Shown: one piece after another, positions 1 to 64,000 of the stretch
Position numbering within the stretch: position 1 is the stretch's first letter
How the letters are laid out: the number at the start of each line of letters is the position of its first letter
Source of the DNA: Thalia democratica
Lineage: Eukaryota
DNA: 64,000 bases
Assembly: GCA_965202585.1 (NCBI GenBank)
Contig: OZ241830.1
Coordinates: 59,148,001 to 59,212,000, forward strand
Direction of reading: 5' to 3'
Made by a program: the position numbers and the translations under genes
Notes under the pieces: model-generated
What the model saw: the letters and a program-made list of their open reading frames with translations, nothing else
Told to the model about the DNA's origin: nothing
Databases searched by the model: none

Positions 1-79
1 TAACTTTTTAGTACTACATATCTTGTACAAAAATCTAAGACAAAATTCATTCAAAAACATCTTTATTAAAGCAACAAAC

Positions 80-117
80 AAGTAAAATCGATTTCGGCTA
101 ACGCTTTTCAATTACTT
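80..117 (-). ncRNA. Minimal type-I hammerhead-ribozyme-like motif (U3-A8 core variant), PLE1 left arm
   Basis: Exact reverse complement of 3648-3685. Confidence 0.6.
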
Positions 118-337
118 TAGTTAGCAACTAATTTTAAGATTAAATTTTGAGTATATAAATAGTTAGAGGTTACATCAGAAAAATCAATTAACACTAATTA
201 GCATAATTGAGCAAAATTAATCAGACATTCACTATTCATAAATGCATATATAAAAACAGTTTATCAGTAATTTAACTAAGACAAACAACATTAAAATAAA
301 AATAAAATAAAAATAAGCGACAAAATTCAAATAAAAT

Positions 338-1828
338 CTATAACAACTTATAAAGATTAGATTTATAAACGTATTGTTGCTTACACAATTTAGGTTTACA
401 TGTTTTTATAAATAGAGATTCTAAAACACTAAGGTGATAATCGTTACGAGCTTTACTTAAAATTGAAAAGTTACTATCACTATAGTTCTTTGCGCAATCT
501 GAATTGTTTAATAAGTGTTCAGCTATCGCTGATGATCTATTAGATGGTTTTTTTAAACCAGTGTCCATCCATCTTCTGAGGGAATTAAAAATGTGTTGGT
601 CCCTTCTAATATGGAATCTTTGAGACGTTCTGCCAATGTACTCACTGTCACAGTGGCACTTGTACATATAAATAATTTTGCTTTTTTCCTGATCGGCAGT
701 ACGGTCTTTGCAAATTCCATTTAAGGGCTTTCTTGTAGCATGACTGATTCTTAGTTGTACAGAGTTAAAAGTGGAGTTTACAGTGTATTTTACAGTCTTT
801 TCTAGAGCAGATGCTACTTTACCGAGATATGGCAATCTCAAATATACAGGGCATTTTCTAGGACCAAATTTAACCGGTTTTTCAAATTTTGTGATTGTAT
901 TGTTAATTGTCTTTCTGACTATATGCGATGGATAACCAAGAGCTTCAAAAATATTCTTTATTTTATCTAATTCCTCTTCAAACAACTTTTTCGAGCAAAT
1001 CTTGTGTGCTCTGAATACCAAACAAGAGATTAAACCGAGTTTTTGAGATAAAGGGCAGAATGACTGAAATGGAATATATTGACCAGCAAATGTAGGTTTT
1101 CTGTACACAGTGGTAAGCAACTCGGAAGATGTACGCAACAGATGTACATCCAAGAAAGGTAAGCAATTGTCTTTTTCTTTTTCAATAGTAAATTTTAAAT
1201 TTGGGTGTAAATTCGAAATTTTGCTAAATAATTCATCAATGTTATATTCATCATTGTAAGACACAAAAATGTCGTCAACATACCTAATATAGTTTATTGG
1301 TTTTTGATACTTGGAAAAGAGCAATGTTTCAAAGTATCCCACAAAAATGTTGGCTAAAATAGGGCCAAGTGGACTACCCATCGCTACTCCATCTATCTGT
1401 TTATAAATATAAGAATTAAATCTGAATTCAACATTTTTTACTGCCATGTTTAACATACTAAGACAAACATCTTTTGGAATAGAAGGAGCTGTAAGACCAG
1501 AATTGTAAAGTTCATTTAGACATATATTTATAGTTTCATCCACTGGGACATTAGTAAAGAGGCTTTTTATGTCAAAAGAACACATGTTACTTGGTAAAAA
1601 AGCATTTTTTCTTATGACTTCAACGAATGAGAAAGAGTCTTTTATACAGAAAGTGGAATACTTACTGGAAACTGGTTCGAGGATTTTGATTAGAAGCTTT
1701 GAAATTTTATATTGTGCAGAGCTACTCATATCTAAAATAGGTCTTGTTGGAACACCGTCTTTGTGAGTTTTAGGTAGTCCGTACAGTTTCGGACACTGAG
1801 AACCTGAAGGTCTAATAGACTCATACAA
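338..1828 (-). CDS. PLE polyprotein, C-terminal part: reverse transcriptase plus GIY-YIG endonuclease (5'-truncated, frame open)
   Basis: PLE RT motifs PKLYGLPKTHK..PTRPI, SFDIKSLFTNVP, YKQIDGVAMGSPLGP, RYVDDIF, LPFLDV, VYRKPT. The C-terminal GIY-YIG domain reads IIYMYKCHC..YIGRT..R..H, SAIAEHL, LESLFI..KPKL. The frame continues to the palindrome centre (AFQLKLRGWYAKGYISKDL), so the TTG start in the ORF track is not a real start. Confidence 0.92.
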   Translation of the reverse strand: MYESIRPSGSQCPKLYGLPKTHKDGVPTRPILDMSSSAQYKISKLLIKILEPVSSKYSTFCIKDSFSFVEVIRKNAFLPSNMCSFDIKSLFTNVPVDETINICLNELYNSGLTAPSIPKDVCLSMLNMAVKNVEFRFNSYIYKQIDGVAMGSPLGPILANIFVGYFETLLFSKYQKPINYIRYVDDIFVSYNDEYNIDELFSKISNLHPNLKFTIEKEKDNCLPFLDVHLLRTSSELLTTVYRKPTFAGQYIPFQSFCPLSQKLGLISCLVFRAHKICSKKLFEEELDKIKNIFEALGYPSHIVRKTINNTITKFEKPVKFGPRKCPVYLRLPYLGKVASALEKTVKYTVNSTFNSVQLRISHATRKPLNGICKDRTADQEKSKIIYMYKCHCDSEYIGRTSQRFHIRRDQHIFNSLRRWMDTGLKKPSNRSSAIAEHLLNNSDCAKNYSDSNFSILSKARNDYHLSVLESLFIKTCKPKLCKQQYVYKSNLYKLL

Positions 1829-1882
1829 ATCCTTAGAAATATAACCTTTGGCATACCAACCTCTGAGCTTAAGTTGAAAAGC

Positions 1883-3427
1883 TTTTCAACTTAAGCTCAG
1901 AGGTTGGTATGCCAAAGGTTATATTTCTAAGGATTTGTATGAGTCTATTAGACCTTCAGGTTCTCAGTGTCCGAAACTGTACGGACTACCTAAAACTCAC
2001 AAAGACGGTGTTCCAACAAGACCTATTTTAGATATGAGTAGCTCTGCACAATATAAAATTTCAAAGCTTCTAATCAAAATCCTCGAACCAGTTTCCAGTA
2101 AGTATTCCACTTTCTGTGATAAAGACTCTTTCTCATTCGTTGAAGTCATAAGAAAAAATGCTTTTTTACCAAGTAACATGTGTTCTTTTGACATAAAAAG
2201 CCTCTTTACTAATGTCCCAGTGGATGAAACTATAAATATATGTCTAAATGAACTTTACAATTCTGGTCTTACAGCTCCTTCTATTCCAAAAGATGTTTGT
2301 CTTAGTATGTTAAACATGGCAGTAAAAAATGTTGAATTCAGATTTAATTCTTATATTTATAAACAGATAGATGGAGTAGCGATGGGTAGTCCACTTGGCC
2401 CTATTTTAGCCAACATTTTTGTGGGATACTTTGAAACATTGCTCTTTTCCAAGTATCAAAAACCAATAAACTATATTAGGTATGTTGACGACATTTTTGT
2501 GTCTTACAATGATGAATATAACATTGATGAATTATTTAGCAAAATTTCGAATTTACACCCAAATTTAAAATTTACTATTGAAAAAGAAAAAGACAATTGC
2601 TTACCTTTCTTGGATGTACATCTGTTGCGTACATCTTCCGAGTTGCTTACCACTGTGTACAGAAAACCTACATTTGCTGGTCAATATATTCCATTTCAGT
2701 CATTCTGCCCTTTATCTCAAAAACTCGGTTTAATCTCTTGTTTGGTATTCAGAGCACACAAGATTTGCTCGAAAAAGTTGTTTGAAGAGGAATTAGATAA
2801 AATAAAGAATATTTTTGAAGCTCTTGGTTATCCATCGCATATAGTCAGAAAGACAATTAACAATACAATCACAAAATTTGAAAAACCGGTTAAATTTGGT
2901 CCTAGAAAATGCCCTGTATATTTGAGATTGCCATATCTCGGTAAAGTAGCATCTGCTCTAGAAAAGACTGTAAAATACACTGTAAACTCCACTTTTAACT
3001 CTGTACAACTAAGAATCAGTCATGCTACAAGAAAGCCCTTAAATGGAATTTGCAAAGACCGTACTGCCGATCAGGAAAAAAGCAAAATTATTTATATGTA
3101 CAAGTGCCACTGTGACAGTGAGTACATTGGCAGAACGTCTCAAAGATTCCATATTAGAAGGGACCAACACATTTTTAATTCCCTCAGAAGATGGATGGAC
3201 ACTGGTTTAAAAAAAAACCATCTAATAGATCATCAGCGATAGCTGAACACTTATTAAACAATTCAGATTGCGCAAAGAACTATAGTGATAGTAACTTTTC
3301 AATTTTAAGTAAAGCTCGTAACGATTATCACCTTAGTGTTTTAGAATCTCTATTTATAAAAACATGTAAACCTAAATTGTGTAAGCAACAATACGTTTAT
3401 AAATCTAATCTTTATAAGTTGTTATAG
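1883..3427 (+). pseudogene. Mirror copy of the PLE RT-GIY-YIG ORF, frameshifted in an A9 run (3209-3217)
   Basis: ORFs 1935-3242 and 3191-3427 together equal the 496-aa minus-strand protein. A9 instead of A7 shifts the frame, which may be a homopolymer consensus error. Confidence 0.9.
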
Positions 3428-3647
3428 ATTTTATTTGAATTTTGTCGCTTATTTTTATTTTATTTTTATTTTAATGTTGTTTGTCTTAGTTAAATTACTG
3501 ATAAACTGTTTTTATATATGCATTTATGAATAGTGAATGTCTGATTAATTTTGCTCAATTATGCTAATTAGTGTTAATTGATTTTTCTGATGTAACCTCT
3601 AACTATTTATATACTCAAAATTTAATCTTAAAATTAGTTGCTAACTA

Positions 3648-3685
3648 AAGTAATTGAAAAGCGTTAGCCGAAATCGATTTTACTT
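3648..3685 (+). ncRNA. Minimal type-I hammerhead-ribozyme-like motif (U3-A8 core variant), PLE1 right arm
   Basis: AAGTAA-TTGAAAA-GCGTTAGCC-GAAA-TCGA-T-T-TTACTT. It has a perfect 6-bp stem I (AAGTAA/TTACTT), core UUGAAAA in place of CUGANGA, a minimal G-C-closed stem II, GAAA and a palindromic stem III (AAATCGATTT). PLE 3' regions are known to carry minimal hammerheads. Confidence 0.6.
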
Positions 3686-3742
3686 GTTTGTTGCTTTAAT
3701 AAAGATGTTTTTGAATGAATTTTGTCTTAGATTTTTGTACAA

Positions 3743-6700
3743 TTATATGAAAGCATTACTTATATACTACAAGATACTTTTCAAAGTGAAAAATAAATTA
3801 TTAGCATTGAAATATCAGTACTGTGTAAAAGTTTTCACAAATAGTTGAACTGAGCATAAATAATTTTTTAGGTTGTTTTAAAAAATTACAACATGCAAGC
3901 CACAAATTATAGTGAATGGACTGTGGATCAGCTTAAACGCCTTGATATAAATGCTTTATCTGAAGTTGAGAAGCTCAAGTTAAAAAACAGCAGACCAACA
4001 CCAGATATTTCAATTACCCAAGAGTGTACATCAAGAGGTTTGAAGTTTATTTTATGACTAAGCTAAAATTTTGAACTATATGAAAAAATTTAATTATTAT
4101 TTATATATGTGTTTGTTACTTTAAAAAGAAAATATATTATGAGGAAAAAGTTATGATGTTTACAAAGATTATTGCAGTTTTAGTTTAACTAAAATATTAG
4201 CTCTATAAATTAAAGTCTTAGAGCTAGCGTATATTTGAAACATTGTTTCATCCTAATATTTTCTTAGCTGAGATTTTACTAAAGGAGAAATTTTTAGAGG
4301 TTTTTTATATATATACTTTTCAGGTATTTATAGTTTTATCAATGTCAGTTTTTGTAACAACTTTAGCACTCAAATAATGAGAATAAAGAGTTTTTTTTAT
4401 TAATAGAGTGTGTAAATTTATTTTAATTTTCTAAAAAAAAGATATTTTTTTTAATGGTTTTACAGTCATGTTTTTTGTCAATGTCAGATTTTTGTGTTAA
4501 AAAGGTAAGCCTTTCAAGAGAAAGTTCAGCAATGAATATTACAACAAGCACCAATGGCTTTGCGCATGTAAACAGTCCATGGCCCTATACTGTTTTCCGT
4601 GTATTCTGTTTGGAGGTGAAGATGCTTGGACAAAAACTGGTTTTAGAAACTTGTCCAAAATTGCTGCAAGATCTCTATCTCATGCCAAATCTTCCAAGCA
4701 TTTGGACAACATTGTGTCTTTCAACTTCCTAGGTAAAAGTTGCATCCAAATTTATCTAAGTAAAAGTTACCAGGATAGCATTGAAAAACATAATGAAGAA
4801 GTGAGAAAAAACAGAAAAGTACTGAATATTTTAATTGACAGTGTACTTTTTTGTGGCCAACAAGAAATTGCGTTAAGAGGCCACAATGAAACTGAAAATT
4901 CCTTAAATCCTGGTGGCTTTAGGTCTTTGCTTAGATATGCCAGCAAACTAGATAAAGACCTTGAAGGTCATTTAGAAAAAAGCAAAGCATTTTTAGGAGT
5001 GTCTGCCACATTCCAAAATGAGATTCTAGAATGTGTTTTGAAAGTCTATAGAAAAGAAGTTGTCTCACAAGTAGAACAAGCACATTTTATAGCAGTCATT
5101 GCAGACGAGACAACTGATATAGTGTCCAAAATCAGCTTTCAATTGTTGTTAGATACACACACCAAGGAAACGTTGTGGAAAGATTTTGGGGTTTTTTTAG
5201 ACCTAAAAGAGCTAATGCTGATGGTATTTCTGAAGTAATTTTGACTGAGCTAGCCAACATTTTTCAAGGAAATAAAAAGAAATTAATTGCCCAGACGTAT
5301 GATGGTGCATCAGTGATAAAGGGACGAATTGGAGGAGTTCATGTCAAGGTGAAAGAAGTATACCCCAACGCACATTATGTACATTGTGCTGCTCACCAAA
5401 AAAATTTGGTTTTATCAAGAGCTGGCAGTTGCAACAATGAAGCAAGGCTCTTCTTTGCAAAACTTGATCAAATTCCAAACTTTTTTTCCAAATCGCCAGA
5501 GAGAAAACAAGCCATTGAAGTCTCTGTTCCTTCAGGCTCCAGAACACGATGGAATTATAGCTCAAGAACAGTATGCAAAGTTGCCATGAACTTAGATGAA
5601 TTACTCAATGGATTTAAATCAATTGTTAATTCTTCAGATTGCTACGGTTTGCCAACAATTTCTGCTGCTTCAAACTGCATCAAAACTTTAGAAGACAATA
5701 AATTTCTTTTTTGGCTTAATGTATTTGCTGCATTAATGCCTGAAGTAGAAATTTTATACAAGGTAATGCAGAGCACCAGTTTGACAGTTAAAAAGGCAGA
5801 GGACCATATTCGCAATTTTAAAAATTCAGTTGCTAGAATTCGGAACTCAACTATAACAGATCATGAGTCTGTAAACCTCTCTGCTGCTACAAAAGAGGTT
5901 TGCGACAGTGTAAATCTAAATGTGGCAGAAAGGTTCAAGTTTTCTGGCCACTTGCGAATTGCTCAGTTATTTGACGAAAAAAAGTTCAACGCGTACATAT
6001 CTACATTTCCATCAAATTTGGTTGAAGAAGTGAAAACATACTATCCAGAGGTAGAGTCGAAAATATTAGTTAATGAGTTAAATACTTTTTATAAACGAAA
6101 AGAAATGCACAAGTGCGGTCTTGTTAAAATTTTAGCTGACTTGAAAGAAAACAACTTGGATAAATCTTTCACTGAAATCACAAAGCTGTTGAACATACTG
6201 ATAGCAATACCAATGTGTTCAACAGAGGCAGAAAGATCATTTTCAGCTCTAAAAAGAATTAAGACTTACCTAAGAAACACTATGGGCCAGACAAGACTTA
6301 ATTCTTTAAGTGTATTATCAACTGGTCGAGATTTAGTTAGTGAATGTGATGGTTTTAATTCGAAGGTAATAGAAATGTTTGTTGAGAAAAAAGAAAGAAG
6401 GATGCATTTTACTTATAAAGGTAAAAAATAATTTTCTGATTATCATTAACAGAGAGTACATAATTAAGCTTATTTTGTTTTGTGTTTTTAACTTTTAATA
6501 TTTTTAGTTTGCAAATAGTAAACTACTAAAAATATTTTACTTTATTTTTAATTCGCTGTACTGAATGCTACTTTTGACTAAACTTTATATTTTATTTCTT
6601 TTCAGATACATTATATGTTTTTAGTTAGTATTTCATTAATTAGATGTTAATGTTTATAGGTTATTTTAAAACTTTAGTTTTGTTAGTCAACAAATTGTGA

Positions 6701-7847
6701 ACTATTACTCAGATTCTGCTTTGTTTGTTAATTTTGTATGATAAGAATAATTCCGACTTAACTTCAATTATGTTTTTAGTAAAAGTTAGTTGTTTTAGGT
6801 AATTATTTTTTGACCCAGATATAATTTTTTAAAGGTTATTTTACAACTTGTAATTGTTTAGTTTGCAAACATAGACCTTTTAAACAAATTTTGCTTTATT
6901 TGTTTATTATCTATATTGAAAGCTAATAATGACCAAGTTGTGCTTTTTAGTTTTTATAAGTTATATTAAAGTTATATATGTTTCAAAACGTAGGTAGAAT
7001 TGTGTTTAATTTTTTTAGTGTGTTAAACTATTTTAAGAAAAAAGTCAATTTTTTTTTGCTGCTGTGATATCTATAACTTTTTAAAGACCTTTGTGTTTAA
7101 ATTGTAAAAGTTTTAAAAGAAAATTCCTTCTAGTGTGGTTTTTTTTTTCAATTTTAATGTTATTTTTTACTGGTGAAAATAAAGTAACTAACTCAAAAGA
7201 GACAAAGTCACTGTTTAAAGCAATCTGTTTTTAAGTGCTTTAAAAGTTACTTTACTTTTTGAGTTAATTTTATAATCTACAAAATGTTTATTAATGATAT
7301 TTTTTGATTCTTAATTTTATTTTGCTAAACATAAATCCTTTTTTTTTTTGTTTATAAGAGCATTGATGCTTAAATAGTTAAATACGTAGTTTTCAAATGT
7401 TTTTTAAAGTTGTATTGTAAGAAGTTATTTAAACATGTAAAATAATTTTTTTATAAATCCAAAAAAAAAAACTTCTTTTGCTCTTATAATTAAATTATGT
7501 TAATATATACGAACTTTTTATCAATGTATGATATATTGTAAATTTATGTACTGTATTATAATAAAAATTTTTAGCAACATGGTAATCTTTTTCCTTCATT
7601 ACGTACTAATAATCAAATTTCTCGTATTTTGAAATTAAATATAAAATATCTGTTTTTAAGTATATCAAGTTTTTTTATATTCATATTAAGAAGCATTTAA
7701 GCTAATATTTTAAAGACTTTTAGCTTAAATTTCCCTATTTCTTTCTAATTCCTTGAGTTTTATTTTAATGTTTCAATTTAGGGGATTTTTTAACTTGACA
7801 ACTCAATCTGCAGCACCCCCTAACAAAAATACCACGCTACGCCACTG
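3743..7847 (+). mobile_element. hAT DNA transposon (ZMYM1-like/TTF-zinc-finger type). The 3' TIR ends at 7847; the 5' TIR is not in the window, so the start is approximate
   Basis: Transposase gene plus terminal ...CTACGCCACTG (reverse complement CAGTGGCGTAG) at 7837-7847, followed by ATAACAAC. No matching left TIR was seen between 3743 and 3893. Confidence 0.8.
3893..6431 (+). pseudogene. hAT transposase; exons 3893-4037 and 4505-6431, single -1 frameshift near 5120
   Basis: Exon 1 reads MQATNY...RPTPDISITQECTSR and splices (GT at 4038, AG at 4503-4504) to GKPFKRKFSNEYYNKHQWLCAC...LYCFPC (TTF Zn finger). Further motifs: ALRGH, ADETTD, TYDGA, HCAAH, RW and the dimerisation domain TEAERSFSALKRIKTYLRNTMGQTRL. 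One missing base in gatatagtgtccaaaatcag joins the two track ORFs (restores DISVQNQLSIVVRY). Confidence 0.88.
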
Positions 7848-8420
7848 ATAACAACTAAAAAAAAACTGTAAAATTAACAAAGTAAAACAGTACAATATAA
7901 TAAAGTAAATGTTAAAAGTAAAAAAAATAATAAAAACAACTTATGTTTTATTTTTGCTAGTTATCAAAAACAATACATTGTTTCATTCATTTAGTAAACT
8001 ATTTTACTTGTCCTGGATAAGACATTAAAAGGTACCTGCGGTGTGCGACCCAATAACCAAATATTTATAAAATTTTATGAATTTCTTAAAGTTTTTGAAA
8101 GTACACATTTTTTAGTCTATATTAGTTTTGAGTTAAGTTTAAGGTAAAAAACTGAACCAAATAGTACAACAACATGAAATACCATACTGTAAGGGTAATT
8201 TAAATGTGTTATTTCAAAAAAAATTTATGATAATGTTAAGTTATTCTTATCTATATGATTGACTTTTTGTGTCATTTCAAAATTTTACTACTTAACATTT
8301 AAAAACTGTTTAAATTCAAGGTTTTTCTCAAAAATTTTCAAAATTAAAGTGCTTTTGCCTAAATTGTCAAACTCCAGGTTATTTCAAGTTTAGTGGTCAC
8401 ACTGCAATTAACGAGTATAA

Positions 8421-9332
8421 AGTTAATTTTATAGGAAAATTTATTAATTTTTCAAAAACATAAAACTTTAATGTTAATTATTTTCCTTATCTTAAAAGCC
8501 ATCTAAAAAGTTTTTTATTTTATTTTAGAGAACGCACCTTTGTCTTTGATTTGAAAAAAAAATTTGGTTTGGGGTTGGAATTATTTCAAGGGGTCCCTCC
8601 AAAAATTAAAGGTTTTTTTGTTATTTTTTAATTCTTTTGTTTTTTAACCAAAAATAAATATTTATTTTTTATTTTTTTCCCTTATTTTGCATGTTATTTA
8701 AACTGTTAAATGTTTATTTTATAAACAATGTTAATATCTTTTACGATTTGGCCCAAAAGAAAAATGATGTATATTACACTATCATTTGCCTTGGCCATTT
8801 TTTAGATAAAAAAATTTATAAAAGGAAAAAAAAATTAATAAGATTGTGAATTACAACAAACTAAATTAAACTAAAATAATTTAATTAAATTTGTTGTAAT
8901 TCACATTCTTATTAATTTTTTTTCCTTTTATCAATTTTTTATCTAGGAAATGACCAAGGCAAATAATAGTGTAATATACATCATTTTGCTTTGGGGCCAA
9001 ATCGTAAAAAAGATTAACATTATTTTTAAAATAAACATTTAAGAGTTTAAATAATATGCAAAATAAGGGTAAATAAAAAAAAATAAAAAAAAATATTTAT
9101 TTTTGGTTCAAAAACAAAAAAATTGAAAAATAACAAAAAAAACCTTTATTTTTGGAGGGACCCCTTGAAATAATTCCAACCCCAAACCAAATTTTTTTTT
9201 AAAATCAAAGACAAAGGTGCGTTCTCTAAAATAAATAAAAAATTGTTAGATAGCTTTTAAAATAAGGAAAATAATTGACTTTTAAGTTTTATGTTTTTTG
9301 AAAAATTAATAAATTTTCCTATAAAATTAACT
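8421..9332. mobile_element. Fold-back element, about 910 bp, long imperfect inverted arms
   Basis: agttaattttataggaaaa...gagaacgcacctttg...ggggtccctccaaaa is mirrored by ...ggagggacccc...caaaggtgcgttctc...ttttcctataaaattaact; centre near 8870. Direct repeat actgcaatta at 8401-8410 and 9330-9339. Confidence 0.8.
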
Positions 9333-9734
9333 GCAATTAGCAAAATTTTAAGCAAAAAAAAATAGTAGTTGTTTGTAACATACTTCAAGTAAAACTTCAT
9401 AAAGTAATATCAAAAAAAGAAAAAAGCATAGATTTAAAAAAAAAAAGGAATTAAATTTTCAAAAAATAAAATCTCATTTACATTAAAGGTAATTTTGGTA
9501 TATAAAACTATCTAAATCAATTGAAAAATTTATACAATACTAACTTGAAGGTTGCCACTTGTTTTTTAGAACTTTTTTTCAAGTTTTTTAAATTCTTACA
9601 GGTTTTTTAGATACAAGTTTTTTGTACTATTTTAGTAAAAAAATCAATTTATGATAAAATGAAATACTAAGACAAAATTACTAAAATTTTTATGCAATGC
9701 TAACAAAAATATTCTTATAATTTGACTATATTTT

Positions 9735-9926
9735 TTGAAACTAGTAGTTATTTCTACTTGAATTAAAGCTTTATTGGTTTTAATATAAATTATTTTAACA
9801 ATTGAGGATTTTTGTTCAAAAATGTTAAATTCCAAATATTGTCCTGAATTCTAAGAGTCCTGGTAAAATAGGTACCCTGAAACTTGGTTGTTACTTTTTT
9901 ACAAAACTGCTACTCTTTTAGCAATA
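9735..9926 (+). repeat. 192-bp segment duplicated identically at 11803-11994
   Basis: Read base by base: ttgaaactagtagtt...ctcttttagcaata is the same in both places. Confidence 0.9.
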
Positions 9927-11508
9927 AATGTACTTGAGTTTAATCTTAGTAGCCTGAATTTAATTTTACAAATAAAAGAAGTAACAACATGCAAAAATTA
10001 AAAGATATATACTTTTAATCAAGCTTAAATACACAATATCCATAATATATATCAGAGGACTTAGGTAAAAGTATTTTTGGTATAAATGCAAAATCATATG
10101 CTTTAAATAAAGTGTTTTAAGTCATAAAAACTACCTTGAAAATTTGGCAAAAATATAAAGTATCCTTTGTTTTACAACAAAATCAAAGAACCAGTGAGCT
10201 TGAGTTTTTACAAATATCATGAAAATTTTTAAGTTTGCTTTAATTTTTTAAAGCTTTAAAATAGCCTAAGTTTAGAAACGCTGCTACTAATCAAAAATAT
10301 TCTTAGTGATGAAAAAAATTGCTGTGTCAGCCTGAGTATATGAACAGTCTGTATGTTATAATTTTATTAAAGGCACTAACATATATATTTTCTAAATTTA
10401 TAAATATATTTTCAATTAATTAAAAAAAAACCTTGTTTTCTTCAAATTTTATTCTTTAAAAAATGTCATTGTAAGATTTAATCTTTTTTAATAAATGACT
10501 CTTAAATATCAAAAAAAAAAAAAGACTAGGAACTATCATGTTTGTGATCTATCTAAATAGGGTAGTACAATATTAATAAAAAAGAAGTATTGCTACACAA
10601 TTTTTCTGTAAGCTATAGAAACAAAACTCATAATCATACAATTAAAGATAGAGTAAATAATTTAAACTAATAAATACCATACTACAATATGTTGGTATGG
10701 TACCACAATTATTATATCTCTTAATGCTAAATCTATGTTTAGTGTGTTTATAACAGCTATTTTAATAATAAAGCCATTTTAGTCATTTAAAAGTACGAAC
10801 TTAAACACTGACTTATTTCGCTTATTTTTAAAATAAATACAAAAGTTTCACTAAAAAGAATATTCTTTTATATTTATGTCACGTTTATTTAGATTAAACA
10901 TTAATTTAATTTTTGAACCAAGATCACAAAAAAAACATTGAATTTTTTCGTCTGCTTTTAATCCTGAAATTTTATATATATAATAGATTATTAAAAAAAC
11001 ATTTTTCATTTTTATTGTTCTTTTAGCTCACTTGTTAATGATTTAGAACTTTTTTTATTGAAGTTTTTAGAAGATACACTCCATACAAATTTATAAGGTC
11101 TACTAACGCTTTGACAACAAGTAAAAAGTACGTGCCAGAATGAACTGTTTTATTTTTTCTGTTAGGTTTTTTCTTCTAACTTAAAGATGGAAAAACTTTT
11201 TAATATCAATAAATAAATTGAATTTTTTTGATCTAATACTTTTATTCTCTATTTCTTTTGTATGTAATGTAATAAACTTTTTTATTGTTGCATTATAATA
11301 TCTTAAACATACTGATTTTACTTTTACTTTTTGGTTTATTTCATTCTTTTGTTTGAAGTAGTTGAAGATAGTAAAAAATCTGAATTTTGTTTACTAAAGT
11401 ATAAAAAGCGTTTTTTTTTACAAAATTTATCATTATTATTTTTAGTGATAAAAGTTTGTTATATTACTTCATTTAGAAGCATAAAAGTTTTGAACTAAAA
11501 TAAAATTA

Positions 11509-13408
11509 TGGGTTACATGACAATTAAAATTACGACAATTCAAACTCCTTTAATTCAAATTCGGACAATTCAAATTTCGACAACTCAAATTCGGACAATT
11601 CAAACTACAACAATTCAAATTCTTACAACTCAAATTCGGACGATTTAAATTTCGACAGTTAAAACAAGGACAATCCAAATTCCGACATATTAAATTCAAA
11701 AATGAAAATCCGACAATTAAAATTCTGACAGTCCTAATTCCAACATTTCAAACTTTGAAAATTAGTTAAATAAAATAAATAAACTAAATTATATCTCGAT
11801 AATTGAAACTAGTAGTTATTTCTACTTGAATTAAAGCTTTATTGGTTTTAATATAAATTATTTTAACAATTGAGGATTTTTGTTCAAAAATGTTAAATTC
11901 CAAATATTGTCCTGAATTCTAAGAGTCCTGGTAAAATAGGTACCCTGAAACTTGGTTGTTACTTTTTTACAAAACTGCTACTCTTTTAGCAATATAATAG
12001 TTCGAACAATTTAAATTCTAACAACTTAAACTCCGAAATTTTAAACTCGAAAATTTTGATTTTGACTAAATTTCGAATAAAGCGTTAAACTAAAATTAAA
12101 AATACTTCGTTGTAATTTAAGATAATAATATTTATAAACTTTAAATTTGCCCATATTTTTTATTTGGAGATAATTACAACGACAAAATTTAATATCACTA
12201 AAATCATAATAATACAAAAGTAATAAGTTATTAAGTAACTGTGGTTTTTTTATTAACAATAATTGTTCGACTGATAATGATTTGTATATTTTTTCTATAA
12301 TGAAAGTTATACTGTTAAATTACAGAATTGAATTTAAATTGATATTATTTTAGGTAAAACCACAATAAAAAAAAACTATAAAAAAAAAGGATTTCTAGCA
12401 GTTTGGAAACTTTATAATAAAAAGTTATGAATATAAAACATAGTACTTACTTAATGAAAAGTTTTATATCATTAAAATAATACAAACATTTTCTGTTAAA
12501 AATACAATAAAAATACTGTATTGTAATAATCGTTTTAGTTTTTGCAATCTGAACTCGGGTCTTGGTCTTGTCACCTTGACTCGGTCCTCAACTTATTCCT
12601 ATTGACTACATTGCATAAGTCTAGTTAGACTATTGAATCTTATTTTAATCAGTTTATTTCTAATTTATAATATGTATGTAGTAGATATAAGGCTTTGTTT
12701 AGCAGTTTATTGTCAAGTGATGCTTTAATAATTTTCAATGTTAAATCAAAAAATTAGCTTAATAAAAAACGGTAATAACTAATTTTTATTTTTATGGTAT
12801 TTAATTTAAATAAGTTAATCTATAGAACTACGCTTTAAAAATAGTCAAATTAGTTTATACCATTACATGAAAAACTAAATGTTATTTTTTAATCGTTTTA
12901 TGCTAATAATATTTTATATACTTCCTAAAAATATTGTACATGTTTTTTAAAACTACTAATTTTTTATGTCTAAAATTATTAACAGTTTTTTAAACATTTT
13001 CTTAATAGTCTTCTATTTCTATAAGATAATTTAACTTCTAATAATTTATTTATTTATTATTAAGCAAAATTTATTTTTAAGACAACAAAAAAACGATCTA
13101 TAAAAATTTTAATATCTCAAATCTAAAAAGCAAAGTTTGATAAAAGTTATAACTTTCGTTATATTACTTATTGAAAGATTTATCTAAATTTTAATCATCT
13201 TATTCAAAAATTTCAATTGTCGCATTTGAATTGTCGTTGTTTGAATTGTCCGAATTTAAGTTGTCGGAATTTGAATTGTCCAAATTTAGATTTTCGTAGT
13301 TTGAATTGTCCGAGTTTGGATTGTCAAAATTTAAATTTTTTGTATTTTAATTGTCCGAATTAGAATTTTCGAGTTTGAGTTGTCAGAATTTAAATAGTCG
13401 TGCACCCA
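11509..13408. mobile_element. Non-autonomous TIR element with subterminal arrays of a roughly 11-bp unit (aattcggacaa-like) in inverted orientation, containing extra inserted DNA
   Basis: Ends TGGGTTACATGACAATT... and ...TAGTCGTGCACCCA. Unit arrays at 11520-11760 and 11995-12060 and, inverted, at 13210-13400. The same family occurs at 29893-30260. Confidence 0.65.
11803..11994 (+). repeat. Second copy of the 192-bp segment, embedded in the repeat array of the 11.5-13.4 kb element
   Basis: Identical to 9735-9926 and flanked on both sides by degenerate array units. Confidence 0.9.
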
Positions 13409-14626
13409 CTAGTATGTAGTGTTAAAAAAGTTGACTGTGCAACATTTTGATAATGTTGATTGATAATAACTCATGTGTATTTCAAACTACATACTTATTA
13501 TTTTAAACTAGACTTATTCAATTGTATATAAAAGTATCAAGAAAGCATAATTTCATTTATTTTTAATGTATAGAATTTGAAAACGGAGTTATATTAAAGC
13601 AGAACACTGCACGTCTTTTTGCCTGCAGTTTTCTTTTCTTTGAATTTTTCTAGTTTTTATTGCTTTACTTCACAAAAACTTACACTATCATTTTAACTTT
13701 TTGACAACAACATCAACGCTATTTTTTTGAGATGTTCAAGTTAAAGTTTCAACACTATATTCAAATTAATTATTAACATAAAAAAAAACACATTAATAAA
13801 AATTATGCTAAACACATTAAGCTTTTTATAACGATAAAAAGAGTTTTTATAGCCAAAGTTGATTATAAACTAGGAAAAAAAGTTAATTTTATAATAGTTT
13901 ATAATTGTTTAAAAGATACATGGGATTTATAGTTCTTGTTTGAAATTCATAAACTGTTTTTTTTTTTTTTGATATATAATAACACTATCTTCAAATTTAA
14001 CAAAAACTAGCTGTTTAGTTTTTTTAATTCTTTAATTTTTTTCTCTAACTTACTTTTTCTTATTTCTCAAAATTCCAACCACAAGTTAATATCTAATAAT
14101 AACTACACAGTGCAAATTTATTAAATATTAGTTATGTATTTGAAATCTTTAAGTATTTTATTTATACTTATAGCTTGTTATGAACTCTATCTTTCAAACT
14201 AAATGAATTATGTTTTTTTTTTCACATTTAATATTTTATACTAATGAGCTTATTGGAAGACACTGTTTAAGATAAAAAAGTTGAATTATTTAATGTAAAG
14301 TTAAAAATTATTAAGATATAGATGAATAACTAACATGTTTTAGTTTTTTTTTACTAATGCGAAATACATCAAACTAAAATCTAGCAATGATTTTTTATTA
14401 AGTGCGTGTTTAGTACAATTTCAAACTTAAAAAAAATCAGTGACTCAAGTAATAAAACACCAATTTTTTGCATTTGTTATAAAATACACATAAATAATTG
14501 TACAAAAAACTATTTAACAAATTTTAAGAATTCAACCTTTTTACAAAAATAACTGTTTCTAACTGTAATTATAAAAAAAAATGTTTACTTTATCGTACAA
14601 AAAAACTCATAGTCTTTCTTTTTAGT

Positions 14627-15602
14627 TCATTTATCTTTTTGTTTAAAGTATTCGTGATTCGCGACAAATTCCTCGTAGCTGGAATAACTACGCTCCCAGA
14701 ATTTTGGATGACGATACTTCTTCTTACTTGCTGCACGTTTTATTATATCGTCTGATTCTGTAGAGTTCATTATTTTAACCATGTTTTGATAGTTTACAGA
14801 ATAATGTGGGGCGTTTTTATTTATGCATGAACGCTCTTTAACCGTAGATGAACATTCAGACGCTGAGTTTATATTAGACGTTGAGGCCCCTTTGTTGAAT
14901 TCAGCTTTATTACTCGCCTTTCCTGTTGCAGCTAAATCCTGTTCGGTAAGTGCTTCTTGAGAGTCGACGTTCAAACTGATGTATCCCTGTTAAATTTGCA
15001 ATAATAACTCTATTTTTTATGCTTGACAATGTTATTTGTTGAAGAGATAAAAAAAAATCAGTACTTTTCTTATCAAGTTTTATTGCTGTTGTCTTTAAAC
15101 AAACTTTTTTATTGAGGATTTTTAAGAAAAATGTTTATAGTAATTTGAAAGTTAATTTAAGCAATAATTAGTTTGTTAATACTAATCTTTAAGAAATATG
15201 CTCAAAAACTCACTACTTTGTTTCTGCGGGACAAAAAAAGGATTGTTATGATAATGCACACCGCTATAGCCGTTAATATTCCTATAGTAATTCCAACTAT
15301 TTGTAGAGTGGTTAATCCGGAGCTTAAACAAGGTACTGAACTCTTGTCTACAATGGTCCCATTTTTCTCAACAAAACTGTCAGGGTGGTATGAATCATAT
15401 CCGTAAAAATAATTTGTTGAATTGGATAAGTGAAAGTAAAAAACATGGAAGTCATCATTGGCATACTTTTTTAAGTAAATTTTTAATCTTTTTACCGACT
15501 TTGAATCAATAACTGCTTCTTCAAAACCTTTGGACTTACAAGTTTCAATTATGGTTTTATTGAACAAAGCGGTTATCAAAACAATCTTTTCTATCTCACT
15601 AT
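14627..15602 (-). CDS. Last two exons (15214-15602, 14627-14986) of an unidentified single-pass membrane protein
   Basis: The AG/GT-bounded exons join in frame. Hydrophobic segment LQIVGITIGILTAIAVCIIITILFL is followed by basic SRRNK and a cytoplasmic tail with Tyr motifs (GYISL, HYSVNY, SYEEF). The first exon begins in phase 1; upstream exons were not located. Confidence 0.65.
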
Positions 15603-17032
15603 CTGCAAAAGTTATATAAAACTTTATTGCTAAACAAATTTAGTTTTGTTAATGTTTAGTAGAGTGTGTCGAAAAATTGTTTATTTACTTTTGTATGTTT
15701 TTCAGAATATGTTAAACCTTGTCGTATGATTTTTAGAATTAAACCTTAAAAACAAGTAAACTACAGGAAGCTTCCAGTCAAATATGATTTTTTAGGCCAA
15801 AAAAGCAATTAATTTTTATTTTAAAACAATAAAAATAAGCTCTGTATAAAAAAATGATTAAATTGCATTATCTAACAAAAAAGTGTTTACCAATACTTTA
15901 AAGTAGAATAAAAGTTTACATTAAAAGTTTATTTAAAACTTTTAACAAATGTTTACAGAACAGAAAATCAGGCGATCAAAAATTTTAATCGCAGTTTGTA
16001 ATACAAAAAAAAACTTATTTATCACTGCTAATATATTAGATAGAAAGAGTGTTTATTTCTGATTTCAGCAGTGTTATCATTTTAAACATTAAAAGAATTA
16101 TCATATTTAGACAAAATTTAATGTCTAGAACTCTATATCAGGGTTTCTGGAGTTCGCACTTTGGGTTGAGTACACAGTATTTTGCTTTTTTCAAATGCAA
16201 ACTTAAGCAAAATATTAGCTTAAAGTATATAAATTTTTATAATACTTCAATAACACTAAAACTTATAAAACTTTAATTGCCTAACTTAAACATTTTAATG
16301 TTTTAAAAAATAAACGATTTAATGAAATATGACGATTTAAATGTCAAAATCAAGGAATTTAAAATTATTAAATCAGCAAAAATCAAAAAATAAAAAATTT
16401 ATTCTGCTTTTAAGTTTACAAACAAAAAATTGAAAGTAAACCGGTGATAACTACAAGTTTGATGTTTTATAAAGATGGATTTATACATATTTTTAAGTTT
16501 AAGACTTACGAACTAAGGTAAAAGACCTTATCTGTTTAATATAACTGATAGTACTATAAGATCAACGCTAAAAGTTTAGAGTTAATCAAAAACGATAACT
16601 TTTTTGTTTAATTACGGACAAGAATAATGAAATAATACAAGGATTAGAATAAGACTATAAAATTTAAACACTTACACTTAGCATAGGTATTTATTTGTGA
16701 GAAATTTTCTTATTATTTTCAATATTTTAAAAAGTACCCGTGCAAAAGTTTCGTACATGAGTATACTGTATACCCCATTACTTCACCACTAATAATAACA
16801 TTTTGTATTACAAAACTAAGATTATTTTCGTCTATAAACTCTAAAACAACTTTAGAAAATAAATTAAATGCATAAAAATTTTTTTAATCTAATTACCTTA
16901 AAAATTTATTATTTTACTGCACCCATTTAAATTTCAAAATATGCTGTAACATAGTTGTTTTTATTATATACTTTTACTAACACTATTAGAAAAAGAAATA
17001 TCTTTTAGTTGTGAATTAGATGCTACAGTTTA

Positions 17033-17501
17033 TGGGAGGGAGTCAAATATGCACGAACAGAAAAAAAAAACAGAAAGTAAAGAATAAAAAACAAATAATA
17101 AAAAAATTACCGACAAAGGATAAGGGTTAACAGCGGTTACATTGTTTTAAAAATAAATAATAATAATAAAAAAAAAAAAAAAAAAGAAGAAATTAAATAA
17201 AATAAAAAAGAAAATTAAATAAAAAAAAAAAGTTACCGACCGAGGGTAAGGGTTAAAGGTAACAGTAAAAGATAAAAAAATCTAATTAAAACATCTAATG
17301 AAAAGAAAAAATTAAATATATAATATAAAAAAACAAATAAAGAATAAAAAATTACTGACCGTGAGTTAGGGCTTAGAAAAATAGTGATAGAAAAAAATAA
17401 TTAATAAAAATATTAAGTAAAAAAAAAAAAGTTGTTTTTAACCCGTGCAAAAGTGTTTTCGTGCAAAAATGTCCCTTCGTGCATATTTGACTCTAAACCC
17501 A
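17033..17501. mobile_element. MITE with TA target duplication and internal taagggtta repeats
   Basis: TA|TGGGAGGGAGTCAAATATGCACGAA ... TTCGTGCATATTTGACTCTAAACCCA|TA. A related copy lies in opposite orientation at about 18648-18960. Confidence 0.7.
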
Positions 17502-18109
17502 TAATTTATTAAATAAAAAATTTATTTTGGAAAAAGTAAAACAAACAAATATGAAAAATTATTTAGAACAAACTTGTTTGGTATGTTTTAGAAATATTAA
17601 AATATGTTTCTATAAACATACATTATTTGTAAACGCATAAGAATATTTTTTATTTATAACGTAATTAAGTCTTTTATGACTTTAATAAAATTTGATGTGT
17701 TAAATGAAGAAACTTTTAACAAGTTTTAAAATAAACAATTCTGTTAAATTTGTTTAAAAAAAATAGTAAGTTTAAATCTAGTATACTTTGTGCTTGTACT
17801 AACCTTTAACTACTACAAAGGGAGGCTCCGTTTGAAATCTCAAACTTGGGGCTCCAACTGCAACATTTAGCGAGGACAATAAAAGTCCGATTAAAATAAT
17901 TCTTGCTTTTTTGAAAAGTATTTTAGACGTCTGTTTTACCTGTCAAATTTTTATTTTATAGAAATTTGGCGTATTTTTAGTAACCAAAATTAATTCTGAA
18001 TACTATAATAAAAACTTAAAAACGACTTTGTCTACGTCAGACTAAGATTTTGTTTAGATATAGGACTATTTTAGAACCAGGCGGCAGGCATAGTTCCATT
18101 AAAAGACTA

Positions 18110-18477
18110 TTTGGAAACACAAAGTCACTCAAACATTAACTTTAAGTTTCAACTTGTTTATTTACTTTACATCTAGCAACCCACTCAAAAAATCTACAAC
18201 TTAAGTTGCATTTTTGCTGAGTCAGCAAGACTTTTTAATAATATTTTCATGTTATTTTAAGTTTATTTATAAAAGCACGTTTAGTTGTAATACTTTGGGT
18301 AAGGTGGGTTAGGTATATAAAAGATATATTAACTAATATTTTTTTTTGACTTTTGCCGCTTCAGCATTTGCAAGTTAATTTGCAGATTTTTTGAGTGGGT
18401 TGCCAGAAATAAAGTAAATAAACAAGTTGAAACTAAAACTAAAAAATTATGTTCGAGTGATTTTGTGAGTCCAAACG
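18110..18477. repeat. Short inverted-repeat (MITE-like) element
   Basis: aaagtcactcaaacat...tagcaacccactcaaaaaatct is mirrored by agattttttgagtgggttgcca...atgttcgagtgattttgtg. Ends approximate. Confidence 0.6.
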
Positions 18478-18647
18478 ATTTACTTGCACTGGGTACTACT
18501 AAGTATTTGTTAAAGAGGAAACTTTATATAGGTGAATTCAAAATTCGGTTTTTTTTATTGTGTTTTTTTCAAACTAACTTTAAAGTAACGTTTTTCAAAT
18601 TAATATTTATTATAAATTTAACAACAGGTCCAAACATCTACAGATAT

Positions 18648-18960
18648 AGGGTGCACGAGTAAATAATTTAGATTATTTGTTTTTATTATCACTGTTACCC
18701 CTTACCCTTACCCTCGATCGGTAGCTTTATTTTTGTTAGTTTATTTTTAGTTATATATATTATTTTTTTTTACTCTAACTGTTACACTTAACCCTTACCC
18801 TCGATCGGTGACTTTTTATTTATTTATTAATTTTTTAATTCCATTTTTTATATGTTTTAATATTTTTTTACTCTCGTGTAAAAATGACTCTCTCTACGAA
18901 AATGTTACTTGTGCATAATTGTCATTCGTGCAATTTTGTCTTAGTGCAGATTTGACCTGT
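18648..18960. mobile_element. Degenerate copy of the 17.0-17.5 kb MITE family, reverse orientation
   Basis: acccttaccctcgatcggt units are reverse complements of accgaccgagggtaagggtt; terminal cgtgcaa/gtgcaga repeats. Confidence 0.5.
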
Positions 18961-21900
18961 TGCTATATATAATAAAAACAAATACAGGTAAAAACTCTGA
19001 AATCAAACAAGGTTTGTACTTTACAACTATTTATTTAGGAAATTCTTTTAAGATTAAATAAAAAGAACTGTTTTTGAAAACCAAGGTGTAATAATAATAC
19101 CAGCATATACATATACCACTAAAAAAGTTTCTGAATACTTTAACATTAAAAGCAAGTGTTCTGAAATATTTGATGTGTCATATATAAGTATACCTGCTCC
19201 TTTAGACTAGAGCATCTCATATATTAGGGAGACCTTCAAATGTTTAGAAGAGTTGCGACCACAAAGTAAAGGATAAATGTTACTAATTTTTAACACTTGC
19301 ACAACTGTATACACTGTCAAATCTCCAATAATGTAATAATTTCAAAGTCCTTAAAATGTTGCCCAAGGTGAGCTTTATAGTTTGAATCAATGCTCATAAA
19401 AAAGGAAAAACATAAATTAAATACTCAAGTTTATGGAAATGATAAAGTAACCCTTCTAACAATATATTAACTTAATTATGTTATCATTTTTTGTTTTACT
19501 AGCATTTTTTGTTCAACTAGGTCATAATTAGTTTTAAGTTTTTTTTATATCTATAGTCAAAACTGTTTAAGATTTTGTTTATCTCAATTATCAGTGATAA
19601 ATTTTAACAGCTTAAAGTTTCATTAAAAAAAAATCTTAATCAAAAATTTATTTATGTTAAGTTGCAAGTCCGACTTAAAAAGCCATAATATATTATTGCT
19701 AGTGTAATTAGCCCAAATAGTATCTCACTTTTGACAAAATATAACAACTCCCAGACAGCTTAGATTAGAAAACTCAAATGTTTCTCCAAATTAGCTTATT
19801 TTCCAAAACAAAGCCTAAGTATTTTAAACTATCTTTCTGCTGAGTAGGAAAATCATTGACTGTTCACATTTCTTTGAAAAATAATAAGAATAAAAAAGTA
19901 AAACTTTTGTTTCTCAATAATTAAAAGAAGGTTAATTAGCATACAACCAGATATCCACTTCAACCAACTCCTTTTTGTTTAAATAATCAAGCTGAGCGCA
20001 TAGAATGGTCCAACATTTGTTTTTACAAAAATTAACTTTAGCTGTTATTTGAAGCATAGAGTATATAGTATAAGATTGTTTTATACAACAAAAAAATTTA
20101 ATTAACTTTTGAGATATAACCAGTTTTGGAAAAAAATTATATACAACAGTATATAATCAAAAATTTTCAAGGCTGATATTCTTAGAATTTAAATAAAATT
20201 TACTTAAAGTCTATCTTCTTTAATTTTTAAGCTATTGACTTCAAATCTAAAAAAAAAGTTTTTTGCTTTGTAAAATGTCCAATTGTATTGATTTAAAAAA
20301 TGAAAAAATATGACTAAAGGAAAGAAAAAATCAATAACCTTTTAAATAAGAAATAACAAAACCTTCAAAAGCGTACAATAGAGTTGTTTAAAATAAGTTA
20401 AGATTAAACTTAAAAAGTTTGAGAAAGATTGCTTAAAAAATTGGGAGAAATAGTTTTTCAATCAAATAGTCTTTTTTGGACTTTTTAACTTCACCCTTCA
20501 ATAAGGATCCTATTGGAGTCTCTAACTTTGTCCCCTCATATCTCAAATACTAATTTGTATTATACAAAACAGTAAAAAGCAACTGTAAGTTAAACAGAAA
20601 ATCTTTAAAACAAGATCAGCATGTATAATGTGCCTTACCCCTTATACCCTTGATAAAAATTTATGAAGATTTTTAAAAATTTCAGGGCATAATTTTTTTA
20701 GATCTATAATGAGATTAAGTTGACTATATTTTAATATTTTGTTATTTTATATAACTAGTTTTGTTCAAGAACATGAATTCTAATGATTTTGAAATATTTG
20801 TTTATAATTTTTTAACTTTCTGTCTAGCTCTTTTTTAGAAACAAAATTCTTAACATAGCTTTTGTTTTAAATCTGAAATTAATACTTATCATGATTTAAT
20901 TTTATATTTAGTAGAAACAGTTGAGAGGTATAAAAGTTTAACTACGCATGAAAGTTTTTTTTGATATTATAATTTTAGGTACTTATAATAAAAAATTATA
21001 TTGTTAAATATATCTTTAATTCATGGATAAAGTTAATTGTCAAATTTATGAATACTTATTTTCAGTAAAAAAGGCTAAAAAAATGTTTTTAGACTAGTGT
21101 TGTCTAATGTTTAAATACAGTATTTTAATTAGTATTTCTCTTAAGTGGATATCTTATGCTGAAGCATATACAAACAACCTTTTTTGAATTTTTCAGAAGA
21201 AATGAAACTGCAAAGCAAGCTCATAAAATTTGGCAAAAGTTAGAAAAAAAAATTTATTGTGTAATAAAAAAAAGATAGCCATGGTAAATACTGTATTGAC
21301 TTTTAGTTATAATAAGTTTCTCTGTTTTGTTAATACAAAGTTACTTTTGAGGTATAAGAGATAAAAGTTAGAGAGCTCAATAAGTTCTTTATGAAATCTC
21401 AAACTTAAAAAATAATAAAAATTTTACTAAAAGTCTATCTTTTCCTATGTTTTTTGAGATAGATACTTCAAGTTTTTATATATAGTATATATAAAATTAA
21501 TATATACATATATATATTATATATACTTTTATATACTTGAATTAAAAAATGAAATTTTACAATATTTTCTATACTGCTGATAGCAAATACTTTTAATTCT
21601 TTATTTTTTAATATTATAATCTGTATAAAATACTCGAACTTACTGACTGTTTGAAAGCAAAATGTATACTTCTTAAGGAATCTTAAAAAATTATAAATAA
21701 TGTAAAACATTATCTTTTAATAAACAACCACTTAAAGTAGGTTTTAAAAAATGATGTTCAGTAACTTAAATCAAAAAATGGGCTTAAGATTTTTTTTTTA
21801 AATATTGTTCTTCAAAGTTAAAGTTTACAAAGTGTGCGTTTATTTTTGTATGAAAGTTTTATATAAAATGTAAGTAGTTTTTACAGAGTGAATGAGTTTT

Positions 21901-23943
21901 AATTAATTAAAGATTAAAATTATTTTGTAACAAAATTCCAATTCAAATGTATAGACTGCAACTTTTTGTCATTTTTTGTAAAGTTTATATATTAACTAAA
22001 ATTTTTACCAAATACTATTTTTTGATCTAGAGAACTCAAGTTTTGATGAAAAATGTTTTAAGCTGTTTAAATTAAGTTATATGTTAGAATTATTTTTATA
22101 TTAGAAAAGCATAAATTAAACAAAAAAGGTAATGTTTTAATGATTTTTGTTTATTTTGAATTAAAAAGTTTCCCGTGAGATTAGCAACAAAATAGTTGTA
22201 AAAGCTTAAAAAGGCTGGTTAGAAATAAAGGAAAATACAGACTTCTAGTGAAACATTTTTTTGCCTTTGCAAATTCTTAGTATGGAGCCATTTAAACTCA
22301 CCCACTTTGATCCCTTCTATCTCAAAAATTACTTTGAACTTTATTCTTTACAAAGCATGAAATAATTCTTTGCAAACCAGATTCTTAAATAAAAAGTTTA
22401 TATTTAATTATATAATTTAGTTTATATTTAGTTGTTTTCGTGGCTATACTATGCTTAATAACTTTAATTTTTTTTTCTAAAAATGATTAACAATTAATAA
22501 AAATAATGAATATGCTTTAAAGATATATAGGTCTTCTAGCTGATATTATTTTAAAATTTCAGTTTAATCCTGACAAAAAGATTCATAAATAAAAAGATAA
22601 AAAAAACTTCACTAAAGTTGCATAAATCTATCTTCTATATTAATATTTTTTTAAACTTAACTAAGTTTTTGGCTAATTATTTTTTTGATGATTTTTAAGA
22701 ACTTACACAACTTTAGAAAAACATGAGATTTTATTTTGTGATTTTTGTTACCAATTAAAATAATACTTAAAAAAATCAGTGTTCCAAATTTCTTAAGCTA
22801 CTTAAGAATTGCTTTTGGTAATGAAATAACTTGAGTAAAAACTGACTTTGAAAGTTAATTAAAACTTTTATATTCAATGAATGGTGACTTAGTATTACTT
22901 ATAGCTCTCATGTAACATCCTACGTTAATTTTTGTAACAAATAAAAAAATATTTCACTTGATGGTTCGATACAATATTGTATATAAAAAAATATTATTTT
23001 GGCTGTTAATAATTCCAAAAACAGTAGTTTTATATTTTAACTAAAATTAAATATTTTTGTATATGATCAATATTTGACTTTTTAACTAAATTAGAGTTTA
23101 CCAAAGTGGGCTGTATGGTCCTCTTGTGGGCCATAAGCAGCAAAGGGGCCAAAGGGTGGCCTTGAGTAGTAAAGTGAGCCATGAGGCCATAATCAAAAAC
23201 TTAAACTAGGTATTCTGAAGTTGATGATTAAAAGGAAAACAAAAAAGATCTTAGGCGTATTGAATGGTAGTTTTCTGAAAAATCTTGTCAGTGGGGGTCA
23301 TAGCTTTTGTTTTTTCTTCAAAAGATGGTCTTATGAAAAAAGGTTTGGGAAACTTTGAGTTAGATATTAGTTAGAGTTTAAGAGTACTTGCTATTAAATT
23401 AGGTTTAATTTTTAATGGATTGAAACCAGAAAATTTTACATTTTTTGTAACTTAAATATTTACAAAGTGACTTATACTTGCCTAATACTTTTAACTTCTT
23501 TCTTAAAAAGTTTTAAATTTTTTGTTATAAGCAATTTATATAGTGACTTTTACTTGTTCTAGGCTTTTAACTTTTTTCTTTAATTAAAGCTTTTATTAAT
23601 ATGCATTATGGTGCTTATAAATATAGCAAACTTTGAGTTTTCAGTTAAATTTTTTACATAAAGCAATAATTACATAAGCCCACTATGGACAATTTAAGAC
23701 AACTTTAAAAAAGTTTTAAGAATACATTTCTTGAATTTTTAACAAAAAAACTGGAAATTGAATAAAACCTCAAAAAAGTGATTAAAAGTACATAAAATTT
23801 AGGTCCTATACAATTTGCTCTAGGATGGTTTTCAGAAAAATAAATTTTGCCAAGGTAAAAATTTCTACAACTCATCTAAGATTTTGCTCATTTTGTTTTT
23901 GTGTTATCTGCATTAGGTAAAATATTTCCAACTAAATAATTAA

Positions 23944-24692
23944 GGGCATAGGGGGGGGTAAACACCCTTTTTTGGTTTTTTATTTTACATAGTCTTTACT
24001 AAGCTAGAAGATGCTTTTTACAGATTTAGAAAATTCAAAATATTTTTTGAGATATAGCCGGTGGTCAAAGTCGGAGGCAACAATAGGATCCTTATGGGAG
24101 GCGCAAACTAAAACGGCAAATAACTAGAAATCACCAAAAATCTATCTCCTACGTTTTTTGAGATAACTACCTCAAATTTTCAGGAAATGTTCCTTGCAGT
24201 ATTTAGAAAATTCTGTCGGAACAGAATTTAAAAAAATCAAAAAATAATTTTGCAACAAAAAAACTGTTTCTTTTGTTAATTTTTTATTTACAATTTTTAT
24301 TTTTTAATTTTTAATAAAATATTTATTGAATAAAAAAAAATATATAAAAAAAACTTTTTTTTTTGTTTGTTTTTTATATAAAATTTTAATTTTTTAATTT
24401 GTTAAAAATTCCTTTTGACAGAACTTTCTAAATATATCAAGGAACATGTCCTGAAAATTTGAGGTAGTTATCTCAAAAAGGTAGGAGAAGATAGATATTT
24501 AGTGAAATAGTCTATTTTTGCTGTTTTAGTTTGCGCCTCCCATAAGGAACCTTTTGTTGCCTCCAACTTTGACCGGCTATATCTTAAAAAATATTTTGAA
24601 GTTTTTAAATCTGTAAAGAGCAACTTGTAGCTTAGTAAAAACTACATAAAATAAGATCAAGCAAAAAAGGGGTGTTTAACCCCCCTATGCCC
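23944..24692. mobile_element. Fold-back non-autonomous DNA transposon with TTAA target duplication and GGG termini (Kolobok- or Sola3-like)
   Basis: TTAA|GGGCATAGGGGGGG...CCCCCCTATGCCC|TTAA, with inverted arms of about 350 bp. TTAA plus purine termini argues against piggyBac, which has CC termini. Confidence 0.8.
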
Positions 24693-26479
24693 TTAATTCT
24701 AAACGTGAAATTCCATTTTAACCTATAGAGTAGCAGTATCTTAGTAGTTTTTATAATCTAAAAGAATTAAAGATTATAATAGTTATTTAAAGTTGTATTT
24801 GACTTCTTTAACTACTTGTTATAAACTGATTAGTTATTAAATTTTCTTCTAACCTTAAATTGATTTTACTACTCTTTAACTTAAAGCAACATTGAAAAAA
24901 TTGTCTAGCTTGGGCTAGATTTGGATGCCTTACATACAAAAATAGTTAAATTAGGCATAGACTTTTGCAGACATATGTATCTTTGTTAACTTATGCTAAA
25001 ATTTCTTCTTTTGTATTAGCGTCAAATTTTAATCAAAAGTTGATGAACTTTTATATAACATACTTACATAAGTTTTTATAAATATTAAAAGTTGTTGACA
25101 GGCTATGTTATACCTACACAACCTCTAAAAAACAATATTTTACTCGAGTCTACTTAAATTTTTTTTGTTTATTTATATTATATATATTATTTTGTAGTTA
25201 AGATATTATTATTATAAAACTGTACAAATAAATGTTACAGTTATTGACAACAGTTATTAACTATTTGATTTTTACATGTTTAACTCTTTCTCAGATATGA
25301 AAATATCACCTACATTTAATATATTTATTCCTATCTTAGTAATGTCATTTGCTGTAGTGTTATGTGCCATTAATATGCCATTACATTCATATGGCGTCGA
25401 TAACTTGACATGTAGTTTTTATTTTATAATACTAATTTTTATTTTGTGCATCCATAAGCAAAACAAACCCAAGTTAGTTGATTGGAAAAACAGACTAGAA
25501 TTGTAATAATCAAAATTGATCCATTTGCGACTTTTACTCCTTGAAAATTCCATTTAAACAAAGTTTCTAAGTTAACCACAATTCCTAGTATTTTGATCTG
25601 TTAAATAAATTTGATTACAACTTGTTATTTAACTTCATGTTTTTTTTGAGTATTTGTTAATTGTCACTTAAAAATATGAAAAACAATAATTTGAAATAAT
25701 TATACAAAAAATATTTTTTAGTAATAATTAATAGATTTAAATATATTATATGATCTAATTTGTAAATGATGAGCCCTTTTAAAAAAAACTTGGTACTACA
25801 ATAAACTGAAATTACATAATTTTGTTCTAAATGTGTATACTGTAAAGAGTAAACTAAGATCCTTTATAAAATTCTAATTTTAAATTTTATACTCGTAAAA
25901 CAAACTGTTCTTTTTTAGATTAAGTAAGAATTTAATGTAACTATTTCAATAATTATTTTCTGAAAAAGTATACTAAAGTTTGAATGCTATTGAAGGTGGC
26001 CAATAGTTTACTATTATGTAAAAATTTTAAAAGAGCTTAGTGCATTAGAAGATTGTCCTAGGAAGAGAAAATCTTTTGTATATATTCTGTGTAAGTGTCT
26101 GACTTCAATAACAACTATCTTTTTAAACTATAATTATCACGTGAATTATCTGATCTTCCTACATGTCTGTTGTTTTAAATTTTTTTGAGATTGCTAGAAA
26201 TTATTTTCTATTAGTGGGCAACAGAATGTCAGGCTATTCAGAAATGTTCTCTACACCTAGTAAAATAACTAAATTGCAATTAAGACTTATTTTCCAGGCT
26301 TGCCTAGGAGATATCATGTGATAGTGGACAGAGTTTTTCTCCAATGCATCTAAGCAACTACTGAAAACCGCAGATGTTACACTTCGAATAGCCATTACTT
26401 ACTATCCAAGATCAAATGACTGAGTATAAGTAGCTAACAAATAGGTGAAAATATTATTAACACTTAATCTTGATGCATC

Positions 26480-27340
26480 AGTAAGCCAGGACAGTTAAGA
26501 TTTTGATGTTGATGCTACATTTAATAAATTTCCCTTATAGCTATTGTCAAGTATCCAAAGATTTATTGGCGCCAGCTGCTGCAAAATTGGTTCACGTTTT
26601 TAAACAAGCTTGACAAGTTTTCTAATCATGCTGTGCAGGCTGTATGTAAAACATCATAAAAATTAATAAAAAGGCATTACAAACAAGATCTGTAAGAACC
26701 ATAAGTGCTTAACCTGAGAACAGATTTGCCTAAATGCTTATGTTGCTATGTCCAGTGTTTATTTGATTCAACTTGATTTGCTTTCAATTGATTAAAATTT
26801 GGCAAATACGCCTGAGTGTTGAGACCTTTCTCTACTGCAGAACCCTGTGCAAATGTGCAAGGAAAGAAGTGGTGATGAGGGTGCTTCCACAGTTTGTGGT
26901 AATAATTGATTATTCACAGAGACTGACTTTAAAAAACATAATTTTTCTAAGGGCGTTAAACCCAATGTCAACGTGCATTAAACAAAGGCATTGAATTGTT
27001 GTTGCAAAGTTCTACTCAACTTTCGTGAAGGCAGTGCAGATTGTGAATGTCCTGATTCTGTTGAAAATGTTACTAGGCATTTAAACAATGGGCTAATAAT
27101 GGTAAATCAAGTGGGGTAGCCTTTGTCAGCTGAGAAATTTCAATGTGCCAGGAGAGCTTGAGAGTGAAAAACTCAGTAGCAGAAATTGTCACAGTGAAAT
27201 TTGTACAAAGCTCTCTCAAGCTTGTTGATGATGAGCAAGATGTTTGTACTGATGAGCATAAATGCTTGCTGCTGGATCTTCAACTGCCCCTGTTGGTGAT
27301 CATGACTGATGAGCTAGGAGGGATTCAGCTTGGTGTTTGG
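26480..27340 (+). pseudogene. Heavily decayed transposase-like relic, possibly Mutator-like
   Basis: GC-richer island with stop-riddled frames: VLRPFSTAEPCANVQGKKW**GCFHSLW and VLLNFREG resemble, from memory, the MULE motifs L..C..GKTQN.NESFHS.IW and AV..FNEG. Confidence 0.3.
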
Positions 27341-27540
27341 TAAACTTACATTATTTAGGATTAATTAAAATTGTGTTTTATTTTGTATCCGTTTTTCAAA
27401 CCACTTGTTAATTTAAAGTTTTTCTTACCTTAAAGTGTGGTTTTATTGTGTTAAATGTTTTTTTAAACATTCTATGTTATTAGCTTATTTATTTAAATGC
27501 ATAACAGTTATATAAAACACTCTCCCAAGTTTTTCTGTGA

Positions 27541-27579
27541 TAGTTTAATACGTATTTCACTACTTTTCGTCAGAACCTA
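27541..27579 (-). ncRNA. Minimal hammerhead-ribozyme-like motif, PLE2 left arm
   Basis: The minus strand reads TAGGTT-CTGACGA-AAAGTAGT-GAAA-TACGTA-T-T-AAACTA: canonical CUGANGA and GAAA boxes, A-U closed stem II, palindromic stem III, and 5 of 6 bp in stem I. Confidence 0.65.
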
Positions 27580-29015
27580 ACAGTTGACCAAATTTAAAAT
27601 TATGAATAGTTTTTAAACAAAAACACAAAAAGTTAAAACTAACAAAGTAATTAGCACAATAAATAATCAGTTTAAAGTAATAATTAAACTCAAATACTAC
27701 TAACGGAAAAAATGGACAATCTAACTAAATAAAGACACTTTGTAATCGAATTCCTTTTGTTTGCACAATTCTGGTTTCTCTAAAAATATGGAGATATCCT
27801 CCAATTTCACAAGATCAATTACACTATTGCAATGATAGATTATTCTAAATCTAGATATGTCATATTTCTAAGCACAATCTATATTATTTATTAGATGTTC
27901 TGCAACTGAAGATATTTTTGCTGCATTTTTTGTTGCCGTTGTCTTAATTTTAGGTTCTATTTCAGTGAATTTCTCCACACAAGCAGGTATATGTTCTTTT
28001 ATCCTGTTTTTAAGTGCCTTGAAGTCTGACTGATGTAGCTCTTTTCGCAAGAGCAGTTAAACTTGTACACTATAAAATTTTTGTCTTAGTCTGGCATCAG
28101 ATTCTTTAACTGCACTAAAATAATACATACACTACTGGGCAATACTTACACTACCAATATTTTGTATAAAGAAATGAAAAGTAAACCTAATCAAAACCCT
28201 TACCAAAATCTGTTCTAAAAAATTACTTCACTTAGAGGTTAAGAGAATTTTAATCAAAAATGGATACCCACCAGATTTGATTTAGAGGGTTATAAAATCA
28301 CATCACAGTAACCTAAATCAACCCTAAGATATACGGACCGGAGAAGTTCCCAGCAATTTTAAAACTGCCTTATGTTGGAAAAAAAATCACGTGTATTTGA
28401 GAGCAAAGTAAAAGATTTAACAAAAACATCTTACAATCAAGTGTGTCCAAGAGTTATATTTCTTTTAAAACTTTTATTAAAAGTGCAGTTGAAGGATCTG
28501 ATACCAAACCAAGACAAAAGTTTTATAGTGTACAAGTTTAATTGCTCTTGTGAAAAGAGCTATATCAGTCAAACTGCGAGGCACTTAAAATCCAGGATAA
28601 AAGAACATATACCTGCTTGTGTGTCGAAATTCATTGAAAAAGAACCTAAAATTAAGACAACGGCAATAAAAAACGCAGCTAAAAGATTTTCAGTTGCAGT
28701 ACATCTATTAAATAGTAGAGATTGTGCTAAGAAATATGACGTATCCAGATTTAGGATAATCCATTATTGTAATAGTGTATTTGATTTGTGAAGTTGGAGG
28801 CTATCTCCATATTTTTAGAGAAACCAGAATTGTGCAAACAAAAGGAATTCGATTACAAAGTGTCTTTATTTAGTTAGATTGTCCATTTTTTTCCGTTAGT
28901 AGTATTTGAGTTTAATTATTACTTTAAACTGATTATTTATTGCGCTAATTACTTTGTTAGTTTTAACTTTTTGTGTTTTTGTTTAAAAACTATTCATAAT
29001 TTTTTGGTCAACTGT

Positions 29016-29054
29016 TAGGTTCTGACGAAAAGTAGCGAAATACGTATTAAACTA
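29016..29054 (+). ncRNA. Minimal hammerhead-ribozyme-like motif, PLE2 right arm
   Basis: TAGGTT-CTGACGA-AAAGTAGC-GAAA-TACGTA-T-T-AAACTA. The stem II closing pair is mismatched (A-C) in this copy. Confidence 0.6.
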
Positions 29055-29892
29055 TCACAGTAAGAATATTATAGTTTTAAGTATCTCAAAAGTAAGCCAG
29101 GCATTTTAAAACAAAGTTTACTTTGAAACTTTAAAACTTGATTTATAATTACGTAATAATATACTTTTTTAAAACTTTTTATATGCAAGAAAATTTTGAA
29201 TTAATTCAGTTTTAATTGCCTACTGAAGACGAAAATTTGAAAGTACTTTAAGCAATATAACAAGTACTGATAAATTTGCAGATTTTTTTGTAAAATAAAA
29301 AAGATTTTTTAATTACAATGAAACTATCACAGAAAAACTTGGGAGAGTGTTTTATATATCTGTTATGCATCTAAATGTTTGTATAATTCAATTTTGTCTA
29401 AGTAATTATTTTTTACATTGTTTTTGCATTAAATGCGCTGTAAAATATGTAGAATTGTGTAACATGTAGCTTATTTCTGTGTATTTATTAATAAATTTGA
29501 TTATGTTAAAGGTTGTTCATTGCTAATACAAAAAAAATGGTTAAGATGAAGTTGTTCTTTAATTATGATTGCAATGATAAAATAATAGATGTTTTATATT
29601 TAAAGATAAATTTATTGATAGCCTAGAATTATTATAATTTGTTTTGTCTAAATTTGGAATATGGTGCACCTTTTTTAATGATTTTGATAATTTATAACAT
29701 AACTTCCTTAATAAAAAAACAATTAAACATTAAATAATTATAAGATGATCTTGAATTTTTAAATTTTTCTTGTTAATAATATATTTTGCACAAATTATAG
29801 AAGAATAGAAATCACTAAAATGTTTTCGTTATCAATGATAGTTCAATATTTAATGTTTTACTTCAAAAGTCTATTATAAGTAAATGCGAAAT

Positions 29893-30260
29893 GGGGTGCA
29901 CGACTACTTAAATTCGGACAATTGAAAGGGCCACAACTAAAAAAGTAATGTATATTTGTCAAATATGAAAAATACATATGTAGGTCCTATTAATATCTTC
30001 AAGCCATTTTTTTACTTTTGCAAAACATTGAATATTTTTCGATATATGGTTTAAATAAAGTAAAAAACATAGTTATTTTTAGTAGTTTTAAAATATCTTA
30101 AAAAGTATTTAAGATTTTGCAAAAAAGAAAAAGTGGCTTGTAGATATTAATAAGGTCTACATAATCATTTTATTTTTTGAGATATAGTCTTCTAATAATT
30201 TTTTTAAGAATTTGAGTTGTCGGAATTTGAATTGTCCGAATTTAAATTGTCATGTAACCG
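29893..30260. mobile_element. MITE of the same family as 11509-13408, with an internal inverted repeat
   Basis: GGGGTGCACGACTACTTAAATTCGGACAATT ... AATTGTCCGAATTTAAATTGTCATGTAACC. Internal arms are tgtaggtcctattaatatc / gatattaataaggtctaca. Confidence 0.65.
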
Positions 30261-31159
30261 CAAAATGTTAGTAAATTTATACTTAAAAAGTTTGTTATTA
30301 TATATTTTAGTGAGTTTTCTTCGCTAGGATCTCTATTAGCAAATGATTAACTTAAGATTTTGCATCAAAATCATGAATATTTTGAAACTATATTGTACTT
30401 TCATATTGCACTATCAGATAAAAGGACATCCATAAACAAAAGTAATGAAATCAACACTCAATGTCCACATTATTTAAACGAATTCTAATATGCTAACATT
30501 TGACAAATATGTTTACTGCTCTGAATATATGTTGTGTTGTAGCGACCTTCAAGATTTAAATGTTTTATTTCCATAATTTTTTTTAGGTTACTAGACAGAT
30601 ATTTTTGTATTTATATAAGTGGTAATTATACTGTATTTCTATTACAAAAAATTTCCTTTCCCATTTAATCTATTTTAACTATGTAATTTTAAATGTTTAT
30701 GTTTAAAATAACACTCTAATTTATGAAATAAACCCTTTTCATTTTAAACCATTTTATACTACACATTGCTAAAAATTTTAATTTTCATCATAAAAACGTA
30801 ACTTGGAAACAATATGTTACTAGTTTTTTTTTTGTATATGGTTTTCATTAATTTTGTACTTTATTTCTGCACAATGACTAAATTAACCATTATATAGTAT
30901 TCAAATATAAACTACATGTACTTATTCAACTTGCTTTTTTAAAATAAATTACATTTTTTAAATTAATTTTTGAACAGTTTGTCATTTTAACGATTTTTTT
31001 ATCGAGAATCACAATTTGAAAATCGTTAGGCGGTGAAACTGAGTTGCTGTAAACTTATTAATAAATTATATACAAAGAATATACAAACAACTATTCAATT
31101 TGAATTTATTTCTGTGCTAAACCTGTTTCAATCATATATTTAATTACTTTGAAACTCAC

Positions 31160-33910
31160 CAAAAAATAGATACGATCTTTTTGGTGACCAATGGTACGTG
31201 AGCTCAACACTTGATCTTTACTTATGAAGGCTCCATGCTCGTATTGTTTTTTCTTTACTTTTGTTTTATTGTGGACCTTTAAAAAATATGTAATAGAGTA
31301 CTAAATGTCAAACACACATTTAAAATATTTTTAAAATAATTTTTAAGTATTAAATTTCAGTGAGAGAAGCTAACTCTGTTTGTTAACATGAGCTATTTTT
31401 GCTGAAAGCAACCAACTTTCTTTTATTTCTTTAATATAATCCAATTAGTTTTCGATATGTACAAACTGGTTCATTAAAGTCTGTATCTTGATATAATATA
31501 CCTTGAGATTAAAACTTAAAAGTGAAAAAAAAATTAAGGCACTTGATTAGTCTTTTATATTTTTTAATTAATTTGAGAAAATTTTTATATTAGTTAGAGT
31601 TTATTTGATAACTTTGATTATTATAACCACTGAACAATAAACATTTTGTTATTGTTTGGAATTTATAGCTTAATAAATTTAGGAAGAAACGACATCAACG
31701 TGATACAAAAAAGTAAAAACTTAAAATTCAAATCAAAAAAAAAAGTTAAAATATTTCTCTTTTTTGGCATTTGAATGTTTTTAAAGCATGAAAACTGATT
31801 TGAGAAAAAATACAATACTTTAAGTTTGTAGAATTATTTAACTTTATTATAGTTTTTTACATTAAATAAAAAAAAATATATATAATATTATTATTAAATA
31901 TATATTATGTTAAATATATATAATATATTAACATTAGTATTATATATAATAGCTAAACAAACTAGGTTTTTGTTATAAAACACTATTGAAAAAAAAAAAT
32001 TAAAAGTTACATTATGTCCAAAAAGAAAATTTATAAAAAAATTAATTTTATTTGAATTGTTTATTTTTATTATCTTAAAATAAAAATTTAGTTAGGCCTG
32101 AAGTTTTTACAAAAGATTTATAAAAATTTTTGATCAAAAAAAATTGAAGTTTTTAAAAAACCTTTAATAAATAATACAAACTACCTGAAAAAGTAAAAAG
32201 AAAAAAATCGATTAGCATGTTCCGGTTAGTTTAAGCTGATTTTAGATCAATTTAAATCAAAGTTATGTAAAATTTAGAAGAAACACCTACAAAAGTTTGT
32301 AAACCTTAACTTCTGTAGACTAACTAACTGTTAGTGTTTTTTTTTTTATTTTGCATGAAAATAAACAATTTTTAATACGGTTTTGATTTCGAAAAAAAAA
32401 AAAACAGAGTTACTATTATTTTTTATCTTTCAGCATATTATGTTAACAGGTTCAACTAAGTTTAATTTATTGCTACAACAGTTGAAGAACAGGTTAACAT
32501 TGTTTATAAGATATTAACTAAGAAGAATTGTTTCAATTTTAAATTGACTAACAAACAACTTTTACAAACAACGAGTTTTTCAATAAAAAGTTAATTCAAA
32601 TACAAAAATGCTAAATATGCTTCCACTAAAAACATAAACCAACAAGTTTGAAATAAAAAACCAACAGCTATTTGTTTATGTTTTTTTAAGCGTAATTTGC
32701 AGTAATTGATATGAATAAAATCTAGTTCAAAAGTTACAATATAAAATTCTTACCTTTTTCATGGTGCTGTTTTTTCCAGACAAAAGTTTTTAAACTTCTT
32801 ATGTAACTATTATAATGCCTATAAGATTAAATATTTTTTGTTAATAGTCTTAATTTTGACACTTTCTTAGAATGTTTAGATACCTTAAATTCAAAACAAT
32901 GATTCGCAAAGGTACTTTAAATTAATAAAACATTACTTCATCTTGAAAATAGTTTAATTGTTAGCAAAAAAATTTTGAAATCTCTATTGTCTATAAAAAG
33001 AGTCTTTCTGTGTGTGTTTCGGTAAAAACTAATGCTGTCATAAATATTTTAAATAGAATAGTTTGTAATGTTAAAAAAGCATCTTGGATTAGTTTTAATA
33101 AATAACTTATTTTTTTTTAAAAAGTGTTTTAAAAGGTTATATTTTTATATACTTGATCACACTTTATCAAACTGTATACATAGTTTATTAAACATAACAA
33201 CCAATATCTGTTTAACAATTTTGATACATATTTATTTTTCATCAAATTTCAGGCTTAACTAAGAAATTTTTTTTAGGTAAAATAATATAAAGAACTAATA
33301 AAACTAGATTAAATGTTTAATTTTTTTAAAACTCCTATTTGCTGTTTCACAAAAAAAATAAAATAAATATATAAAACCAAAAATACTCTGTACAAGTAAC
33401 TAAACAAAGCTCTTATTTATAAAAACTATAATAAGTCAAGTGAATAGAAAAAAAACTTTTTTGAGTTTTACTTTCTTTTTTATTCGCCAAAAGAAGTTTT
33501 GCTCGCTCTTATAATTATACTTTATTGTCTCTTCTATGAGTATATTTTTAGATACTTACAGTAGCTCTCAAGCAATAAAAAATTGTGCGGTTATTAATTA
33601 GTGAAACTAAAAAAACTGTTTTTAACATGCTCGTTAAAACACACTTAGCTACAGCCTTTATTTATACTTCAAACAGTTTTTTTTTCAAAAAAAAAAACGA
33701 ACGTAGTAAATTTAAAAGAAAATTTAAGTTTAACGCAAAAATTAAGTTTTGTTTAATCATTAAAGCATTAAAGCATAAATTAACACTTCAGTAGCAGTTA
33801 TTTTATGTAATTTTAAATAGTTTATTTTAAAATAAGCAAGTTCATTTATACGCGGATTTGTTATTATGCTGGTAACCAGGCTTCTTTACTAAAAAAAGTT
33901 CTGATCGAGC
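31160..33910 (-). CDS. Candidate exons of an unidentified minus-strand gene
   Basis: AG/GT-bounded open segments: 31160-31276 (VHNKTKVKKKQYEHGAFISKDQVLSSRTIGHQKDRIYFL), about 32755-32821 (HYNSYIRSLKTFVWKKQHHEK) and about 33474-33534 (ETIKYNYKSEQNFFWRIKR), with partly compatible phases. No family recognised. Confidence 0.3.
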
Positions 33911-36900
33911 TGTATATTTAATGTTAAAACTATTATATTAACATAATAATAAAACTTAAGGTATACATGTATACACTTTTTATCTTGTAAAACAACTAAA
34001 ACAGAAATTTTGTTCACAATTTTTTGTAAAATGATAAACAGCCTTTTTAAAAAGTAATCAAACAAAAGTTTTTAGATATAAAGCTATCAAAAGAGAAAAA
34101 AAAAGTATTCATCTCTAAGTTTCTCTTTTTTTTTTGTTTTGCTATACAATCATGTGATAGTTAACTGCTTCTTTAGTTTTTAATAGTAGAAAAACGGAGT
34201 TTTTAATGTTTTCAAACCAAATGTTGTCAATTATTTTTTGAACAATTCAACTTTTCTAAGGCTTATATTGCAAATCAGTTTTAAACTCCAATATTTTTAG
34301 CTAATTAGCACGACTGTTTTAGACAACTTTATACACAGTTTATTTACTAATTTCTGATTCTGTTTCTGCTTGAATTAGATTAGTATTAAAAAAAGTAAAA
34401 AATGCTTCGTTTTCTTAAAAGCTAGCTCAATATTTGTATAGTTGAATTTAAACTGAACTTTAATTATTTTCAGATAAACATTGAAACACTTCATATACAA
34501 TAAAAACTTTGCTTGACTGTAACTATTATAGACACTATCAGTAACCTATTTTTATACTGCTTTATAAAATGCTTGCAATGCATAACATCTTTTTTAATTA
34601 TACTGAAGATTGAAACAAGAATAAATATTAAAAATATACAATTTTATCAAAAATGTACTTAAGTCTATTGGAAAAGATATGGCTGTATATTAGTATTTAG
34701 TTGTTTTTGATTGTTTCATCTTCATTTGACCTCGTCTATAAGAAAACAAAAACAAGTTTCTGTTATGCTTTACCTTTATTTTCTCAGCTTTAGTCATGTG
34801 ATAATTACTCTTCACCTTAATTTCTCAGTTTAAAAAACTTTTATCGTTCTAAATTGGCTTAATTTTTTGTTTTAATGCTGGATTCTTAGTTATTGCATTA
34901 ATAATTAAAAAAATAATTTTGAATAACTAACAAAATCTTAAATTTCAAGCATTATTTGACAATTTTCAGGTTAGCTAAAAAGTTTAAATAGGTTTTCCTT
35001 AAAATTTTATTATTAAAAGTTTTACAACAGTTGTCTCCTAACTTATTCAAATTTTAAGTTTTACACTGTGTACTATTATGTATCGAAATTTTATAAAGTA
35101 AGTAAATTGTTTACTTGTTAAGCTAGTAGAACAGTTCGATATATTGATACATACTTATTTACACTTGTGAGCTTACGCGTTAGAAAACAGAAGCAATAAT
35201 AACTGCTTTACTTTACAAAAATGTCTTTTAAACTTTTTTTTAAACTGAAACTCAAAGTCGTGAAGTTTTCGATAGCATATTACTACTTTAAAATATAAGC
35301 TTATAGCTGAATTTTTTGATGATAGTAAATAAAAAACTATTCATAATAAACTGAATCAATGATTTTTTTTTGATAAAGTTTAAGTAGTTTTTACAAAAAA
35401 GTGATTAGTTTTACACTTGAAAAACTATCTTACATTTAGAAACAAACTTTGTTTGAATTAACTTTTTGTTTACATTTATGAATCTTAGATGAAAATGAGA
35501 AGTTATTAAAAATAGCTCAGGATGTAGTTAGCATGTATAAATTTAAATCTGTTTGAAAAAATCTTTTTTTATTTATTTCTTAATAATTAAGAAATTTTCA
35601 AATCTTGAATTTAATTCAAGTTATGTCAATAGAATCTATAGTGTTAAAAAATTCCGAAAATTTAAATTACGACCATTTGAACTAGTTTTTTTTAAAGTGT
35701 GCACATGTGCACATATTTGAAAAAATGGGGACTCAGTGCACAGTATAGGTATTTGAAACACTTAATATAACTACATTAATTGAACAAAAGTTTAACTTAC
35801 GAAATTTCAAATTAAGAAGTATAAAACGATAATTAAGCTACTAGTAAATAAATATATATGGTTACTATAAAGGGAGTTTTATTTTTATCAGTGTATATTA
35901 ATTTAGTGTTTGATTTAGTGTCATCAAACACTGAAAAAAATTCTCATTTTGTAGTAAACAGTTTACAATAAAATAATATTCATTTCATCGGTTTTCTTTA
36001 ACCTTAATCCGTGTCTTTGAAGTTAGTGACATTTCATTTATTTTAAAAGTTGATATAATTTACTTGTCAAAAGGTATAGTGTTTTTGTTTTGTCTCAAAA
36101 AATTAAATGTTTTTTTTTTACTAGTTGTTTAATTAAGATATAGTGGAGTTTTTCTTATATCGGTAAAAATAACAAAAGTATTTTAATAAAAACCGTTAAA
36201 AACAACTTTGATAAAACTAAAGGAATTAAGCTAAACTAGTAGTAAAAATCAAAATTGAAAAAGGCAATAAACTAAAATAGAAAGTATGTATAAACAAAAG
36301 TAGTCAAACATATGATAAATTTTAATTGAGAACAAATTTTACTTAAATTAAAGTGATTGGTGTAAAAAGGTAGTAGTGTATTCGTATATAATATTTTTAA
36401 AATTTAGTTAGTTTATATTTATGTATATATTTTGAGCGAAGTTTTCTATAAACTTGTTGAATACTTTAATCATAAATTGTTCAAGTTAAATAACACATAC
36501 TAATCTATATTTTGATTCCTAATTAAAATTTAAAACTGATAGTGCCCAGTAATAAACGAATATTCATGATAGAAATATTCTAATTAATTGAAATTATAAA
36601 ATAATCTATGTAATTTTTTGAAATGTGTTATCAAAAGCTAATACAAAAAATACTTTATTATTGAAAAAAAAATATAGAGTTACGCCACTGAAAAAAGGCT
36701 AGACACGTCCCTGTTGTGCTCGTGGAAACAAATCAGACTGCAATGTCCTATTCTATCAACTCAATCTTAATAATAGTCCAAAAAACAACCTTTATTTGCA
36801 TAGCCAATTTTTTTTTTATGTTTACAAAATCTCTAATGAAAAAAGGAACCATAACTTTGTTTGACGTCAACAAACTAATAAGTTGTAAAAACAACCAAAT

Positions 36901-38571
36901 AAAATAAAAACCATATTAATGGTAATTTTTTGCAAAACTAACGCGACAAAATTGATTATAATAGTAAAAATCTATCATTAATTACCATTTTTTCGATAAA
37001 AAAAAGCTTACCACTGTTATTTAAAACACTCAGATTAAAAAAAAAACGTTTACCGTATTTTAGATTGTTTTTTTTTTATTACTTTAAAACGTGTTTGTGA
37101 TTCTTTTTTACTTTAAATAATCATTAAGCATATCTTTAAAACTGCCAGCTACATTAAACATTTTATTCTACATACTTTTCTTTTACTTACTTTCCTTTAC
37201 AAACTAAATAGTTAGCAACTAAACATAAAATCATAACATTTAATGTTCTTAAGAAAAACAGGCTTAATTTTAGTTTTCTACTTTTTATAGTTAGAAATAC
37301 ATTACTTTGTTGAACAAAACAAAGTTTGAAGAGTTCAAATCAAGATTAAACTATCATTAGTAGACGAGCACACGTAAATTATAAATAATTATTATTTAAA
37401 CAAGAGTTTTATATGAATTTAAGAACAAAAAATATTGTTAACTTCAAGAGAAACTTTATTTATTCTAATTATATTTATGTTGCAACTAAAGGGGCGACGC
37501 AGTTAGAAATTGAGTACTGCATAACTAAACAACACCTAAAAAATAAAAACAAGTAAAAACTTAAAAAAACCTAAAAAGTATTAACTTTATTCTTGAATTC
37601 TCCTTGGTTTAAAACTCTGATTTTGATTTTAGTAATTTTCTTTACAAACAAACAGAAAATTTTGAAATAAAGTATTGTTATTTAAATGTCTTACTTAAAT
37701 TAAACAAATTAATAAGTATATATATTTTTTTTAATTTTGAATACGTGTTTGTTTTTTCTCTCAATATAAGTTATTACTTTTCAAATTGATACGTAGTGAA
37801 CACTTCAATTTTATTTTCATGATACTAAATCGATTTCGTTGTAAATAAAGTGTTATAGTTTTATATGTAACCATTTCTTAAAATGTAAAACTTACATTTA
37901 AAACACTGTTACAAGGCTCTCAAAATTTAAAAAAATCTAAGTTTAAACTTTTGAAAGTTATAAAATATATTTTTAAAAAATCTTAGTCTCATTTTATATG
38001 AAAAGATCAGTACGTTTTGCTCATTTAGTGGATAAAAGCCAAAATATTTCGCTAGTTTTGGTATTTTACAAACTTGAAGCAAAACAAAGTTGTTGAAAAA
38101 TACTTTTAAAACTAAATATTGTTTAAACTCGCGTCTTTGCTTATTTAAAATTAAACAAAGTTTAAGTTTTTATGAAATCTTTTAAACAAGTTGTTTCACA
38201 CAAAAAATAAGTCGTGTATCGGAAATTTGTATTTTACCGTAGTTTATGACCATCTTTTAGGGATGGTAACATCTGTAAATTAAAGTGTGTTTATCAACTT
38301 GTGCGAATTTAATTCTTTATTATGATAATTAATATCAGTTTTATCATATGAATTTGTATTGCTTTTTTCATCAAAAAAGTAGTTTTAAAAAACCATAATA
38401 TTTAAAAGTATAGTGATGTCATTCGAAAAGTTAACTTTTAAATAAAAAAAATATTTTTGAGTTCCCGTTATCTTTTTCACCAGAAAAAGTAGCTCGAATT
38501 CATAGTAAGCAGTTTACCTGTCAATTACTCAAGTAAAAGTTAAACAGTTAGTTTAAATTCAATTAAGTAAA

Positions 38572-41500
38572 ATGGAATTCTTAAGAAAATCAAGTAAACC
38601 AAGAATGGCTGATGATGTTGCTAACGTGGTTAGAGTTATTCTATACAGTATTTTAAACAGTGTTTTCATAAAGTAGAGTACTAATAGTCCGTATCCACAA
38701 ACCTAAAAAGAATAAAACCATTTTAAGCTATTAAATGTGTTTCAAATATTTGTTTTACATTTATGTTAGCCAAAATCATTAAAAAAATCAACAGCAACTT
38801 GATAGTCGTTCAAAAGCTCTAACAGTTATTCACAATCATCTCATCGCGCTACAAGTAAACTATCAACGCGACGCCGCTAGATTAGCGCAAGATTATAGTT
38901 CTATGTATTTCAGTCCTCTGCTGAAATTAAGAAGCTGCATTTTGAGTTCAGAAGAAAGTGAAAATCGCAAGTAAGTTGAGTGTAGTAAATAAACGAAAAT
39001 AAATTAAATTGTGCTTTTGTTTTTATTTTAAGCAAAATGAACTTTTTGTGTTATTTTATGTTTCATTTTGTTTTTCAGTTTTCGTGGCATAAGTTTTGAT
39101 GTCTGGGTCCATTGTATTGACAATACACTTGCAGTTATTATAATAATAATAAATAAACGAGTTTAAATTTTTTTAATTAAACTCGTTCAATAAAAGCTAA
39201 TTGTAATTAAGTTGTTTATCTCATAATTATTAAGCTTTGTAATATAGTTTTTGTTTAAAAACTAATTTTGAACAAAAAAAATATCTGCTGACTTGTAACA
39301 CAAATAAAATATAATAACATATAAACTAAAATGTAACTTTTTAAATAAAAAATAATTTATAGATCAGCCTAAACTATAATTGAATTAGTTTAGTATTTAA
39401 AGAACTTTTCAAAAACATACAAACAATAAAATTAAAAAAAAAACCTACATTTCACAGTGAACTAGTAAAAAACGCTTGTGAGTCGATTGATCATTCCAAC
39501 TTACACGCGAATGAACGAGAATCTTTCAATCGACTTTCTAAATACTGCAAGAATCTTGCAATTAGTAAGTGATCTTTTCTTTATTTAATTTATATTTCAA
39601 TAATGTAACTTTACTTTAAAATTAAAATTAGTTTATCAAAATAGTTTGTGAAATTTTCTTTACTAATGTATAATTATTTTAACGTTTGATCTTTGTTATG
39701 TAACTTTGATTTAACCAATCATAATTACTTTGTTTGAAATAAGTGTCTGTATGATTATGAACTAGTTTAATAGTTTTTCAATGTTTTTTATTAAGTAAGT
39801 CTAAAATTTTACTAAAAAAATGCTAATTTTTTAAAGCGATAAGTAATTTTTGTAGTGTTTCATTTAACACTTATTTTTTTAATACTTAAGTATCAAATAT
39901 CTACCAAACCTGTTATATGTTATAACTGTTTTTTGCATTCAAATGTAAAAACTTTCAAAGCTAGCTTAGTTACAGATTAAATAAAAAAGACACATTTAGA
40001 AGTTTAAATTATAAAAACTTTCAAAAAACCACTTATTTCGAATAGCTTTTAAAACTTACAGTACTATAAATAAATTTGTTTTTGTTTAGAAATGTTTTTA
40101 TGTTATTACTACTAAAGATTTAAAAAACAACACTTATGCTGTTTATATAAACCTTTAAACTATAATTGAACTTCTATAAATATTTTACGATGATTTTAAG
40201 GTTCGTGTGTTTAGCAGAATACTAATTATACTAAACAGTTAATTAAAAAAGTAGTATAACTACCAAAAAGTAGTTAACTTGGTAATATTGTTTCAAAAAA
40301 ATAAGTTTAGCTAAACATAATTAAATGCTAACATTAGTTAGAAATTGTTAAAAGTTTGCATTAAAAAAAGTTTTTATTAACAATTGCAAAATTTAAATTA
40401 ATTCATCAATTAAAAATAGCTCAAAATCAAAATAGTAGTAAAACATACTAGATTTTTATTGTATAATTTAGCTGTAGAATGTATAATAAAAAGTGAATTA
40501 AAACTAAACAAAAAATGCTAATGAAAATTATAAAACACTTAATATACAATAAAAAAGTTTTAATCTTTTTATTTGTTTATTGGATTTTTTTCTTACTAAA
40601 ATAATGTTAAGTTCAAACAAACTTTAGTGTTTTACATATATAACAATTGGTGTAAAACTGCAATCAGTTTATTTAAATAAAACAACCAGCTTAAAGTTTA
40701 AACAAATTATTTTTTATTTAGAGAAATAAAATAGAAAATAGTTTTTGTACCGTACTCTGGAAAAAATTGCTAAAAACATACAAAAATTTAAGCAATACCT
40801 CAATTAACTTATCTAATCGTACCTTCTCAAAAATAAAAATTTTCTCGTTCACAGTCAACAGGCCTGAATTTGAAAATCAGCTGTCCCATGGAAACTTCTG
40901 GAAAGTTGTGTTTCAGAACTCTGATGAGATTTTGACTAACCTGATACAGAATGAGGAGCGCAACATGTTAAGTTATCTCGAAGACGTCAGTTACGAGCCA
41001 ATCCGTTTTAATGAATCCTGTCAGTTTATAGAATATAGCTTAGATTTTTCCATAACTTCTTTAAGGGTTGATTTTTGATTTTTACACTAGTTAAAAGTAT
41101 ATCTGTTTACATATTTGTCTATGATTTAAACTTATGAACTAAATAAATCTTCAAAAAACAGTCGTACAATCTCTAAAATAGTTGTAAACACAAAATTAGA
41201 ACAAATTATTAACAGGTGAAATGCACGGCTTCAGAATAATATTTACATTTTCAAGGGAAAATCCCTATTTTTCAAACAGAAAAGTCACTAAAGAATATTT
41301 TATAAATATACAATTAAAAGCAAAGACGCAATACCCTTCCAATATTCTTAGTAAGTTATAATATTTAATTTAACTGCTTGTATCTTTACAAGCTACTTGT
41401 TTAGTTGCAATACTTTTGCTGAGATAATAAAGTCAGGTTTTATTAAAAATAAATAATTTAAAACTTATAATGGTAAAATATTCTTGTTTCTGGTTTTAAC

Positions 41501-43522
41501 TACAGTTTAAAGGTTTTAAAAAGGTATATCATTTTAATTGTCTTCTAACATTATGCTAAAAAATTAAACAACCAACACTGAAGTCTCACATTGAACAAAA
41601 AATACAACAGGAAAAGCTGGTAGCTGCAAATTGGAACGTTTTAGTACGTATAAGGGACCCCGCGTAACTAAAATAAAGGGAAGTAAAATTTATTGGGCTA
41701 ACCAAGGTGAGATTAGTATCTGCAACTAAAACTTAATTAATCTAACCAGCTTGTGTTATCATGTTATATAATGTTTACTACTAACAAAAATAAAAATAAA
41801 AGTTTAAGAGAAACTGTGCAAAACAGTGTGGTATAATAAACATGTGTGTTACTGTAGTTTTAGTATTTAAATTTATAGTAAGACGTGAGTTTAAAACTTA
41901 TCTAAAGAAAAACAAAAAAGTACGCAAATATTTTTTAAGTATAAAAAGTAATTACAAAATGAAAACCAGAACTGTGACTAAAAAAATATCTCAAATAATA
42001 TGATAATAGCTTTTTTGTGAACATATTAGTAATTCAAAATACTAACTTTCAACAGAATACGAAAGAAAATTCGAAAACAGTGCTAATTTAAACAGCTTAA
42101 TTTCATTCTTTGAGTTTAACTGGACCGATAAGGAGGGAGTTTGTAAGGACGTTAAAAGGTTAGTAAAGTTGTTGCAAGTTATTGCAAATAAAATAACTGA
42201 AAATGAATTAATCGTATCGTGTCAATTGATTAAGATATTTAAAAGTGCTATAAGTGCATTAAATATTCCAAACAAAATATATAAACTATGTTGATAATAA
42301 AAAAATATAAGTCAAGTTTTTATAAACAAAAGATAAGGCTCGAATATTAAACACTTAAATGTGTTTGATGTTTGCTTGCCTTGATTTTCTTCCTAGCTAC
42401 TCGAAAAAAATCCAATTAATTTGTTTGCATCTATTTTCAGGGATTATGCAATCGGATCGAAACTGATGAACGAAATAATTCCAAATGCCTCCTTTGTGTA
42501 CGCAAAAAATGTTCCAGGAAGTTAGTAAAACATTTCGATAGTAAATAACGAAAACTACCTTTAAATTTATATGGTGCTTAAATACTTTTGGTACCTCAAG
42601 GCTTAAGAAATGCTTTAAAGTAGTTTTGTTGTTATGTACTTTGTTTTAGTTATATAAAAAATAGCTAAAGACATGTTTATTTATGTTGATAATGCAAACT
42701 AACAATTATTGTTAATAGAAAGGAAATAACTTTAAAACTTATAGCGCTTCTGAACCAAGGCAACTCCTGCTTTTACCCGCTGAAGTACAACTTTAGAACT
42801 CCTAGTACTGGTAGAGCTTCAAAAACCTTGAGTGAGGAAACTAAAACTTGTTGGAGCTCTAACATAGATTACAAGTTTAGACCTCCTAAAGCAAACCAGT
42901 TGGTCCTGGTACCAAGCTTCAAAAACAACAGAGAAAATGAGCAATTATTAGAAGAAAAGGTTACCATGCCAAGATCGGGATGTACCGAGAGAAGCAATTT
43001 TGTTAAAAAAGAAGCAGAGCCGCTAAAACACAACTTGGCCAATTTTGGCAATAAAAATCATTCTGTGAAGCCTACATCGAACCTACGTCCAATATCGAAC
43101 TTGTTGAAAAAAAATGTTCACGATGTTTGTTTATCTTTTAAAGTGGTTGATGTTGTTTCATTATTAATTGTTTTATTTATATTAGAAAAGAAGCCATTAT
43201 CTCAGCAGTAGCAATCAACACCAAACCAGCAAAATCAGAAGCAGTCAACTGGAAGGAACCAGTAAAATATTACAGCGAAGCGAAGCTAGTGAAGCGAAGT
43301 CCTCAACGAACAACTTAGCCAACTTTGACAATAAAAAATCACCAAGAAAACGTCGAATGACTTGGTAAGCTTTGAAGCTAAGATAAATTATTGGTATGTA
43401 ATAAAATCAACAAACTTTAACAACAAACTTACAGCGAACCAAGGCCTGCCAGGTCAACAAAAAGAAGGAAAAGGGGAAAAAATTGTTTGCCTTGTTTTTC
43501 AAAGAGAAGAAATGTAGTGTGA
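38572..43522 (+). CDS. Divergent nucleosome assembly protein (NAP/SET family) gene, about 521 aa. Exons 38572-38628, 38795-38970, 39458-39564, 40855-41019, 41216-41350, 41611-41706, 42056-42158, 42441-42520, 42745-43124, 43186-43364, 43435-43522
   Basis: All 10 introns are GT-AG and phase-compatible, giving one 1566-nt frame. NAP-like motifs occur in order: long N-terminal helix (SRSKALTVIH..YFSPLLKLR), NFWKVVFQN, YLEDV, GFRIIFTFSRENPYFSNRKVTKEY, YKGP..IKGSKIYW, ISFFEF, DYAIGSKLMNEIIPNA. Confidence 0.8.
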
Positions 43523-45523
43523 GTAGCGAACTTTTTAGCTTGCATTTGTTAATTTATGTACTAAACGTTAATTAATTATTTATATAAAACGTAAACACTT
43601 ATAATTTTAACTTTATTACCTTAATCACTTAATTCAATTATTGATACAGTTTCAAAGACCTTATCACTATCAAAGAAAAAGACAACGTAAACAAAAGAAA
43701 AATAAAGTTAGTTTTTAAGAAAAAAACTGAACCAACAAATGTTATTATTTAAAGAAAGTATACTGTTTAAATTTTTCATTTTAATAAGAACTTTATTAAT
43801 ATTACGTGTACTGTTTCTTTTTACTACACTTTACTTACAACAAAACTAAAAGTTATTAGAAGTTAATAATATTTCATTGTAAAGTTATTAAGCTTTTACA
43901 TAAACCATTTTTAACAGTATAAGCTTATTTTTAATTAAAATTTTGAATTTTTAACAGAGGACTTAGCCTAGAATTTTATGCAAAAGTACCAAAGCTTTGT
44001 AAGTTCAACAGTAATATCATTGTATATTTAAAACTAAACTTGGTAAAAAAAATATTATGTAGCAGGTGCAAATCATCTAAACAAAGCTTTGAAAGTTAAA
44101 AGAAAGCGATCTGGATTCTTTAAGGAAATCTTTATGATTTACAAGCATGGTAAGTATTTTTAACTTAGTAACTTAAGTTTTATAATTAAAAAATAGTAGT
44201 CATTTTGAAAAGTCATAAAACATAAAAGTACATATAAATCTAAAAATATCCTAAGAAGCAAGTTATTTTAAACTGTTACATTTACAAACATTAACAAAGT
44301 TTGTTTTTCGCAACCAGAGCAGCAAAGTGAAAAACTTTTCTATATTTGTACTAATATCTACATTTAATATAGTTTTTATTTCAATCTTTAAAGTCTTACA
44401 TTGTTTTTTACATAACTTTATATATTTTTACTAAATACGAAATAACTAAAATTATACTATAAACAAAAAATAATAATTAAAGGTTTCAATGCAGCCTTCG
44501 GTTGGGTTTTTAGAAGAAACAAAGCTAAATGAAATATTTATAAGTGTTTTCTGTTTTGTGTGAAGATAGCCGCAAATAAAAAGATGAAATAAACATTTTG
44601 TTTTTCAAACGTTTATGCCTTACGCTGTTAATAAAAAGAACAAAAAAAATGTGTTGATTCTCTATAATTATAGCAATTTACTACCTCCTAAAGCTTAAAA
44701 GACGTTTTTATGACAAAATAAAAACTTAAGTATTTTACTTCGGTTTCAAAATTTCATAAAACTTTTAAAAAGATTAAAAATAGTTATAAGAATAATTTCT
44801 AAGTTAGAAAACAGTTTTAGTTCAAAAATAGCGCAAGTATATATTAAGATTTCGGCTTTCCATTAAACGTTTTTCTAATTGTTTAAATCTGATAAAAACA
44901 AGTATGTAATTAAAAAAGATTAGCTTGGATAATATTGTAACTTTGTAAATTAAATCGAACTTTTATAATTTTATTTTTTATATTTTGACGTTGTTATTTA
45001 GAAGGTGAAAAGAAATGTTTATAACAGCTTGTAAGTAATTGCACTGAAAAGTTTTAAAAATTGTTTTTTAAAGTTTAACAATGATTTTATTTTATTTTAA
45101 ATAGTTTTAAACAAAAAAAAATAAACACTTTGTTTGTCTGCTTCAACATTTCTTAGATTAAAAAAAAACAGTATTTTTAAAAATAAACTGTTAAACAGTG
45201 AAAAATAAAGATTTGCAAACAACGTTTTGTTAAAAACAGTCTTTTTTTATAGTTTATTATTGCAAGTTTATTGTCAATATGATGGACCCAGGCATCAAAA
45301 CCTAGGCCACTCAAACTGAAAGACACATAACGAAGAGATGAAAAAATAGGTATCTTAAAAAGTAATTTTGTTTAAAACAAAAACACAATTTACTTAGAAA
45401 TTTATAGATTAACATAAAAAAATATTTTAACACACAAACTTATACTTATTAAGTAATTTACGCTTTGATGTAGAAGGATTTTGTAAATCTTGTCTTTTCT
45501 CGTCCTTCAAAGCAATTTCACCA

Positions 45524-45660
45524 CTAGCACTTCCAATAATCTGTACTAATTTCTTTATACTCTCCATACTCTAGGCAAACTAGTTTCTCAGGTCCGTCAA
45601 AATAGTATCTTTCAGCACATATATAAGTTACATTGGATTTGTAGGATTTTATGTTTAAAA
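45524..45660 (-). other. Isolated exon-like segment resembling a Sushi/CCP module
   Basis: After an AG it reads LNIKSYKSNVTYICAERYYFDGPEKLVCLEYGEYKEISTDYWKC*, matching the pattern Y.S.VTY.C..GY...G...L.C...G......C. No linked exons were established. Confidence 0.4.
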
Positions 45661-47102
45661 CTAAGTTTGTTTATTATCGAAAAATGATCTAACTAAACAA
45701 AGTTAAGCTAATTTACTGTTGAAGTTTAATGTCAGGAAATGTTAAAATAGTATGAAGAAGAGTGAGTCGCTTTATTTAAAAGTACTGTCTTATCTATAAC
45801 CAAACAAAAGTATTTATATTTCAAGCAAGTATAGAAACAAAAAACAATTTTTTATAAATAATATAAATGATGTCGGCTAACTTTTACATATAAAGTAGAA
45901 AACCTGCAGAGAATTGTAACACCAACCAAGATCTAATCGTGAACTATTTACAATAAGATTAGATCCTTGAAAAAGGTTTGTTTGTACAATACCTTTAAAC
46001 TTAGTTGGTAATACATTTTTTTTGAATTCCTATTTTTAAAGAATATATTGGTTTGGCTGATAAACTTTGATGATATGTTTAAGATTTCAATTTTTATTAT
46101 ACTTCGATAGAAAATGATAGTTACACTCAGTTGTTAAAGTTAAACACAAAAATATTTGTTTAATTATAAAAGTTTACGAAAAAAAATAATAACGATTCCT
46201 TTTGAATAAGAATTTTTTCAATCTGATGATCTCTTACGTTTAAATGTAAGAGTGAAACAGTTTGTTTTTTGTAATTATCTGAAAAACAAAATCTAAATGT
46301 AAAACAAAATAAGTTGTAAATATATTGTTTCGGAATAAACATCTACTTTTTTATCGGTAAATGCAACAAATATCGGTTTTTATTAGTTATTTATCATTAA
46401 ATTGTATAAAAGTTACTAAAGCACTTCTTGGTTATAGACTATTTTAGTTGTCTATCTTTAATAAAAAAAAGTTCTAGTCTGTAAAGATAAACTGATTTTT
46501 ATTGAAATAGTTTCAGTTACTAATAAAACAATGTCTTAATTACGTAGATATCAGCAAAAAGTGTTTTGCATCTTGAAAAGTTTGTTTGACTGCTTTACTT
46601 ATAAATGCTTAAAAAAGTTCAGTATTTTATGGTAACGGTGAAATTTTAAAAAGTTTTGTTTAAAATTAACTGTTTATTTCGATGAAAAAAAAAATTCAAT
46701 TTTAAGTTTAATGCTAAAAACTTGATTTTAAAGTTATGTTTAACATTTTGACCTATCGCCTGTTAAAAGTTATGCACTCTCTATTATAAATATTATTTGA
46801 ATAAACTTTTACTTTAATACTTATACAATACTACTTGAAATAATATTCAGACAAAGCATACCACAAAACTACGTCTCCTTTTATACAAAGTAAAGTTTAG
46901 ATATGAATGTTATGTAAGTATTTTCTATTGGGATGGCAGGCTATGTATATATTTATAATTCTCTCGTCTATTTATTTGTCACTTTTCTCTACGACAGTGG
47001 TCTTAAAACTTTAAACAAACTTTGCACAGTGAATTACTTGAGAATAAACAGGTGCACACTTATATAACATATACATTATATAATAAACACTACTTTTTTG
47101 AG

Positions 47103-48330
47103 TAGTGGTCTACCGGATCCGGTTCTTTTTTTTTAATTTAAGATTCGGCTGGAATCGTATCTTACTTTTAAATTAGTATTCGAATCTATTCTTTCGAATT
47201 AAGATCCGGATCTATTTTTTAATTTAAGATCCGGATCTTAAACGTTTAAAATTTTATTTAGTTTCAAAAGAGAACAAACTTAAAAAATTTCGTTATGATA
47301 TTTCCATTAATCAGTAAAAACTGTTCAATACAAATATTTTGTTAAAACAAAATACAATACTTTTGTCTAAATATTTTATTTGAAAACTAGGAAAAGGAAC
47401 GTTAAAAAAAATCTACGTATACGAAATCTCAGTTTAAATGTTAAACTTCAAGCTACTTTTATGACTGAACTTGAATTTTTTGCCTTGTATCACTTAAAAG
47501 AAATTAAGTGTTACAACGCTTTAAAAAATAACGAACTTTATTTATTTTTTTCATGATAAAATTTACACTATACTTTTATTTACAAAAGTTCGAACTTTAA
47601 CATGGAAAATAACTTCTTAAGCAACTGTTTACATAAATAAAAGTAAGTAATTTAGTAAATACCATTTACTCATATCAACGCTATTAAGCTACAAAGAAAT
47701 TTATTCTAGTTTTTTAAGTTGTGATGAAGAAATAAAAGTTTTTCGCCGTTTTTTTGAAGCAATCGGTTTCGCTTTTGTTCGTACAACTTACCAGCTTCTG
47801 AAAATAACCTTTAGGAATGAAGAGAAGATGGTGGTGCCAAAAGATTTTTTTTTTGCAAACCTGGCAGGATGTGTGTATTTTTTATTGTTTGATTTCCACC
47901 AATACAAGACTTCAGCTTCTTCAGCAGATAAATTTTCTTCAGCCAATAAATAATAAATTTCTGTTTCAATCTCTTGATCAACTGAATTTTGTAGCTCACA
48001 TTTGTGAGTGTTTGCATTTGTTTTCGATTTAAATGTAGAATAGAAGAACAAAAAGTTTTGGGAACATCATTTTTAGGTAGTTGAGCTTTAAGTTAATTAG
48101 ATGGTACTAGAGGAACTTGACCACTTTGACCAGTCTCACGACAACTATGGTTTTTTACTTCTGGTTTCAGTTGCCTTACAACCTTTTGTTTGAGATTATC
48201 AGGGAAAAGTCAAGTCGATACCGTGGATCAACAGCTGTTGTGATTTAAGTCGTTATTAAGGAAGTTTTTTTTGTATGCTATTACTAGAACATAGTATAAT
48301 ACCTTTTCGAAAGCCTACTTTATATTTTTT
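47103..48330 (-). mobile_element. hAT transposon relic (3' end and decayed C-terminal transposase)
   Basis: Terminal TAGTGGTCTACCGGATCCGG with gatccggat repeats. Minus-strand frames read AVDPRYRLDF and EVLYWWKSNNKKY..ARFAKK..APPSS (hAT dimerisation domain) with frameshifts. Confidence 0.65.
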
Positions 48331-49379
48331 GCCAAGGTTGTAAAACTATTAACTTTTAAATCTTAAAACTACCCAGAGTTAAAAAAAAATAGTTAGCACT
48401 AGTTTTTTTTAAATGTTTAACTAGCGCCTACTGCAAAGACAACTGCTCTAGATTACTTTATGAAAAACCTTCGTATTCACCTTGGGCTTTTCGCAAGCAA
48501 CGCTAAGACTAATTTAGTTTTTCTAAAGTTTAAAAATTTTTAAACTATAACTAAATTTTTATGTAAAGCTAATTATTTTTTAAATAAATAGTTGTTTTTT
48601 GTTAAGTTGTTCTTAATATATAAAAGTTCTGTATTCGAAAAAAAAAACTTAACTTCACATTAGAAGCTTTAGATTTTTTTCTTTACAGTTAGCTTATAAG
48701 GTTTTAGCTGTCGAAAATAAAGTTGTTGCGAAGAGTTTGAAACTGCTTTATGTATTTCTTACTACTTCTCTAGGATATCTAACTATATAAGCCTTATTAA
48801 TAAACAAGCTTTCTGCGAGCAACTTCTAAAGAAAGATTTTCTGAGCTCAACCTTAAATTTCTAGTTTTATATAAAAATTAAACTTATAAACTAGCATGTA
48901 ACCTAATTGTTACGAAAGATAGCTTTATAAACTTTTAAAACGCTTATTATGAACGTATTATAGATATACAAAGGATCAAATAAGGTTAAAAAAATGTTAA
49001 GAAATTTAAATATGTTATAAAAACTATAACTGTAGTTGATTACTAAAAGTTTTAAAAAGTAGATAAATTCTTCTGAAGTTTTCTCAACATTAACAAAAAA
49101 TTTTACTGAACTTTTGATGATAAAAGATTCTAACGCTTTGAACAAAAGCAAAAAGAGTTTATCATTTATACAAAAAAAAAAACGGTTTTTAGATATATAA
49201 CAGCTGAGTTTCGGCGTTTTAAACTCTAAGCTAGTAGTTTCTTAATGCGAATATACATTTGACATAAAATATTTTTCAGATGAGACTTAATTAAGTGCTG
49301 TAAAATGTTTTAAGCTTTTTGACTAATTTAGTGAATGTCCAGTATGGCTTCATTAAAACTTTGATTATTTGAACAAGCA

Positions 49380-50410
49380 CATGGCTAAAGTAAAGATTGC
49401 CCGCAAGCTTGTGAAAAGGTCATTTAATTTCAGCTCATTTTTTAAAAGTGTTATTAAAAATATAATATTCTTTTTTGTATAAAGATATAAAAAGAGGAAG
49501 AAATATTTAGGTTTGGGAATATGAAGCTATTTTATCCACAACAAAGTTGTTCAGGTTAGAAAAGGTATTTCACAAAGTTTCACTAAGTAAAACAAACGTA
49601 AACACAATTAAAAAATAAATTTTTTGGTAGGTGAAATACACGGCTTCAGAATAACATTCACATTTTCAAAGCAAATCCTTATTTTTCTAATAGAATATAA
49701 TGTTTATTGAACGACAAAAAGCGCTCAAAAAATTTTTTCTAAGGACTTGGTGTACGAAAAAACCTTCCGGTTATCGGGTCATACACCAAGCATACATTTT
49801 AAAGTGTTGTACATGACAAAAGTAACCAAAGAGTATTGTATAAATATTCAAAAATCTCAATAGAAAACCAATACTGAAATCTTATTCAGTATGCTCATCA
49901 AGTTGTAATACATACTTCATTTAATTGATTGTATTATTACAACATAAGTACTTAGCTGCAATACTCTTGCTAATTCTGTATTATAAATCAAGAACAAAAG
50001 AGTTTTTACTTATTAAACTGATAAAAAAAAATCCTAGTTTATGTTTTTAGTCTAGAGTTTTAAAGTTTTAGAATAAAACATTATTGATTTTATTTTCGTA
50101 TCAGGCTAAAAAATTCCAATAGCTTTATTTATCAAAACTAAAAACAAACAGACAAATCTGGTGATAGCACACTGGGAGGTTCAGTTTATACAAGGGACCC
50201 CGCCTAACTGAAATAAAGGGGAACAATTTTAATTGGGTTAACCGAGGTGAGAATTAGTAGTATCTTCTCAAAGTAATTAAAAATTCAGAATTTATTTCTC
50301 GTTTTCCAGAGCGAATCCAGAGTAATTTGTTTGTAACAGAGTTATTACCAAGGAATATTTTACAAACATAATTAATAAATTAAAGACAGAATATCCATCC
50401 AATTTGCTCA
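49380..50410 (+). pseudogene. Decayed partial duplicates of the NAP-like gene: exon-5 copy 49631-49888, exon-6 copy 50152-50246, a further exon-5 copy 50287-50410, and a possible exon-4 relic from about 49380
   Basis: ag|gtgaaatacacggcttcagaata and aagggaccccgcctaactgaaataaagggg match exons 5 and 6 and keep their splice sites. They carry 1-nt deletions, an insert of about 120 bp and stops. The third copy reads RIYFSFSRANPE*FVCNRVITKEYF..YPSNLL|gt. Confidence 0.8.
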
Positions 50411-51162
50411 GTATGTTATAATATTTCATTTAATTGACTAAAAAAAAAAGTAAAATAAAAGAAAAAAGGATGAACTAAAAGCATCGATTTCGTAAGTTAC
50501 CATATAACCTCCGATGCCGAGCTCAAAAATTAACGAATTTTATAATGAAAAACTTCTATCAAAATAAGCAGTTAACTTTTAGTTAAACCAAAAATTAAGT
50601 CAGTTTGTTTATTTAACTATTTGTAGAAATAAAATGCATGAAGAAGTTAAATTATTAGAAGAAAAAGAGTTCAGTGTGCCCATGCCATGTTGTGTAAAAC
50701 ATTGTGTTGTTGAATATGTAATAATAGAATATTATGGGTGAAGTTAAAAAAAGTCTTTTTAGTTCAGGTTCAGAGGCTTTTTAGTACTAGGTTAAAAGCT
50801 AGAAACAAAGATGAAGTTTTTAAATTCTAAAAGATTTTTTGTACTTTTACCACCAAATTAAGATAATCAACTTTTAAAGATAGAAATGATCAATAATAAA
50901 TTTAAAATTTTATTAAACAAAACAATGTTTCACTCGTTTGAAGACGAGATCTTCAGTTGTTTAAAATGTTATTCAAATAGAATAATATATCCATAATATT
51001 CTATTTGAATAAGATTTTAAACATTATTATTAAAAATTATTGATCAATCTCCTTTCATTTTATTAGAGTTGAGAACTTTTATTGCCACCTTTAAAGTATA
51101 AAGTACGGAAAGATAGAAATGTTCAAAAATATGAAGCTTTCTAGTTGATAGAAAAAGTATTT

Positions 51163-51688
51163 CATGGTTGCCACTGATCAAGCTGAGTAAAATTTCCTGA
51201 CTTTTCCTGACTTTTTCCTGACTTTTTACCAAAATTTTCCTGACTTTTTTAAATCAAAATCTTAAATTAAACTTATTCTAAAATACATAATCTAACACTT
51301 GGAACTATATAAAGCTGTTCAATATGTTAATAGAAAAATGTTTCAGTTTTAAAAGTATATTTTACTAATTTATACCAGATGAAGGCACTAAAAATTAAAT
51401 CTAAAAGAATTGTAAATTTCTAGGAAAATTTTGGAACTTTTTTCTGACTTTAAAGGACTTTTAATTAATTTTAACCATTTGAAGGCTTTGGAAAACAAGG
51501 CATTTTGTAAATTTAAACTGACAAAATCTGACTTTTTTTCTTTTTTTTTTATCAAATTTCCTGACTTTTCCTGACTTTTTTTCAAAACCCCCCATTTTTT
51601 CCTGACTTTTCCTGACTTTTGTAATTTTTCTAAATTTTTCCTGACTTTTCCTGATTTCCTGACTTTTCCTGACCAAGTGGCAACCCTG
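51163..51688. mobile_element. MITE, 526 bp, 12-bp TIR CAGGGTTGCCAC, subterminal (cctgactttt)n, 6-bp TSD GTATTT
   Basis: GTATTT|CATGGTTGCCAC...GTGGCAACCCTG|GTATTT. Confidence 0.88.
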
Positions 51689-53787
51689 GTATTTAGATAT
51701 AATATTTCGATGCAAAAGTTGAAGAAAAAAATTAAGAAAAAAGACTGCATAAAGAAGTAATTTATTTAGAGAACTTTTAACAAAGTGTTTTCAGTAGAAA
51801 TGTTTTTAAAAATGAAACACTACTAAATGATTTTACATTTAAAACATTTTAAATCTGCTTCTAAAATGACGTAATAAAGAAAATAAATATGTACTGTTTA
51901 AGTCTTTAAACTCGATTTTGATTTGGTTAAAACTGTTTCTTTATCTGAGAAACAAGCAACGATGTATGTAGATATAGAGTCGTTGTGGTAATGAGTTTGG
52001 AAATTAACAGCTTAATGATTCCACTACCGATCAACATGTGCTGATAATTAAAAAAAGACAATTATCAGAAAAAGCTACTAAAAATACTTTTCTTGTATTG
52101 GCAAACATCTAGTCAATAAATAGAAGTTAAACGAAATATACAAAAAAACTAACAATTTTTTATTTAAGCGAAGTATTAAAAATCTTTCAAACAAATTATG
52201 GATTTTTAAGTTTTATACTATTTAATTTATTTTAAAAGAGGTATTGTTTATGTATTTATAAAACTATATTTATAATAATTATTTATATATGGTTAAATTG
52301 AATACAAACTTTGAAAGTTATCGATAATAACTCTGTTGGAAATTTTTTCTGTTGAAAATAGTCTAGTTTACAAGTTTTTTCAAACATATTGTAACTTTAC
52401 AAACCAAATAACGTCTTTACATTTCAAAACTTATCTGACAGCCTGATGAAAGCTTATGCTCTGATGATCTAATTGATATCATCGAAACTTGTTGCTAATA
52501 AAGTTTATAAAAACAACACAATCATTCTAAAGTTTAAAAGGTTTTTAATCCATCGAATTTTAAAACCTACACTTTGTATTAAAACAACACCAAACTTATC
52601 ATTGGTAAATACTTTTAAACTTACTAAACTAATAACTTTATTTTCTTCTCTAAATTCTTGTAATGACAGTTTATGGATTATAGTCAAAACTTTATTGAGC
52701 TTAAAATCTTAGATTATTCAAAACGATTTTGCCTTTGATTATTAAAATTTCATATCATTAAAAATAGTAAGATAATATAATTCAAAAACTTCTCTAGTTT
52801 ATGATATTTTTTTTTGCGAACCATGTACAGAAATGTTTTTTTCTCATAAAGAATTTTAAGATAAACATGCTAAAGAAAGCGTTTAAACTATATTATTTAT
52901 TTTACTGCAAAATAATTAGAAAAATAATACTTTATACAGTGAACAAGTACAGGTTTAAGAACGAAAAAACTGTGGACACAAACTAAAACGAAGTGATAAT
53001 TGTATATAATATATTTATATTACAGTGCAACTTTTTTCAAAAGAAACGAATGTTATATTAGACATAATTGTTTCCTTATTTTTTCCAGTATTTGCTGCTA
53101 TAATGTTAAAGAAGTACTTTTGTATAGTGTCATTAATAAACAAAACGATCTTAAATTATTTTTTATGTATAACATGCATTTTTTTAAACTTTATAATAAA
53201 AATCTTAAAAAAAAAATTAATCACCTAATAAAAACTTAATTAATGATATGAAACTGAGTATATTTGATTTATCAAAAGATTCTAAAAATTTATAATAGTG
53301 ATATTTTTTGTAGGATTCGCATTTTTTTATTGTAGCAAAATTAAAAAAGTTATAAACGTGTCTTTTTTAAAATGGACCGTAACTTATTTGTTTTTTACTT
53401 TTATGTGAATATGACACTTTCTGTAAAAGTGTTGTTTGGGAAAAAAACACACATTAAAACTAATTTTTACTTAAGCAAGTTGCTTTTAAATTTTTTATAA
53501 CTGATTAGAAGTGATATTCAATCAAACCATTTGAAACTGATTTTTTTTGAACAGAAATTTAACAGTGTAGTTCGTTTATTTTAAATTAGTATAATAAACA
53601 GAATTTTTACTAAAACATTTAAAACTCTGATGTATCTTAAAGAGAATGTATAAGTTTGCAAGAATAAACTCTTGATAAATAAACAATACAGTGGTTTGAA
53701 ATATGCAGTTGATTAAAAAAGGCATTATTCTGTTTTGAATAAAAACAAAGCAATAAATTAAAACAAAACACAAACAAAAGTTATGTC

Positions 53788-56700
53788 TTAAACAAATCCG
53801 AGATCCATAACTTTTAACGAGCTTTTTCCTTTTGAGTTTAATGTTGTTGCTGAAATTAACAAAAACAAATTACTACATCTAGTTTAACTTTCAAAGTTTA
53901 TATTTTAGCATTAACTTAATTTCTTCAAACTATGTACACACATTCTAAAGATAAATTAATTTTAGTTAATAAAAAACTGTTTTTTTATCTTAAGTTGTAT
54001 TACAATTAAAAAAAAAACTTTTAAAAAAATGTAAAACATAAAACAGTAGATAGGAAAAGATATATTTCAAAACTATTATAATTTTTTAAAAATCTAAAAA
54101 TAGATGCATAATCTTCCAAATAGCCTCAAGTTTAGTAGCATAAATACAATTAAAAACTTACTAGAAGCTGAAAAGTTTTCATCTTTTAACTGTTTGCCCA
54201 ACTCAATTTCGAGATAATCATTATCATCATCATCTTCTTGTATGTTCAAATTTTTCCACAATTCTTCATTATCATCATCTAAATTGCTTTCTTTTTCTAC
54301 AATTTATTAACTTTTTATTCAAACAACTGAAAATACAACTTTATATGAATAAAAACAACTAGCTGCTATTTTTTTAAACAATTTTTCACTGCAGTTTGTA
54401 ATTCAAAAACATATATATATTATATCCACTTTGAAAAGGTAGGTTAAAGTAAGATATTTTTTTTGTCGATCGACTTTTTAAGGTTTTTTGAGAGTAAACG
54501 GATAGCTAATTTTTAAACCTTATGTACTTGTTTATTAAGTTATAGTAAAGTTAAATCACAAAAATATTAAAACTTTAGAGTTTTAGAAATTCTACTATTA
54601 AATTTTTACTAAAAATGATAAAAAATTGAGAAAACATTGATTTTAAAAACGGACAAAAGAAAGTTTCGAAAACTACATGAGTATTAGGTTTTACTGAATG
54701 ATTTAAATGTTTAGTCATACACTCTATGACAAAAGTTTTCACTTTTATAAGTGATTTTTTTTTTGAATAAAATTCTTAAGTAATAAAAAAAAAAGAAACT
54801 AACCTCTTAGTTCTTCCGATTTTGTTTTGGCGAATTGAGCAATTTGATCGTCTCCGCAATCGGTGGCAGCAAAATAAATATCGTTATACAACTCCCATGA
54901 ACCAATGTCTTTGGCAAGTAGTAACGCTTTTTCAAGTCTGTTATGACGTAACAAATGGTGGAAGAAGCGCCTCAGATAGCTGAAACAAGATTGTTTTTTT
55001 ATTTATTTGAGAATAAAGGAAACATATACAAAACTAGTTTTATCATTTCTTATCAAAAGCTAAGTTTTCATAAACGTAGGAAATATTCATTTAATTGAAG
55101 TTTAGTAAAATCATTATAAATTTGAATGGAAAATTTTATAAAATCTAGGAAACGTATATTAATATTACAAAAATGCATTTAAATTAAATCGCCTAATACT
55201 TGTAGAAACATATAATAACTGAAGTCTGCCAGTTGTAGTTTTAAACTTTAAACAATTTCGGTTATGGACATAAAACCAACGTTAAACAAACCAATTCAAA
55301 TTGTAACGATGTTTTACCACAATCTCATCATTGATTGGTATCGAAGGGGAGTAAAAGCATGCAAATGTTTGTTCCAAATACTCTAAATTAAACATACATG
55401 TTAAATGTGTAAGTTTTTGACTTAAATAATTTATTGTGAGCAAAAACTTAAAGTAATAAATAAAAACCTTCGGTGTCAAAAGCCATAGGGACTTCCTTCA
55501 ACAGTTCATCAGCAATCATTACTAATATGTGGCAGGCAACATTACCACTCAAGTTCCAGTTTAATGACTTTAAAACATCTATCGCTTCTTTAGCCTGAGT
55601 TTGCAAAAAAAAAACACTAAAGTTAAGTATTCTAAATTTTAACAGTTATAAAACTTTAAAGATCTATGAAGTTATAATAACACTTATTTTTTACAACTAA
55701 ACTAAGTAACATTTACATACCATAGTTTTTTTTTTTAACATTTGCACACAAAACAAAACTTGATCTTATATATCAAAGTATTCTCCGAACCAATTGACAC
55801 TAAAACGTGAAACCAACTTTAAATTGATCAAGGTACATGCGCACTAGTCTTTCATTGGTGAGTTTTCCATGAAGCCGCAGAGATGCGAGCGGGCCTCCGT
55901 TGAAATGCAGCAAGACCGTGCTATGAAGCGAACTCGAATTAATCAAGGTCATATCGGATAGCCCATTGCCGTTCGCTATATTCTCATACAACTGTTTGAA
56001 GTTGAAGTTATGTTGAACTAGTTACAAAGCATTCTCACTAAGAAGCTGTATTGAAATTAATTTTAACAGGATTTTTACAGTTTACTATCAAATAAGTAAA
56101 ATCTTACAAAAATCATCAGGTATACGATACACTTAAATATATTAACCAAGTAATCAAATAATCATAAAGTAATCATCAGATTAATAAACGACAAAAGTAA
56201 TTAGTAACAGTTAAAAACATTTAAATTTATTTACGTTATAATTGATCTACAGTAAAACTAAACATAAATAAAATGAAAACAATCCTTATAAAGTAGTACG
56301 AAAATAAAGAAACAGTATAGTCAAAATCTTTTTGCTTACATAAACAGGATTGCCACAGATCAAGCTGAGAAATATTTCCTGACTTTTTCCTGACTTGTTA
56401 CTAAGATTTTCCTGACTTTTCTAAATATTTCTCTTTATTTAAACTTACTTTAAAATACATGATCAAACACTTAAAACTATATAGAACTTTAAATCTTATA
56501 TTTAGAAAGGTTAAAACAACAGTTTTTTTTGCTGAATTCAATCATCTAACTTCCATTACATCAATTGAACTATCTACATACCTCTTTTATAACTTATTTT
56601 ACAAATTTAAACAACTTTGGAAAAAATACAAAGAGGTAAAGTATACACATCAACTTGTTACATAAAAAACTAAGCTAACTGCTTAATTATAAAGAACTCA

Positions 56701-59700
56701 ATTATTTACTTAAACAAAAAAAACTTTGTTACTAAAATTATGATGGATAAACTTTTGTGTTCATAGCACAGTATCACTATGGAAGTGTTCTTACTACAGA
56801 TCATCAATACTAAAAAGCTTACAAAAACTGCTTGTTCAAGCAGGGTACTTGTTCAAATATAAAAGAAAAATTTTGCAGTATTATAATGGATATTTTATTA
56901 ATTAATAGATGAAGGCAATTGGAAATTAAACATTGTAAATTGTAAATTTTTCGGAAACTTTTGCAATTTTTATCTGACTTTAAAGGACCTTAATAATTTT
57001 TTTACCATTTAAAGCAGGGTTTCCCAAACTCGTTTACTAAATCGCCCCCTTTTCAGAAATTTGAAAAACAATCGCCCCCTACGATTTTACAAAGTAGTTT
57101 TTTTTTTTGAGTACAAACTTTTGAGCCAAAAACTTATGTTTAAAATGTAATTTAGTCTGGTACTTTTTTTGCACGCAGATTATTAAGATAAAACAAAAAA
57201 TAGTTGTATTAACAGTTTAAAATTCCTTAATATATAGATTTTTTAACAATAATAAAAAGTTAGAAAACAAAATTGAGTTTAAGAATCTTTTAAATGAAAA
57301 ATTTGAAGTCATTACAAATAGAGACCTCAAATCTATACTCTTTTAAAACCAAAAAAAAATGTTTTGAAATAAAAAATTTATTAGCTATCAAGATTTTTTT
57401 AATTTATACAGATTAATCAAGTAATAAAAAAAATATGTCAAATAAATTTCAAACTAATAAATACTTTAATCACTATACTATAAAAACTTTTAGTGTAATG
57501 TAAAACGACAAATATAAACTACAAAACTAACCAAGTCAAAATAAAACTATTAACAGATTTAAAACATAAACCATTTAATAAATACAGTAGACTTCCGCTT
57601 GAGTTCGCACTTTGAACAAAATCAAAAAGGGCAAACTCAAAAATTATTACTTTTTTTTTTACAAAATGAAAAATTTAAATATGTTATATGCAATAACATT
57701 ATGTATAAACATGAAATCAACTAAAAAATAAAACAAACATTCATTGAAAAAACTAAATCTATATAAGCAATTAATATTATGTATTTTTTTTTGTTTTATC
57801 GATACTTAGTTAGTAATAGACTTTATTTAAGTTTAATTAAAAAAATATAAACGTGCACTTTTTTTGGGTAAAAAGTGCAAACTTAAGAGGAAGTCTACCG
57901 TAATTAGTATTTATTAGGCATTATGCATACCTGTTGTAGAATAAATAACTTAAAAAAATGTTTTTTAGAAAAAGACTACTTAAATACAATACAAACCAGG
58001 TTAAAAAAGATGTGTTTTAAAAGGTCAAATAAAATAAATAAAACTTTCATAAAATAATGTCTGCTACTGAAGTCTAATATAATGTGAAGGATGAGGTTTA
58101 TGACTGCTTGCAAGTTTTTCTAATCTAATTCTTAATTAGTAAAATAAAGCCTCCTTTACAAACATTTATATTAGATCTTTTGCTCAAGATTTTGATAACT
58201 GAACTGAAAGCTTTCTCAACAACATAGCTAAAAGGAAAAACTATAAACAACAATCTAATTTTTTCAAATGATTTGATACTTTTGCTTTAGTTTTTGTTGA
58301 GTCCAAAAGCATTCATATCGTTCTTTGGAAAAATTTACTTTTAGTTTAAGGTCAGTTTGTAAGTCTGAGAAGAATTATTGTAAGTCGTTTAGTCCAAAAA
58401 GATCTGCTTCGGAGGAGTCCATACTTTTATCTATATAATAGCTTTTTTGTGTCAAATCGAAACTTTACTAGTTAATATGTTCACACTGCTATAAATATTT
58501 GATTTTTTAGGTTTTTTTTTTGACTAAATTGTCAAAATCCAGGTTTTTCCAGGTTTCAAGGTAAATTGGCAACCCCGTAAAGATTTTTTCTTAGTCTGAC
58601 TTTTCAAAAATAAGTTGGAAATATCTTGAAGTGATATTTAATAATAGATCACGTAGATTTTTACAAACCATTTATGATTTCAAATAACATACAAATATGT
58701 CAGGTTATAAAATGGTGAGAGGGATTCCGATTGTCTCTGATTTGTGTAATTGTTTAATAAGAAATATATTAATGAAAATATGTAACTTACTTAAAAGTAG
58801 GAGTCATAAGTACTTGATCTTTTTCTCTACATTTTACATAAACGAAATAAACTTTTTTGTTTAAGTTGTACCTTAGGGTCAAATATTTAAGCAAGTTAAA
58901 ATTAGTAAAATAGCAAGCTAAAATTAGTAAAATAGCTAGACAAAAAGTAAAAATTTTATGACTGCCCAAAATTTTAAAATCGCCCCCTTTTCGCCCCCTT
59001 ACTAATTATCGCCCACCCTTTCGCCCACTTACTAATTATCGCCCCCCGATTTATTAAAATCGCCCCCAGGGGGGCGATATCGCCCACTTTGGGAAACCCT
59101 GATTTAAAGGCTTTAGAAAATGAGGAATTTTGTAAATTTAAACTGACTAAATCTGACTTTTTTTTTTAATTTTGTCAAATTTCCTGACTTTTCCAGACTT
59201 TTGTCACTTTTTAAGTTTTTCCTGACTTTTCCTGATTTCCTGACTTTTCCTGACCTTGTGGCAACCCTGCATAAAACAGGTTTCCTTAACAAAATACAAA
59301 TGGCTTCTAATTCAATTAAATCGAAAACATTACTACAAGTTTTAATAATTTTAAATCTATTTAGATTATAACTGTTTGCACAAGTTGAATTATTAACCAA
59401 ATGTTCTGCAACCCTAGAATTGTCTTCACTTCTAAACCACTATTTACAACAGGTGGTAAGGATCCAGTATCAAACTTAAATAGAAGTATGGTAATCTACC
59501 AATACAGCTGCTGTTGTAAAGCACCTGTATTGGACTAACAATAAGACATCAAGGAAAACAATAAAAGAGCATGTACCAAAGAGTGTAGAGAATTTTAGCT
59601 TTTCAGATAAGAAAGACGATACACCGGTCAAAGTTTTAAATGCATCTAAACGTTCATCTATAGCAGAACATTTGGTTAATATTCAACTTGTGTTAATCTT

Positions 59701-62700
59701 GTAGTTATAATCTAAATATACTTAAAATTACTAAAACTTGTAGTAATGTTTTTAATTTAACGAAATTATAAGCCATTTTTATTTTGTTAAGGAAACCTGA
59801 TTTATGTAAGCAAAACGATTTTGACTATACTGTTTCTTTATTTTCGTAATACTTTATAAGGATTGTTTTCATTTTATTTATGTTTAGTTTTATTGTAGAT
59901 CAATCATAACGTAAGTAAACTTAAATAATTTTAACTGTTACTAATTGTTTTTGTCGTTTATTAATTAGTTGATTACTTGGTTACTATGCAAGTTTGTAAA
60001 ATCTTATTACTTGTTACCTTTGTACTCTATTGATGAGAATTGCTCGAAATGTATTTAGTTTTATTGAAATTGTGTGTCTTTTATTTCTTGTTGTATAATT
60101 ACTGGTCACTTTTGTTTCAATATTTGAATATAATATTAACACGAAATCATGATATAATTATTAATAATCATCAATTAAGAACTTATAAATACTTTTAAAC
60201 TAAAACTTAATAGTACGAAATCAATACAATAGCTTTCTATATAATTTTGAAGCACCTATAAAAAAGTATTACAAAACTTTACGTAATAAATTAGAAACTG
60301 GCAATGCCTAAATTCATGTTGATTCATTTAGTAATTTATTGTTTATAGAAATCGTTTGATTTAAACTTATCAATCTTATTGTCTGAAGTTCAAGAACTTA
60401 ATAGATAAAAATTAGCATCTACCATTTAAGTGAAGTTTGAAAAAGTTTGGTAATCATATAACAAACATTTATACTGTATTAAAACCTATCGAGATAAGTA
60501 TATCATTATTAAAAGTACGTTTTACAAACTAGTAACAATGTTGATTTGTAAACACAAGTTAATCACAAACATTGATTTCTTCTGTACTGCTTCCATGAAA
60601 GTCAGTGAAATTAACTCTGTTCAAGGCAGCATCGAATATAGAAATTTCACCTTTTCCACTCGCCACCAATACACAGTCTTCCAACCACAAAAGCTGAAAG
60701 TACCTTGTTACTAATATTGTGTGTTGAGTAAATCAATTCTATTTAGGATTTTAAGATTTAAACATCAATTTCCCATTACTAAATTATCACAAAACAACTT
60801 GTAATTTCACAAAAGTATCATACAATATATTAGTTGATGTCAAACAAGTTTGTATCAATTACATATCTTTTGTTATTAACATTTAGGAATTCAAGTTATT
60901 TATAACTTACTAGAAAAAATATATACACATTTACTGGTACAAAGAACTATTTATTAGATCAGTTAAAACTTATATTAACTTTAAAAAAATTATGTTTGTC
61001 TTTATTTTTTATTTTTTCAATTCTTTTGAAGAACTGTGTTTTTTATGTGTGATGTTTAAACATAAATAGGGCTACAGCTTTAAAACAAAACAGCAAAAAG
61101 AAAACCTTGTTAGGAACTAGTGACTTAATTTTAGCACTAATCAAAGGTTGCACATCATCACAAACAATTGTTACGTCATATATCAATAACTTTCCATCAC
61201 TGCAGCCGACTACCACCTTTGTATTATCTCTAGAAAAAATATTATTAGTGTAATTAATGGTTTTGACAAATTTAGTTTGTTTTAGTAGTTAAATAATTCT
61301 GCTTTTTAAAAGTCTATTTTATTTAGTTGCCAAATAATATTTAAGTAAAGTATATTTTATTTAAAAATAGTGAATAACTTATTAATGCAAGCAGATATTA
61401 CTCCGGAATAAACTTCGCCATTTGGCAATTTCAATTTTTTCACGCTCAGTCTACTTATTTGCAAATTTGACGTTATCTCATACATAACGTAACTCAACAG
61501 ATGTTCACAAGAACTTTTATTTCTTGGTCGTTCGAGTGTCAAAAACTGTTTAGTATTTAATTTCAGTTTGACAAAAAAAACTATGTTGTTTTTGATCAAT
61601 TAAAAACTTATTCTGTAGTTAAAAATTATTATTATTATTATTCATCGAAGACAATATTTGTCTGTAAACAGAACAATTTGACTAAAACTTTTTTATTCAG
61701 TTTTTGACTGAACATTTTAATTTTGAATGAAACTCGATAAAACAAGTCCAAGAAGAAACTTAAATCAAAAATGTAGTTTAAAAAATCAATTTTAAGATTT
61801 TTTAAAGGTAACCCAAGCGAAAATTCATCAATACACTAATATTACAACCATGAATTTCAAAAAAAAAATTAAAACATATCAAATTATAAACTTTTAAATA
61901 CAGTAATTAAAGTTTAAATACACAGAAGAAAAAACTTGATAAGGCTGTTTAAAAGTTAATTAGACAGGTATCCTAAATTAAAAAATATAATTGATTAGAC
62001 TTTTATTGAATGTTATTTCAAAAGAAATAGTCAAAGAAGAAACTAATAAATAATTTTCTAAAACTATAATCATAAATTGTAAACATTTCATACATTTTTT
62101 TACCGTTCATTTAAAAAATATTTATAAAGAGAGAATTTTTTATGATTACTTATTTTACATTTTCCAGTTTTTTTAAAGTAAAATTTTCATACTTTTACTG
62201 TTTTTAATATTTCATTCTTGCATACAAAACATTTAAGTTAAAAATCAAACTTAAAATAAAGATGCGTTAAATCTAAAAAAACTGTGTTCACTTACTATAT
62301 TTTTTTGAGAATCATCAAAATGCAGATAAAACAACTCTTCTGCAGTTAACAATGTAGACATTACGTCAAACCTAAAATTTATAAACATTTTTTTTATCTT
62401 CAAAAATAAAAATTGATCTTTCAATTACTTTTTCACAACAAAAATTTGGAGTAGAATAAAATAACACAAGATTTGGTATTAAAAAGATAAAGCAAACCTG
62501 AAGTTAGTGCAGTCTATCAGCACGACATTAACTTGATCTTGTTTTGATATATTCTGTAAAAGTCTGCCCAGCTTCCACCAGCAAATTAATAAATCATTTG
62601 TTTTGTTATAAACAAGTCTTCTGTTAAGCTCCTTTGAAACTGGACCTATTTGATTTGAAAGATTTACTAAAATATTACTTTAGTTTTTTTCTAACTAAGA

Positions 62701-63244
62701 GAATAGTTGATGGAAAGATTACAAGCAAGATGAAGATTAATTTAAGCTAAATAAAAAGTAAAATGTAATAATAATAATATAAACAAAATACTTCACTTAA
62801 CTAGATAATTAATTTTTGTCAACATATTTTGGGTTAATTGTAAAAAATTAATTAAATCATTTATTTACCTTGATTTGTGATTAATTAACAATAATGTTTA
62901 ATATTTTATTATAATTTTTTTTTGAAGACATCCAAATTTGTTTTATCGAAAAATTCTTCAATAGTAAATAGAAAAATCTTTGTAGTTAATATATTTTTTT
63001 TTGTTAAAATCTCTAAAATTTGGCTTTCCGGCAACAAACTTTCAAAAACAAAACTTTCGTTTATAGTACCTTTGATAAAAAAATTAAGCTTCAGTCTAAC
63101 TTAAGTTGTATATATACGTTTAAGAAATTAGTTAAACGTATTGTAAGTGTATTGAAAATTAATAGAACTATACTACCCACCAGGAATGCTTTTAAAGATA
63201 GGTTTATTGTCAGGTTTTCCGAACATAAATGCAACTTGGCTTGA
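53788..63244 (-). CDS. WDPCP: WD repeat-containing and planar cell polarity effector (fritz) orthologue, 5'-incomplete. Exons 63181-63244, 62498-62666, 61379-61612 (in-frame TAA 61600-61602), 61106-61229, 60571-60693, 55818-55991, 55468-55594, 55292-55382, 54804-54979, 54162-54296, 53788-53849
   Basis: The exons chain in phase with GT-AG introns. Recognisable WDPCP/Fritz motifs: LLICWW, VVGCSDG.LLIYD, GEISIFDAAL, LHFNGGPL, EAIDVL.SLNW, FYSP..P, YLRRFFHHLLRH.RLEKALLLA.DIG, and C-terminal SLKVMDLGFV*. Confidence 0.92.
57015..59101. mobile_element. Non-autonomous hAT (Charlie/Buster-type), TIR CAGGGTTTCCCAAA, 8-bp TSD ATTTAAAG
   Basis: ATTTAAAG|CAGGGTTTCCCAAA...TTTGGGAAACCCTG|ATTTAAAG, with central TA in the TSD and atcgcccc subterminal repeats. 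Confidence 0.9.
57585..57900. mobile_element. Tc1/mariner-pogo-type MITE with TA TSD
   Basis: TA|CAGTAGACTTCCGCTTGAGTTCGCACTTT...AAAGTGCAAACTTAAGAGGAAGTCTACCG|TA. Confidence 0.8.
60027..60058 (+). ncRNA. Degenerate minimal hammerhead-ribozyme-like motif (U3-G8), PLE3 right arm
   Basis: CTA-TTGATGA-GAATTGCTC-GAAA-TGTA-T-T-TAG: 3-bp stem I, 2-bp stem II (GA/TC), at the same position in the 3' UTR as in PLE1 and PLE2. Confidence 0.45.
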
Positions 63245-64000
63245 CTGCAGAAAAGAAAAACTTGAATGATTTTCACTCAAACTAGCTGTAAAATTATATA
63301 CTTTTAATTGCAAGAAATAAATATTTATACTTTATGCATAAAAGAAATGTGACTTGGTGCATGATTATAATCATTTTAAGTTATAAAGAAAGTTTAAAAA
63401 AACTAAAGCGTTTAAGTGTTACTAAATAGAAACGTTTTTTGAGCTAAAAATATACTTAATACCTGTTTATATTAGAACTAAATACTATGTACTTGAAGTA
63501 CTTACTACTTATAGCAATATATACTAACTAAAAAAGACGTTTTAAACGCAAATGAGTTTTCAAACAATTTTCTTAAAAACATGCATTCAAATAAAATTTA
63601 AACGCATATTTTAAAAATATAATGTTTTTAAAAGATTACTGAAAAATATTTTTTATTAACAAACTTACCTTAAAAAATATAAATCGTAATTGATTATTAA
63701 TATTTTTGAAACATCTATGTTTGAAACTATTAATACACAGCACAATATAAAGGTGATTTTTGATGAATAAATATAAACTTTGCATAAATAATTATTTGTA
63801 AAATTTCATTTATACCACTAGCAAAATAATAAAAATAGTTATTAAAAAACATTGCTGTTACTTAGTCAATAAAGTTTACTATACTTAGAATTCACATATA
63901 TCAACATTTACTATAAACTGTCAATGTTTAAGCTTTAAAAAATTTTCAAATATTATTTTTAAAATGTACAGTTAACTTCAGTTTGGGTGAAAACTTTAAA

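Follow-up and report, generated by a model that had tools for sequence, protein, structure and literature searches.

The window, a 64,000-nt stretch of the Thalia democratica genome (contig OZ241830.1, positions 59,148,001 to 59,212,000), contains three unrelated families of Penelope-like elements (PLEs), each present as an inverted dimer in which both copies are 5'-truncated and the 3' ends face outward (Table 1). The dimers span positions 1-3740 (PLE1), ~27459-29376 (PLE2) and ~56167-60125 (PLE3). The head-to-head architecture described in a first-pass annotation is borne out for all three by blastn self-comparison and tblastn of the window, as are the different ages of the dimers, with arms that are near-identical in PLE1 (99.73%), 92.2% identical in PLE2 and 86-92% identical in PLE3.

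Table 1. Features of the three PLE dimers, in window coordinates.
Feature	Position	Strand	Remarks
PLE1 tail	1..22	-	22-nt extension past the short 3' end, left arm only
PLE1 left arm	23..1881	-	5'-truncated, element positions ~910-2777; RT domain and putative GIY-YIG-type C-terminus
PLE1 right arm	1882..3740	+	Truncation point as in left arm; short 3' end, without tail
PLE1 hammerhead-like box	3654..3680	+	UUGAAAA-GCGUUAGCC-GAAA-UCGA-UUU; U3/A8 core variant; mirror copy 111-85 (-)
PLE1 TSD, right copy	3741..3752		AATTATATGAAA (12 bp)
PLE2 left arm	27459..28116	-	Protein residues ~374-493 (tblastn)
PLE2 left-arm hammerhead-like box	27573-27547	-	
PLE2 junction filler	28117..28133	.	17 nt
PLE2 right arm, main part	28134..29060	+	Protein residues ~257-493 (tblastn)
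PLE2 right-arm hammerhead-like box	29022-29048	+	CUGACGA-N8-GAAA-UACGUAUU
Fourth PLE-type repeat	29061..29332	+	Nested 260-nt 3' fragment (29061-29320) and second TSD copy, inside PLE2 right arm
PLE2 right arm, last 44 nt	29333..29376	+	To short 3' end, without tail
PLE3 left arm, distal piece	56167..56344	-	Terminal ~130 nt including box lost or replaced beyond 56167
Nested TIR DNA transposon	56345..59269	.	Splits PLE3 left arm; TIR CAGGRTTGCCACA, TSD ~CATAAA; not a PLE
PLE3 left arm, proximal piece	59270..59409	-	Up to head-to-head junction
PLE3 right arm	59410..60125	+	
PLE3 right-arm hammerhead-like box	60030-60056	+	UUGAUGA-GAAUUGCUC-GAAA-UGUAUUU

The PLE1 palindrome aligns with its own inverse from 23 to 3742 over 3722 nt, which places the arms at 23-1881 and 1882-3742 with no spacer; we corrected the right end to 3740. 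Both arms are truncated at the same point of the 2777-nt full copy, their junction is perfectly symmetric about an AGCT centre, and they differ only in the length of one homopolymer, a run of A7 versus A9 near 548 and 3211. The left arm retains an ORF of 496 aa (338-1828, minus strand), and the frame of the right arm (ORF 1935-3242) is shifted because it carries A9 instead of A7 at ~3208-3216. On the left the insertion starts at window position 1, and not at 23 as first annotated; in tandem copies, the tail sequence found there forms the opening 22-25 nt of the following unit. The PLE2 arms reach 44 nt past the ends suggested by a plain inverted repeat, and beyond the short end of the left arm, at 27491, lies a further, diverged tail of ~32 nt (27459-27490). 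The fragment nested in the right arm of PLE2 is flanked by a 12-bp duplication, AAACTATCACAG (29049-29060 and 29321-29332). In PLE3 the junction can be placed at 59409/59410 to within 20 nt on either side, and copies of the family end at ~60098-60101 (short) or ~60121-60129 (long) in window coordinates, so that the family end lies at ~60125 instead of the 60110 first proposed.

The elements are probably canonical endonuclease-bearing PLEs. Pfam RVT_1 matches both PLE1 arms (E=2.5e-13 and 1.5e-13), and tblastn with the PLE1 protein recovers the arms of PLE2 and PLE3 at E=2.5e-14 to 1.7e-6. A GIY-YIG-like motif, IIYMYKCHCDSEYIGRT...RRDQH...AEHL, is readable in the PLE1 translation; Pfam found no match in the C-terminal 120 aa of this protein even at E<=10, and the domains in the nearest Atlas clusters (score 0.97) are HTH_animal, RVT_1 and GIY-YIG. 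Tandem pLTR forms, in which a 3' fragment leads directly into a full 2777-nt unit, are present at four loci (L004, L008, L023 and L024), and same-strand pairs lie 2777 nt (C6) and 2619 nt (C5) apart.

The left copy of the PLE1 target-site duplication (TSD), AATTATATGAAA, lies directly before window position 1 (L002:1467-1478), just outside the stretch in which no obvious TSD had been reported. An empty allele of this insertion exists, as contigs of public runs X16 and X17 link the left flank straight to the TSD copy at 3741-3752, and the 16 nt of loose end that they place against 3741 match L002:1451-1466 exactly. Six further dimers are flanked by duplications of 6-11 bp, bringing those with a TSD to seven and contradicting the earlier impression that such duplications are lacking. 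In the PLE1 family they measure 11-12 bp (n=3: the window copy; AACTCACTATT at L029; TATACT(C/T)TATT at L006/L027), and in the PLE2 family ~6-10 bp (n=4: TTAGTAGTT at L043, ATATTGATT at L038, ~TCTTTATTTA at L041 and CTCATA at L056); around the old PLE2 and PLE3 copies of the window no duplication is recognisable. In every TSD-flanked dimer a single duplication encloses the whole unit, and none lies between the two arms.

A palindrome as perfect as PLE1 might be produced by the assembly, by long-read fold-back, or by a replication error or gene conversion after insertion, and it is true that its arms match completely apart from homopolymer length, that no spacer separates them, and that the public short-read contigs do not demonstrably span the centre. 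However, the palindrome stops exactly at the element 3' ends, where unrelated unique flanks begin on either side; its tail is one-sided, the 12-bp TSD is present, and the contig is of chromosome scale, with the window 59 Mb from its start. The same build, with unequal arms, recurs at six or more further loci of the PLE1 family. We regard an origin of this kind as very improbable.

How common such dimers are was assessed in a sample comprising the best 40 candidates per search and 58 family loci (L003-L030 and L032-L060), which favours young and long copies. Head-to-head dimers occupy 7 of 31 sampled loci in the PLE1 family (~23%), 15 of 28 in the PLE2 family (~54%) and at least 7 of 39 in the PLE3 family (>=18%). 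Dimers are frequent, yet the proposal that they represent the normal integration product is not supported by this sample, in which singles with a plain 5' truncation and tandem pLTR forms occur no less often. The singles examined for a cryptic mini-arm hid none.

The geometry of the dimers is constant, with the left arm on the minus and the right arm on the plus strand, and among the inverted pairs, which number more than 30 and come from four families, none is joined tail to tail. Such strict polarity is expected if both staggered 3'-OH ends act as primers. In dimers diverged enough for a comparison, each arm is closer to its partner than to any other copy: the window PLE2 arms are 92.2% identical to one another and at most 89.3% identical to other copies, and the corresponding values are 97.8 versus 92.9 at L035 and 99.8 versus 98.3 at L027. 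These observations bear on the idea of two independent insertions, in which a truncated copy is later targeted at its 5' end by another member of its family. PLEs do enter PLE sequence, as illustrated by the fourth element, which has a 12-bp TSD of its own within the right arm of PLE2, and nicking of an element's own pLTR has been noted (PMC11167929). Two separate insertions are nevertheless hardly credible here, given the single enclosing TSD, the kinship of the old arms, a strict (-)(+) polarity without tail-to-tail pairs that separate insertions would not lead one to expect, and PLE1 arms that are identical over 1859 nt when copies of that family differ by 1-3%. With the TSDs around whole dimers and the empty PLE1 allele, the evidence supports the first-pass view of the dimers as integration products and not chance neighbours.

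The outer ends of the dimers are informative about how the two arms arose. PLE1-family tails are 22-25 nt long, apart from one copy with 52 nt; those of the PLE2 family measure ~28-32 nt and those of the PLE3 family ~25 nt. Both ends can be seen in 11 dimers, and 10 of these combine a long end, bearing a tail of 22-32 nt, with an end that is short or has been cut short; since ~50-70% of singles are long, discordance by chance would be ~0.45, and our binomial estimate for 10 of 11 is P ~0.002. Unlike outer ends fit two separate primings better than a fold-back, in which one cDNA (or an antisense template) snaps back and is copied into the second arm (a hypothesis of Arkhipova et al., 2013), and which should copy the outer end of the first arm.

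At the junctions the arms either overlap by 0-6 nt or are separated by a partly templated filler of 1-22 nt, and at L043, L033 and L041 the filler partly copies adjacent arm sequence, as self-priming might leave it. The symmetric PLE1 junction and the almost symmetric L041 (1273/1279) also favour a fold-back, and at L033 the inverted piece resembles a snap-back, being only 105 nt long, falling short of the 3' end and beginning at the start of the main arm; self-priming from palindromes at inverted junctions has been argued for previously (PMC3846280). In most dimers, however, the inner ends of the two arms are unequal, and where the arms are symmetric, their inner ends fall in hot spots of 5' truncation common to singles: the 910/910 of the window PLE1 lies among PLE1-family 5' ends at 900, 932 and 949, and L041 falls within a PLE2-family cluster at 1213-1279. 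A fold-back on a sense template would moreover yield the tail-to-tail pairs (PMC3846280) that we do not see. We therefore consider self-priming an unlikely general source of the dimers.

A hammerhead-like motif had been reported near each dimer end and proposed to set the RNA end. The window holds five boxes in which YUGANRA-N8/9-GAAA leads directly into a perfect palindrome of 8-12 nt, against 0.12 expected, and all five lie in PLE 3' regions (3654(+), 111(-), 29022(+), 27573(-) and 29223(+), the last belonging to the nested fourth element); the PLE3 right-arm box at 60030 matches if one palindrome mismatch is permitted. The motif is present at the intact ends, 44-61 nt inside, and missing or replaced in the PLE3 left arm. 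The core CUGANGA...GAAA is exact in PLE2 and the nested fourth element, with a U3/A8 variant in PLE1 and U3/G8 in PLE3. Helix II is vestigial, as the 8-9 nt between the core boxes leave room for 0-2 bp, and a scan requiring a helix II of at least 3 bp found nothing in the PLE arms. No Rfam hammerhead model (Hammerhead_1/3/II/HH9/HH10) matched the window, positions 1-4200 or the full-length L004 and L022 copies at gathering score or at E<=5-10, and the folds of the boxes show no extra stability relative to shuffles (z -1.5 to +0.8). In the two commonest variants of the PLE2 family, making up 24 of 36 arms, GUAA replaces GAAA (GTAA itself occurs in 33); the GAAA box is thus gone from the young, expanding lineage of PLE2. 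The distance from the predicted cleavage site to the short end is 61 nt in PLE1, 56 nt in PLE2 and ~44 nt in PLE3, and to the long ends ~69-88 nt. Judged from the sequence, the box does not set the element ends, contrary to the earlier proposal, and its self-cleavage is putative. In vitro, hammerhead cleavage is dispensable and reverse transcription starts internally (PMC11167929).

We suggest that these are ordinary insertions of endonuclease-bearing PLEs and that each dimer probably stems from one integration event in which both target strands were primed. The PLE protein would nick both strands 6-12 bp apart, and each free 3'-OH would prime reverse transcription on the 3' region of the element RNA, where two internal start sites separated by 22-32 nt are available; the use of two sites would account for a tail at one end only. 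The two minus-strand cDNAs would then extend toward one another and be joined when the tip of one switches onto the other, leaving the 0-6 nt overlap or 1-22 nt filler, and the outcome, within one TSD, would be a head-to-head pair of arms that both lack their 5' part and point their 3' ends outward. If only one strand were extended, a plain 5'-truncated single copy would result. The hammerhead-like box, being located upstream of the start sites, would simply be copied with the rest. In this scheme the structures, TSDs, empty site, unlike ends, junctions and frequencies are observed here, both-strand nicking and extension and the two internal start sites come from the literature, and we infer the joining by template switching.

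In L1 twin priming, the second target 3'-OH reportedly also primes cDNA, giving inverted structures with junction microhomology within one duplication; the second primer anneals internally on the same RNA, so that the segments do not overlap and only one of them carries the 3' end. Both arms of the Thalia dimers, in contrast, begin at the element 3' end and overlap in content.

A closer parallel is PAc, the Poseidon element of Anolis carolinensis, for which target-primed reverse transcription in vitro involves cleavage and extension of both target strands (Frangieh et al., 2024; PMC11167929). This lends weight to the earlier suggestion that both target ends are primed, which also fits the geometry and unlike outer ends of the dimers. 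PAc RNA has two adjacent internal start sites whose spacing equals the tail (PMC11167929); its ends are located, as in Thalia, some tens of nt beyond the hammerhead site, its ribozyme can be dispensed with, and its ATT-type cleavage preference fits the Thalia duplications that end in ATT. The PAc study did not link both-strand priming to head-to-head dimers, and its start sites are alike on the two strands (PMC11167929); the rule of one long and one short end, read here from genomic sequence, is therefore not explained by it.

Head-to-head dimers are real and common in the T. democratica genome, and they are an already described PLE insertion scar, reported as an inverted 5'-truncated copy in a unit that is tailed at one end and enclosed as a whole by duplications of 8-10 bp (PMC8557442, PMC3846280). 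The canonical EN+ architecture (Evgen'ev and Arkhipova, 2005; PMC3846280; PMC8557442, Fig. 2) shares with our elements frequent 5' truncation, head-to-head copies, tandem pLTRs, an optional tail at only one end, short TSDs enclosing the unit, palindromes or fillers at inverted junctions, and a hammerhead motif in the terminal repeat region. Its tails of 30-40 bp and TSDs of 8-10 bp differ in length from those of Thalia, which measure 22-32 nt and 6-12 bp, and many Thalia units are bare dimers with no full-length copy or direct pLTR between the arms. Minimal PLE hammerheads have been described, among them paired opposite-strand motifs 100-700 bp apart (Cervera and de la Peña, 2014; PMC4209133), and the Thalia boxes resemble them in type-I layout, near-absence of helix III, a palindromic loop that would allow dimers and, in PLE1, the U3-A8 covariation. 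They are more reduced than the published minimal form, with a helix II of 0-2 bp in place of 7-8 bp, no Rfam score and loss of GAAA in the expanding PLE2 lineage.

The window thus offers three clean cases, of different age, of a known PLE scar, one of which still has an empty allele. For annotation, perfect palindromes of 3-4 kb such as 1-3740 should be masked as PLE dimers and not taken for hairpin genes or assembly errors. With hundreds of young copies from several families, this genome is suited to a quantitative study of PLE integration, for which useful measures would be the frequencies of dimers, singles and tandems, start-site use at both ends, junction microhomology and truncation hot spots. 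We tentatively raise the further possibility, which we do not favour over simpler accounts, that both-strand priming is the PLE default with a built-in asymmetry, each strand using a different internal start site within one integration complex and singles representing failure of the second cDNA. If true, the unlike ends would testify in vivo to an integration complex that is dimeric and asymmetric, and would connect the head-to-head scars, long known, with the both-strand extension published from in vitro work.

Self-comparison of the window, AT-rich animal DNA (22-33% G+C) located 59 Mb into contig C6 (assembly size 802 Mb), yields three inverted structures whose arms code for PLE protein. 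The two arms of PLE1 differ solely in one A run (A7 versus A9), which shifts the reading frame of the right-arm ORF (435 aa versus 496 aa). The 496-aa ORF contains RVT_1 (E=2.5e-13) and, as read from the translation, a GIY-YIG-type motif at its C-terminus (IIYMYKCHCDSEYIGRT...RRDQH); a Pfam search of this endonuclease region gave zero matches, and the Atlas clusters nearest to the PLE1 protein carry HTH_animal, RVT_1 and GIY-YIG. PLE2 and PLE3 match the C-terminal part of the same protein on opposite strands, with their C-termini outward. There is no nucleotide similarity among PLE1, PLE2 and PLE3, which are thus separate families. The junctions placed by the first-pass annotation proved correct to about 20 nt.

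Features of the window and their positions
Feature	Window position	Description
PLE1 tail	1-22	left side only
PLE1 arms	23-1881 and 1882-3742	99.7% identical; no spacer
PLE2 arms		residues 374-493, minus strand; 257-493, plus strand (alignment to PLE1 protein)
PLE3 arms		residues ~429-483, minus strand; 365-441, plus strand (alignment to PLE1 protein)
Fourth PLE-type repeat, 3' part	29049-29332	inside PLE2 right arm
TIR DNA transposon	56345-59269	2.9 kb; splits PLE3 left arm; ends CAGGRTTGCCACA; TSD ~CATAAA
Pieces related to that transposon	51168-51688	direct orientation
hAT-type transposase	4579-6431 (+)	just to the right of PLE1 dimer; two overlapping ORFs, DUF4371 and hAT C-terminal dimerisation domain
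CUGAUGA/CUGAAGA ... GAAA motifs	46223 (+), 50956 (-), 52461 (+)	helix II 5-7 bp, closed by U-U mismatch
Palindromes	8421-9332; 23938-24698; 18110-18475; 29899-30254	arms 90%, 79%, 70% and 68% identical, respectively
Direct repeat, 192 bp	9735-9926 and 11803-11994	100% identical, 2 kb apart

Four further palindromes were considered as PLE dimers and rejected: their ends are TIR-like, the hammerhead-like box is missing, and in appearance they are MITE/foldback DNA elements. Rfam matches to mir-580 and mir-399 at 1823-1940 are merely the centre of the PLE1 palindrome.

On the scale of a natural full-length family copy (L004:590-3366, 2777 nt), both PLE1 arms begin at position ~910, and they meet in a central AGCT palindrome. 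Many PLE1-family copies carry 22-25 additional nt past the 3' end, which in tandem copies are the initial nt of the following unit; this is the published PLE 'tail'. The PLE2 arms are longer than a plain inverted repeat implies, both running 44 nt beyond 'CACAG', where a fourth PLE-type repeat, present as a 260-nt fragment with its own 12-bp duplication (AAACTATCACAG), breaks the right arm. A diverged tail of ~32 nt is present on the left PLE2 arm and absent from the right. The PLE3 left arm has lost its final ~130 nt, and copies of that family end at positions equivalent to ~60098-60101 or ~60121-60129 of the window. The fourth repeat, with at least 454 first-look candidates genome-wide, also forms (-)(+) pairs. 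Its duplication within PLE2 begins precisely at the predicted hammerhead cleavage position, directly after ATT, consistent with reports that PLEs prefer to nick at ATT and target their own terminal regions.

Directly left of the window, locus L002 reads AAAAATTAGCATTAGA, then AATTATATGAAA, the tail and the arm; to the right of the dimer, AATTATATGAAA recurs, followed by GCATTAC. A 12-bp duplication thus encloses the PLE1 dimer; its left copy lies off the window and was hence invisible to the first-pass annotation, which had inferred no obvious TSD. When public contigs were aligned to window 1-4300, sequencing runs X16 and X17 each provided one contig with AAAAATTAGCATTAGA directly before the sequence from 3741 onward, and among all fetched loci AAAAATTAGCATTAGA is found solely at L002:1451-1466. 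These contigs represent the unfilled PLE1 site, which marks the insertion as recent and polymorphic. In a marine-metagenome contig from run X1, the sequence that precedes the right flank of the site at 3741 is instead a different one, rich in G+C (ATACCACGCGACGCCACTGTTAGA), and may represent another haplotype, a relative, or a further insertion at that position. Duplications of 11 bp surround two further PLE1-family dimers (AACTCACTATT at L029; TATACT(C/T)TATT at L006/L027), and duplications of ~6-10 bp surround four PLE2-family dimers; none is recognisable for the old window copies of PLE2 and PLE3. Because the duplications enclose whole dimers, the dimers are single integration events.

We considered whether the PLE1 palindrome might instead be a read-level fold-back artefact, a question on which short-read contigs over its centre are swamped by other family copies. 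Such an artefact would mirror the flanks too, whereas here the symmetry extends no further than the element ends and the flanks are unrelated. The one-sided tail and the duplication also speak against it, as do sister loci that share the same design with unequal arms.

To what extent are dimers the usual product? Each search scored its best 40 candidates, which biases the samples to young copies, and natural copies rather than consensus sequences served as references. With the last 300 nt of PLE1 as query, the best 40 matches represent 31 loci, whose structures, checked on the fetched sequences, comprise 7 head-to-head dimers, 3 tandems and 21 single copies. Among 28 distinct fetched PLE2-family loci mapped on the reference copy L050, 15 are head-to-head, none tandem and 13 single, with second arms from 73 nt to >1.2 kb. 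Judged from coordinates only, at least 7 of 39 PLE3-family loci are head-to-head and the fourth repeat shows at least five (-)(+) pairs. No tail-to-tail arrangement occurs in any of the four sets. Cryptic mini-arms sought at the 5' junctions of 21 'single' copies scored as shuffled sequences do, so these copies are truly single. Dimers are thus frequent, about a quarter to half of sampled events, yet not the rule, and the earlier proposal that they may be the normal integration product is not supported. At such rates, finding three in one window is no surprise when many windows are scanned. A set of eleven near-identical PLE1 copies (G000:C4:11.87-12.03 Mb, L011-L021), ~9-18 kb apart with the same truncation point, is a tandem segmental array carrying one PLE insertion along.

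Where divergence is informative, the closest relative of each arm is its partner. The window PLE2 arms are 92.2% identical to each other and at most 89.3% to other copies, and the corresponding values are 97.8 versus 92.9 at L035 and 99.8 versus 98.3 at L027; in these cases the arms are not unrelated subfamilies that happen to adjoin.

The polarity of the dimers is exactly that predicted by priming at both target ends. A staggered cut would leave one copy of the future duplication on each 3'-OH, and if both ends primed on the 3' region of the element RNA, the product would be a minus left arm and a plus right arm, 3' ends outward, with one duplication. The alternative, a single cDNA folding back on itself, should mirror the first end. 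In 10 of the 11 dimers with both ends visible, however, only one end has the tail, the other being short or cut short; with 50-70% of singles tailed, we estimate chance discordance at ~0.45, giving P ~0.002. The inner ends are mostly unequal, which likewise argues for two primings. Even the symmetric cases fall at points where singles also truncate: PLE1 (910/910) lies amid family 5' ends at 900, 932 and 949, and L041 (1273/1279) lies inside the PLE2-family cluster. Symmetric dimers could arise when two cDNAs halt at a common block and anneal via a terminal palindrome, such as the central AGCT of PLE1. At the junctions the arms overlap by 0-6 nt or are separated by filler of 1-22 nt, which in many cases duplicates sequence of the neighbouring arm, as expected for template switching. 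Fold-back may be a minor route alongside two primings, since L033 resembles a genuine snap-back; overall, the one-long-one-short end rule favours priming on both strands over self-priming. The 5' truncations themselves cluster far more densely than a uniform spread, at PLE1 positions 900-949 (L009, L010, L011 and window 1881/1882) and PLE2-family positions 1213-1279 (L041, L044, L047, L048, L054, L056 and L060), which suggests an RT stop or RNA 5' end there.

The hammerhead-like motif that the first-pass annotation placed near the arm ends is real, and its suggested role in setting those ends does not hold. A descriptor of the box (YUGANRA-N8/9-GAAA, then a perfect palindrome) finds five sites in the window against 0.12 expected, all in PLE 3' regions, and PLE3 joins the set once one palindrome mismatch is permitted. 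Four families share the box, the core being C3-G8, U3-A8 or U3-G8. As a ribozyme it is not recognisable: Rfam hammerhead searches of the window, of 1-4200 and of two full-length PLE1 copies gave no match at gathering score or permissive E-values; a canonical scan (CUGANGA, helix II of at least 3 bp) found nothing in the PLE arms, the box helix II reaching 2 bp at most; the folds of four boxes are no stabler than shuffled sequence; and in the expanding PLE2 lineage GUAA replaces GAAA, the two commonest such variants occurring in 24 of 36 arms. Moreover, short DNA ends are found 44-61 nt and long ones ~69-88 nt past the predicted cleavage site, so a ribozyme does not set them. Three other motifs in the window, at 46223, 50956 and 52461, are closer to published minimal PLE hammerheads than are the boxes of the three dimers.

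Published work supports key steps of the two-priming mechanism. Purified Poseidon PLE protein cuts both strands of the target and extends each of them, reverse transcription initiates at two neighbouring positions within the RNA, the distance between them matching the genomic tail, and hammerhead mutants insert normally, with no RNA ends at the ribozyme site (Frangieh et al., 2024; PMC11167929). Every feature of the window dimers is already in the PLE literature, which includes a head-to-head inverted truncated copy, junction palindromes, a tail at one end, duplications of 8-10 bp enclosing the entire unit and a terminal-region hammerhead (PMC3846280; PMC8557442 Fig. 2; PMC4209133). What is added here is local and quantitative: how often dimers occur in each family, one perfect 3.7-kb dimer that is polymorphic and whose empty site is at hand, and the rule of one long and one short end.

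Follow-up and report, generated by a model that had tools for sequence, protein, structure and literature searches.

The stretch of Thalia democratica DNA analysed here, called the window below, spans 64,000 nucleotides (G000:C6:59148001-59212000), lies in the middle of its contig at 59.15 Mb and opens with a long palindrome. An inverted-repeat search of the window confirmed two arms at 23-1881 and 1882-3742 with a spacer of 0 nt, recovered as the inverted segments 548-1881/1882-3215 and 23-554/3211-3742, and the spacer-less palindrome with arms of about 1.86 kb that had been claimed in the original prediction is therefore real. The symmetry axis falls between 1881 and 1882, within AAGCTT, and the mirror symmetry ends at 23 and 3742; the left and right flanks are unlike. 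Direct alignment of the arms, 1859 and 1861 nt long, yielded exactly two differences, both adjoining T-runs, as the prediction had placed them next to homopolymers. One is a run of seven T at 547-553 in the left arm, mirrored by nine T at 3209-3217 in the right; seven is the family state and is also found in the natural full-length copy L005 (unit position 2238). The other, likewise next to a T-run, is compound and lies at 1643-1645 versus 2118-2120 (TTTTATA versus TTTATCA). The protein of L005 has an isoleucine at this site, so the I-to-D change in the right arm (2118-2120) is the derived state.

The 200 nt spanning the centre form a single predicted hairpin, with a z-score of -34 against shuffled sequences. 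A search of window positions 1-4200 against Rfam returned at the centre only sub-threshold matches to miRNA precursors, on both strands, of the kind that any perfect hairpin yields; no hammerhead ribozyme family was among the Rfam matches for the same interval at E<=1. The 40-mer over the centre occurs nowhere else in the assembly and has no match in the JGI metagenome contigs, a collection that may not include this organism.

Judged by sequence, both arms represent one and the same 5'-truncated Penelope-like element, with a reverse transcriptase and a putative C-terminal GIY-YIG-like domain. As coordinate ruler we used not a consensus but the natural copy L005 (590-3366), which defines a unit of 2777 nt. 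The left arm (23-1881, minus strand) covers unit 910-2777, is 98.8% identical to L005 and has its sense strand on the minus strand of the window, with the element 3' end at its outer, left edge. The right arm (1882-3742, plus strand) is the inverted counterpart of the same truncated copy, again unit 910-2777, and stops exactly at the canonical 3' end, where it adjoins a target-site duplication. Both outer ends of the palindrome are element 3' ends. Only the left arm extends past its canonical 3' end, by a tail at 1-22 (minus strand). Its sequence is that of the opening 22-23 nt of the unit found in tandem or full-length copies: the tail (L023 900-922) matches unit 23-1 at 100%, and the same stretch is seen at L005 590-611. 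The right arm has no tail. The expectation that symmetry would end at the element boundary is borne out, with the nuance that one arm adds these 22 element-derived nucleotides. At the centre, the arms share a native self-complementary AGCT (1880-1883, unit 910-913), a 4-nt overlap that leaves no nucleotide unpaired; the native sequence upstream of unit 910 differs from the mirror image.

The assignment to a Penelope-like reverse transcriptase-endonuclease, also made in the original prediction, is supported by domain matches. The Pfam family RVT_1 matches the arm reading frame with an E-value of 2.5e-13 and the full-length copy with 4.4e-10, and it is matched by 28/28 collinear relatives; look-alikes and homologues carry the domains HTH_animal, DUF8422 and RVT_1. 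The element's own C-terminal 164 residues match nothing in Pfam, NCBIfam or the PDB at E<=10, and a PDB profile search returned nothing for the C-terminal domain. GIY-YIG (PF01541) is matched by 5/28 full-length collinear relatives, the best being P0019 (residues 720-824, E 1.4e-4) at 22.5 bits, under the cut-off of 22.6, and the invariant columns Y738, Y748, G750, R759, H763, H789 and E821 fit the pattern IY...YIG...R...H...E. Partial tandem repetition, which gives rise to pseudo-LTRs (pLTRs), is present as well: in L005, positions 1-589 repeat 2778-3366 (99.8%) and precede a full unit, and L022 and L039 combine a pLTR with tandem full units.

An intact reading frame had been announced for the palindrome as a whole, which is correct for the left arm and wrong for the right. 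The left-arm frame (338-1828, minus strand, 496 residues) corresponds to residues ~352-847 of an 847-residue ORF, spans the reverse transcriptase core and the GIY-YIG-like domain at the C-terminus, and ends at the natural stop. The right-arm frame (1935-3242, plus strand, 435 residues) carries the single I-to-D change and is ended within the endonuclease region by the two additional T of the nine-T run. Since roughly 350 residues at the N-terminus of the 847-residue ORF are missing from each arm, neither can encode the full protein. With the N-terminal third of the ORF absent from both copies, the insertion is dead-on-arrival.

The whole palindrome is bracketed by a 10-bp target-site duplication, TTATATGAAA, whose right copy lies at 3743-3752 and whose left copy lies just beyond the start of the window (G000:C6:59147991-59148000). 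It interrupts one copy of an hAT DNA transposon that is present in the genome many times; to the right of the palindrome this copy occupies 3753-6431 on the plus strand, with ORFs at 4579-5238 and 5175-6431 and matches to DUF4371 (E 2e-7) and Dimer_Tnp_hAT (E 3.7e-9). A first look at the genome gave 613 candidates for this host transposon, and the 40 that were scored match at 85-97% identity. The left flank outside the window continues the same hAT copy; the two flanks are not mirror images, and joined together they make one uninterrupted hAT copy with the 10-bp duplication. In three paralogous uninterrupted hAT copies (L025, L026 and L027, 97.5% identical) the 10-mer is present once. Among Logan contigs of four runs, none of the short contigs listed bridges the palindrome centre. 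Contigs from one run that join the left to the right flank were considered as an allelic empty site and dropped, because they may be paralogous hAT copies; we therefore claim no polymorphism.

Taken as a whole, we read the locus, with a probability of roughly 85%, as a single retrotransposition event of a Penelope-like element into a hAT copy, in which two truncated copies were joined head-to-head. The insertion had been predicted to be recent, and two mutational differences in 1859 nt agree with a single young insertion. For this class of element the structure is not unusual: the same family forms at least 18 further head-to-head pairs in this genome, and the shape is on record in the literature. 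The family has 274 3' ends in the genome, and among the first 100 listed, 14-16 belong to pairs that face outward with under 4 kb between them. We analysed 19 pairs, the present locus and 18 others, using the natural full-length copy as ruler. Like the present locus, the others consist of inverted 5'-truncated copies; target-site duplications of ~9-13 bp surround ~17 of the analysed pairs, and one-sided tails of 19-60 nt recur. The unpaired centres measure 0, 5, 15, 24, 30, 46, 52, 71, 109 and so on up to 1250 nt, half of them being at most 110 nt. The other 18 pairs range from 5 to 1250 nt, and the present locus is the zero-loop end of this continuum.

The truncation points of paired arms are coupled (Spearman rho 0.59). 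They lie at most 10 nt apart in four pairs, against 0.43 expected by random re-pairing (P = 3e-4), and at most 70 nt apart in nine pairs, against 1.7 expected. Several junctions show microhomology of 4-9 nt, and at that of L014 there is filler, 74 nt long and antisense to a dicistronic pre-tRNA, which points to RNA-templated switching at the junction. The side of the tail bears no relation to the longer arm (same side in 6 pairs, opposite in 8), an observation that speaks against a simple polar model. Progressive central deletion was evaluated by comparing loop size with arm divergence, and the correlation was not significant (rho 0.33-0.40, P 0.1-0.23).

From the observed anatomy, duplication, empty paralogous sites, recurrence and arm-length coupling we infer the following order of enzymatic steps. 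The GIY-YIG nuclease of the element would make a staggered cut, 10 bp apart, and DNA copied from the element 3' end would become attached to both target ends. One arm would begin at the canonical start site; the other, begun on a tandem-type transcript some 22 nt downstream of that site, would thereby gain the one-sided tail. The two antisense arms would then be joined where both are 5'-truncated, within the self-complementary AGCT at unit position 910, and filling-in would duplicate the 10-bp target. Most likely the synthesis of one arm depended on the other, the second being templated on the first, either by copy-back (snap-back) or by an inter-cDNA template switch of the reverse transcriptase; the coupled arm lengths (P<=3e-4) favour such a step. 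A switch near the growing 3' end that left no loop would give a spacer-less palindrome.

For the family as a whole, we can suggest only tentatively that head-to-head insertions arise from a reverse transcriptase copying back on its nascent cDNA near the growing end rather than from two independent primings. This reading draws on the coupled arm lengths, on loops skewed to tens of nucleotides down to zero and on the pre-tRNA filler, and under it the present locus would mark the limiting case, a product with no loop at all. A loop of zero nucleotides is sterically awkward in a simple intramolecular hairpin. Arm-length coupling could also have another source, if all pairs were initially perfect palindromes whose centres were lost later; the correlation between loop size and divergence neither supports nor excludes such loss.

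Three other explanations were weighed against a single retrotransposition event with coupled arms. The least probable is an assembly artefact, in the form of either a long read that is a fold-back chimera or a centre that was collapsed. Missed-adapter or duplex reads are known to give perfect palindromes, and both arm differences adjoin homopolymers, typical sites of read errors. However, the mid-contig position excludes a contig-end effect, the right flank carries on the host transposon in the correct orientation with no mirror of the left flank, and at least 18 further loci repeat the architecture with truncation points that differ. Together with the empty paralogous sites, the target-site duplication argues that the palindrome is no fold-back misassembly, as the original prediction had reasoned for a read chimera from the flanks. 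A DNA-level event following the insertion of a single copy, either an inverted duplication by replication fold-back or gene conversion between two older copies, is very improbable. That inverted duplications or misassemblies of this type occur in the assembly is seen at a contrasting locus of the same family (L015, C4:31.6 Mb), where the mirror symmetry of a palindrome continues for over 1.2 kb into either flank. A fold-back duplication would likewise have copied flank here, whereas the symmetry is confined to the element, both outer junctions are canonical 3' ends, and a single 10-bp duplication surrounds the whole at a site uninterrupted in its paralogues.

Alternatively, two independent target-primed reverse transcriptions could have occurred, one per cut strand, each on its own RNA and with unrelated stops, followed by microhomology-mediated end joining. 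In vitro, purified protein of a Penelope-like element can cut either strand and extend it (PMC11167929), junction microhomologies are present, arm length and tail side are unrelated, and the self-complementary AGCT would allow two equal-ended cDNAs to anneal. Yet the truncation points of paired arms are far closer than random re-pairing would place them, half of the pairs have short unpaired centres, and the exact coincidence of the arms at the present locus requires a common stop point. We consider independent priming unlikely.

The palindrome is the usual scar of Penelope-like retrotransposons, a clean and extreme case of a published pattern and not a new kind of structure. The fitting annotation is that of a single Penelope-like insertion, dead-on-arrival and nested in a hAT transposon, and not that of a gene or an assembly error. 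How Penelope-like elements form inverted copies is still called undefined in the literature, and in this family many head-to-head insertions are young and have clean boundaries; their junctions, through coupled arm lengths, microhomology and RNA-derived filler, constrain the ways in which such copies can be built. If copy-back were true, a genome with several hundred young copies would provide a natural data set on the origin of these inverted structures. The loop-free palindrome of 3.7 kb could also serve as a convenient natural case in which to study how stable palindromes are and how hairpin RNA silences in a marine animal; the original prediction had proposed it as a putative fragile site and a source of siRNA/piRNA.

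Copying of a nascent strand is familiar from the snap-back (copy-back) defective genomes of RNA viruses and from hairpin-primed second-strand cDNA synthesis in retroviruses. In such systems the polymerase quits its template and copies its own nascent strand, so that complementary halves result, joined by a minimal turn or directly; the likeness is one of mechanism by analogy and implies no homology. As in LINE-1 twin priming, one event would use both 3' ends of the target and leave an inverted stretch within a single duplication. Twin priming, however, derives its inverted and direct segments from separate, neighbouring regions of one RNA. The two arms at this locus both cover unit 910-2777 and so do not fit priming of the LINE-1 type: the same 3'-terminal 1.86 kb forms each arm, and the element 3' end occurs twice.

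The closest parallels come from Penelope-like elements themselves. For Poseidon PAc of Anolis carolinensis, in vitro work described cleavage and extension of two strands and two internal start sites of reverse transcription, the tail being the stretch between them (PMC11167929), and these start sites match the layout of one tailed and one tailless arm seen here. That study is biochemical and stopped short of joined head-to-head products, whereas the present locus is known from sequence alone. Among genomic copies, one study described inverted head-to-head arrangements with duplications of 9-10 bp and a tail of 31 bp and took palindromes at the junctions as a sign of self-priming (PMC3846280); another described an inverted 5'-truncated copy and a one-sided tail of 30-40 bp (PMC8557442). 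Pen2a_Av of Adineta vaga (PMC3846280), Penelope/Poseidon and Naiad (PMC8557442) share with our family the head-to-head order with 3' ends outward, the 9-10 bp duplication round the whole unit, an optional tail of tens of nucleotides at one end, palindromic or microhomologous inverted junctions, heavy 5' truncation and partial tandems (pLTR) in full-length copies, here L005, L022 and L039. The tail is somewhat different in length, ~22-25 nt here versus 30-40 in the described cases. Those insertions usually combine a longer or full copy with an inverted part that is a short pLTR, whereas the present locus consists of two 1.86-kb arms, equal in extent to the nucleotide and loop-free, so that the entire insertion is a palindrome.

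The spacer-less palindrome at window 23-3742 is a genuine head-to-head insertion of a Penelope-like element (PLE), and the artefact reading is rejected. A repeat search recovered the inverted repeat where the original prediction had placed it, with arms at 23-1881 and 1882-3742 and 0 nt between them. Direct alignment of the arms (1859 versus 1861 nt) leaves 2 differences: a T7 run at 547-553 on the left against T9 at 3209-3217 on the right, and a compound change beside a T-run (1643-1645 versus 2118-2120). In both cases the derived state is on the right, and the left arm matches L005, a full-length copy showing the family state. The halves mirror each other about a point between 1881 and 1882, within an AAGCTT, and the central 200 nt fold into a single hairpin (z = -34); miRNA-like Rfam matches at the centre are expected of any perfect hairpin. 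When searched in the whole assembly, a 40-mer over the centre was found at this locus only.

Beyond the left arm, a tail at window 1-22 repeats without mismatch the nucleotides with which the element unit begins, and the right arm has no tail, finishing at the canonical 3' end. Directly outside the insertion stand two copies of TTATATGAAA, a 10-bp target-site duplication, the left one just left of window position 1 (1491-1500 of L001, the locus stretch with its left flank) and the right one at 3743-3752. On both sides the flanking DNA comes from a single member of a multi-copy hAT DNA transposon family; the palindrome is nested within this copy (window 3753-6431 plus L001 1-1490), whose ORFs at 4579-6431 carry DUF4371 and Dimer_Tnp_hAT. 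With the right flank as query, the genome yielded 613 first-look candidates, and the 40 of them that were scored show 85-97% identity. Three paralogous hAT copies, 97.5% identical, retain the uninterrupted site with a single TTATATGAAA, and the left-flank and right-flank matches on these paralogues overlap by exactly those 10 nt.

A fold-back read chimera would be expected to carry mirrored flank; instead, the flank runs on in its proper orientation, and the whole palindrome sits between the two copies of the duplication. The one-sided tail, the duplication and the uninterrupted paralogues bear out the original prediction on this point, and a contig-end fold-back is excluded because the window, at G000:C6:59148001-59212000, lies in the middle of an 81-Mb contig. 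L015, a locus of the same family, differs in that its symmetry extends >1.2 kb into both flanks. Its palindrome (L015 1144-7552, G000:C4:31596643-31603051) contains a family pair, and its symmetry holds at 100% identity over 2220 nt, then at 93% and 85%; it reflects an inverted segmental duplication or else a fold-back misassembly. The read material consisted of Logan contigs, in which the flanks and the PLE family appear in several marine metagenome studies. None of those listed, at about 100-200 nt each, bridges the palindrome centre, and contigs resembling an allelic empty site may originate from hAT paralogues. The centre 40-mer is absent from JGI metagenome contigs, an absence that says little.

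Each arm contains a long open frame reading from the centre outward, on the left at 338-1828 (minus strand, 496 aa) and on the right at 1935-3242 (plus strand, 435 aa), both with a Pfam RVT_1 match (E about 2e-13). The intact frame claimed earlier holds for the left arm and fails for the right. The family comprises at least 274 3' ends in the 802-Mb genome. As coordinate ruler we used the natural copy L005 (C6:38.2 Mb) and no family consensus; it consists of a 589-nt pseudo-LTR (pLTR) followed by a 2777-nt unit, and its 847-aa ORF begins within the pLTR. Measured against L005, each arm spans unit positions 910-2777; the two represent one 5'-truncated copy, and each is missing ~350 N-terminal residues. 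Since the ORF start (MFLNEF...) falls within the unit's final ~90 nt, each arm carries an outward-facing ORF start and possibly a pLTR promoter. At L001 1405-1611 (window 1-111 plus left flank, minus strand) this start reads outward through the tail into the flank. No hammerhead was found with Rfam at E<=1 in window 3648-3685 or its mirror 80-117, near the element 3' end. Another family locus, L039 (G000:C5:76348700-76358699), has the canonical complex PLE structure, in which a tailed, inverted full-length copy is followed by a pLTR (unit 1682-2777) and this by 2 or more full-length units in tandem.

Relatives at 31-52% identity along the entire length are abundant in marine metagenome assemblies and flatworm genomes. 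A Pfam GIY-YIG match lies at the C-terminus of 5 of 28 such relatives, the best in the protein P0019 (E 1.4e-4 at residues 720-824, short of the curated cut-off by 0.1 bit), and an IY...YIG...R...H...E pattern is compatible with the invariant columns of their alignment. The element's own C-terminus gave no direct database match; as the matches come from relatives only, we file it as a PLE whose endonuclease is supported only indirectly.

Among the first 100 listed 3' ends (of at least 274), 14-16 stand in outward-facing pairs <4 kb apart, and with two segmental arrays set aside pairs account for about a quarter of the independent insertions among the listed ends. These array-like regions, G000:C4:11.87-12.03 Mb and G000:C6:67.51-67.93 Mb, each hold 11 element copies on one strand, spaced roughly 9-18 kb on C4 and often about 33 kb on C6; they look like segmental tandem arrays with one insertion per repeat. 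We analysed 19 pairs, this locus included. All 19 are oriented head to head, about 17 have ~9-13 bp duplications, and tails, where present, measure 19-60 nt and occur at a single end only. The unpaired centres span 0 (this locus), 5, 15, 24, 30, 46, 52, 71, 109, 140, 166 and larger values up to 1250 nt. The positions at which the two arms are truncated are coupled: they fall within 10 nt of each other in 4 pairs against 0.43 expected by random re-pairing (P = 3e-4), and within 70 nt in 9 against 1.7. Several junctions show inverted microhomology of 4-9 nt; at this locus it consists of AGCT, a self-complementary tetranucleotide native to unit 910-913. At the family locus L014 the junction holds a 74-nt filler (L014 4535-4608, G000:C9:49374534-49374607). 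Nucleotides 5-53 of the filler match, in antisense, a stretch composed of the final 8 nt of tRNA-Arg(TCT), a 5-nt spacer and the initial 36 nt of tRNA-Leu. As this arrangement matches tRNA clusters at C10:38.05-38.26 Mb, the filler is probably cDNA of a dicistronic precursor tRNA captured by template switching. Two stretches there (L041 and L042, G000:C10:38.18 and 38.22 Mb) contain repeated Ala-TGC, Glu-TTC, Leu and Arg-TCT units in both orientations, with 5 nt from Arg to Leu.

The anatomy of the locus fits the published PLE model. In work with a purified PLE protein, both target strands were cut and extended, and the tail corresponds to the interval between the protein's two internal RT start sites (PMC11167929). 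A staggered cut would leave 10-nt 3' overhangs, each receiving cDNA of the element's 3' end, and the predicted product (flank, duplication, (tail) antisense arm, sense arm, duplication, flank) has the observed order. What our data add is that the lengths of the two arms are not independent, from which we infer that one arm serves as template for the other close to the growing end, through copy-back or an inter-cDNA switch; this locus would be the loop-free limit of the process. A plain hairpin does not easily accommodate a loop of zero length. Later central deletion of originally perfect palindromes could produce the same coupling; across the analysed pairs, loop size and arm divergence are not significantly related. 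The side of the tail is unrelated to the longer arm (6 versus 8 pairs).

The insertion had been called recent, reasonably so given 2 mutational differences in 1859 nt; homopolymer read errors might even account for both. The family includes several other pairs of similar age. The predicted palindrome instability and hairpin-RNA silencing are plausible in principle. The nearly loop-free pairs L034 (5-nt centre) and L016 (15-nt centre) have reached about 0.5% arm divergence, so this genome does not purge such structures immediately.

The underlying biology is the standard, already published architecture of PLE insertions. An inverted 5'-truncated copy with a one-sided tail is frequent in PLE insertions (PMC8557442), and in Adineta vaga such units have 9-10 bp duplications and a 31-bp tail, with palindromes at the inverted junction that were interpreted as self-priming (PMC3846280). 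The present locus shows this known pattern in its cleanest, most extreme form, and the whole family offers good material for resolving the mechanism of PLE integration.
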